In this document: positions 1 to 64,000 of the stretch, one piece after another | How positions within the stretch are numbered: position 1 is the stretch's first letter | How the letters are laid out: each line of letters opens with the position of its first letter | Source: Candidatus Poribacteria bacterium | GTDB lineage: Bacteria > Poribacteria > WGA-4E > WGA-3G | Length of the DNA: 64,000 nt | Direction: 5' to 3' | NCBI GenBank assembly: GCA_965242965.1 | Contig: OZ251518.1 | Span: 3,328,001 to 3,392,000 of the forward strand | Program-made: the position numbers and the translations under genes | Notes under the pieces: generated by a model | The model's database searches: none | What the model saw: the letters and a program-made list of their open reading frames with translations, nothing else | What the model was told of the DNA's origin: nothing

Positions 1-1
1 C

Positions 2-1093
2 GGCTGGCAGATGGACCTTGCCTACAATCCGGCGGTGCTTGAAGCCGTTGCTGTCAGAGAAGGTGATTTTCTGGCATCTGGTGGTGTAAATGCCGCGTTT
101 CAGTCCGGGACTATGAGTGCAGGCAAAATCATGGGTATATGGCAAGCGCGCGTTGGAAGGACTGTGGATGCTACCGGAGAGAATGTCCTCACCGATCCCG
201 TGGCGGGTGTTACCGGCTCTGGCGAATTGCTGTCAATCGAGTTTCAAGTCAAGCAATTTGCTGAGGACGCATTGGGACTGTCCAATGTGCAACTCAGTAA
301 CACCGCGCATATAGGCGATGGCGGATCTGCTGGTATCCCAGCCCTGATCTTCAGTGAGGACTCACAGAAACCTCATAAGCGGATCTCTTACCATATCATC
401 AGTAACCCCGTTGTGGTAACTCACCGGTATCCTCGGGAGGATGTCAATCGGGATGGAATGGTCGATGTTCTGGATCTGGTAACGGTGGCAGGGCAACTCG
501 GTGAAGCCGCAACTAACCCACGCGCTGACGTAAACAACGATGGATTCGTCAATGTAATGGATGTTATCCTTGTTGCCCGGCACCCTAACTGGGGCAAAAG
601 TGTGACCCCTATTAAGGTTAGGGACGCGAATGATCAGGTAGGAGGGGCTCCGCTGTCCGTAAGCGTTGGACAATCGGCAGACCTCGCACCTGCAACGATT
701 CAGGCGTGGATCGACCTGGCACAGGTTGAGGACGATGGTTCCGCGATTTTCGACCTCGGCATCGCGAAACTGGAGCACCTGTTACAGGCAACGGTTCCGG
801 AAGAGACGAAGCTGCTGCTGAACTACCCGAATCCGTTTAACCCGGAAACGTGGATACCGTATCAGTTGGCAAAAGCCACGGATGTCACGGTGTCCATCTA
901 TTCGGTGAACGGCACCTTGGTTCGCACTTTGGCGTTAGGGCATCAGGCCGCTGGTGTCTACCAGACTAAGAGCCGCGCCGCGTACTGGGATGGCCGGAAC
1001 GAACTCGGCGAGCGCATCGCCAGCGGCGTGTATTTCTACACGCTCATAGCGGGCGATTTCTCGGCGACAGGCAAGATGCTTGTCAGGAAGTAA
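2..1093 (+). CDS. 5'-truncated secreted protein: cohesin-like domain, dockerin-like EF-hand pair, C-terminal FlgD-Ig/T9SS-type-A-like tail
   Basis: Frame is open from the window edge; dockerin motifs DVNRDGMVDVLDL and DVNNDGFVNVMDV; tail LLLNYPNPFNPETWIPYQL...WDGRNELGERIASGVYFYTL. Confidence 0.8.
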   Translation, partial: GWQMDLAYNPAVLEAVAVREGDFLASGGVNAAFQSGTMSAGKIMGIWQARVGRTVDATGENVLTDPVAGVTGSGELLSIEFQVKQFAEDALGLSNVQLSNTAHIGDGGSAGIPALIFSEDSQKPHKRISYHIISNPVVVTHRYPREDVNRDGMVDVLDLVTVAGQLGEAATNPRADVNNDGFVNVMDVILVARHPNWGKSVTPIKVRDANDQVGGAPLSVSVGQSADLAPATIQAWIDLAQVEDDGSAIFDLGIAKLEHLLQATVPEETKLLLNYPNPFNPETWIPYQLAKATDVTVSIYSVNGTLVRTLALGHQAAGVYQTKSRAAYWDGRNELGERIASGVYFYTLIAGDFSATGKMLVRK

Positions 1094-1154
1094 GCTGATT
1101 TGTAGGGGCAAGTTTCAAACTTGTCCCTACGCTTTTTCATTTAGATACTCCGAT

Positions 1155-1187
1155 GGGTAAAGAGCCTTTCGCTGAGGCTCTTTACTC
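1155..1187 (+). terminator. Hairpin after the FlgD-domain gene, possible terminator
   Basis: gggtaaagagcct...aggctctttactc inverted repeat; weak U-tract. Confidence 0.35.
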
Positions 1188-1286
1188 TGTCAAAACGAGG
1201 AAGCACCCTGAAAAATTAGAACTTTTTGATAAATATCCTGCCTAGCAACTTTCTGTTAACTTTTATTTTTACGAGGAGCATTGAGA

Positions 1287-2264
1287 ATGCAAAAATTTCA
1301 AGTCGGCTTGATTGCTATGCTGATTTGTTGTGTGGCTTTCGTTTCCTGCCACAGGGATCCTCAGAAGCGGATGATGGCCCCGGAAAAGCCTACTGAGCAG
1401 ACAATGCCGGTTGGTATGGGCCCAGAGATGATAGAATCCCCGACTGATACGGAACCCAGCAAAATGCCCGTTGATATGGGCGACGGTGATAGTGATGTCC
1501 CCGAAGGCATGGTGCTCATTCCCGCCGGAGAATTCCAGATGGGCAGCATTGATGCAGATGCAGACGGCGATGAAAAGCCGGTGCATACCGTTTCCGTGGA
1601 TGCGTTCTACATGGATACACACGAGGTGACGAATGCCGAGTATAAGGCGTTTGTCGATGCGAATCCGCAGTGGCAAAAAGGGAACATTCAGGCGGCGAAC
1701 TTCCATGATGGCGATTACCTCAGCGATTGGGATGGCAATAACTATCCCGCTGGGAAAGCCAATCATCCGGTGACGTATGTGAGTTGGTATGCAGCTATGG
1801 CATATTCGGCATGGGCAGAGAAACGGCTTCCAACGGAGGCAGAGTGGGAATACGCTGCCCGCGGTGGGCTGGAGAGTCAAAAGTATCCGTGGGGTGACAC
1901 GATTTCCCCCCGGAATGCCAATTACTACCCGCATGTTGGTGAAGCGACAGCGGTTGGGCAGTATGCGGCGAACGACTACGGCTTATACGACATGGCGGGT
2001 AACGTGTGGGAATGGTGCCTTGACGAATGGAAATTCGATTTCTACGCTGTTTCTCCTGACCGGAACCCGCTCTCTGGGGAACATAAGCTCCCATCGATAC
2101 AAAAGCAAAAGAACTTTGAAATTGTTCAATCTGTCCGCGTATTGCGCAGTGGGTCTTGGAACTCTAAAGCGCACGGTGTGCGCGTCGCCAATCGCGAATT
2201 CTATGAGCCTATGCTCACGAGTAGCGTGTTCGGTTTCCGTTGTGTGAGGGCTGTTGCCCCTTAA
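1287..2264 (+). CDS. FGE-sulfatase (SUMF1/EgtB/PvdO) domain lipoprotein
   Basis: Lipobox FVSC; motifs IPAGEFQMG, RLPTEAEWEYAARGG, GLYDMAGNVWEWC, GFRC; RBS gaggag 8 nt upstream; catalytic CxxxxC of true FGE absent. Confidence 0.9.
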   Translation: MQKFQVGLIAMLICCVAFVSCHRDPQKRMMAPEKPTEQTMPVGMGPEMIESPTDTEPSKMPVDMGDGDSDVPEGMVLIPAGEFQMGSIDADADGDEKPVHTVSVDAFYMDTHEVTNAEYKAFVDANPQWQKGNIQAANFHDGDYLSDWDGNNYPAGKANHPVTYVSWYAAMAYSAWAEKRLPTEAEWEYAARGGLESQKYPWGDTISPRNANYYPHVGEATAVGQYAANDYGLYDMAGNVWEWCLDEWKFDFYAVSPDRNPLSGEHKLPSIQKQKNFEIVQSVRVLRSGSWNSKAHGVRVANREFYEPMLTSSVFGFRCVRAVAP

Positions 2265-2282
2265 GACTGTAACCCCATGAGT

Positions 2283-2334
2283 GAGGCGGTTGAGGTGTGT
2301 CCTTCGGGCGCGCTTCAATCGCCTCTTTCTTTTT
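2283..2334 (+). terminator. Rho-independent terminator (copy 1 of a repeated terminator)
   Basis: gaggcggttgagg...cttcaatcgcctc stem followed by tttcttttt. Confidence 0.7.
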
Positions 2335-2354
2335 CTGCTCTGAATGATTTCACC

Positions 2355-2735
2355 GTAGGGCGGGGGCCTGTCCCCCGCCATGCTGGATCGAACGTAGCGC
2401 GAGGGACAGGCCCTCGCGCTACGGTTTAGAGAACGTTAATGATTCTAACGTAGGGCGAGGGCCTGTCCCTCGCCGTGCACCGGTCTGAGCAGCAAACATC
2501 CGTGGTCTCTGGATTGCAGGCGTTTTTCATCTAGGTCGCAGATCGCGGGGGACAGGCCCCCGCGCTACGGTAGAAAGTTGATTTTCCTCGCCAAGAGGTT
2601 CCTAATCTTGGGAATCTTGGGAATCTTGGAAATCCTGCTTCAGACTATTAAGATTGCGAGGGACAGGCCCTCGCCCTACTGTTTGAATGAATGCATGATT
2701 TCACCGTAGGGCGAGGGCCTGTCCCTCGCCATGCC
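2355..2735. repeat. Cluster of GTAG-hairpin REP-like repeats plus aatcttgg(g/a) 9-mer tandem
   Basis: Several gtagggcgagggcctgtccctcgcc / cgcgggggacaggcccccgcgctac copies. Confidence 0.85.
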
Positions 2736-2880
2736 CCGATCTCGGCAAAAACCGAAACGATGCAAGATCGCCTTCAATTTAAGTTGACACCGTTTGCAAA
2801 ATCGTATATCGTTAAACGTGTTGAATAGGGCGGTGCCCAGTATATTTCACCGTGCATCGCCATAACATCGGAGGTGAAGT

Positions 2881-3432
2881 ATGAGACGAACGCTGAGCAT
2901 CGTGTTGTTCAGTATAACGATTGTGATGGTGGAAAGCGGATGCGTGTCCACCCCAGTCCCTGGAAAAGCAGGCGAAAGTTTCAGAGATTATGAAAAGGCA
3001 TTTGATGCACGTCAAATCCTTGAGGCATTTGAAACGAATCGCATTGCGGCGCAGTGGGAATACTCTGGCAAGGTTTGCAAAGGATTCGGTAGAATCTGGA
3101 AAGCCGAATTTGATGGAAAACGGCATCGCATCTATTTTGAAATCGGTGATCCGATGCAAAGCCGCACGAAGAAAGTGCAGAATGTCTGTATTGAACTGAC
3201 CCCTGCCGAACTGAATAGGCTGCCCTACAATGTCCTTGCAAATGACATTATCTGGGTGGAAGGCACGGTATCGAGATATGAAAACGGTGTCATTGTGATC
3301 CGCGATGTTAGACGCTATCAGGTGAGAGATAGGATTGCGCCTTTCGGCTGGGACACACCGGGAGACAGACAGATCGATCCGCGGTTGTATAAGCCGAAAA
3401 CCGAAGTCGGCGAACCGGAACCTGTTGATTAA
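2881..3432 (+). CDS. OB-fold (tRNA_anti-like) putative lipoprotein
   Basis: RBS ggaggt; lipobox-like ESGC; ARQILEAFETNRIAAQWEYSGK pattern typical of this family. Confidence 0.6.
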   Translation: MRRTLSIVLFSITIVMVESGCVSTPVPGKAGESFRDYEKAFDARQILEAFETNRIAAQWEYSGKVCKGFGRIWKAEFDGKRHRIYFEIGDPMQSRTKKVQNVCIELTPAELNRLPYNVLANDIIWVEGTVSRYENGVIVIRDVRRYQVRDRIAPFGWDTPGDRQIDPRLYKPKTEVGEPEPVD

Positions 3433-3446
3433 TACGAACTATGAGT

Positions 3447-3498
3447 CAGGCGGTTGAGGCGTGTCTGAAGGACGCGCTTCAATCGCTGTTTCTTTTTT
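3447..3498 (+). terminator. Rho-independent terminator (copy 2, homologous to 2283-2334)
   Basis: ggcggttgaggcgtgtc...gacgcgcttcaatcgc stem followed by tttctttttt. Confidence 0.7.
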
Positions 3499-3509
3499 CA
3501 GCGAGCCTG

Positions 3510-3897
3510 ATTCTAACGTAGGGCGGGGGCCTGTCCCTCGCCATGCTGGATCGAACGATCGCGAGGGACAGGCCCTCGCGCTACGGTTAAAGGAAGGCTA
3601 ATGATTCTAACGTAGGGCGGGGGCCTGTCCCCCGCCATGCTGCGATTCAGGGGACGTTCGCGAGGGACAGGCCCTCGCGCTACGGTTTAAGGAAGGCTAA
3701 TGATTCTAACGTAGGGCGGGGGCCTGTCCCCCACCATGCTGCGATTCAGAGAACGTTTGCGAGGGACAGGCCCTCGCGCTACGATTCAGGGAAGGCTCAT
3801 GATTCTAACGTAGGGCGGGGGCCTGTCCCCCGCCATGCTGCGGTTTAAGGAGCGTTTGCGAGGGACAGGCCCTCGCGCTACGGTTAATGGATTCTAC
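3510..3897. repeat. BIME-like tandem array of four ~93-99 bp units, each an inverted REP pair
   Basis: gattctaacgtagggcgggggcctgtccc...cgcgagggacaggccctcgcgctac repeated at about 3510, 3603, 3702 and 3801. Confidence 0.9.
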
Positions 3898-3939
3898 ATG
3901 TCAACAAATTTCTGGCATATCTCGTTTAAGAAAAATAAC

Positions 3940-3968
3940 TTGACATTTCGGGAAAATTGCTATATAAT
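3940..3968 (+). promoter_or_regulatory. Consensus sigma70 promoter
   Basis: TTGACA-17-TATAAT. Confidence 0.8.
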
Positions 3969-4008
3969 ATATCTTGTCCATAATCAAAAAAAGGAGCCCA
4001 GCAACAAC

Positions 4009-4749
4009 ATGGGAATTACAGCCACAGAACAGCAATTTTATGAGGAAAACGGCTTCCTCCTGAAAAAAGGGCTTGTCTCAGCCGAAGACATTGCGCGGAT
4101 TCAGGGGGAGATTGAGGATATTCATAACCGCATGGCGGAAAACCCGACGGACGGCATCGGCATTTCGTGGGAAGTCTACGATACGGAAGCCCATCCGCCG
4201 CGGATTAAACAGTTGATGCACAGCGAGCTTGTGAGCCCAACGCTCAATAAGCTGCTCCGTTCCAACTTGATGCTTGACTGTTTAGAGGCGATGATGGGAC
4301 CCGATATTTCGCTTTTTCACAGCAAGCTGCTGCCAAAGGCGGGCGGCGATGGCACGGCTATCCCGTGGCATCAGGATTACGCCTATTGGAAAAATGATGA
4401 CAACAAGCCTGTCATGATTAACTGCCAACTCGCCATCAGCGATGCGAATCTGGCGAACGGATGCATCCAGTTTGTCCCCGGCAGCCATAAGTGGGGACTA
4501 CAAGAGCATGAGCGGAAGCAACAGACGTTCGGCGTGTTTTTGCCGGGCCACTACCACGAACGCGAAGACGCTGTCGCCGTCGAGATGGAGCCGGGAGATG
4601 GCGTGTTTTTTAACGCGTTGATTATCCACGGGTCTGCGCCGAACAATTCGCAGCGCGACCGGCTGATGAACACGTTCGCTTACAACGTCACCGGTAACGG
4701 CGCGGCGCGCTCGCGTGAAGTGTTACGAGGAAAACCCGATGCTTCGTAA
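4009..4749 (+). CDS. Phytanoyl-CoA dioxygenase (PhyH) family protein
   Basis: PWHQD HxD motif, NGCIQFVPGSH, IIHGSAPN...R; RBS aaggag. Confidence 0.9.
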   Translation: MGITATEQQFYEENGFLLKKGLVSAEDIARIQGEIEDIHNRMAENPTDGIGISWEVYDTEAHPPRIKQLMHSELVSPTLNKLLRSNLMLDCLEAMMGPDISLFHSKLLPKAGGDGTAIPWHQDYAYWKNDDNKPVMINCQLAISDANLANGCIQFVPGSHKWGLQEHERKQQTFGVFLPGHYHEREDAVAVEMEPGDGVFFNALIIHGSAPNNSQRDRLMNTFAYNVTGNGAARSREVLRGKPDAS

Positions 4750-5794
4750 AGAAGGTTTCTCCGAGCGTGCCTTTTACCGTAGGGCGAGGGCCTGTCCCTC
4801 GCTAGGTTTCGGGCTCTGGATACCGCTTTTCCTCATCTTCATGATAGCAGGCTGCGGCGGCGATGATGTCAGCAGCAGCAACTTCGCCCCACGGATTCTG
4901 GTTTTTGAGACAGACTCGGACATCGTGCCACCGGGCGCGAACGTGCCGATCCGGGTAGAAGTGGCAGACCTCGAGAACGATACCTTGACGTTCACCTGGT
5001 CGGCAACGGAGGGAAAACTCACTGAAACCGACACGGGCGCGGTTTGGGCGGCACCGGAGACTGAGCGCAAATACCAGGTCGAGCTCACTGTCAGCGATGG
5101 CGCGAAATCGACGACGAGCACCTTGGATTTGCGCGTCTGGCGCGTTCGGCCCGGCAATTATTATCCCCTCGCCGTTGGAAACCTCTGGCGATACCGCGAT
5201 GAACAAGGCACGCAGATTACGTTTGAAATCGTGGATACCATCCAGATCCAACTGGAAGGTGGAAAGACTGTCGACAGTTTTGTCCTACAGAAATCTAGCT
5301 CGGCTGATGGGCTTGAGAACGTCGTGAATTATACATACCTCGGCAATAAACTTAACGAGCAAGGCGAGGTCGTTGCGGTTGTGCAACATGCGCAAAATAC
5401 GACTTCGGGCACGACAGACACGATTATGTTTGTCCCCTTTCTGCCGCTCTATCAATTTCCACTCATTCCGGGAGAGGAATGGCATGTCAATTTTGAGGCG
5501 CAGTTGACACCGGAACTGTTTCCAATTGGCGGCGGACTTGACGAGTTTGAGGTGCTTTCCGAGGAAACCGTCAGCGTGCCGGCGGGAACGTTTGAGCATG
5601 TTTTTCAGGTCCAAGAGTCATTTCGGTGGGGGTTTGACATCGGCAATCAGGACTTTCCGCTTGACATCACCGTTGTGAAGAAGTGGCTTGCGCCCGATGT
5701 CGGTATCATCAAATTCACGCAAGCGCAAACCCGGGGCGAAGTTACCGTTGAAACGGTTTTTGAATTGGAAGTTTTTGAGCTCGTGTCGCCTTAG
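4739..5794 (+). CDS. Lipoprotein with N-terminal PKD/Ig-like domain and a beta-rich C-terminal domain (PLAVGNxWxY ... VSVPAGTF ... WLAPDVGIIK)
   Basis: Lipobox IAGC; overlaps the phyH stop; start codon uncertain. Confidence 0.7.
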   Translation: MLRKEGFSERAFYRRARACPSLGFGLWIPLFLIFMIAGCGGDDVSSSNFAPRILVFETDSDIVPPGANVPIRVEVADLENDTLTFTWSATEGKLTETDTGAVWAAPETERKYQVELTVSDGAKSTTSTLDLRVWRVRPGNYYPLAVGNLWRYRDEQGTQITFEIVDTIQIQLEGGKTVDSFVLQKSSSADGLENVVNYTYLGNKLNEQGEVVAVVQHAQNTTSGTTDTIMFVPFLPLYQFPLIPGEEWHVNFEAQLTPELFPIGGGLDEFEVLSEETVSVPAGTFEHVFQVQESFRWGFDIGNQDFPLDITVVKKWLAPDVGIIKFTQAQTRGEVTVETVFELEVFELVSP

Positions 5795-5799
5795 CAACG

Positions 5800-6165
5800 A
5801 TCGCGGGGGACAGGCCCCCGCGCTACGGTAATAAAAAACGTCTGATTAATCGTAGGGCGAGGGCCTGTCCCTCGCCAGGCTCTGGGGCACGCGAGAGATC
5901 GCGGGGGAAACCCGCTCGGATGCGCGTATGGCATCCGAGGGCCCCCGCGCTACGGTAATAAGAACGTCACCTTAGTCGTACAACGATCGCGGGGGACAGG
6001 CCCCCGCGCTACGGTAGGCCAGGCCGCTTCCTTTCACCGTAGGGCGAGGGCCTGTCCCTCGCCATGCCGCGATCGCGGGGACAGCCGGAAGGCAGCCATC
6101 GAGACCGGGAGGTCTCTCCTACCTCGCCATGCCACGATCGCGGGGGACAGGCCCCGCGCTACGGT
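5800..6165. repeat. REP-like cluster (A/B and C families)
   Basis: Multiple GTAG-hairpin copies. Confidence 0.85.
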
Positions 6166-6181
6166 GATGAGAACGTTTGAT

Positions 6182-7201
6182 ATGCAACATTCAACACAGA
6201 AAAAACCTGACATTTTAACCACAACCGTCGGTTCTTATCCGATTCCGGACTGGCTTTCGGTGATGCCGACTGAACAGGCACTCATCGATGCGACGCGCGT
6301 CGTCGTTGACATTCAACGCCAACACGGCATCGATATGCCCACGGACGGCGAACTTTACCGTTTTGATGTCAATCACCCCGATACTAACGGGATGATAGAC
6401 TATTTTATCCGTCCGTTGGGAGGCATCAGTGCAGAGGTAGGGCGGCAGGAGTGGCATGAATTTCGGCAGATGCAGACGATGGCGTTTCGCGCGAAACCCG
6501 CCGGGGTTGTTCACGCACCCCTCGGCGAAGGAACGCTCAACCTCGTCACCGACTGCCAACGGATGACGAGTGTCGCTGGCAAGGACATCAAGTTCACCGT
6601 GACGAGTCCCTATATGCTCGCGCGCACCTTGTTGGATAAGCATTACGGCGATTTTGAAGCGTTGCTTTCCGCTTTGGCAGAGGTATTGGCGGCGCAAGTC
6701 GGCGAACTTGACTGTGCCTGCCTCCAAGTTGACGAGGCGAATATACCGGGCAATCCACAAGACGGTCCTCTCGCCGCTGCTGCGATTAACATTGTTCTGG
6801 ATGCGTTTCCGGGAGAGAAGGCAGTCCATTTCTGCTTCGGTAACTACGGCGGACAGGTTATCCAGAAAGGGAATTGGCGCGCGCTGACAGATTTCTTGAA
6901 CCTGCTCCGGTGCGATCATCTCGTTTTAGAGTTGCAACATCGGCCAGAGGCAGACCTGGAGGCACTCAAAGCAGTTTCGTCGGACATTGTCCTGGGCATC
7001 GGCGTGATTGACGTAAAGAGCAACCCCGTTGAAACGCCGGACGAGGTGGCGGCAAGTATTGAGAAAGCCGAAAGAGTGCTTGGCTCCTCCCGGGTCGGCT
7101 GGGTGCATCCGGATTGTGGTTTTTGGATGCTCAAGCGTTCGGTAGTTGACAGGAAGATAGAGGCTCTGGTGCAGGGTAGGGATAAATACCTCGGCTATTA
7201 G
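6182..7201 (+). CDS. Cobalamin-independent methionine synthase, catalytic-domain-only (MetE-like)
   Basis: TTTVGSYP, TDGE, LQVDE, HFCFGN, HPDCG zinc ligands. Confidence 0.85.
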   Translation: MQHSTQKKPDILTTTVGSYPIPDWLSVMPTEQALIDATRVVVDIQRQHGIDMPTDGELYRFDVNHPDTNGMIDYFIRPLGGISAEVGRQEWHEFRQMQTMAFRAKPAGVVHAPLGEGTLNLVTDCQRMTSVAGKDIKFTVTSPYMLARTLLDKHYGDFEALLSALAEVLAAQVGELDCACLQVDEANIPGNPQDGPLAAAAINIVLDAFPGEKAVHFCFGNYGGQVIQKGNWRALTDFLNLLRCDHLVLELQHRPEADLEALKAVSSDIVLGIGVIDVKSNPVETPDEVAASIEKAERVLGSSRVGWVHPDCGFWMLKRSVVDRKIEALVQGRDKYLGY

Positions 7202-7208
7202 GTTAATC

Positions 7209-7364
7209 TAGGGGGTTTCATATTTCGATTAGTCTCGATGTTCCCGTAGCGCGAGGGCCCTCGCCCTACGATGAAGGGGGCTTTCTGCCGCCGCGGCCCC
7301 GGTAGGCGCGCCGCCCTATTGCATCGAGACCGGGAGGTCTCTCCTACCGGGGAAAAACACGCTC
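7209..7364. mobile_element. Degenerate TIR/REP MITE-like element
   Basis: Ends tagggggtttcata...aaacacgctc; 9-bp direct repeat AGGTTAATC at 7200-7208 and 7365-7373. Confidence 0.65.
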
Positions 7365-7468
7365 AGGTTAATCCGTATACCCGTGTCCCCGTAGGGCGAG
7401 GGCCTATCCCTCGCCGTGTCTAAATCGAAAATATATTTATCTCGAAAAGGCTGTAGAAAGGATACGAA

Positions 7469-7789
7469 ATGTTTGAAGTCCATTTACCGGCGTTGAAGAA
7501 ATATCAGCATATCGCCGGTATCACCGCGGGTGTGGGATTTGTGCTTGGAATGCTCATTCCCGCGTTCGCTATTTTCACGACGAGGTGGGCCTGTCCGTTT
7601 GGGGATGGGTTGCTTCGCATCGGCGGGTTTTTGTTGCTCACAGGGCTTGTAAGCGCAATTGTGTTCGGCAATCTTGTCGCCGTTTTCTTAATGGGACTCG
7701 CGAAGATGAAACAGAGGCGTGCGAACCGCACGCGCTCGCGTGTAACTGCACGCCGCGGGTCACGAAAGGGAAAAAACACAAATGTTTGA
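7469..7789 (+). CDS. Small membrane protein (2 TM, basic tail)
   Basis: RBS aagga; hydrophobic segments; overlaps the next gene. Confidence 0.6.
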   Translation: MFEVHLPALKKYQHIAGITAGVGFVLGMLIPAFAIFTTRWACPFGDGLLRIGGFLLLTGLVSAIVFGNLVAVFLMGLAKMKQRRANRTRSRVTARRGSRKGKNTNV

Positions 7790-8654
7790 ATTGCTTGAAT
7801 TCATTCAAAGCCATATTTTATACCTTGCCCTGCTCCTGGGGACAGGCGTGTTAGCAGGATTCCTGAACACGCTCGCGTGCGGCGGTTCTCTGTTGACACT
7901 CCCAATGCTGATCTTTCTGATGGATCTTCCGGGACTCGCCGATGCGCTCCCGGCGGCTGATGAGGCAGCCGAAGATAAGGATGTGACACCCTACGCCAAC
8001 GGCACGAATAGGGTGGCAATCCTCTTTCAAAACCTCAGTGCGATTCTGGGGTTCCGAAACAAGGGGATTTCAAATTTCCGTTATGCCATTATCCTCGCGG
8101 TACCAGCGGTTGCAGGAGCGGCAATCGGTGCCGTCCTCGCGACACAGACCGGGGATAGAGTCTTTGAACCCATTCTCGCCGTTGTCCTCGTGAGCATGCT
8201 CTTTTTAACGCTATTCAATCCTACGGAGTGGCTGCACGATAAAATCAACCCTGGTGACACGCACCACAAAATCATCACGGGTATCGTTCTCTTTTTTATC
8301 GGCATCTACGGCGGGTTCATTCAGGCTGGCACGGGATTGCTGATTATCGCCGCCCTACGGATTATTGACGGCGATGACCTGGTGATTACCAACTCGCTCA
8401 AGGTGTTTATTATTTTCGCCTATACCATCATCGCGCTTGGCATTTTTATCAGCAAGGGGCAGATTGTGTGGATTCTGGGGATAACCTTAGCCATCGGCAA
8501 TGCCACCGGCGCGTGGATTGGCAGTCATTGGGCAGTCGCGAAGGGTGAAAAGTGGATTAAAGTCGTGCTAGTCGTCACCGTGCTCGCCTATTCGATAAAT
8601 CTTTTCCTGAAGCCTTTTGGTTTGGATGTCGTGTCGCTTCTCGGAGTTGGCTAA
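7782..8654 (+). CDS. TSUP family (TauE/SafE) sulfite exporter-like transporter
   Basis: GFLNTLACGGSLLTLP, ANGTNRVA, GIYGGFIQAGTG motifs; multiple TMs. Confidence 0.9.
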   Translation: MFELLEFIQSHILYLALLLGTGVLAGFLNTLACGGSLLTLPMLIFLMDLPGLADALPAADEAAEDKDVTPYANGTNRVAILFQNLSAILGFRNKGISNFRYAIILAVPAVAGAAIGAVLATQTGDRVFEPILAVVLVSMLFLTLFNPTEWLHDKINPGDTHHKIITGIVLFFIGIYGGFIQAGTGLLIIAALRIIDGDDLVITNSLKVFIIFAYTIIALGIFISKGQIVWILGITLAIGNATGAWIGSHWAVAKGEKWIKVVLVVTVLAYSINLFLKPFGLDVVSLLGVG

Positions 8655-8663
8655 CTAGTCTTC

Positions 8664-9400
8664 GTAGGGCGAGGGCCCCCGCGCTACGGTTGTCAAGGCC
8701 GTCTCCCTTTACCGTAGGGCGAGGGCCTGTCCCTCGCCGTGCCTCGATCGGAACGAGAAATAACCTGGGTCGGCGCGCGGTTTTCGCGCGGATCGAACGT
8801 TCGCGGGGGACAGGCCCCCGCGCTACGATGAAAAAACGTGCCGCTTACCGTAGGGCGAGGGCCTGTCCCTCGCCGTGTCTCGATCGAGAGGGAAACGGCC
8901 TTGGTCTGTGTTCGTTTTTCGCGCGGGTCGAGCGATCGCGGGGGACAGGCCCCCGCGCTACGGGCCCGGAAAGGGTTCTCCTCAAGGTCCTTTAGGACCT
9001 TAATGTCTATAGCACGCGCAGTCCGCCAAGTCCTCAAGGTTCTTTAGGACCTTAATGGTTTTCGGTGGCGTTGCGTGTGCTGTCTATTAAGGACCTAAAG
9101 GACCTTAGCGTTTTTTTTCGTCGACGGGTTACTATAGACATGCAGGACCTAAAGGACCTGAAGAGGTGCCGTTTACCCTAGGGCGAGGGCCTGTCCCTCG
9201 CCGTGCCTCGATCGGGAAACCGGCGTTGGTCTGCGTGCGGTTTTCGCGCGGGTCGAACGCTCGCGGGGGACAGGCCCCCGCGCTACGGGCCAGGTAAAGG
9301 GTTTTCCTCGCCAGACCCGTTCGGGAGCAGGTGCTCCCGAACTACAGTCTCCTGCTCCGCTCTTGCTAATCGTGATAATCGTGCAAATCCTGCTCCTCTA
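8664..9400. repeat. Mixed repeat cluster: GTAG REPs, aaggtcctttaggacctt palindromes and aatc(g/c)tg 9-mers
   Basis: Direct reading of repeated motifs. Confidence 0.85.
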
Positions 9401-9416
9401 AGGAATTATCTCGTGC

Positions 9417-11405
9417 CTACCGATATGCCTTAAATCCCGCTTCCACGCGCCGTTTGTGATAGAGATTCAGCATATCGCCTTCCACACGTGCAGTTGCGCG
9501 CCTACCATCAGTAAAGGTTAACAGAAATTCTGTGTCGGATGCCTGCGTTATCTCCTCAGTTTTCGGCAGCGGCACCGCCTTTTGTGCTGCCCATTCTTGG
9601 AGAGTCTTGGTGAGCGCAGCAGCATTCTTCGGCACAGCATCGGCATCCTTCAACGGAATGCTGAAAGCGGTAACGTTTTTCTGGACATAAGGAAACCAGC
9701 GGGCAGTCCTGAGGAACGGCACTAATGCCTGCAACGCTTCTGCCGTGCCAATTCGGCTGAGTGCCTCAGCGGAGAAGCCGCGCACATAGGCAGACTCGCT
9801 TTGCAAAGCGGCAGCTAATACGGGAATAGCCGCGGCGGCCGCCGGCCCAATGCGTGTCAACGCCTGCGCCGCGAAGAAACCTAAATCCAAGTCTTCCCGA
9901 TTTTCAAGCACGCCTATCAACGCCGGCACCGTTTTCTCGGTTGGCACCTGAATCATGCCTAACGCCGAGATTGCATGCCGCCGCACCTCGTCGGATGCAT
10001 CGGTTAACAACCGAATGAGCGTGTCAACTGCGCCTGCGGCATCCGGTCCCATTTCGCCAAGCGCATACGCGGCAGAGGCTCGCACGTTTTCACGTTCATC
10101 TACTAAGGCGGTTTTGAGCGCGGGAACAGCCGGTGCGCCGATGGCAGCGAGGCCATGTGCAGCATCACAGATATGGAGGATTGGCTCAGCTTCAAACGCT
10201 TCTTGTTCCGCAGCGAGTGCCTCGGCAAGGGGTGCGACAGCCGGTTCGCCTATCGCGCCGAGGGCATAGAGCGCGTTGCGTCGAACAGGTTCATAAGCAT
10301 CGGCAAGCGCGTCAATGAGTGCCGGGACTGCCGCCGCTGCATCTTCACGCAGAAAACCGAGTTCATTGGCGGCCTCCATCCGAGTCGCCGCGTCACTGCT
10401 TTTTAGCGAGGCAATTAGGGTGCTTTGTCGAGACTGGGAGGGCGCGTTTATTGGAGTTAATCGAGACCGGGAGGTCTCGCCTACTGGTGTTTGTCGAGAC
10501 TGGGAGGGCTCTCCTACAGGGAGGCGCGATGTGGAAGCGCGAGCCTGTCCCGTTTCATACAAATCTGTTTTCCCATACATCCAATTCCACATGTATGTCC
10601 ACAGAATCTCGGCATCATAGGGGATGTGATTGATTTCAGGCGGTGCCCAGGTATCCGTTTCGCTGTGCCACGAAGGCGCAGTCGGCTGCTCGGTGCGCAT
10701 AAAGACGAATTTCATGCCGTATCGGTTTAGCGAGGCGTAATTCTGGAGAAACGAATGCACCATATCAAAGTGCATAATCCAGACAGTGCCGAGTTCACCC
10801 GACATCGGCACAAGGTTCCGATTGACATAATTTTCCGGCAAGCGGCGTGTGCCGCTGTGCCCTTCGACATGCTGTTCGTGCCGTTGGTGCTGCCCATCGT
10901 GCATAAATCCGCGGAGATACTGCGTGCCCGGAATGATACACGTCGGCCCTTGTTCGGCAAGGCACGGCTGCGGGTAATAGAAAAGGATTGCCCAGCGCGG
11001 TGTGCGGTGACGGGGCCGTTTGCCGCCAGCGTGTCCATCTTTGTGGAGCGGCATCATCAACCTTTCTATGCCTGCCTCGTTCGGATTAGGTTCACTGCCC
11101 GCGAAATTGGGGTGGCAGTGCCGATGCGGGTGCATCACGTAACCGGCACCTAAAATGCTGGTGAGCGCGCCGCGCACCGCCGGTGACTCCAAAACGACTT
11201 GAAGTTCCGGCACCAATGGCAAAATGTTATTGAGGGGGTTGTGCGCCCGGTCCCCCCGGAAATCCAATGCGCCCGCGAAGAGCGCATCGGTTTTGTGATA
11301 GATAGTCTCGTGAAGCCCTGTCGGCACGTCAGCGGTAACGTCCACATAGCCGTTGACGATGAAGTGGCGAATCTGTTCATCGTTTAAGAGCTGCTGTTTG
11401 TCCAT
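9417..11405 (-). CDS. PhyH-like dioxygenase fused to HEAT-repeat domain
   Basis: FIVNGYV, LHKD, GPTCIIPGT, HFDMVH; C-terminal repeats AVPALIxAL.D....VR..A..ALG. Confidence 0.85.
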   Translation of the reverse strand: MDKQQLLNDEQIRHFIVNGYVDVTADVPTGLHETIYHKTDALFAGALDFRGDRAHNPLNNILPLVPELQVVLESPAVRGALTSILGAGYVMHPHRHCHPNFAGSEPNPNEAGIERLMMPLHKDGHAGGKRPRHRTPRWAILFYYPQPCLAEQGPTCIIPGTQYLRGFMHDGQHQRHEQHVEGHSGTRRLPENYVNRNLVPMSGELGTVWIMHFDMVHSFLQNYASLNRYGMKFVFMRTEQPTAPSWHSETDTWAPPEINHIPYDAEILWTYMWNWMYGKTDLYETGQARASTSRLPVGEPSQSRQTPVGETSRSRLTPINAPSQSRQSTLIASLKSSDAATRMEAANELGFLREDAAAAVPALIDALADAYEPVRRNALYALGAIGEPAVAPLAEALAAEQEAFEAEPILHICDAAHGLAAIGAPAVPALKTALVDERENVRASAAYALGEMGPDAAGAVDTLIRLLTDASDEVRRHAISALGMIQVPTEKTVPALIGVLENREDLDLGFFAAQALTRIGPAAAAAIPVLAAALQSESAYVRGFSAEALSRIGTAEALQALVPFLRTARWFPYVQKNVTAFSIPLKDADAVPKNAAALTKTLQEWAAQKAVPLPKTEEITQASDTEFLLTFTDGRRATARVEGDMLNLYHKRRVEAGFKAYR

Positions 11406-11469
11406 TGTTTCTCCTCTTATTCCAAAAATGACACCAATGCGTCTTGTCCTTTCTTGCCCTATTTGGGCT

Positions 11470-12054
11470 GAGAGTGTTTCATAAATCGCTCAACTTGGTA
11501 GGCTGCCCCCGGTCTCCATACATCCTTGTAGGAGAGACCTCCCGGTCTCGATTGCCCGTAGCGCGGGGGCCCTCGGATGCCAGACGCGCATCCGACCGGG
11601 TTTCCCCGCGTTGGCCATCGTCAAGCGGGGGGCGTTTTAGGTCTTTAGCACCTACATGTCTATAGAAACACGTGCAGGTCCCACGTCAAGGTCCTTTAGG
11701 TCCTTAATAAAAAAACACGCGCCGCAGCAAAACACATTAAGGACCTAAAGGACCTTAGAGCTCTTCGCGTCGCCGAGTGCTATAGACATTAAGGTCCTAC
11801 GGACCTAAGAGACGTTCTTTCCGTAGCGCGAACGATGGCGAGGGCCTGTCCCCCGCCCTACGATGAAAGGAAGGCGTTATTTTTATCGTAGCGCGGGGGC
11901 CCTCGCATGCCATACGCGCATCCGAGAGGGTTTCCCCCGCGATCGTTGGAGTGCGTGAACGATGGCGAGGGACAGGCCCTCGCACTACGATGAAGGGGGG
12001 CCTATTGCATCGAGACCGGGAGGTCTCTCCTACACGGATTTATGAAACACCCTC
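11470..12054. mobile_element. TIR/REP MITE-like element (585 bp)
   Basis: gagagtgtttcataaatc...gatttatgaaacaccctc; perfect 9-bp TSD ATTTGGGCT. Confidence 0.85.
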
Positions 12055-12078
12055 ATTTGGGCTCAGGCGATTTTGAGA

Positions 12079-13602
12079 TTACAAGATATACTTGCTCAAA
12101 TCCTGGTCTTTGACGATTTCGGCGAGCTCGGCGGTGACATAAGCGGCATCGATTGTCACCGAGTCTTTCCCGAGGTCTGGCGCGTCAAAGAAAAGGTTTT
12201 CAAACAACTTCTCCATGATAGTATGGAGTCTGCGCGCGCCGATGTCCTCAACCGATTCGTTGACTTGGAAGGCGAGGGCGGCTATCTCGTCAATAGCGTC
12301 ATCGGTAATCACGGCATCGACACCCTCTGTCGCCAACAACGCGGTATACTGCTTGACGAGGGCGTTCTTCGGTTCCGTCAAGATGGATTTGAAATCGGTT
12401 CGCGTGAGGCTTTTGAGTTCCACACGAATCGGAAATCTGCCTTGCAGTTCGGGGATGAGGTCTGACGGACTGGAGACGTGGAACGCGCCTGCGGCGATGA
12501 ACAAGATATGATGCGTGCGAATCGGCCCGTATTTCGATGCGACGGTGCTGCCCTCAATAATCGGGAGGATGTCGCGTTGCACGCCTTCGCGCGAGACATC
12601 AGGGCCGTGCCGCGATTCACGCCCGGCGATTTTGTCAATCTCGTCCAAGAAGACTATCCCGGCGTTCTCCACACGTTCGATCGCCTCGCTGATGACAGTG
12701 TCCATGTCAATCAGTTTCTCTGCTTCCTCTTGCAGGAGGATCTGGCGTGCTTCCGAGACTGGCAGTCGGCGTTTCTTCGTCTGATTCGGCAGGATGCTAC
12801 TGAACATGTCCTTGAAGTTAATGTCCATCTCCTCGATGCCGCCGGGGGAGAAGATTTCGACGAACGGGACGCTGCGCGGTTTGACGTTCACCTCTACCGG
12901 TTTATCCTCCAGTTTGCCATCGCGGAGCCATTTTTTGAACATTTCGCGCGTCTTATAGTAGCGTTCGCGCCGGGCATCAAGATTGTCCGGGTCTGGCAGC
13001 TCATCCCCAACATTAGGACCGTCGGAGGGACTGTCAAGAGTCACCTGCGTGTCCTCTTCATCTTCGTCCTCTTCGGCAAGTGCAATCTCGTCATCCTCAT
13101 CATTCTCAAAAATATCGAGGAGCCGCTGGTCTGCCTCTTGCTGTTGCCGCCGCAGGGAGCGCGGCATCGGGATAAGCGCGTCTAACAGCCGTTCTTCGAC
13201 GAAGTCGCGCGCCTTCTCTTCAACCGCCACAGTCTGCTCCGCCTTAACGCGGGCGATGGCGATTTCCGTCAAATCACGAATCATCGACTCAACATCGCGG
13301 CCAACGTAACCGATTTCGGTATACTTGGATGCCTCTACCTTGATAAAGGGCGCGTCAACGAGGCGCGCGAGTCGGCGCGCAATCTCGGTTTTCCCTACCC
13401 CTGTCGAGCCAATCATGATGATATTCTTCGGGGCGACTTCGTCCTGAATATCTTCGGCGAGCATCTGCCGACGCGCGCGGTTGCGCAACGCAATGGCAAC
13501 GGCGCGCTTGGCATCGAATTGCCCAATAATGTAGGTGTCAAGCTCCTCAACAATCTGCCGTGGCGTGAGTGCATCGGCTAAGGTTTTGTTTTCTTTCGTC
13601 AA
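12079..13602 (-). CDS. hslU: ATP-dependent protease ATPase subunit HslU
   Basis: [60 protein letters not shown] end; TTG start with AGGAG. Confidence 0.97.
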
Positions 13603-13627
13603 TTTCGGTTTCTCCTACAAGGTAAAT

Positions 13628-13885
13628 GAGGGTGTTTCATAAATCGCTCAACATCGCGGGGGACAGCCCCCGCGCTCCGATGAAAAAAACGATTTCCCTT
13701 CACGTAGGGCTTGGACCCTCGCCTGCCACACGCGCATCCGAGCGGGTTTCCCTCGCCATGCGTTTTGCTGTCAGACCGCATCCCCCCTGTAGGTCAGGAG
13801 CGCCTGCTCCTGACCCGTTCGGGAGCGGGCGCTCCCGAACTACAGAGATAGGCCCGATGCCTCTCGGTATTTATGAAACACCCTC
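13628..13885. mobile_element. TIR/REP MITE-like element between hslV and hslU
   Basis: gagggtgtttcataaat...atttatgaaacaccctc; flanks ggtaaat / agtaaaa share gtaaa. Confidence 0.8.
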
Positions 13886-13984
13886 AGTAAAACCCAATGT
13901 CTTGCCTGTCTCGGGGTCTTGCCGATATCGGGACGCGGAAACCTTCCGACTGGCATGTCAAGACCGGGCGGGTTCTCCTAGGGG

Positions 13985-14518
13985 TTATGCAGTCAGCGTT
14001 TCAACGTCAATGCAAGAATTCGTATAAACGCAAATCTCACCGGTAATCTTCAGTGCTTCGGTGACAATCTCGCTAGCGGACAATTGGGAGTGCGCGTGCA
14101 GGGCACGAGCGGCGGCTAATGCGCTGGCACTCCCCGAGCCGATGGCGAGGATGTCGTCATCGGGACTGATGACATCGCCGTTGCCGGAGATGAGATAGCC
14201 GCCTTCGGCATTAACAGCGATGAGCACTGCATCCACGCGCCTGAGCACCCGGTCGGTGCGCCACTCCCTTGCAAGTTCAACGGCGGCTCTTTGCAGATTC
14301 CCGCGGTATCGTTCAAGGTTCTTCTCCAACATCTCGTAGAGCGTGAGGGCATCCGAGGCGGCACCGGCGAATCCGATAAGCACCTGGTCATCGTGAATTC
14401 TTCGGATCTTGCGGGCACGATGCTTGATAGCCATGTCACCGAGTGTCACCTGGCCATCGCCGCCGATGGCGACGGTGCCGTCGCGGCGGACAGCTAAAAT
14501 GGTTGTTGAACGTATCAT
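13985..14518 (-). CDS. hslV: ATP-dependent protease peptidase subunit HslV
   Basis: STTILAV, GDGQVTLG, GFAG, AIGSG, EICVYTN. Confidence 0.97.
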   Translation of the reverse strand: MIRSTTILAVRRDGTVAIGGDGQVTLGDMAIKHRARKIRRIHDDQVLIGFAGAASDALTLYEMLEKNLERYRGNLQRAAVELAREWRTDRVLRRVDAVLIAVNAEGGYLISGNGDVISPDDDILAIGSGSASALAAARALHAHSQLSASEIVTEALKITGEICVYTNSCIDVETLTA

Positions 14519-14536
14519 TTTTTCTCCTGCTGGCCC

Positions 14537-14768
14537 GTAGGGCGAGGGCCTGTCCCTCGCCATGTCAAACGCGCACGGAGGGCCTGTCCCTATAACTTCT
14601 GCTTGTCAAGACGAATCGAGACCGGGAGGTCTCTCCTACCGGGCGAGAGCCTGTCCCTATAACTCCTGCTGGTTCGTAGGGCGAGGGCCTGTCCCTCGCC
14701 ATCGTTCACGCACCAGGCTGACCGGTAGGCTCATTTGGCCCGTAGGGCGAGGGCCTGTCCCTCGCCAT
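14537..14768. repeat. REP-like cluster upstream of hslV
   Basis: Three gtagggcgagggcctgtccctcgcc copies and one C-family copy. Confidence 0.85.
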
Positions 14769-14769
14769 G

Positions 14770-15414
14770 TCAGAGATAAAAAATTAAAAACGTGAAAAAC
14801 TGCAAGGCACCCATAAAGATGCCGCACCGTATCCCGGCGATGACCGGGGGTTGCTCCCGATGAAAGTAATACGGGCACAACAGGAACGTGAGCAGAAACG
14901 CGAGCGGCACGAAGAGCGGTACCGATGCAACCTGCGGGAAACTGTCAACGCGCAGCGCGTTCCATACCCACAACCGCGAGTCCCCGAGCGCATAGATGAC
15001 AAAACTCCCAAGCCCCGCTAGACATCCCGTGACAGCAGCGGCGAAGAGACGGCGGGGCCAGAGCCTGAGACTCCGTTCGTAACAGTAAGCCATCAAGGCG
15101 GCAAAAATTACCCATGTGAACACCAGCGCGACCGGCACGCCTAAACGCGCAAATTCGGCATCAAGGTAAAAGATGAGACGCGCCTTCCTCGAAAACAGCC
15201 AGTCTATCGGTAAATAGACAACGATGGCGGCGGCACCAAAGAGGATACCCCTTGTGAGTTCCTCGCGCTGTCTCAGCCAATACCCAAACCAGCCGATGGT
15301 GAACACAAGGTTTGGATAAAGCGTCCACACTGAACCGAACTGGTTTACCATAATAAACGTCATTAATGTCGTAGCGGATACAATAATGACAGCGGTGTCT
15401 GTTGCAATGCGCAC
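14770..15414 (-). CDS. Integral membrane protein of unknown function
   Basis: About 6-7 hydrophobic segments; directly downstream of the ArsA-like gene. Confidence 0.65.
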   Translation of the reverse strand: MRIATDTAVIIVSATTLMTFIMVNQFGSVWTLYPNLVFTIGWFGYWLRQREELTRGILFGAAAIVVYLPIDWLFSRKARLIFYLDAEFARLGVPVALVFTWVIFAALMAYCYERSLRLWPRRLFAAAVTGCLAGLGSFVIYALGDSRLWVWNALRVDSFPQVASVPLFVPLAFLLTFLLCPYYFHREQPPVIAGIRCGIFMGALQFFTFLIFYL

Positions 15415-15451
15415 AAATGAACTCCCGGTTTCAAACCGCGCCTACCGGATG

Positions 15452-16639
15452 CTAAGCCGTTTCAAACGTAATCACGAGTTGTTCGCCGCTCAGTTTCGCC
15501 CCGGTCGTCCGCCTATTGGCGAGGCTTCGCGGCAAAGCGACATGCCGCTTAAAGCCGCCGATGGTGACGATTAATTCGTCGCCGTGCTTGGTGAGTTCGA
15601 TATCCTTCTTCGTTAGAAACGGGAGCCGCATCGTCAACTGATAGATGCCGTTCCGCTCCTGAAATTGATAGGGCCGCCGTTCGGAAAACCGTTCCGCCGG
15701 ATTGATGTCCGCATAGAGTGAATCGGCGAGTTGCTGCAACCCGGCTTTCCCGATGATTTCGTCGGAGAAGAGGTTCACCTTCCATATCGGCACATCCGAG
15801 AAATAGTGGGATGCCTCCTGAATGTAGTGCCGCTGCGTCTGCTTCCAGAGCTCAAAATAGTCGGCATCCACGCCTTCCGGGAAAATGCGGTTGATAATAA
15901 CAGCATCGATGCAAAGCCCATACAGGCAAAAATACATGAAGGCGCGCTGTGTTTCCTTGATGACAATCTTCTCCGGATTCGTTACCAACCGCACCGTCGT
16001 GATTTTCGGATCCGTGAGCACGCCATCAATACCCTCCAATTTATCAAAAAGATCTTGGATATTTTGGAAGTAGGTATCGCGCGGGAGCGGCACGTTGCTG
16101 ACGCGTTCAATTACCGGGCCCGCGACCTTCGCCAAACTCCGCTCTAGCTTAAAGATGCGGTTCATATACCACTCCAGCGTCGTCGGAATGCTGACGAACC
16201 GCAGCGATTCGCCGGTGGGCGCGCAATCCAAGATGATGACATCGTAAGTCTTCTCGCGCACGTACTGGTTGATATAGAGGAGCGCGCAGATTTCTTCCAT
16301 CCCCGGAAATACCGCAATCTCCTCGGCGACAAGCGTCTCTAACCCAGAGCGATTGAGCAACGAACGGATGTAGTTGTAAACCTCGTCCCAATACTCGGCA
16401 ATCGCTTCCTGAATGTTAATCTCTTGTATCCAGAGGTTCTCGCCGACCGGAATCTGTTTTTCGGTTTGGATGAGCGTTTCGGCAGCTGCGTCGCTATCAA
16501 ACGCATCTCGCAATGAATGCGCTACATCCAGCGAGATGACAATCGTCCGGTAGCCGAGCTGCGCGAGTTTCATGCCGGTTGCGGCGGCGATGGTAGTTTT
16601 CCCGACACCACCTTTGCCGGTGTAAAAAATAATTCGCAT
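15452..16639 (-). CDS. ArsA/GET3-family ATPase, single domain, with C-terminal HSP20-like domain
   Basis: GKGGVGKT, SLDVAHSL, DCAPTGESLR, RLVTNPEK; tail ELTKHGDELIVTIGGFKRHVALP. Confidence 0.9.
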   Translation of the reverse strand: MRIIFYTGKGGVGKTTIAAATGMKLAQLGYRTIVISLDVAHSLRDAFDSDAAAETLIQTEKQIPVGENLWIQEINIQEAIAEYWDEVYNYIRSLLNRSGLETLVAEEIAVFPGMEEICALLYINQYVREKTYDVIILDCAPTGESLRFVSIPTTLEWYMNRIFKLERSLAKVAGPVIERVSNVPLPRDTYFQNIQDLFDKLEGIDGVLTDPKITTVRLVTNPEKIVIKETQRAFMYFCLYGLCIDAVIINRIFPEGVDADYFELWKQTQRHYIQEASHYFSDVPIWKVNLFSDEIIGKAGLQQLADSLYADINPAERFSERRPYQFQERNGIYQLTMRLPFLTKKDIELTKHGDELIVTIGGFKRHVALPRSLANRRTTGAKLSGEQLVITFETA

Positions 16640-16732
16640 CGTTTAAAATCCAAAGGCGTTACGCAAAGTTCATCATGCGTTTCCGCAGTTTATGTTAATC
16701 TAATTTTATTGATGTTGGTATATCTTATTTAA

Positions 16733-16761
16733 AGTATACCACAAAACTTTTTGATTTGCAA
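16733..16761 (-). promoter_or_regulatory. sigma70-type promoter for the ArsA-like gene
   Basis: TTGCAA-17-TATACT with TGTGG extended -10. Confidence 0.6.
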
Positions 16762-16793
16762 GGGGGATATCGAAAAAAAAATAGGTAACAGAT

Positions 16794-17741
16794 GAGGGTG
16801 TTTCATAAATAGTTCAACGTCGCGGTGACAGGCCCCCGCGCTACGATGAAAAAACGCCGCCCCTTCACGGAGGGCTTGGGCCCTCGCATGCCACACGCGC
16901 AGGCGAGGTTTCCCGCGCCAGCACTCGCGTCATCCAACGCTCGCGGGGGACAGGCCCCCGCGCTACGAAAAAAAACGCCCTTTTCACCGTAGGGCGAGGG
17001 CCTGTCCCTCGCCATCGTTCTCGCGCCAGGCCCTGTAGGGCAAGATCGCCTGAAGCTCTGGCAGACTTGCCAAGCGATCCCGAACCGTTTGTAATCAGGC
17101 GATCAAAACTGCAGAGGGGAACACACATCGTGACGATGGAGCTCGCGGGGGACAGGCCCACGCGCTACGAAAAAAACGCCACCCCCGCACCGTAGGGCGA
17201 GGGCCTGTCCCTCGCCATCGCTCGCGTCAGCCAACGCTCGCGGGGGACAGGCCCACGCGCTACGATGAAAAAAACGCCGCCCCTTCACGTAGGGCGAGGG
17301 ACAGGCCCTCGCCATCGTTCTCGCGCCAGACCCTGTAGTTCGGGATCGCCGGATCCCGAACCGTTTGTAATCAGGCGAGCACAAACTACAACGGGTGAAC
17401 ATACATCGTGACGATGGAAATCGCGGGGGACAGGCCCACGCGCTACGAAAAAAAACGCCACCCCCTTCACGTAGGGCGAGGGCCTGTCCCTCGCCATCGT
17501 TCACGCGCCAGCCCCTGTAGGGCAGGATCGCCGGATCCTGACCCGTTCGGGAGCGGGCGCTCCCGAACTACAAAGTGGGCCCAATGCCCTCCGGTAGAAG
17601 AGACATCACTTGCATCGAGACCGGGACGGCGCGCCGACAGGAAAAAATCGAGACCGGGAGGGCTCGCCTACCAAGAGGGCTCGGTATTCGCCCGCTCTCA
17701 AAGGGGCGATAAATACCGAAACGAAGTTATGAAACACCCCT
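16794..17741. mobile_element. Large TIR/REP mosaic element (~950 bp) with internal tandem modules
   Basis: Left gagggtgtttcataaat, right ttatgaaacacccct; internal modules repeated about three times; no clear TSD. Confidence 0.7.
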
Positions 17742-17744
17742 ATC

Positions 17745-18090
17745 CTTAACTGCTGCGCCGCCTGTGGTGTCGCCTGCCTCCGTTTCCACAAGAAAAGCAC
17801 ACCGAGAACAGCGAGAGGCAAAACAAAAGGGGTGCTCTTTAGGGACAGAGCGAAGAGGTAAAAGAGCCACCCCGGGTCATAGACAACTTTGCCGAGGAAA
17901 AAGTGTTCCACCTCATGCGCCGTTGTAACGGCCCACTCAATCCCCGAAAAACTCTGCCACACTGCGTGCAGGGCAAAAAAGCACGCGACACCCAGTACGA
18001 CAGACGAGGAAACTGTCAGCACTAGCTGCCGCCGCGGCTTCGCGAATAGAAAAAGGTTTTCAGCAGTCCGATTGCCGGCTTGATTCGGCT
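17745..18090 (-). pseudogene. Fragment of a membrane glycosyltransferase (GT39/PMT-like)
   Basis: HFFLGKVVYDPGWLFYLFALSLKSTPFVLPL resembles an internal segment of these enzymes; no proper start; runs into the TIR element. Confidence 0.45.
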
Positions 18091-18091
18091 C

Positions 18092-18841
18092 TTACTCTCC
18101 GACTTTAACGTCAAAGCGGATGCCGCCTTGTTCGCCGTATTCTTCCAATGTCTTAAGCTCCCGCAGGAATTCAAGTTGAAGTGCAATCACATCACGACTT
18201 ACCTTCTGGTTCTCAGGCATGATTCTTGAAAATGCCTCCGCCATCTGAATTGCATCATCCAGCGTCAGAGTTTCCTCGTTTGCACGCTTGATATTTTCAA
18301 CAATCGTATCAACTCCGGGAAAATCCCCATACATCTCTCGCAAGCCATCAGCAAGTCGCGCGTAAGCATACTCGGGATGAGTGTGTAGGAAATCGTTGTA
18401 ATCTCGGCCGGCTGCTTTTGCCTGGACCCAGTCGATTCCTTCAACAGGCGCGTCTGTCCATTCTTCAGGAAATTCCACCTTAGAAAGCGACAACGCGTCT
18501 GAGTCAGAGTCAAGTGCAGGTAACTCTGTTTCGGTGAGCAGCACAGCAGGCGTTTCCCTCTCGGGGGCATCAACCTCTAGCACCTGGCTCTCAAAACGCT
18601 CAACGGACACCGTTGTCCGCGGCGTTGTATAGCCGGGGCGTTCATCTGTCATCACCTCTCTGGGGAACACATCCGCCGGATCGGCTACAGTTTCGGGAGG
18701 TGTTTCTAACTTAGGCGGTTCGCCAAGTGAGTCCTCAAAGCGTTTCAAATCCCACTGCGCGTAGATAAGAAATCCTGCACAGATGATGACAGTCAAAATT
18801 AACGCACCACCAATCACTTGGAGGTTATATTGCATTTTCAT
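18092..18841 (-). CDS. Hypothetical protein with N-terminal membrane anchor, acidic
   Basis: RBS aaggag; N-terminal hydrophobic helix. Confidence 0.7.
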   Translation of the reverse strand: MKMQYNLQVIGGALILTVIICAGFLIYAQWDLKRFEDSLGEPPKLETPPETVADPADVFPREVMTDERPGYTTPRTTVSVERFESQVLEVDAPERETPAVLLTETELPALDSDSDALSLSKVEFPEEWTDAPVEGIDWVQAKAAGRDYNDFLHTHPEYAYARLADGLREMYGDFPGVDTIVENIKRANEETLTLDDAIQMAEAFSRIMPENQKVSRDVIALQLEFLRELKTLEEYGEQGGIRFDVKVGE

Positions 18842-18934
18842 AACTATTCTCCTTTCATGCCAGGACGTAAGCAGAATTAAATGTGAAATTTCCTCACAGC
18901 GAGGGCACGAGGAACGATGAAATTTACGTCAACC

Positions 18935-19591
18935 CTATTCTAGGATAAGGGTGAATTTCATTTCAAACGTTTCTGGCGTTTCCCCCTGGAGTTTACACAT
19001 TTTGGCCATCACTTCATACTGCTTCAGGGTCCTGCGGGCATTTCGGATGAGCTCGGCATGTTTTTCAGGCTCTTTATCCATCAGCATCTGAAGCCCTAGT
19101 TCAGTGAGCCGAATATGGTCTGATAGAGGCCCTTTCCCATCACGAACAAGACGAAAATAGAGAGCGGACCACGCCTCAACAAAAGCGTGTTCTCCGTATG
19201 TGAGTTTGGCAAATTTTGAGAGTGCTTCCTTGGCTGCATCCGGATTCGACAAGACGAGTTTCTTAAACACCCTCAAACTCTCCATTGCCTCTCCCTTATC
19301 CTGCCGTAGAGACTCGCGGTAATCTGCCAATGCCTTCGCTTCCGTTTCCGTCGGCTGGAGTTCATTATGCTCCTTCAGCAGTTTCGCTGCCTCGCCGATA
19401 GCCTCCTCAGCATGGAGATGATTTTCGCCACCAATAGAAGCGTGGTTCTTGGATTGGCCGGGGGGCGCGGCAACGGTAGAAGCACGCTCATGCGTCTGCA
19501 GGCTACTTTTTTCAGATTCACCGGACGGTTTTGAGAAAAAGCATCCGTTAATCAACAGAAGGAAAACAAGGCTAACGATCAGAAATCGCAT
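18935..19591 (-). CDS. Hypothetical helical lipoprotein
   Basis: RBS aaggag; lipobox INGC. Confidence 0.7.
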   Translation of the reverse strand: MRFLIVSLVFLLLINGCFFSKPSGESEKSSLQTHERASTVAAPPGQSKNHASIGGENHLHAEEAIGEAAKLLKEHNELQPTETEAKALADYRESLRQDKGEAMESLRVFKKLVLSNPDAAKEALSKFAKLTYGEHAFVEAWSALYFRLVRDGKGPLSDHIRLTELGLQMLMDKEPEKHAELIRNARRTLKQYEVMAKMCKLQGETPETFEMKFTLILE

Positions 19592-19845
19592 CGTTTCTCC
19601 TTTATAGGACCCATCTCATAGATGAATTTCACGTTCCCCGTGGTGCGAGGACTGATGCTCTTGCACTACGGGGTATTTATGAGATAGGTTGGTTGTAGCT
19701 AGATTACGTTCAAACCGCTGAGGACAAATTCATCTGGTGTTAAACAGGCGGCAGATAAACTATTCAGTTTTGCGCCGATAGAAACTCTGCCCCACAGCGA
19801 CTCAATAGTAGCACTCAGCATCACCGATAGATGAACTAGTTAACT

Positions 19846-20376
19846 GAGGGTGTTTCATAACTCCGTTTCGGTATTTATCCCGCTTGGGGGCGGGCGAATA
19901 CCGCGTCCTCTTGGTAGGAGAGCCCTCCCGGTCTTGATGCAACGCTATAAACCTTATTAAGGTCCTACGGACCTTGATAGGTGCTGCACGTTTTTCTATA
20001 GACATTCAGGTCCTACGGACCTAAAAGAGCGGTTTGATAGACCGCAGCATGGCGAGGGACAGGCCCTCGCCCTACGATGAAGGGGGCCGTTCTGCTGCCA
20101 AGAAACCGTCCGGTTACCGTAGCGCGGGGGCCTGTCCCCCGCGAGTGAAAAAACCGTCCGGTTACCGTAGCGCGGGGGCCTGTCCCCCGCGAGCGTCCCG
20201 GTAGGAGAGACCTCCCGGCCTCGATTCCTCCGCGAACGGCCGATGGCGAACCGTAGGAGAGTCAGACTCCTCACCTCTGTAGGTCAGGATCGTCTGAAGC
20301 TCTGGCACATTTGCCAAGCGATTCTGACCCGTTCGGGAGCGGGTGCTCCCGAACTACAGAGTTATGAAACACCCTC
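19846..20376. mobile_element. TIR/REP MITE-like element (531 bp)
   Basis: gagggtgtttcataact...agttatgaaacaccctc; 8-bp TSD AGTTAACT/AGCTAACT. Confidence 0.85.
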
Positions 20377-20463
20377 AGCTAACTTCTAATGTGAGGTTAG
20401 GTGCCAATGAATTTCAAGATGGCAGCCGGTCAATCAGATACCATCTGCACAATTTCTTACCAT

Positions 20464-20491
20464 ATTATACCACATAAAAACCCTTTGTCAA
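20464..20491 (-). promoter_or_regulatory. Leftward consensus sigma70 promoter
   Basis: TTGACA-16-TATAAT with TGTGG extension. Confidence 0.6.
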
Positions 20492-20657
20492 ATTAATTCG
20501 ACCTAATTTTTCGGATAAAAATGCATTTTTGGGGAGAATCCGGTCTTTTTTTGCAAAAAGATGGCAGTTGCCTTCAATATTTCAGCGAGAGACACGGGAG
20601 GCAGTCCTAATGTTTCCTCGCCAATAAACCGCACTGCTGAAAAAAATCACAAAAAAT

Positions 20658-20686
20658 TTGACAAACGCAATTTTTTGTGGTATAAT
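20658..20686 (+). promoter_or_regulatory. rplM-rpsI promoter
   Basis: TTGACA-17-TATAAT, extended -10. Confidence 0.85.
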
Positions 20687-20753
20687 ACTATACAGAATTC
20701 TGTTGGCATGGGAATTCGCGAACGTATCCCTGCCACAAAAATGGACGTTCAAC

Positions 20754-21191
20754 ATGGTACTGAAAACGAAAACCTATTTTCCAAAGGCGGATAAAGAGAT
20801 CCAATGGTATGTGGTGGATGCAGAGGGACAGGTGCTTGGCAGGTTGGCATCGCGCATTGCACAGGTGCTGCGCGGGAAGCATCACCCGCGGTTTACACCG
20901 CACGCTGATCTCGGCTTTCGCGTCGCGGTGATTAACGCCGAGAAGGTTGTTGTCACAGGAGATAAACCCGCGCAGAAAACCTATTTCCGATACAGCGGTT
21001 ACCCCGGCGGCGACAAATACCGCACCTTTGCGGAACAGATGGCGGTGAAACCTGAATTCATTCTTATGAACGCTGTCAAAGGGATGCTGCCAAAGAATCG
21101 CCTCGGACAGCAACTGCTGAAGGGCCTGAAGGTTTACGCGGGCCCGAATCATCCGCATCAAGCACAGGCACCCGAAGCATTACCGCTTTAA
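20754..21191 (+). CDS. rplM: 50S ribosomal protein L13
   Basis: WYVVDAEGQVLGRLAS, LRGKH, YSGYPGG, AVKGMLPKNRLG, HPHQAQ. Confidence 0.97.
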   Translation: MVLKTKTYFPKADKEIQWYVVDAEGQVLGRLASRIAQVLRGKHHPRFTPHADLGFRVAVINAEKVVVTGDKPAQKTYFRYSGYPGGDKYRTFAEQMAVKPEFILMNAVKGMLPKNRLGQQLLKGLKVYAGPNHPHQAQAPEALPL

Positions 21192-21290
21192 CGGAAAACC
21201 TTGCGCGCTTGAAAACCGCGCCTACCGGGCTTGCATCGCGCTACACCGGCGGCACGTTTTGGAAACGCGCACGATAAGTGAGGAACCAGC

Positions 21291-21689
21291 ATGGCAACGA
21301 TTGAACAATACTGGGGAACCGGGCGGAGGAAGACAGCAGTCGCGCGCGTCCGAGTCATCCCCGGTGCAGGCGGCGACGTGCTCGTCAACAAGAAGCCCAT
21401 CTCGGAATATTTTGACCGCGCTGACCACGCGATAGTCGCTCAGCAGCCGATTACGCACGTCGAAAAAGTCGGCGAGTATGCCATTCGCGTCAACGTCAAA
21501 GGCGGCGGCAACACCGGGCAAGCCGGTGCGATTTCACACGGCCTCGCCCGCGCCCTCGTCAAAGCCGATGAATCCCTGAAACCCGCATTGAAACAGGGCG
21601 GCTTTTTGACACGCGACCCGAGAATGGTGGAACGCAAGAAATACGGGCAGAAAGGCGCGCGCGCCCGGTACCAGTTCTCAAAACGTTAG
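21291..21689 (+). CDS. rpsI: 30S ribosomal protein S9
   Basis: GTGRRKTAVARV, GGGNTGQAGA, TRDPRMVERKK, QFSKR. Confidence 0.98.
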   Translation: MATIEQYWGTGRRKTAVARVRVIPGAGGDVLVNKKPISEYFDRADHAIVAQQPITHVEKVGEYAIRVNVKGGGNTGQAGAISHGLARALVKADESLKPALKQGGFLTRDPRMVERKKYGQKGARARYQFSKR

Positions 21690-21814
21690 GAAGGACAGCA
21701 CGGACACGAGACGTTCTCACACCGGCGGCGCGATTGCAAACCGCGCCTACCGGCAGAATACGGATGTTGTGTCCACCGGTTGGCATCAAGTGCCAGCCCG
21801 AAAAAAGGATGCGT

Positions 21815-23107
21815 ATGTCAAACCTTGTCATTTTAGGTGCGCAGTGGGGCGATGAGAGTAAGGGGAAACTCACCGATGTCTTCGCGGAAAACGCCGACAT
21901 TGTCGCACGCTATCAGGGCGGCGATAACGCCGGCCATACCATCGTCCTCGGCGATAAAACTTTTATCCTCCATCTCATTCCCTCCGGTATCCTCCGGTCC
22001 GAAACCGTCAACGTCATCGGCAACGGCGTTGTCGTGAATCTGGAGACGCTTTTCGGCGAAATCGACCGGTTGCAGGCGCAAGGCATCGCTGTCAGCAGCG
22101 AAAACCTAAAAATCAGCGACCGGGCGCATCTCATCTTGCCTTATCATAAGGCAGTTGAACACTGGGAGCAGATGGGCAGCGGCACGAAAATCGGCACTAC
22201 CGCCCGCGGCATCGGGCCGACTTACGCCGATAAGATGAACCGACACGCCGGCATCCGCGTCGCTGATCTGCTGGAGTTTGACCATTTTCGGAAGAAACTG
22301 GACTATAATCTGGACACAAAAGCGGAGGCACTCCAAATCGGTGGCGTGGATGCGCACCGCCTGCTTGAAACTTACCGTGGTTACGCCGAACGCCTCGCGC
22401 CTTATGTGACAGATACCGTCGCCTTCATGCACGACGCGCTCGCGGCGGAAAAACGCATTCTCCTTGAAGGCGCGCAGGGAACGATGCTAGACATTGACTT
22501 CGGCACCTATCCTTACGTCACATCGTCAAACTGCACAGCCGGCGCAGTCTCCACCGGACTCGGCATTGGGCCGAAGGCGATTGACGAGGTGATGGGCGTT
22601 TCAAAGGCGTATGTCACGCGCGTCGGCGGCGGGCCGTTTCCAACCGAAATGGAACCGGATTTAGATGAAAAGATTCGGGACATCGGTAAGGAATACGGGG
22701 CGACAACACAGCGGCCCAGACGCTGCGGCTGGCTGGATCTGGTTGCACTCCGTTATGCAACGCGCATTAATGGGTTCACTTCCATTGCAATGACGAAATT
22801 GGACGTATTTGACACGCTTGAGGAACTCCAGGTCTGCGTCGCCTATCGCTATCAAGGGAAGGAGATAACGACTTTTCCGAGTAGCCTGCAGGTACTGGAA
22901 CAGTGCGAACCTGTCTATGAGACGTTGCCCGGGTGGCAGCAGCCGCTCACTGAGGCACGCTCGCCGGAAGAAATTCCATCGCGCACAAAAGACTATGTCG
23001 CTTACGCGGCGGCGTATCTCAACGTCCCAATTCCGATTATCTCCGTCGGCCCGGACAGAGAGCAGATTGTGACTTTGGATGCATCGCACGTCGATTTCCT
23101 TCGGTAG
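21815..23107 (+). CDS. purA: Adenylosuccinate synthetase
   Basis: GAQWGDESKGK, QGGDNAGHT, EGAQG, GTYPYVTSS, RPRRCGWLD. Confidence 0.97.
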   Translation: MSNLVILGAQWGDESKGKLTDVFAENADIVARYQGGDNAGHTIVLGDKTFILHLIPSGILRSETVNVIGNGVVVNLETLFGEIDRLQAQGIAVSSENLKISDRAHLILPYHKAVEHWEQMGSGTKIGTTARGIGPTYADKMNRHAGIRVADLLEFDHFRKKLDYNLDTKAEALQIGGVDAHRLLETYRGYAERLAPYVTDTVAFMHDALAAEKRILLEGAQGTMLDIDFGTYPYVTSSNCTAGAVSTGLGIGPKAIDEVMGVSKAYVTRVGGGPFPTEMEPDLDEKIRDIGKEYGATTQRPRRCGWLDLVALRYATRINGFTSIAMTKLDVFDTLEELQVCVAYRYQGKEITTFPSSLQVLEQCEPVYETLPGWQQPLTEARSPEEIPSRTKDYVAYAAAYLNVPIPIISVGPDREQIVTLDASHVDFLR

Positions 23108-23195
23108 GAGAGACATCCTTGTCTCGACTCCCCCTGGTAGGAGAGACATCCTTGTCTCGACTTCCCCGGTAGGAGAGCCCTCCCGCGTCTCGATT
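23104..23195 (+). repeat. Three tandem C-family REPs; the first provides the purA TAG stop
   Basis: gtaggagagacatccttgtctcgac x2 and gtaggagagccctcccgcgtctcgat. Confidence 0.8.
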
Positions 23196-23270
23196 TCTGC
23201 ACTCCCGGGCGCGATTACGGCGATTAACATCAAAAAAATGTGAAAAAATGAATTTTTTTTACATTTTAAT

Positions 23271-23299
23271 TTGACATCTGCCAAATTTTGTGGTATAAT
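23271..23299 (+). promoter_or_regulatory. tRNA operon promoter
   Basis: TTGACA-17-TATAAT, extended -10, AT-rich UP element. Confidence 0.85.
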
Positions 23300-23320
23300 T
23301 AAAACGTATTGTCAAAAGAT

Positions 23321-23396
23321 GAGCCGTTAGCTCAGCAGGTAGAGCATCTGACTTTTAATCAGGTGGTCACAGGTTCGATCCCTGTACGGCTCACCA
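23321..23396 (+). tRNA. tRNA-Lys (TTT)
   Basis: Cloverleaf GAGCCGT...ACGGCTC-A-CCA; anticodon loop CTTTTAA; GGTTCGATCC T-arm. Confidence 0.97.
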
Positions 23397-23399
23397 TTT

Positions 23400-23474
23400 G
23401 CCCCCGTCGTCTAGCCTGGCCAAGGACACCGCCCTTTCACGGCGGCGACACGAGTTCAAATCTCGTCGGGGGTA
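23400..23474 (+). tRNA. tRNA-Glu (TTC), CCA not encoded
   Basis: GCCCCCG...CGGGGGT-A; anticodon arm CCGCC-CTTTCAC-GGCGG; GAGTTCAAATCTC. Confidence 0.95.
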
Positions 23475-23511
23475 TCCCACACTTGCAGATTCTCTCATGG
23501 TTTTCTCCTGA

Positions 23512-23552
23512 AGCAGTCAAGCCTCGATAGACATCGGGGCTTGACTGTTTTT
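23512..23552 (+). terminator. Rho-independent terminator of the tRNA operon
   Basis: agcagtcaagcctcgat...atcggggcttgactg followed by ttttt. Confidence 0.85.
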
Positions 23553-23617
23553 GCGTGCTCGTGTAAAAACCGTTTCATGCTATAATCCCCATAAACCGTC
23601 TCAAGGAGAGTCAAAAT

Positions 23618-23913
23618 GAGGGTGTTTCATAAATCGCTCAACGTCGCGGGGACAGGCCCCGCGCTACAGTGGAAAAAACGCCTCACCTTCACGTAGGGCG
23701 AGGGCCCTCGGATGCCACACGCGCATCCGAGCGGGTTTCCCTCGCCATGCGTTTGGCTGGCAGAGCGCATCACTCCTGTAGGTCAAGATCGCCTGATCTT
23801 GACCCGTTCGGGAGCGGGCGCTCCCGAACTACAGAGGTGGGCCCGATGCCTGCCGGTATTCGCCCGCCCTCCAAGGCGAGATAACTACCGAAACGGAGTT
23901 ATGAAACACCCTC
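23618..23913. mobile_element. TIR/REP MITE-like element (296 bp)
   Basis: Both TIRs intact; perfect 9-bp TSD AGTCAAAAT. Confidence 0.9.
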
Positions 23914-23922
23914 AGTCAAAAT

Positions 23923-25476
23923 ATGCCGATGCAGCGTTCGCTTTTGTCGCTCCTATGCCTATGCGCCATCTTCGCGCCCATTTTCACCCTTTATCCGGAG
24001 CCGCCAGTCGCGTCGCTTCACGGCACGTTCGTTGATGCCGAAAACCGGCAGCCCATCGCTGGGATCCTCGTGCGCGTCGCATCAGAGAAGCGCGATAGCG
24101 TCTATCCCGATAGGGACTTCGCGCGCGAGACAGAGACAGCTGCAGACGGCACTTTTTCTCTCACCACACCGAACGATGCCCAAAACTATTACGCCTTCTC
24201 CATCATGGCACTCCATTCCCGCTATCAGGCGCGGCTGTGGCGGTTTGAGATGTCTCCCGACAAAAATCGGTATGACTTGGGTGAAATGACGATGAGAAAG
24301 GTGCTGACGTTGCAGGGCAGCGTTGTCGGTGCTTCGCAACCGCGCCGGGGATGCGTCGTTCGTTTAAAAATGCACGCGAAATCAGCGGAATTCTTCCGTG
24401 CCGCCGCGCAACCCGAACTCACAACGGAAACCGATACCCAAGGCAACTTCGTCTTCACAGAACTCTACCAGATCGAATATACCTTGACAATTTCTGAAAA
24501 TAACGTTATCATAGGGTATATAGAGTCGGTTTATCCGCAAAACAGAGAACGGCTCACGGTGCAGTTGCCGAAGTTGGAGACGTTACACGGCACGGTTGTC
24601 GATGCGCAAGGGCATCCGCTCCCAGAAGCACAACTTTACGCGATGCGGCTCAGCGAAACACCGCACGGACACGGTGCCCTTCTCGCTGTCACCGAAACCG
24701 ATGCCAACGGCAAGTTTCAGATGGAAGTGCTTGAAACTGCACCGAATCTGCTCAGCGTGGAGATAGGCAAAAAAGGCTATTTTACCACCGGCTATGAAAA
24801 CGTTGATATTGGCGAGAAACCGCTTCTTGTCACGCTTGAAAAAGGGGTGACGCTTACGGGAAGTGTGATTTTGCCAGCCAATGTCGCCAGTGATGGACAC
24901 TACGCGGTTAAGATATTTCCGGCGGACATCCCGCTTCAGCCGACGCTGCATCCGATGGCGTTACTGACACCGCTCCTTACCAAGCGGTTTCCCGTAACCG
25001 AAACGACATTCACGATAGAGGGACTCTTTGCGGAAAAATACGCCGTATATGTCGTCGGTGATGGCATCGCAGCTGCAAGTGTAGAGGTGGATGCCGCCGC
25101 CGATACAACCGCTCTCCTCACAGCCAATGCGCCGACGAAGAGACTGCAGGGATATGTCTATTGGGCAGATACGGGTGAACCGGTGCGCAACGCGCTCATC
25201 ACGCGTTCATGGTATCCGTGGGAACTGGATACCTACGATATGTCCATGACGCTGGAGCGGTTTGAAACCGAAACCGATGCTCAGGGACAATTTCAATTTG
25301 AAAACGTGACGGAGGGGCATTATCAGCTGCGCATCCGGGCAGTCAACGCCGCGCGAGACGAAACAACTGGCAGTTATCAACGGATGCTGATTCAGAAACT
25401 GGTTGATATTCCTGCCTGCGGGAACATCTATCACATTTATGTCGGAAGAAAAGATGGCATTCCTGTTAATCCGTAG
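23923..25476 (+). CDS. Secreted protein with repeated carboxypeptidase-regulatory-like (Ig/CnaB) domains
   Basis: Repeats LHGTVVDA.G.P...ETD..G.F; N-terminal signal. Confidence 0.8.
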   Translation: MPMQRSLLSLLCLCAIFAPIFTLYPEPPVASLHGTFVDAENRQPIAGILVRVASEKRDSVYPDRDFARETETAADGTFSLTTPNDAQNYYAFSIMALHSRYQARLWRFEMSPDKNRYDLGEMTMRKVLTLQGSVVGASQPRRGCVVRLKMHAKSAEFFRAAAQPELTTETDTQGNFVFTELYQIEYTLTISENNVIIGYIESVYPQNRERLTVQLPKLETLHGTVVDAQGHPLPEAQLYAMRLSETPHGHGALLAVTETDANGKFQMEVLETAPNLLSVEIGKKGYFTTGYENVDIGEKPLLVTLEKGVTLTGSVILPANVASDGHYAVKIFPADIPLQPTLHPMALLTPLLTKRFPVTETTFTIEGLFAEKYAVYVVGDGIAAASVEVDAAADTTALLTANAPTKRLQGYVYWADTGEPVRNALITRSWYPWELDTYDMSMTLERFETETDAQGQFQFENVTEGHYQLRIRAVNAARDETTGSYQRMLIQKLVDIPACGNIYHIYVGRKDGIPVNP

Positions 25477-25587
25477 GAGAAACCGCCTGTTAACCCGTAG
25501 GAGAGACCTCCTGGTCTCGACAAACACCGGTAGGAGAGACCTCCCGGTCTCGATGCTTCATATCGCGATACGGAGACAAAAAGAACC

Positions 25588-26262
25588 ATGAGACTGTTTA
25601 TCGGCTTCTGCATCGCCGCTATCTTCATAGCCGCCACCTTCGCGGCGGCCTGGCACGATGACTTTACCGCGCCTGGCGAAAAAGAGGGTGCGTGGCAACA
25701 AGAAGGCAACGAATCCGCTTGGACGTTTGAAAACGGCGTGTTAAAGGCAGAGACGCGTCCCCAAAAATTGTTCGGCACGCTGGTGGAGCATCTGCGCTTC
25801 GCCGCGATTTCCGCGCCTTACGAGGAATTCACCGTCATCCTCCACAATGCTGGCGCGGAACATGCACACTTCGGCATCGCGCTCGCGAAACACTTTGGAA
25901 ACGACGAAACGGAAGATACGGGGTATTATCTCTTTTTTACCAATGACATGCGCGTCTCCCGAAACGGAAAAGTGCTAGTCGGCGATGGAAACCGTTGGAA
26001 CTCCGATGAACTTGAACAGCTGGAAGTGCGGTTTCATGCCGGGCGGTTTCAACTGTTCGGCGATGGTGAAGCGCGCCTTGATTTCAAAGATGCCAACTTC
26101 GATAGGATTGACAGCATCAGCCTTGTCCTCGCCAGTTTTGTCCAAGACGATGGCAAAATCGGAAAAGCATGGGCAGATGCATTTACGTTTTCTAGTCCTG
26201 CACTAGACGTGTCTTCCAAAGGAAAATTAGCGATGACATGGGGCTCCCTCAAGCGTCAGTAA
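25588..26262 (+). CDS. Secreted concanavalin/LamG-like protein with C-terminal KLAxTWGxLK motif (paralog 1)
   Basis: Signal peptide; WHDDF; ends LDVSSKGKLAMTWGSLKRQ. Confidence 0.75.
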   Translation: MRLFIGFCIAAIFIAATFAAAWHDDFTAPGEKEGAWQQEGNESAWTFENGVLKAETRPQKLFGTLVEHLRFAAISAPYEEFTVILHNAGAEHAHFGIALAKHFGNDETEDTGYYLFFTNDMRVSRNGKVLVGDGNRWNSDELEQLEVRFHAGRFQLFGDGEARLDFKDANFDRIDSISLVLASFVQDDGKIGKAWADAFTFSSPALDVSSKGKLAMTWGSLKRQ

Positions 26263-26276
26263 CGGAGGAGAGGAAA

Positions 26277-26594
26277 ATGAACCCAGAAGAATTGCGCAAA
26301 CTCATTGCCGATGAGATTGGCAAAGCTGTCAAAGCGGAAGTCGCTGAAGCACTCAAACCTATTGAAGTCGCGATAACCGAAGTGAAAATCGAACAAACGC
26401 GGCTCAACGCCATTTTCGAGATGCACATCGCCCACACCGCCGAACGCAAGGCGGATGCAGAAACAGCCAAAGCACAGCAAAAGGCAGAGACTACAGAACG
26501 GTGGAAGATTGCCGCCATTCTCTCTGCTATCGGGTTTAGTGTCATCTTGCTCCTCAATCAGATTTTCGGTTGGTTCGGCAAGCACGGCAACTGA
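26277..26594 (+). CDS. Small coiled-coil protein with C-terminal transmembrane anchor
   Basis: RBS ggaggag; heptad-like helix, then WKIAAILSAIGFSVILLL. Confidence 0.7.
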   Translation: MNPEELRKLIADEIGKAVKAEVAEALKPIEVAITEVKIEQTRLNAIFEMHIAHTAERKADAETAKAQQKAETTERWKIAAILSAIGFSVILLLNQIFGWFGKHGN

Positions 26595-26598
26595 AACT

Positions 26599-26854
26599 GA
26601 GGGGATTTCATAAATCGTCCAACGTCGCGGTGACAGGTCTCGCGCTACGGTAAAAAAACGCAGCTCCTTCACGTAGGGCGTGGGCCCTCGCATGCCACAC
26701 GCGCATGCGAGCGGGTTTCCCTCGCCATCGCTCGCGCGCCAGGCCTGTAGGTCAAGATCGCCTAATCTTGACCCGTTCGGGATCGGGCGATCCCGAACTA
26801 CAGAGGTGGGCCCGATGCGCTTCCCCTCAAGGGATAAATTTATGAAACCCCCTC
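26599..26854. mobile_element. TIR/REP MITE-like element (256 bp)
   Basis: gaggggatttcataaat...atttatgaaaccccctc; 10-bp TSD AACTGAAACT/AACTAAAACT. Confidence 0.8.
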
Positions 26855-26893
26855 AACTAAAACTGCCTCGACACACGGACAAGAGAAAGACTC

Positions 26894-27643
26894 ATGCGAA
26901 AAATTTACACATACCAAGACATCTTGTTTGCAGCACTCTTACCTGCAGTCATCCTTGGGATAGCGTTGTGGAATACCCACGCGCGCGCCCGCCTCAATCA
27001 GGGTGAAACGGCAGAACCTCGTGATGCAGGTGCATACTATCGAACGCCAGGGCGAAATGGACAATGGTTCGGCCCCGAAGTCAATTCCCTCACGCTGTGT
27101 CCCGGTGTCCATAACCCCTATAACAACCGTGGGTTTTTTGATATTCCCGAGATAATAGAACGCGCAGAGGTGGCACCGTCTCGCATCCGCGGCGCGTTAT
27201 ATTGGCATCGCGCACAGCGGTGGTATTTCGCCACCGACCGGACACCGTGGGGCACTAACTACGCTTATATCACACTCCGCGATGACCTGGGATGGAGTGA
27301 AATCAACGCAGGGAGCGGCACAACGGGATACCCGTGGAGCGGCGTGGAGAGACACTGGCGCGATGGCCGGATTATCCGCGCGCAGGCAACTGTCACCGGC
27401 TGGCGACGGTATGCCCGCGGGCAGGAACGCTGGATTTGCCCGATGTATTACAAAATCGGCGGATGGGAAGACGAAAGCATTGAGGTGCATTGCAAAACCT
27501 TGAAAACGTGGTTTCCACCCGATTGGGATGTCCTGAAACAGAAAGATGGCGACTTCGGGCCGCCGATGGAACGCAAACCCGGCGTGCTCAGCCGCAGAGG
27601 AAAAAAGACGAAGCGGTGGTATGATTGCATCAAAATTAACTGA
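26894..27643 (+). CDS. Trp/Arg-rich exported hypothetical protein
   Basis: 249-aa ORF with N-terminal hydrophobic segment. Confidence 0.6.
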   Translation: MRKIYTYQDILFAALLPAVILGIALWNTHARARLNQGETAEPRDAGAYYRTPGRNGQWFGPEVNSLTLCPGVHNPYNNRGFFDIPEIIERAEVAPSRIRGALYWHRAQRWYFATDRTPWGTNYAYITLRDDLGWSEINAGSGTTGYPWSGVERHWRDGRIIRAQATVTGWRRYARGQERWICPMYYKIGGWEDESIEVHCKTLKTWFPPDWDVLKQKDGDFGPPMERKPGVLSRRGKKTKRWYDCIKIN

Positions 27644-27651
27644 TTTTCCCC

Positions 27652-28405
27652 GGTAGGAGAGACCTCCCGGTCTCGATTTTTCCGTAGCGCGGGGCCCTCG
27701 GATGCCATACGCGCATCCGAGCGGGTTTCCCCCGAGATCTCCATCGTCAAGAGGTGGCGTTTTAGCTCCTACTCCCCTCTCTGTAGTTTGTGCTCGCCTG
27801 ATCGCAAACGAGTCAGATCGCTTAGTCTCTGGGCTGCGGGGGTTTTTCGCCGAGGTCGGTAGATCGCGGGGGACAGGCCCCCGCGCTACGGTAACAAATA
27901 AGAAATCGGCCCCGTTCACCGTAGGGCGAGGGACAGGCCCTCGCTATGCCTAAGGTCCTTTAAGTCCTTAATGTCTATAGATGAGCGGGATGAACAGCAT
28001 CCTAAGGTCCTTTAGGTCCTTAATATGATTTTTCACGTTTTGTCTCCCGCACATTAAGGTCCTAACGGACCTTGAAAAGTTTGGCAGACCGGGGTTGCTA
28101 TAGACATGCAGGTCTTAAAAGACCTGAAGAGGTCTCCATTGCAAAAGGAATGCTCGTTGCGCAGGAGATAATCCTGTAAATCGTGTGAATCTTGTGAATC
28201 CTGCTAATGATTTGCCTCGCCAAGAGGTTCCTAATCTTGGAAATCTTGGAAATCTTGGAAATCCTGCTTCAGACAACTAAGATCGCGGGGGACAGGCCCC
28301 CGCGCTACGTCATAAGCAGCGGTTTTTGATGCACCGGGGGACAGGCCCCCGCGCTACGAACTACGGACATTTGAGGCATCGAGACCAGGAGGTCTCTCCT
28401 ATCGG
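27652..28405. repeat. Mixed repeat cluster (REP A/B/C/D, aaggtcct palindromes, aatcttgga 9-mers)
   Basis: Direct reading; 28215-28300 matches 2585-2680. Confidence 0.85.
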
Positions 28406-28456
28406 GGACATCGCTGGCATCAAGACAGGGACAGCGCACCAGGAAAGAAGACTACC

Positions 28457-29161
28457 ATGAAAAAGATGATTCTTGTCTCCCTTTATACGATTATCTGCCT
28501 ATCCATCTCACCCACTTTTGCCGAGGTGTGGCACGACGATTTTGAGGTAGAAAACCCTGAAGCGTGGAAAATCGTCGGGAATCCCAACATCTGGAAAATC
28601 GCCGATGGGTTCCTCCGCGCTGAAGTCAAACGCGAATGGGAGTTGGACTACGAACTCTATCGATTTCAGGCACTCCCCGCGCCCTATACGCATTTCACCG
28701 TGACGCTTAACGACTTCGGTGGTGACAGAACGCGATTCGGGTTCGCCCTCGGCAAAAGTTTCCCTGATACGCCCGAAGATGACGCGTTTTTCTACGTCTT
28801 TTTCACGGATGAAATCCGAGCGAGGCGATTTAATGGCAAGGGGAGCAGTCATCCGTTTCGGCTGCGCGTCTCCAGAGAACCGCGAACGCGCTGGGATACG
28901 GAGGCACTGACGCAATTGGAATTGCATTTTCGCGTCGGGCATTTTGAGGTGTATGCCGATGGCGTATTCCGCGCCGAATTCCGAGATGCCAATTTTGACA
29001 AAATCGAGACGCTCGGTTTCGTCATGGAAGGCATTAACGTCGCGAACGAATGGGAAGGCACGGCGTGGGTGGATGCGTTTACCATTTCCGGTCCGACGCT
29101 TGCCGTTTCGCCCAAAGCCAAATTGGCGACGACTTGGGGAAGTCTCAAAACAGGAAAATAA
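28457..29161 (+). CDS. Secreted concanavalin/LamG-like protein with KLATTWGSLK tail (paralog 2)
   Basis: Signal peptide; WHDDF; ends LAVSPKAKLATTWGSLKTGK. Confidence 0.8.
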   Translation: MKKMILVSLYTIICLSISPTFAEVWHDDFEVENPEAWKIVGNPNIWKIADGFLRAEVKREWELDYELYRFQALPAPYTHFTVTLNDFGGDRTRFGFALGKSFPDTPEDDAFFYVFFTDEIRARRFNGKGSSHPFRLRVSREPRTRWDTEALTQLELHFRVGHFEVYADGVFRAEFRDANFDKIETLGFVMEGINVANEWEGTAWVDAFTISGPTLAVSPKAKLATTWGSLKTGK

Positions 29162-29192
29162 ACCCCAACTTTTCAAAGGAGACTGCTGAATC

Positions 29193-29969
29193 GTGAAACC
29201 TATCGTCAACGTTTTGAGACTGGCAGCACTCGTTTCTCTCGTTATTGGGATGGGGGCTGTGCTGGCGGAAGCAGGAACCTGGCGCGACACTTTCCAGACT
29301 CCCAAAAAAGACGACTGGGAACTCTGGGGCGAAGATTCCACATGGAATGTGCAGGATGGATTTTTGAGGACAGAGATTCAGACGCAAGATACGGCGCGAT
29401 ATGAACTGCTCCAATTCAAGGCACTTCCAGGCCCCTATGGACACTTTGAAACCACCTTCAACAACCGCCTCATCAATAGATGGGTAAAAAGGCCAGGGTA
29501 TGAAGACTTCGTCATTACCGTTGAAGACCTTGGGAGTGAAGCGGCGAGTTTCGGTATCGCCTTGGGAAAACTGTTTCCAGAAGTGCGGCCGGATAAGCCG
29601 TTTTTCTATCTCTTTTTTACCGAAGTGATAGAAGCCCGTATTTTTAACGGTGGTGGGGGTATTCTTCCATTTCGGCGGCGGATACCGCGGCACCCAGGCA
29701 CCTTTTGGAATACTTGGGCACTCAAAAAGATGGAAATCCGTTTTCATGCAGGCCACTTTTTGATGCACGCCAATGGTGAGTTACGCGCCGATTTCCATGA
29801 CCCGGGGTTTTCCCCGATTGAGATTATCGGTTTTGTCATCGTCGGCTCGGAAAACGCCGTGGGCACTGCATGGGCAGATGCATTCACGATTACCGGCCCC
29901 GCGCTGGACGTGTCACCTAACGCCAAATTAGCAACAACCTGGGGGACACTCAAGAAACGGAGGAAATAA
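29193..29969 (+). CDS. Secreted concanavalin/LamG-like protein with KLATTWGTLK tail (paralog 3)
   Basis: Signal peptide; WRDTF; ends LDVSPNAKLATTWGTLKKRRK. Confidence 0.8.
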   Translation: MKPIVNVLRLAALVSLVIGMGAVLAEAGTWRDTFQTPKKDDWELWGEDSTWNVQDGFLRTEIQTQDTARYELLQFKALPGPYGHFETTFNNRLINRWVKRPGYEDFVITVEDLGSEAASFGIALGKLFPEVRPDKPFFYLFFTEVIEARIFNGGGGILPFRRRIPRHPGTFWNTWALKKMEIRFHAGHFLMHANGELRADFHDPGFSPIEIIGFVIVGSENAVGTAWADAFTITGPALDVSPNAKLATTWGTLKKRRK

Positions 29970-30448
29970 TGAAAATCTTTAGCGAATCACTCATCATCAC
30001 GTTTTGCATAGGTATCGGTGCCCTGGCACTCTGGTGCACAGATCTTGCGGGAATACTTCCTGACAACGCTGTCAGCCAACGCGGCACGCCGTCCATAGTG
30101 CTTGAATTGCCGGAGGTGCACCAGGTCTGGCAGCGAGGCGAAGCCGTTTTTGTAGATGCCCGCGCCGCCAAATACTTCAAACTGGGACACATCCCCGGGG
30201 CAGTGAATGTCCCTGTCAACCGCGTTACGGAAACGTTGTCCGTATTGCCAACGAACAAGGACGCGTATCTGATTACCTACTGCGGGAGCATCAGCTGCCC
30301 GATTGCATATATCCTGCGGGAATTCCTGTTGGAAGAGGGATACCGAAACGTCCAAGTTTTTCCGAGCGGCATTCTCGGATGGGAAAGCGCGGGCTATCCG
30401 CTGGAGAAGGCAGATGTGGCACAGCCGGATTCCCACAGAAATGACTAG
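29969..30448 (+). CDS. Rhodanese-like domain protein with N-terminal TM
   Basis: FVDAR, GHIPGAVNVP, ITYCGSISC, GILGW; TAATG coupling. Confidence 0.85.
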   Translation: MKIFSESLIITFCIGIGALALWCTDLAGILPDNAVSQRGTPSIVLELPEVHQVWQRGEAVFVDARAAKYFKLGHIPGAVNVPVNRVTETLSVLPTNKDAYLITYCGSISCPIAYILREFLLEEGYRNVQVFPSGILGWESAGYPLEKADVAQPDSHRND

Positions 30449-30460
30449 GGACACTGAAAA

Positions 30461-30922
30461 ATGAAACAGGTTGCTGCTGTCTTGATGACACTCCTCCGAG
30501 TCGCCCTCGGCATAATTCTCCTCTTCTCCGGCATCGCCAAACTTGATGGCTTCGGCACTTTCGTTGCAGCGGTTGAGAGCTATCATATTTTACCAGCGGT
30601 GCTGCTCCGCCCCGCGAGTTACCTGCTCCTATCGGCAGAGATAACGTTGGGGCTAGCGTTGTGTATCGGCTATCGGCTATCAGGGGCTGGCGTAGTAGCA
30701 TCGCTGTTGTTCCTCTGCTTTGCAACGGCACTCGCATCGGTGCTGTGGCGGCAGCTGCCGCTCTCCTCGTGCGGATGCGAGAATGTGCTGTTTGAATGGC
30801 TGTCGCTTTCGCAAGCACCAACGTGGCAAGTAGTTTTCATTGACGGCATTTTCGCTGCCGCGAGTCTGTTCATCGCTTTCTCCCAAGAACAAGGATATAC
30901 CGTTGCATCTTTCGTCAAATGA
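30461..30922 (+). CDS. MauE/DoxX family membrane protein
   Basis: LRVALGIILLFSGIAKL, AEITLG, SCGC motif. Confidence 0.85.
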   Translation: MKQVAAVLMTLLRVALGIILLFSGIAKLDGFGTFVAAVESYHILPAVLLRPASYLLLSAEITLGLALCIGYRLSGAGVVASLLFLCFATALASVLWRQLPLSSCGCENVLFEWLSLSQAPTWQVVFIDGIFAAASLFIAFSQEQGYTVASFVK

Positions 30923-31044
30923 TTGTTGTGCTGGCGCAAACCGTTCTGTTCTGTCTCGCAACACAGATTCACTTACCAGAAAGATTCAGCACAAAAACGT
31001 AGAGATCGACAACGTCGATATCGGATAAACGGAGAGAGACACCG

Positions 31045-31515
31045 TTGCACCAGAAATCCCTATCAAACGCCTTGCGAAATACGAAAATCATTGTTCCCGC
31101 GCTGTTTCTCCTCGCCATCCTCACTATCTTGGTGAACAATCGGCGTGAAGGAAACAACGTCAATGCCGTTCCGAAACCTTTCGCTGAACTGAGCACGGAC
31201 TTATGCGATTTCGGAGATATCCTACCCGACACAACGCATAAACAGCAGGTAACCCTCTCCGTAAATGTGCCGATGGATACCGACAAGATCCGCCTGATGC
31301 CGACACACCACCCCGCGTTGACATGGAAACGCGCGCCGACATCAGAGGGCAACTTCCTCATCACTATTCAGTTGGGACTGCTGAAAGAACTAGGCATTTT
31401 TTCAGCGTTACTTACGGTGGCTTTCCCGAATGAACGCACCCTGACACTCCCTGTCACCACTCGTGTGGTGGTGCCCGTGACAGGGCAATTCAAGCACGCT
31501 CCGAAAAACCGGTAG
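31045..31515 (+). pseudogene. Possible internally deleted DUF1573/Ig-like membrane-anchored gene
   Basis: TM followed by CDFGDI motif, but short; starts inside a repeat-like sequence. Confidence 0.35.
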
Positions 31516-31785
31516 GAGAGCCCTCCCGGTCTCGATGCCTCCGCGAACGTCCGATGGCGCGCCGTAGGAGAGTCAGACCGCCTCACCTCTGTAGGTCAGG
31601 ATCGCCTGATCCTGACCCGTTCGGGAGCGGGCGCTCCCGAACTACAGAGTTATGAAACACCGTCCTGTTCCCGTAGCGCGGGGGCCTGTCCCCCGCGAAT
31701 GTGAAGAAACCGTCCTGTTCCCGTAGCGCGGGGGCCTGTCCCCCGCGATCGTGGCATGGCGAGGGACAGGCCCTCGCCCTACGGT
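31512..31785. repeat. REP cluster with a partial TIR-element end
   Basis: C, D and A/B REPs; ttatgaaacaccg near 31650. Confidence 0.75.
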
Positions 31786-31805
31786 AACGGGGAGCATTTT
31801 TCGGT

Positions 31806-34800
31806 CTACGCGAGGAGAGGCGGCAATTCCCCAACCAACCGCACCGTCTCTTCACTAACGTGCATCACTTGCCCCACCAACCGAACAATATATTGCGCAT
31901 CCGAACCATTCGGATCGGAGACAATACCACTCCCATTCGGATCGGGTTTGACGCGATACCTATCAATAAGCCACTCTAATGCCGAACGAGTGCCTAAACG
32001 ATAGTCGAATACCGCCGGCGGGATATCCACTACCGTCAAAGAATCATTGTAACGGAGTTGCGTTTTATCTTTGGATAATTCCATCTTCTCGACGCGCCAA
32101 TTGAGAGGCGGGGTCTCAATGAGGTTAGGCATCACGTCAAGGGTTTCATAATTGACGTGCAAGTCTGCCAAAGCGCGCCCGATGTTCACAAATCCCCAGA
32201 AATCCAGGGTGAAGGGGAGATGCGGCAAGTCGTGCTTGAGGTTGACCTGATATGTCTCGCGGTATTCGGGATGATGCAAAATCGCGTAATTGTAGTGGAA
32301 AATGTCCCACTTGGAGATTGTATCGTCGGCGTAATGCGCGCGGAAATGGGACAATGCCCAGTCGGTGATGTTTTCTCGACGGTTTGTGCCATCCTCATCG
32401 TAGGTGTAGAAGGGGAAGCACTGCGTTTTTTCGAGAAAATCAATGCACGGAATCTTGTCTGTCATGAGTGCCTGAAACGGTTTGTTGCTGGCAGTGCCGC
32501 TGACGCAAATGACGCGATTTTCCTTTTCTGATGCAACCGTGGGAAAGATGGCGGGCATCCCGGCAACCCTTTGGTTCATCAACCTGTCAAAATAGAGATG
32601 CATTTTGGTGAATGGACGATACAGGGAAATGCGGCGTTTTTCGGGCGAAAACTCAACCCGCGTTCCCTTTTCCAGTGCCGCTTTCAGCCGGTCTGTCCAC
32701 TTAATGTTCCGGCGTTCTTGACTCACAAAATCGTTGACAGCGAGCTGCCTGTCGGTGCGCCGTTCCCAACGAGATGTCTCAGCGTTGTAGAACTCAATCA
32801 TCCGCGCCATGTTCGCTGCCAATGTTTCCTGATGGAAATGGTATGCCCATGCATCGCGGTTCGTTGAAACACCGAGGCTGAAAGTTTTGAAAATCGTGCC
32901 TCCTACGTCGCCTTTCGTCGCTTTCGCTGACTGGGTGCCCATCGGCAGAAACGTCTCAAAATCAGAACGGAGCCCTTCGGTGAGCCACATCTGGCGCGCG
33001 TTCGGCTGAATCTCGCGCCACTTGACATTGCCGACGTGAACCGTCTCTTCCAAAAATTGGAACGTGTCGGCTTTGGAGAGCTCCGCGGTTTCCTCGTGAT
33101 AGCGGATACGCGCGCTCCCCTCGCGCGGCTGCCCCGTTTTCACGAGGAAACTAATGCTCACCCCGACAGTAATTCCGAAAACGTTGGAATTGCCCGGTTG
33201 TCCCTTGCGGATGTTGCCCCCGAGGTCTAGCACGTAAAGCCAGTCAAATTCCTCAGCGAGACACTGCCGCACGCCATCGAACATCTCGCTGTGGATAAAA
33301 CTATTGTTGGTGATGAGGGCGATGATGCCTTCTTTGCGGATTTTATCCGATGCCCAGCGGAGGGATTTCACATAAGGATCGTAGAGTTTGTTCTTGAGCC
33401 GCGCCGTGGAGGCGGCGACGTAAGTGGCGCGGACGCGGTTATCCACTGCCTCGTGTTGCCGATTCTGATTGTTATCGTTCTCGTTCTGCTGTCCGGCGTT
33501 GTAGGGCGGATTCCCGATGACAACGAACATCGGTGTCTCCTTCTGCTCTCGAACGCGCATCGTGTTTTCCGGTGTGAAATAGGCGAATTCGCCGGTCTGG
33601 TTCGGCGCGTCCATCAGCCCGAAAGTATCAAACGTATCCACGAAGCAGATGTGCTTGAACGGCTCGTATCTCCCCATCTTCTCGTAATAGGCGTGCTCAA
33701 TGTTCATCGTCGCGATGTAGTAAGGCAAAAGCATCACCTCGTTGCAATGCAACTCGCCTTTATATTTCTTGTCGAGCGCGATGCCGGGGATATCCTGCAT
33801 CAAGCGCACGATGAAGTTGCCGGTGCCGACGAAGGGGTCGATGATATGCACTCCTGTATCGGCCAGCGATTTGCCGAAGTGGGTTTTCAGGAGGTGTTGG
33901 ACGCTATTCACCATGAAATCAACGATGGGCTGCGGCGTGTAGACGACCCCATGTCTATCGGCATCCTTGACAGAAAAATCTTGGAAGAAGCGTTGATAGA
34001 GCGTGTTGAGAAAATCTTGCTTCTGGGAATAATCTGTCAGCGTCCGCGCCGTGTTTTCCACCGCTTCGTAGAAGGGTTTGAGTTCGCTGAAAAATTGTGA
34101 GCGGTTGAGTGCCTCCCGGGTCAGCACATCAATCACTTTCTCAATCTCGCGTGCGATGACGTTTCGTCGCGTGAAATCGAGGTTATCAAAGACAGTGCGG
34201 AAGATGTGTTCTGTCATGAGATGCTGCGTGAGCATGCGTTCGACTTCGGCCGCGGGGAGATTCGGGTTAATTGCCTCTTGGCACTGCTGATGGAAATGCG
34301 CGAACGCGTCTCGGAATTCGGGGGTATTCTGGCGTTCGGTTTGGATGAGCGTCTCCAATTTCGCGCCGAGTTCGGGGATGGTATCTTGGAAGGTATTGAC
34401 AGCATCATCCCACTCGGCGAGATTCTCCTCTGTGTAGGTGAAGAAGGTTTCAAGCAACTGGATGAGATCGCGCGGCTCGGTGATGTCCACATCCAAGGCA
34501 AGTGCGCCGTTTTGGTAGAGGATGGCGCGGTGCGGGGTTTGGAAGATGATGTTTTTGGCGGGGTAGCCGATGGCGAATTTCTGCTGTGCTTCAGCGGGTA
34601 GATCATCAAGGAGGTCTTTCGCCTCCCAATGGCCGAAGATGAGTCCGAAGTCGGTGACGATTTCGCCATCAATGCGGATGTGGTTGCCGTTGGGGGTGGT
34701 GCGCGTCTTTTCGCATATCAGCGTGAGGTTGCGCAGGCCGCAGTAGTATTGCAAGAGCGTTTGGAAGGCGACGCGAACGGCACCTTCATGTTGCGCGCCG

Positions 34801-34871
34801 AGTTTCGCATAGCGTCCGAGCTCAGCGTAATAGTTTTTTATGGGTTTGTGTGTCGGTTTGATGTTGAGCAT
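31806..34871 (-). CDS. Single-chain restriction-modification enzyme: N-terminal nuclease-like region, N6-adenine MTase, Type ISP-like C-terminal specificity domain, no helicase
   Basis: IDG...WEAK; GVVYTPQPIVDF; DPFVGTGNF; GNPPY; YRPFTKMHLYFD; YAILHHPEYRETY; ALEWLIDRY. Confidence 0.85.
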   Translation of the reverse strand: MLNIKPTHKPIKNYYAELGRYAKLGAQHEGAVRVAFQTLLQYYCGLRNLTLICEKTRTTPNGNHIRIDGEIVTDFGLIFGHWEAKDLLDDLPAEAQQKFAIGYPAKNIIFQTPHRAILYQNGALALDVDITEPRDLIQLLETFFTYTEENLAEWDDAVNTFQDTIPELGAKLETLIQTERQNTPEFRDAFAHFHQQCQEAINPNLPAAEVERMLTQHLMTEHIFRTVFDNLDFTRRNVIAREIEKVIDVLTREALNRSQFFSELKPFYEAVENTARTLTDYSQKQDFLNTLYQRFFQDFSVKDADRHGVVYTPQPIVDFMVNSVQHLLKTHFGKSLADTGVHIIDPFVGTGNFIVRLMQDIPGIALDKKYKGELHCNEVMLLPYYIATMNIEHAYYEKMGRYEPFKHICFVDTFDTFGLMDAPNQTGEFAYFTPENTMRVREQKETPMFVVIGNPPYNAGQQNENDNNQNRQHEAVDNRVRATYVAASTARLKNKLYDPYVKSLRWASDKIRKEGIIALITNNSFIHSEMFDGVRQCLAEEFDWLYVLDLGGNIRKGQPGNSNVFGITVGVSISFLVKTGQPREGSARIRYHEETAELSKADTFQFLEETVHVGNVKWREIQPNARQMWLTEGLRSDFETFLPMGTQSAKATKGDVGGTIFKTFSLGVSTNRDAWAYHFHQETLAANMARMIEFYNAETSRWERRTDRQLAVNDFVSQERRNIKWTDRLKAALEKGTRVEFSPEKRRISLYRPFTKMHLYFDRLMNQRVAGMPAIFPTVASEKENRVICVSGTASNKPFQALMTDKIPCIDFLEKTQCFPFYTYDEDGTNRRENITDWALSHFRAHYADDTISKWDIFHYNYAILHHPEYRETYQVNLKHDLPHLPFTLDFWGFVNIGRALADLHVNYETLDVMPNLIETPPLNWRVEKMELSKDKTQLRYNDSLTVVDIPPAVFDYRLGTRSALEWLIDRYRVKPDPNGSGIVSDPNGSDAQYIVRLVGQVMHVSEETVRLVGELPPLLA

Positions 34872-34959
34872 TGTTGTCCTCCGTGTTTTGATTGGGTTAT
34901 GAGAATTTTAACGTAAGTCAAAATAAATTGCAAGGGATTAAAAAACGGGGCATGAAACG

Positions 34960-35535
34960 ATCGCGGGGGACAGGCCCCCGCGCTACGGTATCCGGAACGC
35001 TCTCTCTTACCGTAGGGCGAGGGCCTGTCCCTCGCCATGCTGCGGTCTATCAAACGATCGCGGGGGACAGGCCCCCGCGCTACGGTAGATGAGGCGGCCT
35101 CGCGTTTGATCCGTTCGGGAGCAGGCGCTCCCGAACTACAGTCTCTGGGGCACGCGAACGATCGCGGGGGACAGGCCCCCGCGCTACGGTAGATGAGGCG
35201 GCCTCGCGTTTGATCCGTTCGGGATCAGGCGCTCCCGAACTACGGTCACTAGGGCACGCCGACGATCGCGGGGGACAGGCCCCCGCGCTACGGTAACCGG
35301 AACGGCTCGTTTTACCGTAGGGCGAGGGCCTGTCCCTCGCCATGCTGCGATCGCGGAGGAAACCCGCGCGGATGCGCGGATGCATCCGAGGCCCCCGCGC
35401 GACGGGGCATGAAACGATCGCGGGGGACAGGCCCCCGCGCTACGGTAACCGGAACGGTTTCTCTTACCGAGCGGCAGCAATCGAGACCGGGAGGGCTCTC
35501 CTACCCGAAAGCATCGAGTTATGAAACACCCCGAA
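34960..35535. repeat. REP cluster with internal duplications and a lone TIR-like end
   Basis: Duplicated gtagatgaggcggcctcgcgtttgatccgttcggga; ttatgaaacaccc near 35520. Confidence 0.8.
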
Positions 35536-35558
35536 ATCAATTAAATTTCCCTCACCTT

Positions 35559-36323
35559 TTACGAAAGCCCCATCGCCTGCATGTTCCGCAAACTGATACC
35601 GAGACTCTCAAACGGGTCGCGTTCGTAGCAAGAATCTTGCTCGACGATATACCATTCCACGCCGGCATAGGCACACGCATCCAAAATCGCGGGCCAATTC
35701 AGATTGCCCTCGCCGACTTCAGCAAAGCGTTGGGTAGAACCCTGCATCGCCATGTCCTTGAAATGGATGATAGCGGCGCGGCCTTTGAGTCTCCGGATCC
35801 ACTCGCCCGGGTCGCCGCCGCCGTGCTGGATCCAGTAGGTATCAAGCTCGCTGTGGAAATAGTTCGCATCGCTTTCTTCGTAGAGGATGGCTAATCCGGT
35901 GCGTCCGTTAAAGCGTTCTAACTCAAAACTGTGGTTGTGATAGGAAAAGGTGATGCCGCCTTCGGCGAGGCGCGCGGCGACTTCGGATGCCTCTTTCGCA
36001 AACGTGGCAAACCCCTCGGCGTTGCGATATTCGCCGGGGATACCGCCGATAGCGGCGTGTTTGCATCCCCATAATTGATGCTCGTCAATGACGGCTTGCG
36101 GTTCATCGCGCATGCGCGTATAGTCGGTGTGCGTGGCACAAATGGTGATGCCTTCACCGTCAACGATATTCTTGAGTGCCACCGGTGAAATCGGGCCGAG
36201 TGCAGAGCATTGCACCGCTTCATAGCCGAGCTGCCGCACCTTTTTTAGCGACTCGGCGATGCCAGCCTCGGTTTTGGTGAAGTCCCGAACGGTATAGAGT
36301 TGGGCTGCGATTTGTGTTGTCAT
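35559..36323 (-). CDS. Sugar phosphate isomerase/epimerase (xylose isomerase-like TIM barrel)
   Basis: AQLYTVRD, YHNHSFE, ELDTYW, HFKD, EVGEG, IVEQD. Confidence 0.9.
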   Translation of the reverse strand: MTTQIAAQLYTVRDFTKTEAGIAESLKKVRQLGYEAVQCSALGPISPVALKNIVDGEGITICATHTDYTRMRDEPQAVIDEHQLWGCKHAAIGGIPGEYRNAEGFATFAKEASEVAARLAEGGITFSYHNHSFELERFNGRTGLAILYEESDANYFHSELDTYWIQHGGGDPGEWIRRLKGRAAIIHFKDMAMQGSTQRFAEVGEGNLNWPAILDACAYAGVEWYIVEQDSCYERDPFESLGISLRNMQAMGLS

Positions 36324-36397
36324 GAATTCTGTCCTTGTGAAATATAGGCTTTGCAAATAATTTACCTAAAAATCCAAAAAATGTCAAGAAAAATAGT

Positions 36398-36860
36398 AAA
36401 CGGGTTATTTTGCAAACCACCGCGCCGCCATCACGTAGGGCGAGGGCCCGCGCAGGTTTCCACACGCGCAGGCGAGCGGGGTTCCCTCGCCGTGCGTTTT
36501 GGTGTCAGACCGCATCACCCCTGTAGGTCAGGATCGCCTGATCCTGACCCGTTCGGGATCTGGCGATCCCGAACTACAGAGGTGGGCCCAATGCCTGCGG
36601 GTATTCGCCCGCCCACCAAGGCGGGATAAATACCGAAACGGCGTTATGAAACACCCTCATTAAAACGGGTTATTTTGCAAACCACCGCCCCCTCACGTAG
36701 GGCGAGGGCCTGTCCCTCGCTATGCTGCAAGCACAGAGAGATCACAGGGGACAGGCCCCCGCGCTACGGTACTCCCTGTCCCTCGCCATCCTGCGAGCAC
36801 AGAGAGATCACGGGGGACAGGCCCCCGCGCTACGGTACTGCCTGTCCCTCGCCATCCTGC
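36398..36860. repeat. REP modules with one TIR end and a 25-bp direct repeat
   Basis: aaacgggttattttgcaaaccaccg at about 36398 and 36663. Confidence 0.75.
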
Positions 36861-36952
36861 GAGCACAAAAGACAACTCCCCAGGCCACATTCCAAGGATA
36901 GATAAAAAATTTGACTTGCAGAGAAAACACATTTTTGGTAAACTAATCTATT

Positions 36953-37306
36953 ATGAACAGTTTTTTCTTTGGCGGCAACAGCCGTGGACGCTTCCGCTTG
37001 TTCCGCATCTTACTGCATTTCCCGAATTTTATCCGGCTGGCATGGCGGCTGTTCAGCGACGAACGCGTGCCTATCCACCGGAAGGCTATCCTCGTGTTGG
37101 CGGAACTCATCGCGGTGACTTTCGCGATTATCTATTTCGTGAATCCACTCGATTTCGATTTTCTCCCGGTCTTCGGCCACATCGATGATCTTCTCATCGG
37201 CGCGGTGGTTATTCTGGTGCCGGGAGCGTGGCTATTTATTCGGATGTGCCCGCCGCATGTCGTCCGCGAACACGTTGCTCGGCTATCGGGCCAGTCCTCC
37301 CGCTAA
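36953..37306 (+). CDS. YkvA/DUF1232 family membrane protein
   Basis: LFSDERVP, YFVNPLDFDFLPVFGHIDD. Confidence 0.85.
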   Translation: MNSFFFGGNSRGRFRLFRILLHFPNFIRLAWRLFSDERVPIHRKAILVLAELIAVTFAIIYFVNPLDFDFLPVFGHIDDLLIGAVVILVPGAWLFIRMCPPHVVREHVARLSGQSSR

Positions 37307-37460
37307 TTTTTTTTGACAACAGTATTGCATCGAGACCGGGAGGTCTCTCCTACCGGGGAAGCAAACCTAACGCATTGTGAAATACAGCATTTTTTTGGAA
37401 CTTTATGGGGAGATAGGTGTGTTTTTAAAGTGTAAATACCAAAATAATGGAGGCTATGTC

Positions 37461-39080
37461 ATGTTCAAATCCAGAACCACCCTACAAAAACGCGTAGGGA
37501 TGCTTTTACTTTTAGTCGGGTTTATCGCTGTTGCGGGGTTCGTCATCAACCGGGGTTCGGTGATGTTCGAGACGGGGAGCGCGGACACGTTCATCAACCA
37601 CGGCGGTGAGCACTTCCTGGTGCCGACGGCTATCGCGCAAACGAACGAACCGTTTCAGAATTCCGAAGACTTCCAAGCTCTGGCGAGCGCGAATCGGGCA
37701 TTTATCGCGCTCGTTGCGAAGACGCGCCCATCCGTTGTCAAAATCCAGACTGCGCGAGCGATTAACCTCCGCGCGCCAGACAGGGATGACAACTTTTTCC
37801 GGTTCTTTTTTGATAGTCCGATGCCGCGCGATGAAGAACGCCGTCAGTTTCAACGCGGGACCGGCTCCGGCGTGATTGTCAGTGATGATGGTTACATTCT
37901 CACGAATAATCATGTCATTGAAGGCGCAAACGAAATTACCGTTGTCCTCTCAAATGAACGGGAATACAAGGCGGAGCTAATCGGACGAGATCCGGCCGGC
38001 AGCGGTGCCGGCGGCAGTGATCTTGCCGTTCTCAAAATCAAGGCGGAGGGGCTTCCCGCACTTCCCTTCGGCGATTCCGATGCGCTTGACGTTGGCGAGT
38101 GGGTTATCGCCATTGGGACACCCTTGGAATTCTCGCAGACTGTCACGCGCGGGATTGTCAGCGCGAAAGACAGACCTGGGTTTACCCAGAGAGATTACGC
38201 GCAATTTATCCAAACCGATGCGCCGATTAATCGCGGCAACAGCGGCGGCGCGCTGATTAACATCCGTGGGGAACTGGTCGGCATTAATACCTTAATCGCT
38301 ACGGGCGGTTTCACTACCGGGAACATCGGCATTGGGTTTGCCATTCCGAGCAACATGGCACGCAGTATCATGCCGCAACTCATCGAAAACGGGAAGGTAG
38401 TGCGCGGCTGGCTCGGCATCAGCATGAGCCCGGTTGACTTCGATCTGGCAGAAAAACTCAACATGGAGAGTCCACACGGTGCCCAAGTCACGCAAGTTGG
38501 CAAAGGCAGTCCGGCGGAAAAAGGCGGCATCCGACGTGGCGACGTTATCGTTGAATTTAACGGCGTGAAAATCCGGAATTTCGGGCACCTGAAGCACGTT
38601 GTCGGCGCAGCAGGTGTCGGAAAATCGGTAGACGTAATAGTCCTCCGAGCCGGAAAAGAAAAACGGCTCACCATCAAATTAGGCAAGCGGACAGAGGCAG
38701 TCCTAGAGACACTTGAGGACTCGCGGGAAGTCGTTCCGGACATCGGAGAGCCACAAACCGATTTTGCGGGGCTGCGCGTGCAGGCACTGACACCGGCGTT
38801 TATTGAACGCTACGGCTATGCACAGGACGATACCGGTGTCATCGTCACGCACGTTGAGAAGGACAGCAATGCCGAGAAGAAGGGCATCACCCCCGGAACC
38901 CTCATCCAAGAGATGGAATACACACCGATTGACAATCTGGAGACGTATTCCGCCTTGGCCCGACGATTGGCAGAGAGTGAAGAAAAGCGCATCCTCCTCT
39001 ACGTCAAATTCCCAAATGGAGAGGGTGCCGGTTACGTTACCTTGAACCTTGCCCGAGTCGGAGAAAAGTTAGACCGGTAA
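37461..39080 (+). CDS. DegP/DegQ (HtrA, Do family) serine protease with two PDZ domains
   Basis: GSGVIV, TNNHV, SDLAVLK, QTDAPINRGNSGG; RBS ggagg. Confidence 0.95.
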   Translation: MFKSRTTLQKRVGMLLLLVGFIAVAGFVINRGSVMFETGSADTFINHGGEHFLVPTAIAQTNEPFQNSEDFQALASANRAFIALVAKTRPSVVKIQTARAINLRAPDRDDNFFRFFFDSPMPRDEERRQFQRGTGSGVIVSDDGYILTNNHVIEGANEITVVLSNEREYKAELIGRDPAGSGAGGSDLAVLKIKAEGLPALPFGDSDALDVGEWVIAIGTPLEFSQTVTRGIVSAKDRPGFTQRDYAQFIQTDAPINRGNSGGALINIRGELVGINTLIATGGFTTGNIGIGFAIPSNMARSIMPQLIENGKVVRGWLGISMSPVDFDLAEKLNMESPHGAQVTQVGKGSPAEKGGIRRGDVIVEFNGVKIRNFGHLKHVVGAAGVGKSVDVIVLRAGKEKRLTIKLGKRTEAVLETLEDSREVVPDIGEPQTDFAGLRVQALTPAFIERYGYAQDDTGVIVTHVEKDSNAEKKGITPGTLIQEMEYTPIDNLETYSALARRLAESEEKRILLYVKFPNGEGAGYVTLNLARVGEKLDR

Positions 39081-39275
39081 TTTCAGAGGTAGGGCTCACA
39101 GGAAAATCGAAAGATAAACGGGGCATTTCGGTAGGAGGGACAGCCTTGGCCCGAGCCCTTGCATGGCGAGACCGGGAGGTCTCTCCTACCGGGAAATCTT
39201 CCGTAACAAAAACCGAGATATCGACAACGTCAAGATCGGAACTACGGAGCGAACGCCTTGCGAAACGAGGAAAAT

Positions 39276-40286
39276 ATGAGTGGGAAACGAGTTGTTTGGC
39301 CAGAACGCGCCAAAGTTGAGATTGAAGATTTTGAAATCCCGGCCATCGGCGATGAGGAGGTGCTTGTGGAAACCGAATGCAGCCTCATCAGCCCTGGGAC
39401 AGAACGCGCCTTTTTATTGGGCTTGCCCAACGCGGTAGGCAGTTATCCGTCGCGTCCCGGCTACAGCAATATCGGAAAAGTTATCGCCATTGGGAAAGCT
39501 GTCACGGGATGGGAGGTAGGCGAACGTGTTGCCTCCACACGCGGACACACCAGCCACTTCTCCACTGAACCGCATCGGTTGCTAAAGTTGGAATCGCCTG
39601 ATGCCCACACCTCTCCCGCGCTCGCTGAGGAAGCCGTCTTTTTCAACCTCGGCGCGATTGCTTTGCAAGGCGTGCGGAAGGCATGCATCGAATTAGGTGA
39701 AGCGACGTTGGTGCTTGGACAAGGGCTCATCGGTTTGCTCGCGCTGCAACTCGCCAGACTGAGCGGGGCAGTGCCAGCTATCGCGGCAGATTTGACAGAT
39801 AGCCGCCTTGAGGTAGCCAAAAGCATCGGCGCAGACTGCACTCTCAACCCCGAAAATGCCGACTTCGCCGAACAATTGGCAGAAGCGACAGGTGGGAAAG
39901 GCCCAGCGGTTGTCATCGAAGCGACGGGACATCCCGATGCAATCAGCACTGCGTTAGACGTAGCCGGATGGGGCGCGCGCGTCGTCATCCTCGCAAGCAC
40001 GCGCGGTGAAACACCTAAGGTTAACTTCTACCGGGATGTGCATAAAAAGGGACTTATCCTCTACGGCGCGCATAATTCCATCCGTCCTCGCCACGAATCC
40101 TCATCGCATTTCTGGACGCTGGAAGATGACAGCAGATTAATGCTCAAACTCATTGCACAGAAACGGTTCACCGTTGCGCCGCTCATCACGCATCGCATAC
40201 GCGGCGAGGAGGCACCGAAGGCGTATCAACTGCTGATGGCATGGAACCCCGGATTGCTCGGTGTAGTTCTTCAATGGAACACATAG
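39276..40286 (+). CDS. Zinc-binding alcohol dehydrogenase (MDR) family oxidoreductase
   Basis: SLISPGTE, PGYS, GQGLIG, VVIEATG, LITHR. Confidence 0.9.
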   Translation: MSGKRVVWPERAKVEIEDFEIPAIGDEEVLVETECSLISPGTERAFLLGLPNAVGSYPSRPGYSNIGKVIAIGKAVTGWEVGERVASTRGHTSHFSTEPHRLLKLESPDAHTSPALAEEAVFFNLGAIALQGVRKACIELGEATLVLGQGLIGLLALQLARLSGAVPAIAADLTDSRLEVAKSIGADCTLNPENADFAEQLAEATGGKGPAVVIEATGHPDAISTALDVAGWGARVVILASTRGETPKVNFYRDVHKKGLILYGAHNSIRPRHESSSHFWTLEDDSRLMLKLIAQKRFTVAPLITHRIRGEEAPKAYQLLMAWNPGLLGVVLQWNT

Positions 40287-40288
40287 TT

Positions 40289-40667
40289 GAGGGTGTTTCA
40301 TATTTCGCTCAACGTCGCGGGGGACAGGCCCCCGCGCTACGGTAACAGGAGGGGGTCTTAGTCGAAGAACATCCCCTTTCCCCGTAGGGCGAGGGCCTGT
40401 CCCTCGCCATGCTGCGGACTACCAAACGATGCGGGGGACAGGCCCCCGCGCTACGGTAACAGGAGGGGGTCTTAGTCGAAAAATGCCCCCCCCTTCACGT
40501 AGGGCGAGGGCCTGTCCCTCGCCATGCTGCGGATTACCAAACGATCGCGGGGGACAGGCCCCCGCGCTACGGTACTGTGACATTTTCTTGCCAGGTCTTT
40601 CCTCCGGTGTCGCATCGAGACCCGAGGTCTCTCCTACAGGGAAGCCATCGAGATATGAAACACCCTC
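40289..40667. mobile_element. TIR/REP MITE-like element (379 bp)
   Basis: gagggtgtttcatat...atatgaaacaccctc; flanks ACATAGTT/ACATAACT. Confidence 0.8.
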
Positions 40668-40727
40668 ACATAACTATCTCCAGGAACCTAGTCATGGAGA
40701 ACGTCAACCACAGATATACAGAGAGAG

Positions 40728-42890
40728 ATGTTCATGCACAGAAACGCTGAACGAACACATCGCGAAATACGAAATATTGGGATTGCGGCGCATATCGATG
40801 CAGGTAAGACGACGACAACCGAACGGATTCTCTTCTATACCGGCAAAAAGCATAAAATCGGCGCGGTTGATGACGGCACCGCCGAAATGGATTGGATGGT
40901 GCAAGAACGCGAGCGCGGCGTGACAATCACCGCCGCCGCAACAACCTGCTTCTGGAAGGACTGCGCCATTCACCTCATTGATACACCCGGGCACGTCGAT
41001 TTTACGGTGGAGGTTGAACGTTCGCTGCGCGTGCTAGACGGTGCCATCGCGCTCTTCTGTGCTGTCGGCGGCGTGGAACCGCAGTCCGAGACAGTCTGGC
41101 ATCAGGCGGAACGCTACGGGGTACCGCGCATTGCCTTCGTCAATAAGATGGACAGAGTCGGCGCGAATTTTACGCGCACCATTGAGATGATGAAGGAACG
41201 CCTCGATGCAAATCCGCTGCCGCTTCAGCTGCCTATCGGTGAGGGCAACGAATTTACCGGTATCATTGAACTCCTCACACAGCGGGCACTTTATTGGAAC
41301 GCGTCAGATTTAGGGCAAACCTATCGTGAATCCGACATCCCCGCTGAATTTCATGCCGAAGTCAGTCTGGCAAGGGAAACCCTCTTTGAAACCGTCGCCG
41401 CTGAAGATGACGCGCTCCTCGAAAAATACTTAGCCGACGAAGAATTAACGCCTGCCGAATTGCTCCCTGTCATCCGCGAAGCGACGCTGAAGGGAACGTT
41501 AGTGCCGGTGCTGTGCGGCAGCTCTTTGAAGAACATCGGCGTTCAACCCTTGCTGGATGCAGTCGTCAATTTTCTGCCATCGCCTGTCGACGTGCCTCCC
41601 ATTCAAGGGATAATACCTGATAACCTATCGAAAAAAAATAGTCCACAAAACGTAGGCATCAACAACGTCAATGACAGTCCCGATAAGCCAACCTTCACCT
41701 CACCGGAGATGCACGCCGAACGCATTGCGAACGACGAAGAACCTTTTTCGGCACTCGCCTTTAAAGTCGCCAGTCATCCCACCGTCGATAAATTGGTATA
41801 TTGCCGCGTCTATTCCGGCACGCTCAAACGCGGCGATGTCGTCTTGAACGTCGGCACCGGAAAACGGGAACGGGTGAATCGCATTCTTCAGATGCACGCG
41901 AATAAAGAGGCGGTATGCGATGCCGCCTATGCCGGTGACATCGTCGCCCTGGTCGGACTGAAACAGACAAAAACGGGGGATACGTTGACGGCACCGGGGC
42001 ATCCTATCTTGCTCGCGCCCATCGATTTTCCACCCCCTGTCATCTCCATTGCGATTGAACCGGAACGCGCTAGCGATACAGACGCGTTGGAGGCAACTCT
42101 CCAAAAATTGATGGACGAAGATCCGACGTTTACCGTCAGTATGGATAAGGAAACAGGACAGCGCATCATTTCAGGGATGGGAGAACTCCACTTAGAGGTG
42201 CTTACAGATAGAATGATTCGCGAATTTGGCGTGAACGCACGGGTGAGCAAGTTGCAAGTGGCGTATCGTGAAACCATCGGCACTTCGGCGGCGGCGCGCG
42301 GCACACATATCCATAAGACAGACGAGGAGGGCATCTATGGCGATGTCACCCTCACCGTTGAACCACTCGCTCGCGGCGAAGGATTTCAGTTTGCGGATAG
42401 CACCGACGAAACACAGATTCCGCGTCCCTACATTCCATCTATCCAGAACGCGCTGCATCGCGCGCTGGGGACAGGCGCGCTCATCGGTGCCCCGTTGCAG
42501 GATGTCAAGGTGACGCTCACCGGCGGTTCCACGCACCCGACAGATGCATCGGAGACAGGGTATGGAGCCGCCGCTGTCCTCGCCTTTGAAAACGCGGTGA
42601 GAAAGGCGGAACCGCTGCTCCTTGAACCGATGATGCAGATACACGTCACCGTGCCGGATGAGCACGTTGGAAAGGTTATCGGCGATTTGAATGCGCGCCG
42701 CGCGCAAATTCATGAAAGCGGCAGCCCGCGCGAGCATATCTCCTCTATCAACGCGCTCATTCCGTTGGCAGAAACGTTCCAGTATACAACGTCGCTGCGT
42801 TCAATGACGCAGGGCCGCGGCACGTTTACGTTGGAGTTCTCGCATTACGATGTCGTGCCAAAATCTTTGATGCCGGGGCATCGCGTTTAA
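40728..42890 (+). CDS. fusA: Elongation factor G (divergent, orphan paralog)
   Basis: [46 protein letters not shown]. Confidence 0.92.
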
Positions 42891-44032
42891 TGCCCATATT
42901 TCTCCATCACTTGTTGCAACCGGGCTAACGGTATCGCGAATATCGTATTGCCGTTGCGGCCGACGGTTGTCGTCGCCATCGTCATGGCATTGACGACAGC
43001 CTCCTCTGTCGCTTCCATGGTTGCTTCAAAAATCGGACTGAGCCGCCAATTCTCCACCATACGCATCTGAAACGTGCCATCTTCCGTGTCATCAGGAATC
43101 ACATTTGCCGTGGAAAAGGCGATGACAAACTCGCCGCTGCCATCCGTGCTCGGCGTGCCAGTGCGTGCAAGTCCATGCGTGGCGCGCAACGCCACCTGCT
43201 TCAACTGGCGATGCGTCAAGGGCGCGTCTGTCGCGATGACGATGATGAACGAGCCATCTCTGCCGCGCTTCGCGCGAAAATCGGTGATTTCTTGTCCCAC
43301 TGGGACACCGTTAATCCGAAGTTGGTGCCGTCGTCCACCGTTAGCATTGACAAGCACACCGACTGTCCAACCGCCGCGTTCAGCAGGTAGGACCCGCGAG
43401 GCAGTCCCAATCCCGGCTTTGAAGCCGTAGCACCGCATCCCCGTGCCAGCCCCGACACATCCCTCAGCAACCGGTCCGACGGTAGCCGTTTCTATCGCTT
43501 GGATTGCGTGCATCGCCGTTACATGGAGTCCATCAATGTCGTTCAAACCGCCATCGTAACACTCGGCGACGATTGGCAGGACGATGTTGTTATCAGGATA
43601 CCGCTTCACGATATACCGGACAACCCCATCGTGGACAGGGCCGACGCTCAACGTATTCGTCAACAAAATAGGCGATTCAATCCAACCGGCTTGGTTTATC
43701 CGCGCGATGCCGGTTGCCTCACCGTTGCCGTGGATGACGTGCGCCGCACCAAACAGCTTCGCCTCCCAAATATCCTCGCGCGGCACGATAGCGGTGACAC
43801 CGGTGCGGATGGATTCGCCTTCATTTAGGGTGACGTGTCCTACCTTCACGCCCGGCACATCGGTGATAGCGTTGTGTTCTCCCGGCGGCAAGTGTCCTAT
43901 CTGAATGCCAAGTTCGCGGGCGCGGGCGCGAGGCATCTCTGTGTCTTGAGAGACGACAGGAGAAGGCGCGAATAAGAGTGCGAAAACGAGGGATAGCGCG
44001 AAAATGAAAAAGTTGCGGTGTGGCGTGTTCAT
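42887..44032 (-). CDS. Exported P1/S58 family peptidase (DmpA-like aminopeptidase)
   Basis: [40 protein letters not shown]; signal peptide. Confidence 0.9.
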
Positions 44033-44048
44033 ATAATACCTTTTAACT

Positions 44049-44210
44049 GAGGGTGTTTTATATCTCGATGGCTTCCCGGTAGGAGGGACATCCTTGTCCC
44101 GATACGGTGGGGCATCGAGACCGGGAGGTCTCTCCTACCGACACCTCCCTTTTTTGACCCTATCGCGGGGGCCTGTCACCGCGACGTTGAGCGATTTATG
44201 AAACACCCTC
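44049..44210. mobile_element. TIR/REP MITE-like element (162 bp)
   Basis: Both TIRs; 8-bp TSD TTTTAACT/TTTTAGCT. Confidence 0.85.
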
Positions 44211-44735
44211 TTTTAGCTGCTCCCGATAAATGGCACGGATGTGATTAAAGAGCTCAATATAGGTTTGCGAGCGGTAATCCGGATATGTCCACTCCCACGG
44301 TTGGAACGTTTTTCGATAGAAACGGAGTGTAATTTCGGCATAGATACCCTCGCCGAGATAAATGCGGTGCGCGTGGTCCTTCGTAGAAGCGAGGACGAGT
44401 TTCGCCGCGTCAACATACCCGGCATCCAAATTGATGCGCCGAGGATGTGTCTCCGCGCGCGCAAACGTCTCTTCAACTTCGTTCGTGAACACCTTCATCG
44501 CCGCCAAAGCCCCGGCATCCATCAGCCGCTCAAAACTGATGAACTGCCGTTGCAGGTTCGGCCCCATCTCTGCTGTGTAGTAGGTAGTGCTGGTGAAGGG
44601 CAACAGCGCGCTCTGCCAGTCAATCGGCCCGAGGCGGCACGTTAACGTCTGATAGACAGACGACAGCAGCGGCGGCGATGCTGTCAGCACACCGATAATA
44701 GGTTTGACAGGGAGTGGTTCCCGAATGGTGCCCAT
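44196..44735 (-). CDS. DUF4416 family protein
   Basis: YYTAEMG, RRINLDAGY, LASTKDHAHRIYLGEGIYAE, WTYPDY. Confidence 0.85.
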   Translation of the reverse strand: MGTIREPLPVKPIIGVLTASPPLLSSVYQTLTCRLGPIDWQSALLPFTSTTYYTAEMGPNLQRQFISFERLMDAGALAAMKVFTNEVEETFARAETHPRRINLDAGYVDAAKLVLASTKDHAHRIYLGEGIYAEITLRFYRKTFQPWEWTYPDYRSQTYIELFNHIRAIYREQLKEGVS

Positions 44736-44872
44736 TTCTGTCTCCTCCGCGATAATTTGCACCGAATTGCTGTTAATGATACCATTTTTTTCGTTAAAAA
44801 TCAAAATTTTTCTATTTTTAAGCGAATTTTGTAAAAAAATCTGCAAAAAAGGCGTTTTTTTGCAGATTTAAT

Positions 44873-44901
44873 TTGACTTTTTATCTTTTTTAAGGTATAA
44901 T
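44873..44901 (+). promoter_or_regulatory. Dedicated rpoBC promoter
   Basis: TTGACT-17-TATAAT. Confidence 0.75.
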
Positions 44902-45072
44902 TTTACGTTATGCGATGCTTGCATAAAATTGAGACTGAACCCGGCAAGTTTTTTGTCGTAGAAATTGTTGTTTGTTTTCGGCCCGTTTAGAAACACACTA
45001 AAAATCACTACGCCTCCTTTTCTGGCAGGTGTCTGTGCCCGCCTTCGCGCACCGGACAGGAGAAGAATCTAC

Positions 45073-48000
45073 GTGAAAACACGCAAAACTTTCGCCAAAA
45101 CAGACGTTCGCACCCCTTTACCGAATTTGATTGAGACGCAGCAGCGTGCCTACGATGCCTTTTTGCAGCGTGAGACGTTCCCGCGCCAAGACAGCGGCCT
45201 GGAGGCAGTCTTCCGAGAAGTCTTTCCTATCACTGACTTCAACGAAGTCTCGCGCCTCGAATTCGTCCACTACCAGCTTGGCGAACCGAAATGGACGCTT
45301 GACGAATGCCTCGCCCGCGGTGTCACTTACCAGGTATCCCTCACCGCGCGTCTCCGCCTCGTCGTTTGTGAGAAAAACGCGGCGGACGAAGAACCGCACG
45401 TCGTCGATATCCGCGAGTCCGATGTCTTTCTCGGCGAAGTCCCGCTGATGACAGAAAACGCCAGCTTCATCATCAACGGCAGCGAACGCGTCATCGTGAA
45501 CCAGCTGCACCGCTCACCCGGTGTCATCTTCCTTGAGAAGAAACTTCCGAGCGGACACCGCTCACCCACGGCGCAAATCATCCCTTACCGCGGGGCATGG
45601 ATAGAATTTGAATCGGACTCTAAAGATACGCTTTACGTCCGGTTAAACAAACGTCGAAAGATACCTGCCACCGTCTTCATCCGCGCACTCGGATGGCAGA
45701 CGGATGCAGACATATTGAAACTGTTCGCTGAACCGACGCGCATGATGCTCTCGGGGTGGCGCGTCACAAAAGTGATACTCCCCGAATGCCCACGCCAAAT
45801 CGGTGAACTTTTAACCGCGAAGGAACATCGAGAGTTGGATGACGACTACCCGGGCATGGAAGCTGAAAAACTCTACGAAGTCGTCTCCGTTCCTGACGAT
45901 GCCGAATGCCCTGTTGCTGTCGGCCAGAGGCTCACGGAAACTGAATGGAAGTCCCGCAAAACGCGAAAAGACATCACCTTTGAACGCGTCTGGCGTATCA
46001 CCAAGCATTACCGGCACGACATCCCTTACGCCATCGGCGACATCGTTTCCGATGCAGATTATCGGAAGGCACGGAAGGATTACCCCGGTATTGAGGTAGA
46101 ACCGCACTATCGCGTCACGGCTGTCACAGACAAAGGGTGCCCGCTGGAAGAAGGACAGATGCTGACACTCAGGCAGCGCGCCAGCGAACGTCGGAAGTGG
46201 AAAGGGTTCACCACCGAACGACTCCTACGCATCACGAATATTCTCAATACCGGATGCCCCTTGAATGTCGGCCAGCACCTCTCGTCTACTGAATACACCG
46301 AAATGCTCGGCAGGTATTCTGACGCTTTCAAGGCAGTCGAGATTGAACCGACAGACATCAACGAAACCATTGGTAGTGTCTGCGCTGAACCTATCGCCGA
46401 CCCGAGGACTGACGAACAGTTGGTGACAGCGAATACGCTCCTCACCGAAGCAGAAGTCACACGGCTGCGGGATGCCGGCGTGGAGACGCTCACGGTGTTG
46501 ACACCCGAATCCGCCAAAGCTCTCCGCTTTTTACGGAATACCCTCGAACGCGACAAAGAGGCGGACTACGAGGAGGACATCCGTGCTCGCGGACGGCAGA
46601 GCGAAACGCCAATTCAGGATGTCGCCCTGCTCAAAATCCACTCTGTCCTCAGACCGGGGGAACCTGCTAGTATTGAGGCAGCGCGCCGGCAACTTGAATG
46701 GCACTTCTTCGACGCACCCCGTTATGACTTGGGGACTGTTGGACGCTACAAAGTGAACCAAAAACTGGGACACCTCTCCATATACGGTGAACAGCCCGAT
46801 GAGAAACAGCGCACGTTGCGTCCAGAGGACATCGCGGCGACACTCCGGCATCTGATTGATGTCCAAAATGATCCTGCGTTAACAGACGACTTGGATCATC
46901 TCAGTAATCGTCGTGTGCGCGGCATCGGCGAATTATTGGAGAACCAGTTCCGCATCGGCTTATTCCAGATGCGGCGTGCCACGCGTGAACGCATCTCCTC
47001 CGCCGATATGAGCAACTGTATGCCGCCAATGCTGATTAATCCGAAGCCGCTCATGGTATCGCTGCGCGAGTTCTTCGGTTCAAACCAACTCTCGCAGTTT
47101 ATGCAGCAGGTAAACCCGCTGGACGAATTGACGCACAAGCGGCGCATTTCCGCCATCGGCCCCGGTGGTTTATCGCGCGATAGAGCCACCGCTGCCGTTC
47201 GCGATGTGCATCACACGCACTACGGACGTGTCTGTCCGTTGGAAACACCTGAAGGCCCCTCTATCGGCCTCCTCGTCTCACTTGCGTGTTATGCGCGTAT
47301 CAATCCTTACGGTTTCATTGAGACACCGTACCGCAGAGTGGTGCCCGGCAAGTCTATGGTTGAAACGCAAATTGAATACCTCACCGCCGATAAGGAAGAC
47401 AGAGCCCACATCGCCGCCAAAACCATCCCTCGCGAGATGACACCGGGCGCGAAGCTGGACACGGGTATCCAGCTGCCTGTCCGAAAAGGCGAAGAGGTGC
47501 TGTCCTTGCCCCTGTCCGAGGTAGACTACGTCGGCATCTCGCCATCGCAGATTGTCGGCGTATCCGCGGCTCTCGTGCCCTTTTTAGAGCATGAAGACGC
47601 GAACCGCGCGCTCATGGGCGCGAACCACCAGCGACAAGCCGTGCCGCTTATCACGCCGGAAGCACCGCTCGTCGGCACCGGCATGGAGGCACGCGTCGCA
47701 CAGGACTCAGGGGCATTGTGCATCGCGAAGCGGAGCGGCACCGTCGAAAGCGTCTCCGCCGAAGATATCATCATCCATACCGATGAAACACTTCACGCAG
47801 ATGTCAGTGAACAACACAAGAGTGAGATGGGGTACGACCGGTACGAACTCCACACCTTCAAACGGAGCAACAACGGCACGTGCATCCATCAGCGGCCCAT
47901 CGTCTCTGTCGGCGATAAAGTGGCAGCCGGTGATGTCGTCGCCGATGGGACTTCTACCGATGAAGGCGAACTCGCACTCGGCAGGAACGTTCTCTGCGCC

Positions 48001-49599
48001 TATATGCCGTGGGGCGGACACAACTATGAGGACTCTATCCTCATCAGCGACAGGCTCGTCCAAGATGCCACCTTCAGCTCGATTCATATTGAGGAATTTG
48101 AGGTAGAGGCGCGGGAAACGAAAATGGGACCGGAGGAAATTACGCGCGATATTCCGGATGTTGGTCAACAGCGACTCGCGCAACTCGACGAAGAAGGAAT
48201 CATCCGCGTCGGAAGCCTTGTCAGCGCAGGGAGCATCCTCGTCGGCAAAATTTCACCCAAAGGCGAGAGTGAATACGGACCGGAGGAGAAACTCCTGCAC
48301 ACTATCTTCGGTGAAAAGGTGCGCGAAGTCCGAGACGCATCCGCCTATGTCAAACCGGGCATTGAAGGTGTCGTGATTGATGTCAAAGTCTTCTCACGAA
48401 AACAAGAACCAAGCCGACACTCGCTGCAAAGCTTCGCTGACGCAGACCAGCTCCGTTACGATGCTAAGAAGAAGGAGATAGAGGAGAAGTTCCACGAACA
48501 TCTCCAGGCTATCCGCCGCCGCCGAGACGAAGAAATTCGGAACGCTCTCATCGACTGCGAATTGGCACAGCCGATTTTTAGAGGGGCCACCCCTGAAGCA
48601 ACCGTCGGGCGCGCAGACGAGTTGGACGAGATCGGGGCAGTCCTGGCAGAGAGCGGCGACACCGTGACACACGAACTCCTGCACACACCCGGCGTTGCGC
48701 TCAACGAGATTTACGTCGTTGAATCAAACGTCATGGCATACATCCAGCGCGTTCAAGAAATCGCCGATGAGCGCATCGCCGCCTATACCGAAGAAAAATC
48801 AAGTTCGCTCGAACGGATGGAACTCGGTGACGAACTGAAACCCGGCGTGCTTAAACTGGTGAAAGTCTTTGTCGCAACGACGCGCCATATCTCCATCGGC
48901 GATAAGATGGCGGGCCGCTATGGCAACAAAGGCGTGGTAGCAGAGATTCTGCCCAAAGAGGATATGCCGTATCTCCCCGATGGAACGCCTGTGGACATCG
49001 TGCTGAACCCCCTCGGCGTGCCATCCCGCATGAACGTCGGGCAAATTCTTGAGATTCACCTCGGCTGGGCGTGCCATGCATTGGGCATCCATGTTGAGTC
49101 GCCTGTCTTTGATGGCGCGACAGAGGACGAAATCTTCGAGATGCTCGCCAAGACAGATTTGCCGGAACGCAGCAAGGAGACAGGAAAAAGCATCCTTTAC
49201 GATGGCAGAACCGGGGAAGCGTTCGGACAGGAAGTCACCGTGGGCCATGTCTACTTCCTCAAACTGAACCATCTCGTCGCCGACAAAATGCACGCCCGTT
49301 CTACCGGCCCCTACTCGCTTGTGACGCAGCAGCCGTTGGGCGGCAAGGCGCAACACGGCGGACAGCGGCTCGGCGAGATGGAGGTGTGGGCATTAGAGGC
49401 ATACGGTGCCGCGCACACCTTACAAGAGATGCTCACGCTCAAATCCGATGATTTCATGGGCAGAGCCAAAATTTATGAGTCGGTAGTGAAGGGGCTCAAC
49501 CCCGAATCCCCCGGCACACCCGAGTCTTTCAACGTTCTCGTGCGCGAACTGCAGGGCCTCGGGCTCAGCGTTTCCCTGAATCCGCCTGAAGAAGAATAG
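45073..49599 (+). CDS. rpoB: RNA polymerase beta subunit (~1508 aa) with repeat insertion
   Basis: FIINGSERV, DDLDHLSNRRVR, THKRR, ETPEG, GDKMAGR, HARSTGPY, GQRLGEME; GTG start after AGGAG. Confidence 0.97.
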   Translation: MKTRKTFAKTDVRTPLPNLIETQQRAYDAFLQRETFPRQDSGLEAVFREVFPITDFNEVSRLEFVHYQLGEPKWTLDECLARGVTYQVSLTARLRLVVCEKNAADEEPHVVDIRESDVFLGEVPLMTENASFIINGSERVIVNQLHRSPGVIFLEKKLPSGHRSPTAQIIPYRGAWIEFESDSKDTLYVRLNKRRKIPATVFIRALGWQTDADILKLFAEPTRMMLSGWRVTKVILPECPRQIGELLTAKEHRELDDDYPGMEAEKLYEVVSVPDDAECPVAVGQRLTETEWKSRKTRKDITFERVWRITKHYRHDIPYAIGDIVSDADYRKARKDYPGIEVEPHYRVTAVTDKGCPLEEGQMLTLRQRASERRKWKGFTTERLLRITNILNTGCPLNVGQHLSSTEYTEMLGRYSDAFKAVEIEPTDINETIGSVCAEPIADPRTDEQLVTANTLLTEAEVTRLRDAGVETLTVLTPESAKALRFLRNTLERDKEADYEEDIRARGRQSETPIQDVALLKIHSVLRPGEPASIEAARRQLEWHFFDAPRYDLGTVGRYKVNQKLGHLSIYGEQPDEKQRTLRPEDIAATLRHLIDVQNDPALTDDLDHLSNRRVRGIGELLENQFRIGLFQMRRATRERISSADMSNCMPPMLINPKPLMVSLREFFGSNQLSQFMQQVNPLDELTHKRRISAIGPGGLSRDRATAAVRDVHHTHYGRVCPLETPEGPSIGLLVSLACYARINPYGFIETPYRRVVPGKSMVETQIEYLTADKEDRAHIAAKTIPREMTPGAKLDTGIQLPVRKGEEVLSLPLSEVDYVGISPSQIVGVSAALVPFLEHEDANRALMGANHQRQAVPLITPEAPLVGTGMEARVAQDSGALCIAKRSGTVESVSAEDIIIHTDETLHADVSEQHKSEMGYDRYELHTFKRSNNGTCIHQRPIVSVGDKVAAGDVVADGTSTDEGELALGRNVLCAYMPWGGHNYEDSILISDRLVQDATFSSIHIEEFEVEARETKMGPEEITRDIPDVGQQRLAQLDEEGIIRVGSLVSAGSILVGKISPKGESEYGPEEKLLHTIFGEKVREVRDASAYVKPGIEGVVIDVKVFSRKQEPSRHSLQSFADADQLRYDAKKKEIEEKFHEHLQAIRRRRDEEIRNALIDCELAQPIFRGATPEATVGRADELDEIGAVLAESGDTVTHELLHTPGVALNEIYVVESNVMAYIQRVQEIADERIAAYTEEKSSSLERMELGDELKPGVLKLVKVFVATTRHISIGDKMAGRYGNKGVVAEILPKEDMPYLPDGTPVDIVLNPLGVPSRMNVGQILEIHLGWACHALGIHVESPVFDGATEDEIFEMLAKTDLPERSKETGKSILYDGRTGEAFGQEVTVGHVYFLKLNHLVADKMHARSTGPYSLVTQQPLGGKAQHGGQRLGEMEVWALEAYGAAHTLQEMLTLKSDDFMGRAKIYESVVKGLNPESPGTPESFNVLVRELQGLGLSVSLNPPEEE

Positions 49600-49696
49600 C
49601 ATCCTTAGCCACGGCACATAGGGTGAGGGCGAGGGCCTGTCCCTCGCCGTGCCGCGGGTTAAGCACACATCCGAATCCATAGGAGAAAAATCCACA

Positions 49697-52600
49697 ATGG
49701 CAACCCCATTTGACAGTATCTCCCTCAAAATCGCTTCGCCGGAGGAAATCAAAGAGTTGGCGAAGCGCACCTGCTGCAAACGCAGAAGCAGCACCGTCGG
49801 CCACGGCGAACCCTTCATCTGCCCAGAAATGCACACCTGCAACTGCGGCGAGGTAAAGAAGGCCGAGACGATTAACTACCGCTCCTTCCGTCCCGAACTC
49901 GAGGGCCTCTTCTGTGAGGCAATTTTCGGGCCGTCCAAAGACTGGGAGTGTAACTGCGGCAAATATAAACGGATTAAGCACAAAGGTGTTATCTGCGACC
50001 GGTGCGGCGTGGAAGTCACGCGCCAGCACGTCCGCAGGGAACGGATGGGCTACATCCAACTCGCATCCCCTGTCTCGCATATCTGGTTCTTCAAGGGTGT
50101 CCCATCGCGCATCGGCGCGTTCTGCGAACTCTCCGCACGGCAGATTGAGAACATCCTCTATTTTGATGCGTTCATGGTGACTGAAGCCGACGAGGAACTT
50201 CAAGAACAAGGCATCATGAAGCCGAACCAACTCATCAGCGAGGCAGAATTCGACCGCTACAAACGCGAATACCGCGGCCGATTTAAGGCAGGTGCCGGTG
50301 GCCAGATACTTGCCAAACGCCTCGCGAGCCTGGACTTGGAAGCAGAGTGCGCGAAAATTGTCAAGGAACTCGAGGAAACGCGCAGCCATCAGAAAAAGGT
50401 GAAACTCACCAAGCAACTCCGACTGATGGAAGACTTTATCAGTTCCGGACAGCGGCCCGAATGGATGATTCTGGATGTGCTGCCTGTCATCCCGCCGGAT
50501 TTGCGTCCCCTCGTCACCTTAGATGGCGGCCGGTTCGCCACCAGCGATTTGAACGATTTGTACCGGCGGCTCATCCATCGGAATAATCGCCTCGCTAAAC
50601 TCATCAAGATGCGCTCTCCCGAAGTCATCTTGCGCAACGAGAAACGGATGCTGCAAGAAGCCGTTGACGCATTCTTTGATAACGGCCGGCACGGCAGACG
50701 CGTGACAGGGCCCGGCAATCGCGAACTCAAATCCCTCTCGCACGTTCTCAAAGGGAAAGTCGGACGGTTCCGTCAGAACCTGCTCGGCAAACGCGTTGAC
50801 TACTCCGGCCGCAGCGTCATCGTCGTCGGCCCGGAACTGGGGATACACCAGTGCGGCATTCCAAAACAGATGGCGGTGGAGTTGTTCAAGCCGTTTATCA
50901 TTGAACGGCTGCAAGCGCATGGCTACAGCGGCACTATCAAACGCGCTAAGGCTTATGTCGAACATATTGACTCTAACAGCCCCGTGTGGGAAGTCTTGGA
51001 AGAAGTCATCGAAGAACATCCGGTGTTGCTCAACCGGCCACCGACACTGCACCGGCTCGGTATTCAGGCGTTCATGCCTGTGTTGGTAGAAGGAAAATCT
51101 ATCAGAATTCCGCCACTTGTCTGTAAAGCGTTTAACGCCGATTTTGATGGAGACCAGATGGCGGTGCATGTGCCGTTAACCGCTGAGGCACAGGCAGAAG
51201 CGAAACTGCTGATGCTCAGCAGCCATAACATCTTGAAGCCATCGCACGGTGGCCCGATTGCCGTTCCCGAACTGGATATGGTGCTTGGGCCGAGTTACCT
51301 GACGAAGACGCTGCCAGAGCACGATGCAGACGCGCAGCTGCTCCACAAGGTTTATACCACCCAAAACGGCGATGCAACGTTACTCGATGAGATTCGCAGG
51401 AAGCCGTGGTATCACCGCCGCTATGCGCATATGGAGGAAGTCATCGCCGCACACGGTGCCGGGCAGCTCAAACTGCACGACAGCGTCCAACTGTTTTTTC
51501 CGGAAAACGGCGCGCCGCGCGAACCGATTCTCACCACCGTCGGCCGAGTGATTTTTAACGAAGTGCTGCCAGCCGAATTGAAGTGGGTGGACGCGCACTC
51601 TGGACAGCGACTTCCGTTTTTCAATGGGGAAGCAGGTGGGAGGCAGCTCTCGGCAATCGTTGAAACCTGTTTCAACACTCCCGAACTCGGCACGCGGGGG
51701 ACTGTAGCACTGCTGGAGAAACTTCAAAAACTCGCGTTTGAATATGCAACGTTGAGCGGCATTTCGCCCGGCATTATTGATTATATCACACCTTCGCAGC
51801 GGGAAGGACTGTTGGCGAAGACAGAGGCAGCTATTGCCAAACTCCGCGCCGCCGCCGCCGCAGATGCCGATACGGAAGAACTCGAGAACCAGCAAATCCA
51901 CTTGTGGTACCAAGCACTGCGAGAGATGGAAAACATCATGTTTTCCAGACTCCCGGAATTGGAAACCCAACTCGTTGAACGGGGTGAAGATGTCAAAGGG
52001 TTCAGTCCGGTGCATATCATGGCGGATAGTGGGGCGCGGGCGCGGAAAAATCCGTTCATGCAAATCAGTGCCGTTATCGGGCTGAAGGCGAAGCAGAGCG
52101 GCGAAATTCTGCTACCACCGATTACCACCTCCTATCGCGACGGGTTAGACGTGATTGACTACTTCAACTCCACCTACGGTTCCCGAAAAGGCTTGGTGGA
52201 TACGGCAATGAAGACAGCGGCATCGGGTTACCTGACGCGGAAACTCGTTGATGTCGCGCAAGACGTGCGCGTCACCGAAGCGGATTGCGGCACGGTCAAC
52301 GGCATCAAAAAATTTGCCACGGAAGGCGGCGAACTCGCTTTTAAAATCAACGGACGCACCGCGACAGAGGATATCCTACATCCCAATACCGGTGAAGTGC
52401 TTGTCAAAGCGGATGAACTCATTTCAGCCGAAGCAGCGGCACTGATTGAAAAGAGTGAGATAAAAAGCGTCAACGTCCGTTCCGTGCTCACCTGCGCAAC
52501 CGAAGACGGTGTCTGCGCCAAATGCTACGGACACGATTTGACGACGAACATGCTTGTCAGTGTCGGTGAAGCTGTAGGTATCATTGCCGCGCAATCCATT

Positions 52601-55600
52601 GGCGAACCCGGCACGCAGCTCACGATGCGGACATTCCACACTGGGGGTGCAGTGGAGGAAGTCTCCGATGCACGCCAGCGTCAAATCCGAGCAAAAGCGA
52701 GTGGCACTGTGAGGTTCCGGGATTTCCATCCCGGCATCACTGTCCACCAAGAGGGCACTCTCTGGATATCCACAGGGCCGGGTAATGCCCCGCTAGGAAA
52801 TCCCCCGAGTGCCAGCGCGGATGCGGAAGATGAAACGCAACGAAAGACCGGGAACCGAGCGAATTTGGACGCGCCTACCTACAAAGTCACGCGCGTCATT
52901 CACGCCGATTGCAAATTACGGAAAGACGAATTGCTCAACGAAAAGCAGTATTCCGAAAACGCGCAGCGTTACAAAGGCTTTGAGACAGTTCCATGGCAGC
53001 ACCGCGTCACCGCTGTTCACGATGATGCCTGTCCCGTGAAAGAGGGCGACAGACTTTCCGCCGCGCAGTGGCGGGAAGCCATAAGTGCATACGGCTTCCC
53101 GCGCTTTGCAACCGAGAAGCGCGAGATAACACACGTCCGCCTATCTACTGTGAACGTTCAACCCGACGATGTGCTCACCGAAGAAGAAATTGAGCAGCGC
53201 GAAGCGGAAATTCGGAACCGATTTGACGGCGAATGGTGCTACCGTATCCCCAAAACCGGCGAGATTTTCAAGTCGGCTCAAGACTTTTTGCCCGGCTTGG
53301 GCATCCCTGTGGAGCCCCTTGAAGATATTGAGGATACAGAAATGCTAGGCGACACGTCAGCTGAAACGGCGGAAGACCTGGCTTCTGCGGAAACATCACT
53401 AGCGAAAGACACCTCTTTTGAACGCGTCTACCGCATCACCGAGCGGACAGATCGGGATTTCCCGTATGCTGTCGGGGATATCGTGGCAGCGGAGGAGATT
53501 GAGCCGTGGCTCACGCCTTTTGAGGCGGCACCGAACCCTGTCTATGTTATTGATGCAAACGCGCCCTGGCATGCAGGCGAAACGTTGACACGCTACCAAT
53601 ACGAGGAAGTGTGTCGCGACTATCGGCCGTTTGAATCCGAAAAAGCGGCGGAGGTGCTGCACCACGTTACGGCAGTGCATCATCCCAAATGCCCGCTCAA
53701 ACCGGGTCAAGATTTGACAGAAGCAGATAAAAACGCTATGCTCGCTCGCTGGTCTGGGTTTGACGTTGAGAGGCTGCGGCACCGTGTAACGCACATCTAT
53801 CATCCGGGTTTTCCACACACACCGGGCTATTTGATGAGCGATGCGGAGGCGAAACGGCTGGGGAGTAAACATCCTGGCTTTGAGACAGAAACATCTCCTG
53901 TCTTTGCAGCGCAATTGGTGATATGGGAGGACGAAGAAGCGGAATCGTCTGATAAAGCGAAACCTATCAAGCCCTATTGCGTGACAGGGATTCATCACCG
54001 CGACTGCCCCCTGGAGGCCGGGGACCTTTTCACTCCCAAGGAGGTAACTGCACAACGCAGGAAATTCCCAGGGTTTGATGTTGAACGCTTCTACGTGATC
54101 CCCAGGGAAAACATCTACGAGGTAACCGAAACTAAGCGAGCCTTTACCGCAAAAGCGTTAGCGGGTTCCAAGAAGAGTTGGCGCATTACTGAAGTGCTTC
54201 ATCCGGCGTGTCAACTTGAAGTTGGCAAGATAGTTTCCGATGCCACGTATAAAAAGACTCGCAAGACCTATCCTAGCACTAATCAAGGGCAGCTCATAAC
54301 GCAGACAGCATTTGAAACATGGGGGGGATCCTTAGCAGCCACGCAAGTGTCTCCGGAGCCTGAGCAGTTTCTCCATCGGGTAACCGAAGCTAAGCCAGCC
54401 TTCACCGCAGAAGCGTCGCCGGAAGCAGAAACGTCGCGAGAATCAGACAGGACCTGGCGCGTCACCGAAGTGTTCAATACAGCATGTCCTTATGAGGTCG
54501 GACAAGAAATCTCCGATGTCGAGTATCGACGAGGCCAAGAGGAATATGGTGATACTCGCGGAGACTTCCTGACGCAGATGGAGTTGGAACACCGGAACGC
54601 CCTCACGACTCAACCTGTTCTGCAACTCTCTGAAACGGAGTTCAAGGTCCTTCGCAAAACGGATCCGACGCTCAAGGATAGGGTGATTACCTCCCGATAC
54701 CGCGTTGTGGACACCTATCACCCAGAGTTCCCCTTTAAAGTCGGCGAGGTCCTGACAGATAAAGATTACAAGCAGTGCCAGAAAGACTTCAGAGGGTTCG
54801 ATGTTGAACATTTCTACGAGGTTACCGCAGACGAACGTGAATTCGTGGAGAGCAGCCCTCAGGAAGCGGAAACCCAACTCATTTCAGACCTCACCGTAGA
54901 GGGGCCGCACTATCGGCACGACGTTGAACCCTCTCCGGTAGCGACATTTGAGAAGCCGCGTCTCAAGAAATTTTGGCGGGTTAATGCAGTCTCCAACCCA
55001 GAGTGTCCGCTGGAGGTTGGTCAAAATCTCTCCGAGGGCGAATATCTGGCGGCACGCGAGACATACAAGGTAATTACCGAAAAACAGAACCCTGATTCAC
55101 GTTTCCTTGAAGGTGATATCCTTGTCCTCTCCGAGCGGGAATACAACGCGCTCATGAAAGGCCATAGGCAAGAAGCTCCGCACACCGTTACCGCCGTGCA
55201 TCACCCAAATTGTCCACTTCAGGTTGGAGCCAAATTGAGCAAAGCGGAATACGAGGGTTTGAGTGCTCACTACCCCGGGTTTGATACCGACGAACCCGCA
55301 CTGCGGATGCATATTGAGATAGAGACTGCGGATGGACATCGGGTGCCGCATCTTATCACGGAAGGTTACTCCTTCTCCATCAAGGAGGGCGATCCCGTCA
55401 AAGTGGAAGACACTCTCGCCGAGCTCCATGAAAAGACAGCGAACATGGATATCGTCGCCGGGATTCCGCGTGTGACAGATCTCTTTGAGGCGCGCCGTCC
55501 TAAACGTGAGGACGCGGCGGAAATCGCCGAGATTGAGGGACGCATTGAGGCAGCAGGCACCAAAGCCGGTGTGCCGACATACCGTATCGTTGATGAGGAA

Positions 55601-56257
55601 CACCAGAGCCGCCTCTACGCCATTCCTGACGAAAAACGGCGCGTCACCGAAGGCGACCGGGTAAAGGCAGGACAACCGCTCACGGACGGTTACCTCAACC
55701 CGCACGATATCCTCAGCATCGGGCGCGTCTTCATTGAAGATGTGCCAATTGATGGTGATGAAGCACTCTGGACATACCTCGTTGAGGAAATCCAAAAGGT
55801 TTACGGTGCACGCGCCATCAACGACAAGCACCTCGAAGCCATCGTCCGCCAGATGACGAGGAAGGTGCGGGTGATAGCACCCGGCGATACGCAGTTTCCC
55901 CATAACAGTGAGGTGCCGCGACAGAAATTCAATGAAGTCAACGCGAAGGTTATTGCTGAAGACGGTAAACCCGCTACCGGCGAACCGATTCTGCAAGGCA
56001 TTAGCCGCGCATCGCTCAGTACCGACAGCTTCATCTCTGCCGCCTCGTTCCAGCAGACGACGAAGGTGCTGACAGATGCCGCTGTCAAAGGGCAGAAAGA
56101 CAAACTCTTCGGATTGAAGGAGAACGTCATCCTCGGTCGCCTCATCCCTGCAGGAAGTGGACTTTCGGATTTCCAGCATTTGGAAATCACGGAAGTTGAC
56201 GCTGACGAAGAGATGGAAGCACCGGAATCCGCCGAGTCATCGTCTGCGGTGCCATAA
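49697..56257 (+). CDS. rpoC: RNA polymerase beta' subunit (~2186 aa) with giant trigger-loop insertion
   Basis: Zn finger CNCGKYK...CDRCG, GRFRQNLLGKRVDYSGRSV, NADFDGD, QLTMRTFH, GLKENVILG; RBS aggag. Confidence 0.97.
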   Translation: MATPFDSISLKIASPEEIKELAKRTCCKRRSSTVGHGEPFICPEMHTCNCGEVKKAETINYRSFRPELEGLFCEAIFGPSKDWECNCGKYKRIKHKGVICDRCGVEVTRQHVRRERMGYIQLASPVSHIWFFKGVPSRIGAFCELSARQIENILYFDAFMVTEADEELQEQGIMKPNQLISEAEFDRYKREYRGRFKAGAGGQILAKRLASLDLEAECAKIVKELEETRSHQKKVKLTKQLRLMEDFISSGQRPEWMILDVLPVIPPDLRPLVTLDGGRFATSDLNDLYRRLIHRNNRLAKLIKMRSPEVILRNEKRMLQEAVDAFFDNGRHGRRVTGPGNRELKSLSHVLKGKVGRFRQNLLGKRVDYSGRSVIVVGPELGIHQCGIPKQMAVELFKPFIIERLQAHGYSGTIKRAKAYVEHIDSNSPVWEVLEEVIEEHPVLLNRPPTLHRLGIQAFMPVLVEGKSIRIPPLVCKAFNADFDGDQMAVHVPLTAEAQAEAKLLMLSSHNILKPSHGGPIAVPELDMVLGPSYLTKTLPEHDADAQLLHKVYTTQNGDATLLDEIRRKPWYHRRYAHMEEVIAAHGAGQLKLHDSVQLFFPENGAPREPILTTVGRVIFNEVLPAELKWVDAHSGQRLPFFNGEAGGRQLSAIVETCFNTPELGTRGTVALLEKLQKLAFEYATLSGISPGIIDYITPSQREGLLAKTEAAIAKLRAAAAADADTEELENQQIHLWYQALREMENIMFSRLPELETQLVERGEDVKGFSPVHIMADSGARARKNPFMQISAVIGLKAKQSGEILLPPITTSYRDGLDVIDYFNSTYGSRKGLVDTAMKTAASGYLTRKLVDVAQDVRVTEADCGTVNGIKKFATEGGELAFKINGRTATEDILHPNTGEVLVKADELISAEAAALIEKSEIKSVNVRSVLTCATEDGVCAKCYGHDLTTNMLVSVGEAVGIIAAQSIGEPGTQLTMRTFHTGGAVEEVSDARQRQIRAKASGTVRFRDFHPGITVHQEGTLWISTGPGNAPLGNPPSASADAEDETQRKTGNRANLDAPTYKVTRVIHADCKLRKDELLNEKQYSENAQRYKGFETVPWQHRVTAVHDDACPVKEGDRLSAAQWREAISAYGFPRFATEKREITHVRLSTVNVQPDDVLTEEEIEQREAEIRNRFDGEWCYRIPKTGEIFKSAQDFLPGLGIPVEPLEDIEDTEMLGDTSAETAEDLASAETSLAKDTSFERVYRITERTDRDFPYAVGDIVAAEEIEPWLTPFEAAPNPVYVIDANAPWHAGETLTRYQYEEVCRDYRPFESEKAAEVLHHVTAVHHPKCPLKPGQDLTEADKNAMLARWSGFDVERLRHRVTHIYHPGFPHTPGYLMSDAEAKRLGSKHPGFETETSPVFAAQLVIWEDEEAESSDKAKPIKPYCVTGIHHRDCPLEAGDLFTPKEVTAQRRKFPGFDVERFYVIPRENIYEVTETKRAFTAKALAGSKKSWRITEVLHPACQLEVGKIVSDATYKKTRKTYPSTNQGQLITQTAFETWGGSLAATQVSPEPEQFLHRVTEAKPAFTAEASPEAETSRESDRTWRVTEVFNTACPYEVGQEISDVEYRRGQEEYGDTRGDFLTQMELEHRNALTTQPVLQLSETEFKVLRKTDPTLKDRVITSRYRVVDTYHPEFPFKVGEVLTDKDYKQCQKDFRGFDVEHFYEVTADEREFVESSPQEAETQLISDLTVEGPHYRHDVEPSPVATFEKPRLKKFWRVNAVSNPECPLEVGQNLSEGEYLAARETYKVITEKQNPDSRFLEGDILVLSEREYNALMKGHRQEAPHTVTAVHHPNCPLQVGAKLSKAEYEGLSAHYPGFDTDEPALRMHIEIETADGHRVPHLITEGYSFSIKEGDPVKVEDTLAELHEKTANMDIVAGIPRVTDLFEARRPKREDAAEIAEIEGRIEAAGTKAGVPTYRIVDEEHQSRLYAIPDEKRRVTEGDRVKAGQPLTDGYLNPHDILSIGRVFIEDVPIDGDEALWTYLVEEIQKVYGARAINDKHLEAIVRQMTRKVRVIAPGDTQFPHNSEVPRQKFNEVNAKVIAEDGKPATGEPILQGISRASLSTDSFISAASFQQTTKVLTDAAVKGQKDKLFGLKENVILGRLIPAGSGLSDFQHLEITEVDADEEMEAPESAESSSAVP

Positions 56258-56294
56258 GGCGAGGAAAACTTATCCCTCGCCACGCTCCCAGGTC

Positions 56295-56467
56295 GTAGGG
56301 CGAGGGCCTGTCCCTCGCCATGCCGCACAACTACCTGAATCGCGTAGGGCGAGGGCCTGTCCCTCGCCATGCCGCACAACTACCTGAATCGCGTAGGGCG
56401 AGGGCCTGTCCCTCGCCATGCCGCACAACTACCTGAATCGCGTAGGGCGAGGGCCTGTCCCTCGCCA
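56295..56467 (+). repeat. Perfect tandem of a 49-bp unit (4 REPs, 3 identical spacers)
   Basis: gtagggcgagggcctgtccctcgccatgccgcacaactacctgaatcgc at 56295, 56344 and 56393; fourth REP at 56442. Confidence 0.9.
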
Positions 56468-56482
56468 TGCTCCGGAGGATCC

Positions 56483-57937
56483 ATGCGTAAACTCCCCGAA
56501 CTCAACAGTCTCCACTACGGCGATTGCCTTGAAGTCATGCACCCATGGCCCGATGAAACCATCGACCTCGGCTACTTCGATCCCCCTTTCAACAGCAACG
56601 CCAAATATCATCAACTCTACGATACCGGTGACGACAACCGCGGCACGCGCGACGCACAACTCCAAGCCTTTGATGATTCCTGGCGATGGAACGCCACCGC
56701 CGCCGAGCGTGTCGCAAATCTCCTCGATGCACCCGCACATCCCGCGCATCGCGTCATCGAAGCTTTCGCAAAATGGCCCGGCGAAGGCGGCATGCTCGCC
56801 TATCTCACCTACATGGCAGAACGCATTGCTGTCCTGCATCGATTGCTTAAACCTACAGGCAGCGTCTATCTCCACTGCGATGCAACCGCCGCGCATCCAC
56901 TCAAACTCCTCATGGATTGCATCTTCGGACCGGAAAACTTTCGGAACGAGATTGTGTGGTGCTACAAAGGCCCAAGCAATACGAAACGTTGGTTTCCCCG
57001 CAAACACGATACGATCTTCTTCTACGGCAAAACGTCGGAGGCGAAGTTTTATCCCGATGGCGCGCGGGTTGCCTACAGCCGAATCACCGGAACGGGACAG
57101 ACTTCGCTTACGAGAGGCAGTCGGACGCGTGAAGAAGTTGAAGCATTAGAGACGGCTTACGCCGAACGCGGCAAACTCGTGGAGGATTATTGGACAGATA
57201 TTCCGGCAGGTGGGCACATGCCGAGGCATGAACGCTTGGGTTATCCGACACAAAAGCCGCTTGCGCTATTGGAACGCATCATCAAGGCATCCACCGTTGA
57301 AGGCGACATCGTGCTGGATCCGTTTTGTGGGTGTGGCACAACAGTTGCCGCCGCCGATAACCTGAACAGGAAATGGCTCGGCATTGATATCTCCCCGCAC
57401 GCGCTAGAGGTGATTTTGACGAACCGCTTTCCTGGGCGCGCCATTCCCACGAGCGGTATCCCTGCAGACTTTGCGGCCGCCGCGCAACTCGCGAAGGCGA
57501 ATTCCCGCCACTTTGAAGTCTGGGCACTGAATTGTGCATCACAAGGGTTCGCGCCTAACGATACCCAAACCGGCGATGGCGGCATCGATGGCAGAGGCCA
57601 CACACTCCTGCAACCCGATGACTGCGACACCAAACTGGTGCTGGCGCAGGTAAAAGGCGGCAGATTCCATCTGAGCCAACTCCGTGATTTCTTATGGGTG
57701 CTGGAACGGGAGAAAGCGGCGATGGGCGTGTTCATCACCTTGAACCCTGTCACATCACGGAACGCACAGGCGGAACTACTGCGACTTGGCACTGTCACCG
57801 TCGGCACGGAAACATATCCGCGCGTGCAAACCTGGTCCCTCAAGGCGCATTTTGAGGGACAGCGACTGCGGCTGCCAGATATGAACAACCCCTATACCGG
57901 CAAACCTTTACAGCCATCGCTGCAATTGGTTTTGTAA
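56483..57937 (+). CDS. Beta-class N4/N6 DNA methyltransferase fused to Mrr-like nuclease domain (copy 1)
   Basis: DPPF, YPTQKP, DPFCGCGTT, DGGIDG...AQVKGG; RBS ggagg. Confidence 0.9.
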   Translation: MRKLPELNSLHYGDCLEVMHPWPDETIDLGYFDPPFNSNAKYHQLYDTGDDNRGTRDAQLQAFDDSWRWNATAAERVANLLDAPAHPAHRVIEAFAKWPGEGGMLAYLTYMAERIAVLHRLLKPTGSVYLHCDATAAHPLKLLMDCIFGPENFRNEIVWCYKGPSNTKRWFPRKHDTIFFYGKTSEAKFYPDGARVAYSRITGTGQTSLTRGSRTREEVEALETAYAERGKLVEDYWTDIPAGGHMPRHERLGYPTQKPLALLERIIKASTVEGDIVLDPFCGCGTTVAAADNLNRKWLGIDISPHALEVILTNRFPGRAIPTSGIPADFAAAAQLAKANSRHFEVWALNCASQGFAPNDTQTGDGGIDGRGHTLLQPDDCDTKLVLAQVKGGRFHLSQLRDFLWVLEREKAAMGVFITLNPVTSRNAQAELLRLGTVTVGTETYPRVQTWSLKAHFEGQRLRLPDMNNPYTGKPLQPSLQLVL

Positions 57938-57959
57938 GCGCGCCTATAGGAATTTCGTT

Positions 57960-59423
57960 ATGAAAACGCTTCCCGAACTCAACAGTCTCCACTACGGCGA
58001 TTGCCTTGATGTCATGCACCCGTGGCCCGATGAAACCATCGACCTCGGCTACTTCGATCCCCCTTTCAACAGCAACGCCAAATATCATCAACTTTACGAT
58101 ACAGGTGACGATAACCGCGGCACGCGCGACGCACAACTCCAAGCCTTTGATGACTCTTGGCGATGGAACGCCACCGCCGCCGAGCGCGTCGCAAATCTCC
58201 TCGATGCACCCGCACATCCCGCGCATCGAGTCATCGAAGCTTTCGCAAAATGGCCCGGCGAAGGCGGCATGCTTGCCTATCTCACCTACATGGCAGAACG
58301 CATTGCCGTCCTGCATCGATTGCTTAAACCCACAGGCAGTGTCTATCTCCACTGCGATGCAACCGCGGCACATCCACTCAAGCTCCTCATGGATTGCATC
58401 TTCGGACCGGAAAACTTTCGCCGCGAGATTGTGTGGCAGATGAAATCGCGCTCCGGTTTCAAAAGCCGAGCCGCGAATTGGATTCGGGACCACGATACTA
58501 TCCTCTATTACGTCAAATCGGAGCAGGCGACGTTCAACAAGCAGTTTGAACCCTATTCCGATGAATATGTGGCACGAAGTTTCACGCAGACAGATGCGGA
58601 TGGACGGCGGTATCGTCAACGCGGGAATAAACGCTACTACGAAGATGAAGGCGGTATTCCTTACGGCGATGTCTGGGACGACATCCACTCCTTTCAGACA
58701 GCGACGCGGAGTCAAGAGTATCTGGGGTATCCTACCCAGAAACCGTTGAAACTTCTGGAACGCATCATTCAGGCATCCTCTAATGAAGGCGATATTGTGC
58801 TGGACCCGTTTTGTGGGTGTGGGACAACAGTTGCCGCTGCCGATAACCTGAACCGAAAGTGGCTCGGCATTGATATTTCGCCGCACGCGTTGGAAGTCAT
58901 CAAGTTAAACCGCTTTCAGGGGAGAGCCATACCGACGAGCGGGATTCCTGCCGATTTCGCAGCAGCGGCGCAGTTAGCCAAGGAAAATTCTCGCCATTTT
59001 GAAGTCTGGGCACTGAATTGTGCCTCGCCAGGGTTCGCGCCTAACGATACCCAAACAGGCGATGGCGGCATCGATGGCAGAGGCCACACACTCCTGCAAC
59101 CCGATGACTGCGACACCAAACTGGTGCTGGCGCAGGTAAAAGGCGGCAGATTCCATCTGAGCCAACTCCGCGATTTCTTATGGGTGCTGGAACGGGAGAA
59201 GGCAGCGATGGGCGTGTTCATCACGCTGAACCCTGTCACATCACGGAACGCGCAGACTGAAATCTTGAGACTTGGCACCGTCACCGTCGGCACGGAGACG
59301 TATCCGCGCGTGCAAACCTGGTCCCTCCAAGAACATTTTGAGGGACAGCGGCTGCGATTGCCGGATATGAACAACCCCTATACCGGCAAACCGCTACAAC
59401 CCGCGCTGCAATTGATGTTGTAG
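57960..59423 (+). CDS. Beta-class N4/N6 DNA methyltransferase fused to Mrr-like nuclease domain (copy 2)
   Basis: Same motifs; flanks near-identical to copy 1. Confidence 0.9.
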   Translation: MKTLPELNSLHYGDCLDVMHPWPDETIDLGYFDPPFNSNAKYHQLYDTGDDNRGTRDAQLQAFDDSWRWNATAAERVANLLDAPAHPAHRVIEAFAKWPGEGGMLAYLTYMAERIAVLHRLLKPTGSVYLHCDATAAHPLKLLMDCIFGPENFRREIVWQMKSRSGFKSRAANWIRDHDTILYYVKSEQATFNKQFEPYSDEYVARSFTQTDADGRRYRQRGNKRYYEDEGGIPYGDVWDDIHSFQTATRSQEYLGYPTQKPLKLLERIIQASSNEGDIVLDPFCGCGTTVAAADNLNRKWLGIDISPHALEVIKLNRFQGRAIPTSGIPADFAAAAQLAKENSRHFEVWALNCASPGFAPNDTQTGDGGIDGRGHTLLQPDDCDTKLVLAQVKGGRFHLSQLRDFLWVLEREKAAMGVFITLNPVTSRNAQTEILRLGTVTVGTETYPRVQTWSLQEHFEGQRLRLPDMNNPYTGKPLQPALQLML

Positions 59424-59475
59424 TGAAAACAGTCTTCGCTACGGAGCCCCTCTTGGCGTGCAGCACGAGGGCCTG

Positions 59476-60165
59476 GTAGGAGAGACCTCCCGGTCTCGAT
59501 GCCCTCCAATAGGCCCCTCTTGGCGAGCAGGGCGAGGGCCTGGTAGGAGAGACCTCCCGGTCTCGATGCACATCAGTAGACCTCTATTGGAACGTAGGGC
59601 GAGGGCCTGTCCCTCGCCATGCTAAACACTTGGAGCAAAATTCGCAGGAGATGAGCAGGATTTACAAGATTATCACGATTAGGAGCAGGATTTGCACGAT
59701 TATCACGATTTCGCACGATTATAGGGCTTGGTGCATCAAATACCCCGTGGCCTGCCAAAAGGGTGTCCGGCACACCAAAAACCTACTAATCTTGGTAACT
59801 CCTGGAAGAGGGACAATCAGGAAAACCTGATTGTCTTGACAGGCGTGACCCTGAAAATCCTGCTCATATCCTGTGAAATCCTGGAAATCCTGAAAATCCT
59901 GCTCCGGATTTACAAGAGTATCACGATTTCGCACGATTATAGGGCTTGGTGCATCAAATACCCCGTGGCCTGCCAAAAGGGTGTCCGGCACACCAGAAAC
60001 CTAATCTTGGTAAATCCTGGAAATCCTGAAAATCCTGCTCCGGATTGACACGATTTCGCACGATTATAGGGCCCGGCGAGACAAACGCGGGGGACAGGCC
60101 CCCGCGCTACGAAACCTGAGTCCCCTCTTGGAACGTAGCGCGAGGGCCTGTCCCTCGCGAATTAT
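59476..60165. repeat. Repeat cluster: REPs, aatcctg 9-mers and a ~77-bp direct repeat
   Basis: tatcacgatttcgcacgattatagggcttggtgcatcaaataccccgtggcc... at about 59701 and 59919. Confidence 0.85.
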
Positions 60166-60179
60166 CAATTAACTCAGCA

Positions 60180-61568
60180 CTACAAATTCGGCTTCGTCAT
60201 CTCTGCCGGCACGACATGCGTATCAAATTCCGCAGCGGTTAACACTTCCATCGCAACAGCCGCTTCTCGGAGGGTGCAGCCGTTTTCATGCGCATACTGC
60301 GCGACTTTCGCCGCGCTATCGTAGCCGATATGGGGTGCCAATGCCGTCACCAACATCAGCGATTCGGCGAGGTGCTGCGCAATCTTTTCACGGTTCGGCA
60401 CGATGCCCTCCACGCAGTTTTTGCGGAACGAATCACACGCGTCGCCGAGAAGTTGGATGGATTGCAAGGCGTTATAGGCAATCACCGGCATGAAGACGTT
60501 CAGTTGCAACGCGCCACTTGCATTCGCAAAAGACAGCGTCGTATCGTTTCCCATCACTTGCGCGCACACCATCGTCACCGCCTCGCACTGCGTCGGATTC
60601 ACTTTGCCCGGCATGATCGAACTGCCCGGTTCATTCGGCGGGAGTTGCAATTCACCGAGTCCACACCGCGGTCCCGAGCCCAACCAGCGGATGTCGTTCG
60701 CAATCTTAAACAGTGCCGTAGCCAGCGTCTTCAACGCCGCACTCGCATAGAGGACTGCATCCCTGCATGCCAGTGCCTCAAACGCATTCGGCGCACGCCG
60801 GAGGGGATACCCGGTTTTCGCTGCCAGTCGCGCCACCACCTTATCGGTATAGTCGGGATGCGTGTTTAATCCTGTGCCGACAGCCGTGCCGCCAATCGGC
60901 AATTCGCAGAGGCCCGGCACCGCTGCTTCAATGCGCGCTTCCGCTGCGGTGAGTTGCTGCGTCCAAGCACTGAACTCTTGCCCAAGTGTGAGCGGTGTCG
61001 CGTCCATCAGATGCGTCCTACCGATTTTGACAATCTCGGCGAAGGTATCGGCTTTTGCGGCGAACGCTTCACGGAGCTCGGACAGCCGCGGTTTGAGGTG
61101 CTCATGGAGCTGCCGAATCATCGCCAGATGGATGGCTGTCGGGAACACATCGTTCGTTGACTGAGATTTATTGACATGATCATTCGGGTGGACAGGGTGT
61201 TTGCTCCCTATCTCCCCACCGAGTATCTCAATGGCACGGTTCGCGATGACTTCATTGACGTTCATGTTCGTCTGCGTGCCACTGCCTGTCTGCCAGATGG
61301 GGAGGGGGAAGTGCGCATCCAGCGTGCCATCAATTACCTCCTGCGCGGCGGCACCGATAGTCTCGGCGAGGCGCGGTTCCAGCAAACCGAGTTCGGCGTT
61401 GACATGCGCGACGGCCTGTTTAATCGTGCCGAGTGCCCACAAAGCCGGGCGCGGGATGCGTTCGTCACCGATACGAAAATTCTGCAGGGCGCGCTGCGTC
61501 TGCGCACCCCAATATTTATCCGATGGAACGTGGAGTGTTCCCATGCTATCTGTTTCTATCCTGCTCAT
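60180..61568 (-). CDS. fumC: Fumarate hydratase class II
   Basis: [47 protein letters not shown]. Confidence 0.97.
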
Positions 61569-61586
61569 AGTGTCTCCTTTTTATAT

Positions 61587-61885
61587 GAGGGTGTTTCATA
61601 ACTCGTTGTTGTCACCGGTAGGAGAGCCCTCCTGGTCTCGATGCAATAGGGGGCCCTCGGATGCCACACGCGCATCCGAGCGGGTTCCCCTTGCCATCGC
61701 TCGCGCACTCCAACGCTCGCGGGGGACAGGCCCCCGCGCTACGAAAAAAAACGCCACACCCACACCGTAGGGCGAGGGCCCTCGGATGCCACACGCGCAT
61801 CCGAGCGGGTTCCCCTTGCCATCGCTCGCGCACTCCAACGCTCGCGGGGGACAGGCCCCCGCGCTACGAAAAAAAACGCTCCCTC
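61587..61885. mobile_element. One-ended TIR/REP element immediately upstream of fumC
   Basis: gagggtgtttcataact left end; duplicated internal module; no matching right TIR. Confidence 0.55.
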
Positions 61886-61912
61886 ACCGTTGAACTTTCT
61901 CAATGGCGTTCA

Positions 61913-63499
61913 CTAAAAATTTAACGGCAACGCGCGCTGCAGCGGTTTCCCCGTATACGGATTAATCATATCCGGCAGCCGCGGCAGCCGTTCATGAAAC
62001 CAACGCTCAACCGAGTAAAACTGAACGCGCGGGAAGACGTGGTTCCCTATCTGCACGTTACCGAGTTTCGCCACCTCATTCTGCGCCGCCGATGAGGTAA
62101 CTTCCTCTAAAGTGATATAGACACCCATCACGGCGTTTTCACGCTGAACGACATGCAAGAAATCGCGCAACTGGCTGAGCGAGAACTTCCCACTCTTCAC
62201 CTGACCGAGGACGATTTTGGTAAAGTCGCCATCGGGCGTTTCCAGCGTATTCCCGATGCCATCAATACCGCCATCTGCACCGCCGCGCTCGTTCGGCGCA
62301 AGGCCCGGGATGAGGTTCACAGCCCATATCTCAAAGTGCCGCCGGTTCTCACCGGCGAGCCGCATCGCACTCGCCAAATCTGCGGGTACCCCATAGGTTG
62401 GGATATGGCGGCCCGGAAACCGCTGCGTTTTGATGACATCAAGTGCAGAGGGATTAATATCAATGCCAATCCACTTGCGATTGAGCGTATCGGCGGCGAC
62501 GACGGTGGTGCCGCAGCCACAAAACGGATCCAACACAATATCTCCTTCGTCCGAGGAAGAGCGAATGATGCGTTCAAGGAGTTCGATCGGTTTCTGCGTG
62601 TTGTATCCGAGACTCGCTTTCCCTCGCACGGGCGCGATGTCTGTCCAGATATCCTGCAACGGCACCCCTTTCGCCTCGCTCAGATATTTCTTGTAATAAA
62701 AGGGCCCGCCGTCTCGCAGTTGCACCAGCATATTAGACTTGTGCATCCGCTGCATATTCGCTTCAGTGAACCGCCAAGCCCGCGTGATGCCTTGAAACGT
62801 ATAGGGTTTGTTCCCGCCAGCCTCGTTGGTGCAAGGCAGCAACCGATACAGCCCTTTTGCATCCTGATGCTTGTAATGCGATGCAATATAGGCAGCATCA
62901 TACGGCGTATATTGGATGCGATATTTCGCCTGTGGGGACATCACGTAATAGAAAATGATGTCATGATTCCTACCCATGTGGGAGGTAGCGAGGTTGTGCG
63001 TGTCTAACCGCCGCTTCCAGACGATTTCGTTTCGGAAGTTGGCCGCCCCAAAGAGCGTATCCATAACGATTTTGAGATAGTGACCCGCGGTGTCATCGCA
63101 GTGCAGATAAACACTGCCGGTCGGCTTAAGGACGCGCTTTATCTCAATCAAGCGAATCGCCATGTAACTGACATAAGCCATCATCCCGCAGTCGCCGAGA
63201 ATCTGGTGCAACCCGACGATGGCTTTGTGAATTGGCGAAGCAACCATGCCGGTGAGCTCATCAACGCGTGCCTGCGCATCGGGCGTCCAATGCCACGTAT
63301 CGTCAAATGCCTTCAGCGACGCGGCGCGCGTGCCTTTGTTCGCCATCTCTGCCTCCAGCGCGTAAAGTTGGTTATATTGCTGCTTGGAATTGAACGGCGG
63401 ATCTCCGTAGACGATGTCCACCCAATCATCCGGCCATTGCCGCAAGATGTGGAGATTGTCGCCGTAGTGGAGGCTATTCAACGCGGGAATTGTTAACAT
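61913..63499 (-). CDS. Beta-class DNA methyltransferase-nuclease fusion (third, more divergent paralog)
   Basis: DPPF, YNTQKP, DPFCGCGTT, DGGIDG...GQVKSG, shared tail PDMINPYTGKPLQ. Confidence 0.9.
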   Translation of the reverse strand: MLTIPALNSLHYGDNLHILRQWPDDWVDIVYGDPPFNSKQQYNQLYALEAEMANKGTRAASLKAFDDTWHWTPDAQARVDELTGMVASPIHKAIVGLHQILGDCGMMAYVSYMAIRLIEIKRVLKPTGSVYLHCDDTAGHYLKIVMDTLFGAANFRNEIVWKRRLDTHNLATSHMGRNHDIIFYYVMSPQAKYRIQYTPYDAAYIASHYKHQDAKGLYRLLPCTNEAGGNKPYTFQGITRAWRFTEANMQRMHKSNMLVQLRDGGPFYYKKYLSEAKGVPLQDIWTDIAPVRGKASLGYNTQKPIELLERIIRSSSDEGDIVLDPFCGCGTTVVAADTLNRKWIGIDINPSALDVIKTQRFPGRHIPTYGVPADLASAMRLAGENRRHFEIWAVNLIPGLAPNERGGADGGIDGIGNTLETPDGDFTKIVLGQVKSGKFSLSQLRDFLHVVQRENAVMGVYITLEEVTSSAAQNEVAKLGNVQIGNHVFPRVQFYSVERWFHERLPRLPDMINPYTGKPLQRALPLNF

Positions 63500-63648
63500 A
63501 AAGCGTGTCCTTTTCCGTTCGATCTTCAGTGGATTTCCATTTCTGATTAACCTTATGATACCACATTAGACAACATTTTTCAAACAAAGCGATTGTAAAG
63601 CAGAGACATTTGGTTATCCAAAAAAAGGAGAGGAACGTTATCTATTTT

Positions 63649-63967
63649 GAGGGTGTCTCATAAATCGCTCAACATCGCGGTGATAGGCCCGCCGGTAGGA
63701 GAGACCTCCTGGTCTCGATTCCTCTCCTACCGGAAGGCATCGGGCCCACCTCTGTAGTTCGGGAGCGTCCGCTCCCCAACAGATCAAGATCAGGCGATCT
63801 TGATCTACAGGGGTGATGAAGTCTGACAGCCAAACGGACAGCGAGGGACAGGCCCTCGCCCTACGTGAAGGTGAGGCATTTTTTATCGTAGCGCGGAGGC
63901 CTCGGATGCCACACGCGCATCCTAGCGGGTTTCCCCCGCGACGTTGGGCGATTTATGAAACACCCTC
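63649..63967. mobile_element. TIR/REP MITE-like element (319 bp)
   Basis: gagggtgtctcataaatcgc...gcgatttatgaaacaccctc; 5-bp TSD ATTTT. Confidence 0.8.
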
Positions 63968-64000
63968 ATTTTATAGAAGAAATTTTACCCTATTTAGGCG

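Follow-up and report, generated by a model that had tools for sequence, protein, structure and literature searches.

The window, the 64-kb stretch of Poribacteria DNA analyzed here, encodes a PurA protein 94% identical to a protein named Candidatus Poribacteria at NCBI, and the chromosome is of the sponge-symbiont type. A Pfam search of its 37 long open reading frames (ORFs) found no transposase and no RAYT gene, and an Rfam scan of the whole window returned two tRNAs only, with no family covering the hairpins or MITEs described below. Nearly every intergenic gap is filled by the same REP families as BIME-like arrays, and ten elements bounded by terminal inverted repeats (TIRs), four lone ends, and several TIR-less arrays can be told apart (Table 1). 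By estimate, ~10 kb of the window is repeat once paralogous methylase genes are left out.

Table 1. Positions, ends, and interiors of TIR-bounded elements, lone ends, and TIR-less arrays in the 64-kb window
Feature	Position	Length (bp)	Ends and flanks	Interior
MITE	7209..7364	156	Degenerate ends: left 2 mismatches, right missed by end profile; perfect 9-bp duplication AGGTTAATC	
MITE	11470..12054	585	Perfect 9-bp duplication ATTTGGGCT	R3, R2 with nested N, R6 module, R1, N, R1, R3
MITE	13628..13885	258	Flanks 5/8, no clear duplication	Common backbone: R2, R1 with nested N, R4/R5 doublet
MITE	16794..17741	948	Backbone ends; right end 2 mismatches; no duplication	Internal tandem duplication of REP units at 17141-17573, periods 95 and 182
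MITE	19846..20376	531	8-bp duplication AGTTAACT/AGCTAACT (7/8)	Differing module order: B, R3, R6-type, R1, R2 x2, R3, R5
MITE	23618..23913	296	Two perfect ends; perfect 9-bp duplication AGTCAAAAT	Backbone plus module B
MITE	26599..26854	256	10-bp duplication, 1 mismatch (9/10), AACTGAAACT/AACTAAAACT	Backbone type
MITE	40289..40667	379	8-bp flanks, 6/8	About 2.5 repeats of R2/R1 unit, plus R3
MITE	44049..44210	162	8-bp duplication TTTTAACT/TTTTAGCT (7/8)	R3 pair, R2
MITE	63649..63967	319	5 flanking bases repeat (5/5)	Backbone in reverse orientation; N in R2 loop, not R1 loop; one extra R3
Lone right end	31500..31664		1 mismatch; directly adjoins R2 array, without AT-rich flank	R3, R4, R5
REP array with terminal lone right end	34945..35533		2 mismatches	104-bp tandem unit at 35053-35295
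Truncated backbone element	36398..36658		About 85 nt missing at left; flanking direct repeat of ~27 bp or more, AAACGGGTTATTTTGCAAACCACCGC...	Backbone
Lone left end, then REP array	61587..61890			125-bp unit x1.8, 100% identity
TIR-less BIME-like array	3508..3891			99-bp unit x3.9; two REP types, orientation alternating
Further TIR-less arrays	2355-2730, 5802-6122, 8714-9345, 14537-14766			
Further TIR-less arrays	27653-28402, 56294-56470, 59476-59618			

Terminal inverted repeats and target duplications

The window contains 24 matches to the 14-nt end GAGGGTGTTTCATA with at most 2 mismatches, compared to a mean of 0.29 and a maximum of 2 in 100 shuffled sequences. All 10 inverted pairs are present in convergent orientation at the coordinates first given for them, with element sizes of 156 to 948 bp, in agreement with the original observation of at least ten TIR-bounded elements. 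A profile built from the window ends recovered 23 of these same ends at E ≤ 0.0064, with the next best match at only E = 0.94, and conservation across the 23 spans ~18 to 19 nt. This gap in E values indicates that no further ends are hidden in the TIR-less arrays, where the profile search of the window returned no degenerate end beyond the 23; a match at 19261 (nhmmer E = 6.2) is probably due to chance. Lone ends had been placed near 31650, 35520, 36650, and 61587, and genuine ones lie at 31664, 35533, 36658, and 61587. The three or so alternative sub-terminal sequences that had been proposed were likewise found, as the classes AAATCG, AACTC, and AT(T/C)TCG.

Direct repeats of 8 to 10 bp with at most 2 mismatches flank 7 of the 10 elements, and three of these are perfect (9/9). 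Comparison of the flanks found no duplication at the elements starting at 13628 and 16794, and the 5-bp ATTTT at 63649 is weak and AT-rich and is not accepted as evidence. As a control, 210 mismatched pairings of left and right flanks were compared: none reached 9 or 10 bp, and 10 reached 8 bp with at most 1 mismatch, a consequence of the target consensus common to the sites. The flanking direct repeats are true target duplications. A TIR lengthened by 8 nt in place of a duplication can be rejected, since the perfect flanks are direct repeats and not palindromes. Duplications of variable length had been described over a range of 5 to 10 bp; variation between 8 and 10 bp stands, and the lower part of the range falls with the 5-bp case. 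They had also been described as mostly beginning with A and ending with T, in keeping with the T at position -1 of 21 of the 24 window ends.

The same base bias, stronger than in the window flanks, is seen at 24 ends from other Poribacteria, with A at -8 in 22, T at -5 in 23, A at -4 in 24, and T at -1 in 24. Two relatives have perfect 8-bp duplications (L071, AATTAATT; L004, AGTTATTT), and the sites are ARTTAAYT-like. In a search for empty sites, the window was checked for genes homologous to the ORFs of 18 Poribacteria loci; L059 and L079 alone shared one, and neither is syntenic at an insertion site.

REP hairpins within and outside the elements

The interiors of the elements consist of GTAG-tagged REP hairpins. 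The palindromes are 25 to 29 nt long and carry an unpaired 5' GTAG in five of five families, folding as DNA hairpins at -5.3 to -11.7 kcal/mol compared to shuffle means of -2.2 to -5.7 kcal/mol. The hallmarks of a GTAG-type REP, namely, a palindrome of 20 to 40 nt, an unpaired GTAG, and high copy number, are thus present in all five families. The window holds 125 GTAG hairpins, or 1.95 per kb, and 119 units of R1 to R5. These REPs form inverted doublets and arrays of alternating orientation, several of them with R1>/R2< alternation, and the array at 3508 to 3891 has the two alternating REP types and regular spacers of a BIME.

The distribution of the hairpins differs between families. Those of R4, R5, N, and B are mostly TIR-associated (31 of 34) versus 41 of 108 for R1, R2, R3, and R6 (Fisher p = 2.5e-8). 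Of 127 hairpin units overall, 68 are located away from TIR-associated arrays, so that REPs must spread mainly by routes other than carriage on MITEs. The REP content of the interiors is borne out, and a dependence of REPs on the vehicle is not.

Five elements, those starting at 13628, 23618, 26599, and 63649 (reverse complement) and the truncated one at 36398 to 36658, are built on a common backbone, contrary to the earlier claim that no two interiors are alike. The five copies are 74 to 89% identical at aligned positions, share module order, orientation, and spacer sequence over 220 to 260 aligned positions, and differ by indels of modules. The common order suggests a founder MITE with REP cargo, and this level of identity implies that the activity may be old. 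Tandem duplications, some of them 100% identical, occur both inside and outside the elements, indicative of local remodeling of the arrays, as had been predicted.

An insertion sequence family with the same ends

Among the matches listed, the same end was found at 21 of 80 loci from 11 Poribacteria MAGs, and the other 59 are single matches in unrelated taxa. The Poribacteria loci belong to an insertion sequence family with the 17-nt TIR GAGGGTGTTTCATAAAT, and the first 21 nt of the commonest window end are identical to one of their ends (L054). One element, at 2502 to 3623 of L013, is 1122 bp long and has both ends and a 285-aa DDE ORF, with the first 53 transposase residues in another frame; none of the Poribacteria loci examined had an uninterrupted 332-aa ORF enclosed by both ends. 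Deletion derivatives of 972, 683, 626, and 150 bp were also seen, and the 150-bp MITE, in another Poribacteria genome (L004), contains an R3-type doublet. Transposase coding sequence or its remnants lie directly inside the same TIR at each of the 9 distinct Poribacteria places that have a match, among the matches listed, which supports the proposal of a vehicle mobilized by a DDE enzyme and makes this enzyme the likely mobilizer. The shared 17-nt inverted repeat identifies the window elements as MITEs of this DDE family. No family transposase was detected in the window by tblastn with a family member (P0007), and with the Pfam result this agrees with the statement that no mobilizing gene is located there. 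A plasmid collection gave 4 weak transposase matches (23 to 31% identity), none with these ends.

The transposase scores above the cut-off of Pfam PF13612. Its best NCBIfam match is IS982 (NF033520), at 50 to 56 bits and under the cut-off of 130, and hhalign to IS982 gives a probability of 93%, indicative of a distant relationship only. The candidate catalytic residues D121, D213, and E269 are the same in all 18 of the 18 sequences aligned, as is K286, located 17 residues past E269, and K277 is variable among them; E269 is the candidate catalytic glutamate. Judged from these profile matches and conserved residues, the protein is classed as a putative DDE-type transposase distantly related to IS982. 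The families originally put forward for comparison were all rejected on their scores: IS1182 at 19 to 26 bits against a cut-off of 270, IS5 at 16 to 21 bits against cut-offs of 110 to 140, and IS256 with no match at E ≤ 0.01.

Homologues of the transposase number 772 at E ≤ 1e-5, mostly of 332 aa. An abundant Poribacteria insertion sequence family and its MITEs are thereby identified, whose proteins have so far been named "hypothetical" at NCBI and which is uncurated as a family. At 6 of 18 distinct Poribacteria places, among the matches listed, the end motif lies no more than 20 nt from the end of a contig, and the closest relative of the window PurA is on a 3-kb contig, which helps explain the break-up of short-read Poribacteria assemblies. 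By their PurA, 94 to 99% identical, there are close relatives of this lineage.

Origin of the elements and comparison with known systems

The elements are a variant of already known mobile DNA rather than a separate new type: terminal inverted repeats, target duplications, and small size without a transposase gene, the features of a MITE, are all found in the window. Our preferred reading, with a probability of roughly 70%, is that the ten elements are MITEs of the ~1.12-kb insertion sequence family widespread in Poribacteria, with interiors of REP hairpins captured by a founder and changed locally afterwards. A transposase encoded elsewhere would bind the ~17 to 19 conserved terminal bases and insert the element at AT-rich, ARTTAAYT-like sites by a staggered cut, giving rise to the 8- to 10-bp duplication; we infer that this mobilization takes place in trans within the source genome. 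The interior in this GC-richer lineage is no longer derived from the insertion sequence and consists of GTAG-tagged REP hairpins instead. The founder MITE probably took in a REP/BIME unit and the R4/R5 doublet, both of which it carried along as cargo when it spread. Copies may later have come to differ as single modules were gained or lost, REP units were duplicated in tandem, and REPs recombined with one another. Such recombination would also account for the lone ends and for those elements that have no duplication. REPs would multiply without the MITE as well, presumably via a RAYT-type enzyme. Of the two-tier system originally predicted, the non-autonomous TIR elements, the likely DDE mobilizer, and the remodeling in place survive, and the reliance of REPs on the vehicle and the all-different interiors do not. 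Several observations count against the preferred reading: the window holds no transposase of the family, the relatives examined yielded no intact copy with both ends, the window copies are no more than 74 to 89% identical, more than half of the hairpin units are located away from TIR arrays, duplications measure 9 bp in all 3 perfect window cases versus 8 bp in relatives, and 2 of the 10 elements lack a duplication, with 1 more having 5 bp only.

The capture of REPs by a founder, itself deduced from the shared backbone, has to be weighed against a separate entry of REPs into each copy after short MITEs had spread without cargo. REPs do fill intergenic DNA regardless of TIRs, with more than half of the units outside; the copies are distinguished by indels of whole modules; and N sits in the R1 loop of four copies and in the R2 loop of the one at 63649. 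This scenario is nevertheless unlikely, since five copies have common order, orientation, and spacers along their aligned length, R4, R5, N, and B are nearly confined to TIR-associated arrays, and the 150-bp MITE of a different Poribacteria genome (L004) also carries an R3-type doublet. Another alternative treats the family as immobile in this lineage, with no transposase left and the variety generated by REP-driven recombination and slippage. It is a possibility that we take seriously while doubting it: the 64 kb contain no transposase, the copies have diverged to 74 to 89% identity, duplications are imperfect or missing at 7 of 10 elements, and four ends stand alone, but three duplications are perfect over 9 bp, the element at 23618 has two perfect ends as well, and the transposase family is found in very large numbers throughout Poribacteria.

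An HUH tyrosine transposase of the RAYT/TIRYT kind might instead own the ends, so that one enzyme handles both ends and REPs, and both RAYT-like genes flanked by long TIRs and TIR families of moderate abundance have indeed been described (Di Nocera et al. 2013, PMC3733652). We disfavor this as highly improbable: the direct duplications here are 8 to 10 bp, while IS200/IS605-type enzymes, in the account available from PMC2817692, make no larger duplications, and in relatives the ends bound a DDE gene. A further extension of the preferred reading is speculative and rather doubtful, namely, that some of the GTAG hairpins have come to be dispersed by a DDE-type MITE. Lacking, perhaps, a RAYT of their own, the doublet of R4 and R5 and the N hairpin nested in a loop may now spread only between IS982-like ends, and new architectures may arise when two ends flank a resident REP/BIME array and mobilize it as a composite. 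If true, two unrelated transposition systems would act on one element.

The parent insertion sequence resembles the IS982 family in several respects. Members of that family are described as 845 to 1282 bp long with one ORF and duplications of 2 to 10 bp (PMC7335449); the Poribacteria element is also about 1 kb (1122 bp) with a single DDE gene, and the 8- to 10-bp duplications fall within the family range. The atypical DDE motif of IS982, without K/R at +6/7 after the glutamate and with K/R ~17 residues after it (PMC7335449), is matched by the Poribacteria transposase, which has no invariant K/R at +6 to +7 and an invariant K at +17. In contrast, the Poribacteria ends begin with GAGGG and depart from the 5'-AC(N)6T(N)5TT given for the family (PMC7335449), the protein of ~332 aa exceeds the 208 to 326 aa of the family table (Fayad et al. 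2020, PMC7335449), and the Poribacteria family has a strong ARTTAAYT target preference.

Full-text literature, subscription journals excepted, yielded no paper on MITEs or REPs in Poribacteria or on REP-filled MITEs, and a full-text search for IS982 with MITE and target site duplication returned none either. Correia and RUP are named as bacterial MITEs derived from insertion sequences (PMC2817692), and the window elements are like such MITEs, as described there, in their TIRs matching an insertion sequence, target duplications, lack of coding capacity, intergenic location, and large numbers. They differ in that they share only ~17 to 21 terminal nt with the parent, of which no remnant is left in the interior; between the ends lie members of REP hairpin families that are found free in the genome as well. 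A variable repeat inside the element is known from a Porphyromonas gingivalis MITE with an internal minisatellite, according to the part of the source available (PMC4596501).

Compared to the GTAG REP, BIME, and REPIN systems, in the accounts drawn on here (PMC3733652; Nunvar et al. 2010, PMC2817692), the window shares GTAG palindromes, high copy number, and alternating arrays; it differs in its unusually high density, the lack of a RAYT gene in the window, and the near restriction of R4, R5, and N to TIR-bounded elements. The physical combination of cut-and-paste MITEs with REP hairpins makes this a case in which possible hitchhiking of REPs on a DDE element may be studied. A parallel is offered by Anabaena variabilis, where GTAG-15 dimers lie inside long palindromes (PMC3733652), so that in both cases REP dimers are regularly found within a conserved inverted-repeat pair. 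For the Anabaena palindromes, the available text of that source describes no transposase partner or target duplication and gives them as not found without REPs, whereas the ends in the window belong to an identified insertion sequence family and make duplications.

Element ends and target duplications

Allowing at most two mismatches, the window contains 24 copies of the end motif GAGGGTGTTTCATA, compared to a mean of 0.29 in 100 dinucleotide-preserving shuffles. A profile made from the window ends recovered 23 ends at E≤0.0064, with no further match below E=0.94; hence, the match at 19261 is probably due to chance, and within the window this search found no degenerate ends hidden in the TIR-less arrays (REP arrays without a terminal inverted repeat). 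The ends form ten convergent pairs enclosing elements of 156 to 948 bp, named here by their left coordinates and lying exactly where the original prediction placed them. As also predicted, about three sub-terminal classes follow the ~18 to 19 conserved nucleotides.

Variable-length target duplications had been proposed as well. Lengths of 8 to 10 bp are supported, with three perfect 9-mers, while the 5-bp case is not, and two elements have no matching flanks (see the table). The control, 210 mismatched left/right pairings, gave no match of 9 or 10 bp and ten of 8 bp with at most one mismatch, because the sites have a target consensus in common. The perfect flanks are direct and non-palindromic and are therefore duplications, ruling out extension of the inverted repeat as their source. 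The eight flank bases of 24 ends in other Poribacteria (loci listed) read A (22/24), A/G/T, T (19), T (23), A (24), A (20), T/C, T (24), and window ends show a weaker form of this bias (T at -1 in 21/24, A at -4 in 18/24). Perfect 8-bp duplications are found in these relatives, AATTAATT in locus L071 and AGTTATTT in locus L004. At L059 (2501-2536), two elements adjoin end to end with one 8-bp ATTTAATT common to both, which suggests repeated insertion into a regenerated target site. On both sides of a truncated element at 36398-36700 lies a direct repeat of at least ~27 bp (AAACGGGTTATTTTGCAAACCACCGC..., running into the REP unit R1), far longer than a normal duplication.

An IS982-like transposase family in other Poribacteria

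A 15-mer of the end scanned against genome contigs matched at least 84 loci. Among the 80 listed, 59 are single matches in unrelated taxa (by our own calculation, about a thousand chance matches are expected in 596 Gb), and 21 come from 11 Poribacteria MAGs with a GC content of 41 to 49%; the R1 to R3 head motifs of the window are absent from these 21. The first 21 nt of the commonest window end are identical to the end at one locus, L054. At another, L013 (2502-3623), a 1,122-bp element carries both ends and a 285-aa ORF matching Pfam DDE_Tnp_1_3 above the cut-off. Its best NCBIfam match is IS982 (50 to 56 bits versus a cut-off of 130); IS1182, IS5, IS4, and IS1634 score far below and IS256 gives no match. 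On these scores the families first put forward (IS1182, IS5, and IS256) are rejected, and the relationship to IS982 is a distant one.

The transposase family comprises 772 homologues at E≤1e-5, mostly of 332 aa, called "hypothetical protein" where named, and many lie on contigs of 1.1 to 1.3 kb. An 18-member family profile aligned with an annotated IS982 transposase of an Aquicella plasmid at 93% probability. The candidate catalytic residues D121, D213, and E269 are invariant, as is K286; D121 and D213 fall opposite the Aquicella protein's LDST and GDKGY motifs. K286 lies 17 residues past E269, fitting the "atypical DDE" that the available text of PMC7335449 describes for IS982, but the ends of the family lack the IS982 signature AC(N)6T(N)5TT given in that text.

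By tblastn, transposase sequence adjoins the end on its inner side, oriented as expected, at 9/9 distinct matching Poribacteria places among the loci listed, and at none of the 59 single-match loci of other taxa. No tblastn match was found in the window, nor any transposase among the 37 long ORFs scanned there, in line with the predicted lack of a mobilising gene. No copy among the loci listed combines both ends with an unbroken 332-aa ORF; in L013 the first 53 residues are in another frame, and four other copies are deletion derivatives. L040 and L071, with near-identical right flanks in two MAGs and differing internal deletions, look like elements at the same site. At 6/18 distinct Poribacteria places among the loci listed, all short-read contigs (L008, L009, L028, L031, L076, and L080), the contig ends ≤20 nt from the TIR match; the TIR element breaks assemblies.

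REP hairpins and element interiors

The window is ordinary chromosome (rpoB, rpoC, fusA, purA, rplM, hslUV, and several DNA methylases), and its PurA shares 94% identity with a protein named Candidatus Poribacteria by NCBI. Self-comparison found 12.4 kb of repeated DNA, by our estimate ~10 kb once paralogous methylase genes are set aside, and palindromic hairpins occupy nearly every intergenic gap. The four methylase genes form a dense restriction-modification neighbourhood.

R1 to R5 are five hairpin families of 25 to 29 nt with an unpaired 5' GTAG, folding well below shuffles and belonging to the GTAG REP super-family as set out in the available text of Di Nocera et al. 2013 (PMC3733652). 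A simple count gave 125 GTAG hairpins (1.95 per kb) versus 0 to 1.0 per kb in eleven other Poribacteria loci. As in BIMEs, regularly spaced R1 and R2 units take alternating orientations. A single long hairpin (-26 kcal/mol) forms when R4 pairs with R5. R3-type hairpins (GTAGGAGGGACCTCCCGGTCGCG-like) also occur in low-GC Poribacteria (L004 2365-2514; L079 3940-3970 and 4116-4140), one perfect doublet lying inside the 150-bp MITE of L004, so that R3 is apparently ancient among Poribacteria. Three R3-type units are in frame within a HEAT-repeat ORF of the window, reading ...PVGEPSQSRQTPVGETSRSRLTPINAPSQSRQ..., and the ORF is still open.

Interiors had been described as all different, yet a single backbone is common to five copies, which align at 74 to 89% identity: 13628, 23618, 26599, 63649 (as its reverse complement), and the truncated element 36398-36658. 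They vary by discrete modules: B in two copies, an extra R3 in one, and the ~30-nt hairpin N, carried within the R1 loop by four of them but within the R2 loop by 63649. Module order differs in 11470, 19846, 40289, 44049, and 7209. Across the window, 11 N units (13703-13757, 5880-5940, 63880-63940, and others) are nested in R1 or R2 loops in the same relative orientation; N is an insertion that targets these loops, or else a REP variant with a long loop. The predicted remodelling in place is evident from tandem duplication of REP-containing units within an element, in arrays with lone (unpaired) ends, and in TIR-less arrays, and two arrays, 56294-56470 and 61651-61879, look like very recent local amplification.

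Coordinates of repeats, elements, and genes (window positions unless a locus is named)
Feature	Location	Detail
Tandem duplication	17141-17573	inside element
Tandem duplication	35053-35295	lone-end array
Tandem duplication	61651-61879	lone-end array; 125 bp x 1.8, 100% identity
Tandem duplication	3508-3891	TIR-less array
Tandem duplication	56294-56470	TIR-less array; 49 bp x 3.6 of R1, direct orientation, between rpoC and methylase gene, 100% identity
Flank match 9/9	7209, 11470, 23618	
Flank match 7/8	19846, 44049	
Flank match 9/10	26599	
Flank match 6/8	40289	
Flank match 5/5 only	63649	
Flank match none	13628, 16794	
Deletion derivative	L071 263-1234	972 bp
Deletion derivative	L043	683 bp
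Deletion derivative	L040 1889-2514	626 bp
Deletion derivative	L004	150 bp
rpoB	44965-49599	1544 aa, unusually long
rpoC	49649-56257	2202 aa, unusually long
Single R1 hairpin	49624-49648	49-nt rpoB-rpoC gap
HEAT-repeat ORF	9417-11405, minus strand	662 aa
R3-type units x3	10428-10517	period 33 nt
Type ISP-like methylase/specificity protein	31806-34871	1021 aa; no nuclease or helicase domain detected
Paralogous N6/N4 DNA methylase genes	56369-57937, 57960-59423, 61913-63499	
Two tRNA genes (Rfam)	23321-23474	just upstream of MITE 23618
Separate family of 7-8-nt units (AATCTTGG / AATCCTG / CACGATT)	2590-2650, 9355-9400, 28150-28270, 59640-60070	~200 bp duplicated at 59700-60070; no relation to REPs or TIR

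A proposed MITE vehicle for REP cargo

On the likeliest reading, the window elements are MITEs of the IS982-like family in which REP hairpins replaced the IS-derived interior. It is unlikely that the ends are handled by an HUH enzyme, since HUH enzymes make no larger duplications according to the available text of PMC2817692 and in relatives a DDE gene lies between the same ends. Of 127 R1 to R6 units, 41 lie inside the ten pairs, 18 in lone-end arrays, and 68 elsewhere. R4 (7/7), R5 (11/12), N (9/11), and B (4/4) occur almost exclusively in TIR-associated arrays (31/34 in total), compared to 41/108 for R1, R2, R3, and R6 (Fisher p=2.5e-8). The shared architecture and TIR-confined modules argue that some REPs travelled as cargo of these IS982-like MITEs; most REPs are independent of the TIR vehicle, and later variety among copies is local. 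The predicted two-tier system of vehicle and REP cargo is partly supported: the shared backbone, R4/R5/N/B, and local remodelling agree with it, but the 68/127 units outside TIR-associated arrays do not.

A full-text search, with coverage excluding subscription journals, brought up no account of REP-filled MITEs, nor of any MITE or REP from Poribacteria. The closest precedents include IS-derived MITEs, REP/BIME/REPIN systems, and pneumococcal BOX elements, which are modular. They also include the GTAG-15 dimers of Anabaena, which long palindromes enclose (PMC3733652), and a MITE reported from P. gingivalis that contains a minisatellite (PMC4596501).

Follow-up and report, generated by a model that had tools for sequence, protein, structure and literature searches.

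The RNA polymerase (RNAP) of a member of the candidate phylum Poribacteria carries one 39-residue module in both of its large subunits, as five tandem copies at the β-i4 site of β and as twelve copies within the trigger-loop (TL) insertion of β′. The unit is shown by profile comparison, as far as amino acid sequences allow such an assignment, to be a paralogue of β′-bD2, the "small left claw" (sLC) of the β′ clamp, and not of BBM2 or SBHM. Both genes, rpoB and rpoC, lie in the window, that is, the whole 64,000-nucleotide stretch of DNA analysed here. Taken as a whole, the observations are best explained by genuine β′-bD2-derived units in the two subunits, which spread stepwise and form rods that would serve as solvent-exposed extensions, a mechanism proposed by analogy; we consider this account probable.

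The rpoB reading frame begins with a TTG, and an AGGAG lies 8 nt upstream of the GTG at 45073. The NCBIfam match starts at residue 38, and this GTG is probably the true start, giving a protein of 1508 residues; residue numbers are counted here from the start of the ORF at 44965 and not from the GTG. A preliminary description of this DNA had reported five tandem units at 45757–46335. Translation of this interval recovered all the peptides quoted, and the repeat is far beyond chance. The start of the array stood as described, while its end had to be moved, since the exact 39-residue period found by a motif scan (starts at ORF residues 265, 304, 343, 382 and 421) puts the end of the fifth unit six bases further, at 46341. 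The ordinary BBM2-like motif said to follow the units is indeed present downstream in the rpoB translation, and a canonical BBM2 module of β-i4 was found in every Poribacteria rpoB examined. The assignment to β-i4 was also borne out: residue 1 of the predicted model (ORF residue 250) aligns with residue 220 of E. coli β in the structure 3lti (chain range 220–355), and E. coli β-i4 comprises residues 225–343 (Opalka 2010, PMC2939025). The array thus lies in the β2 (lobe) domain, where E. coli β has residues 225–343. The unit consensus has an invariant Pro12 and Gly16, mostly Cys at position 11, and no TGD/E. Cys and His are recurrent residues of the loop. Tandem Repeats Finder detected no DNA repeat of period 117 in 45600–46500, and the repeat of the β array exists at the protein level only.

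It had further been claimed that the β units match a repeat in β′ and that one module has colonised both subunits, with profile–profile comparison named as the test able to refute this. In that comparison, the two sets of units align by hhalign at 99.4 % (E = 3.9e-21, 38 of 39 columns). An HMM built from the five β units matches rpoC with E = 3.1e-84 and 262.6 bits; of its 14 domain rows, 12 have i-E ≤ 4.5e-5 and two are weak (0.21 and 0.23). Upon iteration the HMM stabilises at 17 units, five in β and twelve in β′. The three approaches agree on a single module, which in relatives also occupies β-i9 and further β′ sites. When the genome of the window was searched, the protein search pointed to seven places, all inside the rpoB and rpoC ORFs, and the profile search gave 17 matches (5 + 12), all of those listed falling in rpoB or rpoC. 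The units share only about 20–35 % identity with one another. That the repeat could arise by chance, from low sequence complexity or from faulty assembly has nothing to recommend it except the short unit length; it is already refuted by the scores (3e-84 for the β HMM against rpoC, 4e-21 for hhalign), by unbroken ORFs that reach full family scores for rpoB and rpoC, and by the same architecture in 35 of 36 genomes of the family, single-contig assemblies among them, and its probability is negligible.

For rpoC, the true start is probably the ATG at residue 17 (49697), the Met that corresponds to the first residue of the relative P0004. Two conserved motifs flanking the trigger loop (residues 995–1000 and 1938 onward) are separated by 937 residues, and Pfam Rpb1 domain 5 is split into two halves around the insertion. 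As judged from the profile matches, the 39-residue module is shown to make up most of this insertion, in which SBHM-like flanks surround the twelve units and their linkers. The outer flanks resemble one SBHM in an alignment made by eye with the SBHM pair of the sister families; residues 1886–1937 have weak, below-cut-off Pfam matches to Biotin_lipoyl (E = 0.03) and to the C-terminal domain of apocytochrome f (E = 0.098). The coordinates of all features are collected in Table 1.

Table 1. Features of rpoB and rpoC in the window (rpoB residues counted from 44965)
Feature	Position	Strand	Residues	Evidence or remark
rpoB ORF	44965..49599	+	1544 aa from first TTG	TIGR02013, 1606 bits; six Rpb2 Pfam domains
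β unit B1	45757..45873	+	265-303	i-E 5e-19
β unit B2	45874..45990	+	304-342	i-E 7e-14
β unit B3	45991..46107	+	343-381	i-E 4e-19
β unit B4	46108..46224	+	382-420	i-E 2e-18
β unit B5	46225..46341	+	421-459	i-E 2.5e-15
Canonical BBM2 module of β-i4	46369..46500	+	469-512	
rpoC ORF	49649..56257	+	2202 aa from GTG	TIGR02386, 1428.7 bits
Native β′ clamp element (β′-bD2, sLC)	50171..50293	+	175-215	listing of native elements, hhalign
Trigger-loop (SI3 / β′-i6) insertion	52649..55459	+	1001-1937 (937 aa)	span between TL motifs
β′ unit C1	52880..52996	+	1078-1116	i-E 2e-17
β′ unit C2	53000..53116	+	1118-1156	i-E 4e-14
β′ unit C3, truncated	53429..53506	+	1261-1286	i-E 5e-9; HMM positions 1-23 only
β′ unit C4	53540..53641	+	1298-1331	i-E 7.5e-14
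β′ unit C5	53660..53776	+	1338-1376	i-E 1e-17
β′ unit C6	53780..53896	+	1378-1416	i-E 1e-16
β′ unit C7	53975..54091	+	1443-1481	i-E 1e-18
β′ unit C8	54179..54295	+	1511-1549	i-E 2e-16
β′ unit C9	54455..54571	+	1603-1641	i-E 5e-16
β′ unit C10	54698..54814	+	1684-1722	i-E 6e-19
β′ unit C11	54974..55090	+	1776-1814	i-E 2e-17
β′ unit C12	55181..55297	+	1845-1883	i-E 9e-18

The relationship to the clamp became apparent from genomes of the sister families. A profile of the twelve β′ units finds exactly one match genome-wide in each of the five sister-family genomes (E from 6e-8 to 1e-4), and all five matches are the N-terminal clamp element of rpoC. The native element maps to about residues 140–183 of E. 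coli β′. When 189 array units were compared with 19 native elements, hhalign gave 98.4 % (E = 5.8e-15, 35 columns). The size is also in agreement: β′-bD2 ranges from 39 to 47 residues in Table 1 of PMC11515920 (e.g., 139–177 and 142–181), and the 39-residue unit falls within this size range of sLC / β′-bD2 (CATH 3.30.60.280). The native element of the window genome has itself diverged and appears only as a weak row of the unit HMM (residues 194–213, i-E 0.21). A second native sLC, β′-bD7, has no sequence similarity to the units (hhalign probability 0.4 %). The unit profile has no significant match among the PDB sequences, where four of the top ten rows are β′ chains at the native site (E = 0.15–0.5). 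From these comparisons we infer that the native clamp element is the parent of the repeat. Among the β units, B5 scores nearest to the native element of the sister families, both in pairwise scores and in the unit tree (58 units, FastTree, no support values), in which β units interleave with β′ units and the last β-i4 unit groups with the native elements; with 39 columns and no support values, neither the tree nor the pairwise scores were used to infer the donor.

The most obvious alternative is that the five units are diverged BBM2 repeats, an ordinary expansion of β-i4, whose likeness to β′ would come from BBM2 being known in both subunits. It has some appeal, as existing predictions give β-i4 between one and six BBM2 in tandem, and the five units together with the canonical module add up to six; in the sister genome G010, this very site is occupied by three canonical BBM2. 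The unit has the BBM2-like order strand–turn–strand–helix, and hhalign puts the strand–helix part in register (E = 3e-4). The BBM2/BEAN domain (CATH 3.90.105.10) consists of two antiparallel brackets, each made of a helix and two strands. However, against canonical BBM2 the units reach only 39 % over 21 of 39 columns, compared with 98.4 % for β′-bD2, and they are 39 residues long versus about 45–55 for the canonical module of the same protein. They also lack the TGD/E motif, which is said to mark the BEAN domains of RNAP β (PMC11515920); the canonical module downstream of the units carries TGE in relatives. Structure searches point the same way, since Foldseek with a model of the units only, from which the canonical BBM2 had been removed, gave no match (best E = 0.23), and no BEAN chain was present among the 50 rows of a wide structure search. 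The first AlphaFold2 model did return BEAN-fold matches, but these come from its canonical BBM2 and say nothing about the class of the units. The BBM2 origin is therefore regarded as improbable. A remote kinship of the unit to BBM2 may exist, as the pairwise E of 3e-4 and the common strand–helix register would allow, and the origin of the units from β′-bD2 remains the preferred reading.

Two AlphaFold2 models (pLDDT 85.8 and 84.6), computed from shallow alignments of 22 and 9 rows, have the same repeating secondary structure. They predict that the units are strand–loop–strand–helix modules forming a rod, which would be stiff because the last strand of one unit continues into the first strand of the next. 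In the wide structure search, the best, though weak, matches of the units were small domains of β′. A search of the ESM Atlas with the β array gave no usable match.

The module is rare, with 53 of 1.84e9 representative proteins matching it at E ≤ 1e-3. A search for loci related to P0025 gave generic rpoC matches, the best of them at 40–43 % identity in Planctomycetota records, which do not indicate its lineage. In the Poribacteria family of the window genome (f1), a unit match in the form of the trigger-loop array was found in 35 of 36 sampled genomes, single-contig assemblies included. The β-i4 array is confined to one subclade of this family, genera g1, g4 (2 of 2 genomes) and g3 (4 of 4, plus L002), and was found in none of nine g2 genomes and none of five genomes of the sister families f2 and f3 among those fetched. 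A third site, β-i9, is occupied in g3 only. The trigger-loop insertion is 216 residues long in f3, 618–657 in other f1 genera and 937 in the window genome; the number of units is 3 at β-i4 and 8–10 in the trigger loop for g3, and 5 and 8–9, respectively, for g4. In the tree of the rpoB core, g1, g3 and g4 form a clade with support 1.0. This distribution suggests that a duplicate of the native element may first have entered an SI3 frame with a single SBHM in the f1 ancestor and been amplified there; a later copy would have reached β-i4 in the ancestor of g1, g3 and g4, and another β-i9 in g3. The order of events follows from parsimony over 23 genomes and a tree made from rpoB itself.

In relatives, the units are also found in or beside β′-bD5 (L018), at β′-bD7 (P0014) and, outside RNAP, in membrane TPR proteins (P0012 and P0015). 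P0014 and P0004 have REase_MTES_1575 domains (E = 1.7e-17 and 1.8e-12, respectively) that are nested within units or adjoin them. The β-i9 insert of g3 is homologous to the centre of P0012, with E down to 1e-40 and 28–35 % identity; the search of the family with P0012 was dominated by TPR matches, and only the rows for query residues ~190–520 were used. These observations bring to mind a mobile cassette at the domain level, one that often carries a domain of nuclease fold and enters surface loops by in-frame insertion, so that the arrays would be tolerated passengers with no adaptive value. The variety of sites (β-i4, β-i9, the trigger loop, the site in or beside β′-bD5, the β′-bD7 site, the membrane TPR proteins), the nesting of the nuclease domain with units in the two proteins, and the homology between the g3 insert and P0012 all speak in its favour, as does a dN/dS of 0.48 for the units versus 0.06–0.14 for the core, which shows markedly relaxed constraint. 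On the other hand, the repeat is not found at the DNA level and the units are only ~20–35 % identical, and orthologous units are retained and align one to one across genera at 44–75 % identity. Moreover, the window genome has neither a nuclease domain nor a unit copy outside RNAP, the parent element is a native part of RNAP, and Pfam scans found no intein or transposase signatures. We thus regard a passenger cassette as a rather doubtful explanation. A selfish DNA repeat resembling the in-frame palindromic elements was rejected as a description of the present state, given that a DNA repeat is lacking and orthologous units are conserved.

What the arrays might do can be proposed by analogy with known insertions. 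They may be architectural extensions exposed to solvent: the β array would extend the wall that the lobe forms along the downstream-DNA channel, and the β′ array would add ~100 kDa to a domain that swings with every folding cycle of the trigger loop. In combination, the two arrays would adjust elongation and pausing and provide surfaces for docking, like SI3 of E. coli and cyanobacteria. The preliminary description had placed E. coli Si1 and Si3 near the downstream-DNA/secondary-channel face, in accord with PMC6970531, where the downstream channel is bounded on one side by the lobe–Si1, and TraR, bound in the secondary channel, contacts both the lobe–Si1 and Si3.

On this basis, it had been supposed that the β and β′ arrays pack together into one lineage-specific substructure, which would bridge the lobe and the trigger-loop insertion. 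Both host sites do border the secondary-channel/downstream-channel face in E. coli (PMC6970531), every genome found to have a β array has the β′ array as well, and the genome with the largest β′ array among those examined (12 trigger-loop units, 937 residues) has all five β units. Against this, all nine g2 genomes have the β′ array with no β array, so that the β′ array needs no β partner, and the unit count of one subunit does not follow that of the other (3 versus 8–10 in g3, 5 versus 8–9 in g4). Packing into a common substructure therefore seems unlikely. About equally improbable is a broader version, according to which a colonist module, alone or with a PD-(D/E)xK-type nuclease cassette, entered at least five β/β′ loops and a membrane TPR family in one Poribacteria family, and in the present genome the β-lobe rod and the 937-residue trigger-loop array meet as a lineage-specific bridge that mechanically couples trigger-loop folding to the lobe wall of the DNA channel. 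If true, this would add a new mode of catalytic regulation for bacterial RNAP.

The β′ non-conserved domain of Thermus consists of five BBM2 modules. Type 2 β′ subunits, e.g., of Dehalococcoides, have a BEAN/BBM2 insertion within β′-bD2 (PMC11515920). Like the Poribacteria arrays, these are lineage-specific tandem small modules in the large RNAP subunits, with one module family common to β and β′; they differ in the module (BEAN/BBM2), in the host site (the clamp instead of the trigger loop) and in the lineage. E. coli β-i4 (SI1, β DR1), with its two BBM2 modules (one BEAN domain) in the β lobe, shares with the β array the insertion site, the tandem arrangement of small α/β modules and the exposure on the lobe wall of the downstream-DNA channel. 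In the rpoB of the window, however, one canonical BBM2 is kept and five of the six modules are a different unit, with 39 residues, conserved Pro and Gly, mostly a Cys before the Pro, no TGD/E and homology to β′-bD2. The array is also nearly neutral (net charge −1, pI 6.6), while the solvent-exposed surface in E. coli is described as highly acidic (PMC2939025).

E. coli SI3 (188 residues, two SBHM) and SI3 of the sister-family Poribacteria (~200–216 residues) occupy the same insertion point in the trigger loop, and f2 and f3, on visual inspection, retain an insert of two SBHM like that of E. coli. In f1, by contrast, the unit array replaces or fills the interior; of the SBHM-like strands, the outer ones alone remain. 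The closest parallel in size is cyanobacterial SI3 (β′-i6), a ~65 kDa trigger-loop insertion that moves with the folding cycle (PMC10895346, PMC10120043). Both are very large nested insertions that start from an SBHM/HABAS frame, but the cyanobacterial one consists of nine further HABAS/SBHM domains (PMC11515920) and that of the window of one SBHM-like frame with 12 sLC-derived units. With 937 residues, the latter is longer than the cyanobacterial SI3, called "the largest by far" in PMC10895346 / PMC10120043.

The unit resembles the native β′-bD2 / sLC described by Alvarez-Carreno et al. 2024 (PMC11515920) in its size class and sequence homology, and its best, though weak, structural matches are to small β′ domains. 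It differs in having left its native position and multiplied to 5 + 12 copies in two sites where it is foreign. According to sections 2.2–2.4 of that paper, sLC insertions are reported only in a few rare β′ variants, at bD2, bD4, bD5 and bD7; these sections report none in β or in the trigger loop. The literature search, which covered sections of the main text of that paper, found no publication describing a clamp-derived RNAP array. Lineage-specific RNAP insertions have been catalogued as BBM2/BEAN in β and SBHM/HABAS in the β′ trigger loop (PMC2939025, PMC11515920). The Poribacteria locus departs from this catalogue by a third building block, a putative copy of a native clamp mini-domain, which has been recruited in 5 + 12 copies to the two subunits and, in relatives, to a third site. 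As the trigger loop must fold and unfold at each nucleotide addition, the load of the array is a natural experiment on the mass and shapes that are tolerated. The stepwise distribution makes history and function testable by comparing natural variants, which form a series from the sister families with no array, through g2 with the β′ array only and g1 and g4 with β′ and β-i4 arrays, to g3, where β-i9 is also occupied.

The 39-residue unit that occurs five times in tandem at the beta-i4 site of rpoB and twelve times in the trigger-loop (TL; SI3/beta'-i6) insertion of rpoC is one and the same module. Translation of 45757-46335 returned all five peptides reported for rpoB in the preliminary description, and the view expressed there that they match the beta' repeat is borne out by profile–profile comparison, which found the two sets of units significantly similar (hhalign, 99.4 %, E 3.9e-21, 38/39 columns). 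The beta units begin at residues 265, 304, 343, 382, and 421, with a period of exactly 39 residues (numbering follows the ORFs as listed in the table, not the probable true starts). An HMM built from these five units alone matches rpoC (E 3.1e-84) in 12 clear domains, each of them situated between the TL flanking motifs, and in two further weak rows, one of which falls on a native element of the N-terminal clamp (aa 194-213). Iterated HMM searching converges at 5 beta and 12 beta' units (counts are of HMM-detectable units, domain E<=1e-3); protein and profile searches of the window's own 5.7-Mb genome found no unit outside rpoB and rpoC, and scans of these two proteins showed that the unit is covered by no Pfam or NCBIfam model. 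Tandem Repeats Finder detected no period-117 DNA repeat in the beta array; thus, the duplication is old and detectable only at the protein level.

Features of the RNA polymerase genes and their relatives (positions in the window unless a locus of a relative is named)
Feature	Location	Strand	Description
rpoB	44965-49599	+	1544 aa from first TTG; TIGR02013, 1606 bits
rpoC	49649-56257	+	2202 aa; TIGR02386, 1429 bits; directly 3' of rpoB
Units with Cys/His-bearing loops	45757-46341 and 52880-55297		beta and beta' arrays
rpoC linkers between units	53090-55180		second, shorter recurring motif
Interval 5' of rpoB	44196-45073		
Elongation-GTPase-like ORF	40728-42890		720 aa, farther upstream of rpoB
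beta-i9 insert (example)	L024:4881-6023		rpoB of G050, g3; ~300 aa, units at its end
Extra insertion in rpoC	L018:7948-9630		~500 aa, in the 2383-aa rpoC of G045

Both genes obtain full-length equivalog scores with the NCBIfam profiles and are much longer than these (1238 and 1147 positions for rpoB and rpoC, respectively). The true start of rpoB is probably the GTG at 45073, which has an AGGAG upstream, and that of rpoC is probably the ATG at codon 17. Large-subunit ribosomal protein genes directly precede rpoB in many bacteria; no such ORF lies immediately 5' of rpoB here. The ORF upstream has 216 aa and is encoded on the minus strand, and the more distant 720-aa ORF resembles, by eye, a translation-elongation GTPase.

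The origin of the unit is indicated by its distribution in the phylum. In a search of 61 genomes, the profile built from the 12 beta' units matches 35/36 genomes of the window's family (f1; 5-17 matches apiece), the single exception being a 90 %-complete assembly; it gives one match each in 6/6 genomes of family f2 and 6/11 of f3, and none in the seven genomes of families f4-f8. In all five single-match genomes examined, the match is the clamp element of an rpoC of normal size (1411-1445 aa). This native element shares the unit consensus, i.e., a hydrophobic strand, a Cys-Pro-Leu loop, an acidic helix with Tyr, and a Pro-Gly-Phe end. When 189 array units from 23 genomes were compared by hhalign with 19 native elements, the result was 98.4 % (E 5.8e-15), versus 39 % over 21 columns for the canonical BBM2 that follows the beta array and 0.4 % for the second native sLC, beta'-bD7. 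The native element aligns to approximately E. coli beta' 140-183 and, by its sequence, is the bacterial-specific mini-domain beta'-bD2 (CATH 3.30.60.280), a domain of 39-47 residues named sLC ("small left claw") by Alvarez-Carreno et al. 2024 (PMC11515920).

According to the consulted portions of the respective sources, beta-i4 is predicted to contain one to six BBM2 (PMC2939025), TL insertions consist of 2-5 SBHMs (bioRxiv 10.1101/2021.01.27.428476) or carry up to nine HABAS domains (PMC11515920), and sLC insertions are mentioned for a few rare beta' variants only, at other sites (PMC11515920). No description of sLC-unit arrays in the trigger loop and beta came from a literature search that covered PMC11515920 without its supplements and did not include Lane & Darst 2010 or Iyer et al. 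2004. Since the described insertions are BBM2, SBHM/HABAS, or sLC at other beta' sites, the amplification of a clamp-derived sLC unit in the trigger loop and its transplantation to beta are new relative to them.

In sister families, the TL insert is E. coli-like (~200-216 aa, with a two-SBHM appearance); in f1, only the outer SBHM-like strands are left and the interior is made of units, the insertion reaching 618-657 aa in the other f1 genera and 937 aa in the window. At beta-i4, units are absent in genus g2 (9/9) and in f2/f3 (5/5), which have one canonical BBM2 each, except for three in G010 (an f2 genome); there are three units in g3 (4/4) and at locus L002, and five in g4 (2/2), at L001, and in the window (genus g1), always directly upstream of the canonical BBM2. 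The three BBM2 of G010 stand in tandem (L030, ORF aa ~225-437), so ordinary BBM2 expansion occurs in Poribacteria too. A third colonised site is beta-i9 (SI2), whose tip in g3 (L024-L027) and L002 carries a ~300-aa insert with two or three units at its end; Pfam yields nothing in this insert at E<=0.01, and its upstream part is homologous to the central region of P0012, a non-RNAP protein (E 1e-25 to 1e-40, 28-35 % identity). The rpoB core tree (1250 ungapped columns) has the topology g2 + (g3 + (g1 + g4)); the clade whose members carry the beta-i4 array has support 1.0. The most parsimonious order over 23 genomes leads from the native element to the TL array in the family ancestor, then to beta-i4 in a subclade and to beta-i9 in g3; the unit tree itself carries no support, and units orthologous across genera align one to one. 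Against a 78 %-identical relative, dN/dS is 0.48 in the array versus 0.06-0.14 in core segments, indicating purifying but relaxed selection, as expected for a surface appendage.

AlphaFold2 models from shallow alignments, of rpoB ORF aa 250-527 (22 rows) and of the units by themselves (aa 262-462, 9 rows), reached mean pLDDT of 85.8 and 84.6 and pTM of 0.53 and 0.51. In both, a strand of 10-12 residues crosses the unit junction, and a loop leads from it to a second strand of 2-3 residues and a helix of 10; this repeating pattern points to a continuous rod rather than beads on a string. Beta-i4 is located on the wall that the lobe forms along the downstream-DNA channel, and SI3 is carried by the trigger loop next to the secondary channel (PMC2939025, PMC6970531); SI3 is described as a pausing modulator in E. 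coli and an arch to sigma in cyanobacteria. From these positions and roles, the beta rod would lengthen the lobe wall, while the beta' array would load the moving SI3 with a semi-rigid mass of ~100 kDa; the two would jointly tune the dynamics of the trigger loop and offer surfaces for docking. With a net charge of -1 and a pI of 6.6, the beta array is almost neutral, whereas the E. coli beta-i4 surface is described as acidic (PMC2939025). The further suggestion of the preliminary description, that the two arrays pack together into one substructure, may hold, though with low probability; g2 has the beta' array without the beta array, and copy numbers in the two subunits do not co-vary.

A 78-unit profile scored against 1.84 billion representative proteins gave 53 matches at E<=1e-3, of which 25 reach E<=1e-10 and 11 reach E<=1e-30. 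The best 36 of the 53 are mostly Poribacteria-like rpoB/rpoC or pieces thereof, along with a few non-RNAP unit-bearing proteins and P0025; several repeat proteins among them aligned to only part of the profile and were regarded as spurious. P0025, a 2029-aa rpoC from another lineage whose nearest genome records (40-43 % identical) are Planctomycetota, carries about eight tandem beta'-bD2 copies with following helices at the native site; here the parent element has expanded independently. In P0004, a 2210-aa rpoC of a close relative, a domain with the restriction-endonuclease fold (Pfam REase_MTES_1575, aa 1328-1421, E 1.8e-12, above cut-off) is nested within one TL-array unit; by this profile match, the trigger-loop insertion itself harbours a nuclease-like domain. 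The domain is absent from the window's own rpoC and recurs in P0014 (E 1.7e-17), a 596-aa C-terminal rpoC fragment of another relative, where it and several units are inserted at beta'-bD7, a further colonised site. The rpoC of G045 has an extra ~500-aa insertion 5' of the trigger loop, in or adjoining the beta'-bD5 region, with seven unit matches at ~30-aa spacing, full units alternating with N-terminally shortened ones; it gives no Pfam nuclease match at E<=0.01 and shows, by eye, an HNH-like Cys/His motif.

Three to six units each are present in the non-RNAP proteins P0012 (837 aa), P0015 (938 aa), P0022, and P0023. P0012 and P0015 begin with short repeats at the N-terminus and two segments resembling HsdR_N (Pfam HSDR_N_2, E ~1e-3, below cut-off); the five or six units come next, and after them a hydrophobic stretch, a coiled coil, and TPR repeats. 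The window's own genome encodes no unit-bearing non-RNAP protein of this kind. In many units of the window, the loop that precedes the short strand holds one Cys and, often, His as well (one or two); several beta' units read His-His-Pro-x-Cys-Pro. The motif that recurs in the rpoC linkers consists of an aromatic residue, x-V-T-E, a few further residues, and finally Phe with an acidic tail; it could be a degenerate half-unit and is present at the N-terminal end of P0012 and P0015 as well.

Follow-up and report, generated by a model that had tools for sequence, protein, structure and literature searches.

A trigger-loop insertion in Poribacteria RNA polymerase that probably combines a split SBHM with an array of bD2-derived modules

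The β′ subunit (RpoC) encoded in the window, meaning the whole 64,000-nucleotide stretch of Poribacteria DNA that was analysed, carries a 933-residue insert in its trigger loop. The insert is probably a lineage-specific member of the SI3 kind of trigger-loop insertions, in which a split sandwich-barrel hybrid motif (SBHM) encloses 13 modules derived from the bD2 element of β′, and it probably has an SI3-like role.

Results

The insert occupies the SI3 site of the trigger loop

The rpoC gene lies on the forward strand at 49649-56257 as a 2202-residue open reading frame starting at GTG 49649, and RpoC residues are numbered from this codon. The true start is probably ATG 49697, 16 codons downstream, which gives 2186 residues; P0002, a database protein 99% identical to RpoC, is 2186 residues long. 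TIGR02386 matches the reading frame over residues 64-2175 with 1428.7 bits (cut-off 963.5). The two trigger-loop motifs, N-terminal RTFHTGG (52628-52648, forward strand, residues 994-1000) and C-terminal DIVAGIPRV (55448-55474, forward strand, residues 1934-1942), are separated by exactly 933 residues (nucleotides 52649-55447) with a calculated mass of 105.9 kDa and a pI of 5.2. The flanks align to E. coli β′ 933-977 and 1109-1141, which places the insert between both trigger-helix segments in β′ conserved region G, the position of SI3/β′In6. A preliminary description made from the DNA alone had put about 930 residues and about 100 kDa at this site, and these measurements agree with it. A Pfam scan of the whole RpoC found no family above its cut-off within the insert. 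A T4_MRH match at residues 1689-1718 (18.5 bits, cut-off 24.4) was rejected, and weak Biotin_lipoyl and Peptidase_M23 matches fall on the C-terminal SBHM half and bD6.

There is next to no chance that the insert is an assembly chimera or an intein-like element removed from the protein, and nothing was found in favour of either. The 5.70-Mb genome is assembled in 2 contigs, the 6.6-kb frame has no interruption, the region shows no shift in base composition, and closed single-contig genomes are among those that encode orthologues. Logan contigs built from the runs of three separate studies fill all 30 bins of window positions 52300-55800, mostly at ≥ 99% likeness, and bridge both junctions. Because independent sponge metagenomes tile the stretch, the insert is no chimera. 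An intein is opposed by the lack of any Hint or intein family in Pfam (E ≤ 1) and by an interior that is a repeat array. Short-read contigs over the stretch contain skips of 690 nt and 215 nt, which may reflect strains with a lower copy number.

The ends of the insert form one SBHM

The N-terminal half of a split SBHM is located at 52670-52783 (forward strand, residues ~1008-1045, strands at model residues 28-57) and the C-terminal half at 55301-55438 (forward strand, residues ~1885-1930, from the model and the sequence). By sequence, the N-terminal half matches the start and the C-terminal half the end of the ancestral SI3. In the AlphaFold model, the insert ends (residues 24..944, 82 aligned) superimpose on E. 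coli SI3 (4iqz_A) with Z = 13.6 and an rmsd of 1.6 Å, in keeping with the earlier proposal that they are two halves of one SBHM. Comparison with E. coli β′ in RNA polymerase entries gave Z = 10.4-12.6, the matched β′ residues being 1020-1134 except in 8ac1_D (948-1021), and comparison with plastid β″ gave Z = 10.4-10.9. Foldseek returned 0 matches at E ≤ 0.001 for the 966-residue model. Only the two ends form an SBHM; the ~800-residue interior is not SBHM, and the insert is therefore classified as an SI3 variant rather than a standard member.

The interior is an array of 13 small modules

A repeat HMM was built from the trigger-loop repeats of orthologues, and copies were counted at i-E < 0.01. 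It detects 13 copies in the insert compared to a mean of 0.01 and a maximum of 1 in 100 shuffles of the insert. The array of ~40-residue sLC-like modules and linkers, defined by the HMM with its shuffle control, the model, and profile and structure comparison, spans 52880-55294 on the forward strand. Copies 1-5 are at 52880-52987, 53000-53119, 53126-53236, 53429-53497 and 53558-53644 (starting at residues 1078, 1118, 1160, 1261 and 1304), copies 6-10 at 53660-53779, 53780-53893, 53975-54094, 54179-54274 and 54455-54547 (residues 1338, 1378, 1443, 1511 and 1603), and copies 11-13 at 54698-54817, 54974-55069 and 55181-55294 (residues 1684, 1776 and 1845), all on the forward strand. One or two more vestigial half-copies are visible, for example LSEREYNAL at residue 1827. 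The initial estimate of 13-15 copies of a ~38-residue unit between about 52880 and 55290 is thus close to the HMM count.

The AlphaFold model gives the order of the unit as a strand, an 11-residue loop, a short strand, a 10-residue helix and a strand, and two blocks of units are modelled at pLDDT > 90. The array also contains six low-confidence linkers, each with a net charge of -1 to -9. A linker predicted to be disordered in the structure model, one of six, is at 52793-52861 (forward strand, residues 1049-1071). The 966-residue model has a pTM of 0.51 with 245 residues below pLDDT 50, and its domain arrangement is uncertain, so it does not support a rod or a docked shape for the array. A second, 166-residue model (pLDDT 79.3) has lower confidence than the corresponding part of the 966-residue model.

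It is scarcely credible that the interior is of the catalogued kind, a series of degenerate SBHM/HABAS motifs comparable to cyanobacterial Si3. The unit has a short ψ-x-x-G-x-x-ψ-[ST] segment resembling one half of a GD-box, and the typical family member has an insert of ~640 residues, near the length of the 645-residue cyanobacterial Si3. Against this reading, each unit is just ~40 residues long. An SBHM/HABAS motif is a four-stranded open sheet with the pattern ψ-x-ψ-ρ-x-G-ρ-x-ψ-x-x-G-ρ-x-ψ, whereas the interior units have one G-x-x-L-[ST] stretch followed by the 10-residue helix. A phmmer search of the insert against PDB sequences gave 3 chance matches (best E = 0.024), none to an RNA polymerase chain, those with E. 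coli and cyanobacterial SI3 included. Superposition on the SBHM is limited to the two ends of the insert, and in profile comparison the repeat pairs with bD2 but not with the part of β′ containing the HABAS domain bD6.

The repeat is a paralogue of β′ bD2

Profile comparison identifies the trigger-loop repeat as a paralogue of the enzyme's own bD2 element, the small left claw (sLC, CATH 3.30.60.280). The element is present in every bacterial β′. PMC11515920, the source of the name sLC, has bD2 spanning residues 139-177, 142-181 and 145-191 in three reference proteins without an insertion there, and 131-140 plus 211-236 in a fourth. A profile of 758 distinct trigger-loop repeats was aligned by hhalign to a bD2 profile from 77 non-Poribacteria bacteria and E. 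coli, with a probability of 96.4% and E = 1.1e-9 over 24 columns; the hhalign alignments cover just 24-26 of the 42 repeat positions. Compared with a 514-column N-terminal alignment, the trigger-loop profile had bD2 as its sole match (E. coli 151-177, 87%, E = 3.8e-6), the next-ranked match having E = 0.76. The C-terminal region, used as a negative control, gave no match, and bD7, the other sLC, went undetected by sequence.

The native bD2 of this RpoC is at 50159-50299 (forward strand, residues ~171-217) by alignment to E. coli β′. It is diverged, with a 5-residue insertion relative to E. coli, and the trigger-loop repeat HMM matches its residues 191-210 with 8.5 bits. Across Poribacteria, trigger-loop HMMs match native bD2 with i-E down to 1e-12. 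An HMM made from the window's copies alone matches the native element (residues ~161-197) in most Poribacteria RpoC proteins with i-E of 1e-7 to 1e-11; in the 119 proteins with insert bounds found, it has 101 matches outside and 1098 inside the trigger-loop inserts. The lineage's bD2 and the array modules have the signature D/H-P-x-C-P-L in common.

A structure search with the repeat unit against 48,161 representative PDB chains yielded none at Z ≥ 5, and sLC matches scored Z = 3.1-3.7. The top three are β′/β″ chains, 8w9z_c 1228-1280 (Z = 3.7), 6edt_D 1163-1214 (Z = 3.5) and 8syi_Z 1125-1186 (Z = 3.4), and rank 6 is an M. tuberculosis β′ SI construct. Judged from their position, the three C-terminal segments would be bD7, which PMC11515920 puts at 1155-1198 in Prochlorococcus β′2. 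Foldseek aligned the unit to β′ chains with probabilities of 0.84-0.87, rmsd values of 1.2-1.9 Å and 25-29% identity over 38-40 columns, with E > 1; its E-values for the unit are all > 0.8. The repeat profile found nothing significant among PDB sequences; a B. subtilis β′ match at 141-163 (E = 0.68) falls in the right place and is too weak. Because the structural Z scores are low and the Foldseek E-values exceed 0.8, the sLC fold assignment rests mainly on the profile comparison. The repeat had been described as unfamiliar and unlike SBHM; the second part stands, and the first gives way to its kinship with bD2.

A profile search of 1,835,955,588 representative proteins produced only 51 matches to the repeat profile at E ≤ 1e-3, and in BLASTP 21 of the 51 match neither RpoB nor RpoC of the window. 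Pfam scans of five of the 21 identified four as LVIVD or Ig-like repeat proteins; these cover roughly the first half of the profile and no more (at most positions 1-23) and are taken as spurious. The fifth, P0157, has only a sub-threshold MjAgo_N-like match. An ESM Atlas search with residues 1074-1420 gave no usable match.

The preliminary description also raised the prospect that the appendage binds metal or senses redox through its recurrent His and Cys residues, which is now very unlikely. The insert contains 34 His and 12 Cys, and among the 758 distinct repeats His occupies position 8 in 81% and Cys position 11 in 74%, an HxxC spacing. A zinc site or redox switch uses three or four Cys/His ligands per site, and the repeats offer two candidates per unit with no third or fourth conserved across the 758. 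Where position 11 is not Cys it is L, F, I or V, as expected of a residue buried in the core, and where position 8 is not His it is D or N. In the window's tandem pairs the partner often lacks one of the two residues (DDACPV in copy 2, HPGFPH in copy 7). The corresponding bD2 loop of the other bacteria compared is mostly D-P-G-x-T, with D and T at these places, and no metal-binding Pfam family was found. The sequences thus argue against either role.

Among the sampled genomes, the array is confined to one Poribacteria family

Repeat number was compared across 24 genomes of Poribacteria family f1, which includes this genome, and 17 genomes of families f2-f6. All 24 f1 genomes contain the array, with 5-16 matches each. 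Genomes of the other families have at most one match (one in 6 of 17, none in 11 of 17), and the trigger-loop inserts of the five examined, one from each family, are 180-266 residues long and free of repeats. The insert is 618-1359 residues long, with a median of 647, in the 119 of 121 proteins with bounds found; the longest is in P0004. The score of the trigger-loop HMM against native bD2 drops with phylogenetic distance, from 35.8 bits in f2 and 32.8 in f3 to 9.9 in f5, 7.2 in f6 and 2.8 in E. coli. Inserts stay positionally alignable, taken here as a sign of selection, with 64-70% identity where the core has 90-93% and 47-50% where the core has 73-75%.

Related modules occur at other polymerase sites

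Five tandem copies of the module are present in rpoB at 45757-46320 (forward strand, RpoB residues ~264-455). They are inserted directly after ILKLFAE, the position of E. coli β SI1 (β-i4) in the lobe, which likewise follows just after an ILDLF/ILKLF motif. The two inserts differ in build, as E. coli SI1 presumably consists of BBM2/BEAN motifs, unlike the sLC modules of Poribacteria RpoB. Relatives carry the module at two further RpoB sites, at the bD2 site of RpoC (P0085, P0054, P0056 and P0089) and at a C-terminal RpoC site (P0045). In P0004, P0017 and P0045, REase_MTES_1575 domains lie within the arrays or next to them. Pfam found nothing above cut-off in the RpoB inserts of the window and its relatives. 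In a whole-genome search with the TPR protein P0129, TPR matches swamp the result, and one match lies in the RpoB frame of genome G016.

A further proposal is that in one Poribacteria family the ~40-residue β′-derived module is a mobile cassette that moves in frame, frequently in the company of PD-(D/E)xK nuclease-like domains (REase_MTES_1575, HSDR_N-like). It would have spread to six or more surface sites on the two large subunits as well as to membrane-anchored TPR proteins, and the β (SI1 site) and β′ (trigger loop) arrays would jointly form an inter-subunit arch or gate over the downstream DNA or secondary channel. We regard this combination as doubtful. A complex prediction with the RpoB array (residues 246-479) and the RpoC array (residues 1074-1560) scored 0.00 against a mark of 0.32, which speaks neither for nor against binding. 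If the proposal were true, TPR-anchored proteins with the module could dock on the polymerase.

Another alternative, unlikely though less so than the cassette and gate, is that the array is mostly a tolerated passenger with little or no role in transcription, a self-derived module that spreads in frame at permissive polymerase surface sites, possibly with nuclease-like domains. The additional RpoB and RpoC sites and the nested REase_MTES_1575 domains favour it. The widely varying copy number and insert length, the disordered linkers that come with the window's extra copies, and the faster evolution of the insert relative to the core would likewise be expected of a passenger under weak constraint. 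Against it, every sampled f1 genome has kept at least 5 detectable copies, no insert among the 119 orthologues is shorter than 618 residues, the orthologous repeats remain alignable at 47-70% identity, and no other site of the enzyme is as sensitive in function as the trigger loop. The preferred reading remains an SI3-kind insertion with an SI3-like role.

Discussion

The likely source of the array is the native bD2 of one Poribacteria family, within which it would have arisen. In the proposed sequence of events, an ancestral SI3 with two SBHMs kept its first ~45 and last ~55 residues, which would fold together as one SBHM tethered to both trigger helices, while the middle was replaced by 13 small α/β modules duplicated from β′ bD2. 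The same module would also have been inserted at other surface sites of β and β′, and copy number would have varied between lineages after the array arose.

E. coli SI3 (β′In6, the G/G′ insert; PDB 2auk and 4iqz) has the same insertion point, and its first and last strands align to the two ends of the Poribacteria insert. It differs in being 188 residues long with two SBHMs, compared to one SBHM split by 13 non-SBHM modules in 933 residues, and families f2-f6 still carry the ordinary 180-266-residue form. Trigger-loop insertions are generally described as SBHM runs, of 2-5 according to the abstract of one preprint (10.1101/2021.01.27.428476). [quoted passage not shown] It shares with the Poribacteria insert its giant size, its place in the trigger loop and its nested build, with further domains interrupting an SBHM, and is the best functional analogy. 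Cyanobacterial/plastid Si3 consists of SBHMs only, whereas the Poribacteria insert contains sLC modules and is larger (933 and up to 1359 residues); the two have no sequence match, and Poribacteria β′ is not split. The unit resembles the sLC of bD2 and bD7 in its profile homology to bD2, its secondary-structure order and its best structural matches (at low Z). The sLC of known polymerases is single-copy and found in the clamp and jaw regions, whereas the Poribacteria modules stand in tandem, 9-14 or more to an array. The rare sLC insertions reported in the excerpted text of PMC11515920 are in bD2, bD4, bD5 and bD7 and not in the trigger loop. Literature searches found no description of the Poribacteria array, in line with the preliminary account, and no insertion described for the trigger-loop site is as large or is built in this way.

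By analogy to E. coli and cyanobacterial SI3, the appendage would travel with the trigger loop through the folding and unfolding of every nucleotide-addition cycle, and would therefore tune catalysis, pausing and secondary-channel access. Secondary-channel factors make use of both SI1 and SI3 (PMC6970531). The array, long and acidic, probably runs along the surface of the polymerase or spans it, as a docking platform. The data establish where the insert lies, its anatomy, homology and distribution, and how well it is conserved, while its motion and a part in regulation are extrapolated from these known systems. The insert also poses a mechanical question, namely how a trigger loop refolds at every nucleotide addition with a 106-kDa load.

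The origin of the insert is traceable to an intragenic copy of β′ bD2, and the sister families keep an ordinary two-SBHM SI3; for these reasons it is one of few lineage-specific insertions whose birth can be retraced stepwise. The genome studied belongs to a sponge-associated member of the Poribacteria, and the array is a signature of one Poribacteria family. Because rpoB and rpoC serve as phylogenetic markers, alignments of these sponge symbionts must allow for it.

The rpoC gene and its trigger-loop insert

The rpoC gene lies on the forward strand at 49649–56257, directly downstream of rpoB (44965–49599). Its product scores 1428.7 bits against TIGR02386 (cut-off 963.5) over residues 64–2175 and contains Rpb1 domains 1–5 (Pfam). 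Residues are numbered on the 2202-residue ORF (P0001) that starts with GTG 49649. ATG 49697 is probably the true start, giving 2186 residues, because a 99%-identical database RpoC of 2186 residues, the orthologues, and the orthologue consensus all begin at the equivalent of Met17, 16 codons downstream. The insert (52649–55447, forward strand) comprises 933 residues between the motifs RTFHTGG (from residue 994) and DIVAGIPRV (from residue 1934), and the catalytic trigger-loop residues are intact on both sides of it. It has a calculated mass of 105.9 kDa, matching the ~100-kDa appendage of the preliminary description, a pI of 5.2, and a net charge of −49.

A seed HMM was built from eight window copies of the repeat chosen by eye and used to recover further copies; an improved HMM was then built from 758 distinct trigger-loop repeats from orthologues. 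The improved HMM detects 13 copies in the insert at i-E < 0.01 (52880–55294), and shuffled versions of the insert (n = 100) averaged 0.01 matches, with at most 1. The preliminary description had estimated ~930 residues, a ~38-residue unit, and 13–15 copies, which these measurements bear out. The consensus of the 758 repeats, [Y/H]-x-V-T-x-V-x-H-P-x-C-x-L-x-x-G-x-x-L-[S/T]-x-x-E-Y-x(6)-[Y/F]-x-G-F-[D/E], is essentially the motif first drawn from the window.

The genome assembly is 5.70 Mb in two contigs, with a flat base composition along the insert. Nine public runs contain half or more of the sampled words, and the labelled ones are sponge metagenomes. All 30 of 30 bins of 52300–55800 are covered by contigs from three runs, each belonging to a different study; overlapping contigs cross both insert junctions, and one 1790–1808-nt piece spans 53655–55465. 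An assembly chimera had been considered at the outset. The bridging of both junctions in three independent studies and the flat composition argue against it, and the chance that the insert is a chimera or an intein is negligible. Short-read contigs from two or three runs skip 690 nt (53763 to 54454), in frame and from repeat to repeat, or 215 nt (52706 to 52922). These skips may reflect strains that have fewer copies, or links that the repeats induced in the assembly graph.

The insert ends form a split SBHM

An AlphaFold2 model of residues 985–1950 was computed from 71 aligned sequences. The model has a mean pLDDT of 72.8 and a pTM of 0.51 and cannot give the shape of the array, although pLDDT exceeds 90 in two blocks of units. 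Strands from the two ends of the insert (the initial ~40 and final ~45 residues) assemble into one domain. VIA-align superposes model residues 24 to 944 on E. coli SI3 (4iqz_A) with 82 aligned residues, Z = 13.6, and an rmsd of 1.6 Å. The same domain matches E. coli β′, mostly residues 1020–1134, in many RNAP entries (Z = 10.4–12.6), E. coli β′ 948–1021 (8ac1_D; Z = 10.4), and plastid β″ (Z = 10.4–10.9). In sequence, the N-terminal end of the insert aligns to the start, and the C-terminal end to the end, of the ordinary SI3 of E. coli and other Poribacteria families. The ends are therefore, as proposed, the two halves of one SBHM, and the split domain is the remnant of an ancestral two-SBHM SI3.

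The repeat unit and β′-bD2

Each modelled unit consists of a 6-residue strand, an 11-residue loop (H-P-x-C-P-L-x-x-G), a 2–3-residue strand (L-S/T-x), a 10-residue helix, and a last strand that is continuous with the one opening the next unit. Six linkers are predicted to be disordered and carry net charges of −1 to −9 each. The insert matches no Pfam family and, by sequence, no solved RNAP chain, E. coli and cyanobacterial SI3 included. The repeat differs from the SBHM, as first described, and it is highly improbable that the interior consists of disguised SBHM repeats.

It was the orthologue-alignment consensus that gave the decisive pointer to a relative. Built solely from window trigger-loop copies, the seed HMM matches residues ~161–197 (VVEVTDPDCPLEVGQVLTEVEYVEHSNKHWGGFRAGT) in most Poribacteria RpoC proteins with i-E values of 1e-7 to 1e-11. 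Of its matches in the 119 proteins with insert bounds found, 1098 fall within the trigger-loop inserts and 101 elsewhere. The N-terminal Poribacteria element aligns to E. coli β′ ~146–185. In Alvarez-Carreno et al. 2024 (PMC11515920), the element at that site is β′-bD2 (CATH 3.30.60.280), which is treated as homologous to bD7, both being named "small left claw" (sLC).

A bD2 profile was compared using 77 non-Poribacteria genomes from many phyla plus E. coli. In hhalign, the trigger-loop profile matches the bD2 profile with a probability of 96.4% and E = 1.1e-9 over 24 columns. Against a 514-column N-terminal alignment, its sole match is bD2 (E. coli 151–177; 87%, E = 3.8e-6), with a runner-up at E = 0.76; nothing was found in the C-terminal region, which contains bD7 as well as the HABAS domain bD6 (E = 0.089 over 5 columns). 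When E. coli RpoC and RpoB (2749 residues) were scanned with the trigger-loop HMM, the only match, a weak one, lay at β′ 154–178. Judged by profile homology, the trigger-loop repeat is a paralogue of β′-bD2, and its initial classification as an unfamiliar type is superseded. The native bD2 of the window (50159–50299, forward strand) is diverged: it has five residues inserted compared with E. coli, lacks the D-P-x-C-P-L signature that most relatives retain, and reaches just 8.5 bits against the repeat HMM.

Residues 1255–1420 were modelled separately (pLDDT 79.3) and compared with all 48,161 PDB representatives; just 42 chains score Z = 2 or more, all of them below Z = 5. The top three are β′ or β″ chains: 8w9z_c 1228–1280 (Z = 3.7), 6edt_D 1163–1214 (Z = 3.5), and 8syi_Z 1125–1186 (Z = 3.4). 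Their position suggests bD7 as the identity of the matched segments. The sixth is a M. tuberculosis β′ SI construct, and we take the M. tuberculosis β′ insertion to sit in the bD2 region. Foldseek returned no match to the repeat model at E ≤ 0.001; its matches with a probability of 0.84–0.87 and low rmsd (1.2–1.9 Å over 38–40 columns, 25–29% identity) are β′ chains from B. subtilis and V. cholerae. Weak when taken alone, these model-based matches agree in direction with the bD2 profile results.

The recurrent His and Cys had suggested metal binding or redox sensing. Each unit offers two semi-conserved candidate ligands and no more, the Cys is swapped for L, F, I, or V, and the bD2 loop is mostly D-P-G-x-T in the other bacteria shown, all of which make a metal or redox sensor very unlikely.

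Distribution and origin of the array

A search with the insert found 173 homologues at E ≤ 0.001 among 7998 scored candidates. Among the matches listed, 120 of 120 have Pfam Rpb1 domains, and the nine with a named source include six Candidatus Poribacteria and one sponge, Geodia barretti. The best named genome match to the RpoC N-terminal region is a Poribacteria MAG (75% identity). Inserts are 618–1359 residues long (median 647) in the 119 of 121 proteins with both motifs, 91 being under 700 and seven at 1000 or more. Relative to the ~640-residue form, the window has additional material at residues 1042–1066, 1502–1658, and 1745–1825, about three extra copies plus linkers. Identity with close relatives is 64–70% in the insert versus 90–93% in the core, and with the common ~640-residue forms 47–50% versus 73–75%; by these identities the insert evolves faster than the core, yet is clearly conserved. 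The repeat profile matches only 51 of 1,835,955,588 representative proteins at E ≤ 1e-3, 30 of which have a BLASTP match to the window's RpoC or RpoB.

The comparison of repeat number across Poribacteria MAGs, proposed in the preliminary description, covered 41 genomes from six families. All 24 genomes of the window's family (f1) have 5–16 matches each. A single match per genome was found in 5 of 6 f2 and 1 of 6 f3 genomes, and none in the five genomes of f4–f6. In G010, the one f2 genome checked, the lone match proved to be the native bD2. Ordinary trigger-loop inserts without repeats measure 193 (f2), 203 (f3), 182 (f4), 266 (f5), and 180 (f6) residues in one genome each. The trigger-loop HMM scores native bD2 at 35.8 bits in f2, 32.8 in f3, 9.9 in f5, 7.2 in f6, and 2.8 in E. 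coli, and a D-[PS]-x-C-P-L signature is common to the f2 and f3 elements. This decay with distance and the shared signature indicate, at the level of sequence, that the array descends from the lineage's own bD2 and arose after f1 split from its sister families.

Two other frames were noted. An f4 RpoC frame (G008:C24, L091) is 1781 residues long despite its ordinary 182-residue SI3 and must hold a large insertion elsewhere; it shows a gap near rpoC model positions 1063–1074. A second rpoC-like frame, 2246 residues long, is present in genome G004 (G004:C261, L092; 5% contamination).

The module outside the trigger loop

Genome-wide, the repeat profile matches 17 times at E ≤ 0.01, exclusively in rpoC (12) and rpoB (5); both large subunits thus bear arrays of one module. 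The five tandem RpoB copies (45757–46320, forward strand; RpoB residues ~264–455) immediately follow ILKLFAE at the site of E. coli β SI1, in the lobe, and precede a BBM2-like native segment. Family RpoB proteins range from 1343 to ~1818 residues, and their arrays occupy three sites: the lobe, model positions ~551–593, and near residues 1361–1482. G024 RpoB (L096, 1343 residues) has no copies, G025 (L097, 1548 residues) has five at the window's site, G016 (L098, 1784 residues) has three there and three near 1361–1482, and G012 (L099) and G017 (L100), both ~1815 residues, have six or seven at positions 551–593. Additional RpoC copies occur at the bD2 site in four proteins (P0085, P0054, P0056, P0089) and, in P0045, at residues 2074–2192, downstream of the trigger loop in a C-terminal insertion.

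The restriction-endonuclease-like domain REase_MTES_1575 (PF18741) is nested in frame, above cut-off, in RpoC of three relatives: inside the trigger-loop array in P0004 (1384–1475) and P0017 (1418–1509), and beside the C-terminal copies in P0045 (1899–1991). Inserts in these relatives reach 1345–1359 residues. Four non-polymerase proteins absent from the window's genome (P0129, P0135, P0134, P0139) contain three to five module copies. P0129 and P0135 also have short N-terminal repeats, a hydrophobic segment, a coiled-coil-like stretch, and TPR repeats, and P0129, unlike P0135, has a sub-threshold HSDR_N_2-like region. There is a hint that these non-polymerase proteins are also from Poribacteria.

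Insertion at many sites, variation in copy number, and company of nuclease-like domains are what a weakly constrained, proliferating passenger would display. The array is nevertheless kept universally within the family, and at a sensitive site, the trigger loop; we consider a passenger rather unlikely.

Relation to known insertions and proposed role

A lineage-specific trigger-loop insertion is of a known kind, and the module is known as a single-copy fold of β′. Open-access PMC and bioRxiv yielded no description of an sLC array within the trigger loop, of a trigger-loop insertion of such size, or of one module in both large RNAP subunits, in keeping with the first reading, which knew of no account. 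Three papers there name both Poribacteria and rpoC, each with a single mention of rpoC, which in one of them is just one of 16 tree-marker proteins. The accessible text of PMC11515920 reports rare sLC insertions in bD2, bD4, bD5, and bD7 and none for the trigger loop, where the Poribacteria array resides. The window's insert is also larger than the insertion called "the largest known", cyanobacterial Si3, a 645-residue element of eight partly nested SBHMs (PMC10895346).

The insert has one SBHM as its tether and an acidic 13-module array as its cargo, and E. coli SI3 is likewise SBHM-tethered at the trigger loop. As described in PMC6970531, E. coli SI3 rotates with each trigger-loop folding cycle, influences pausing and the stability of the open complex, and is exploited by secondary-channel factors, and the downstream channel is walled on the other side by SI1. 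Any specific contact of the array is far less certain than its general role. By analogy, the Poribacteria array would travel with the trigger loop and probably serves as an SI3-type modulator and surface platform.
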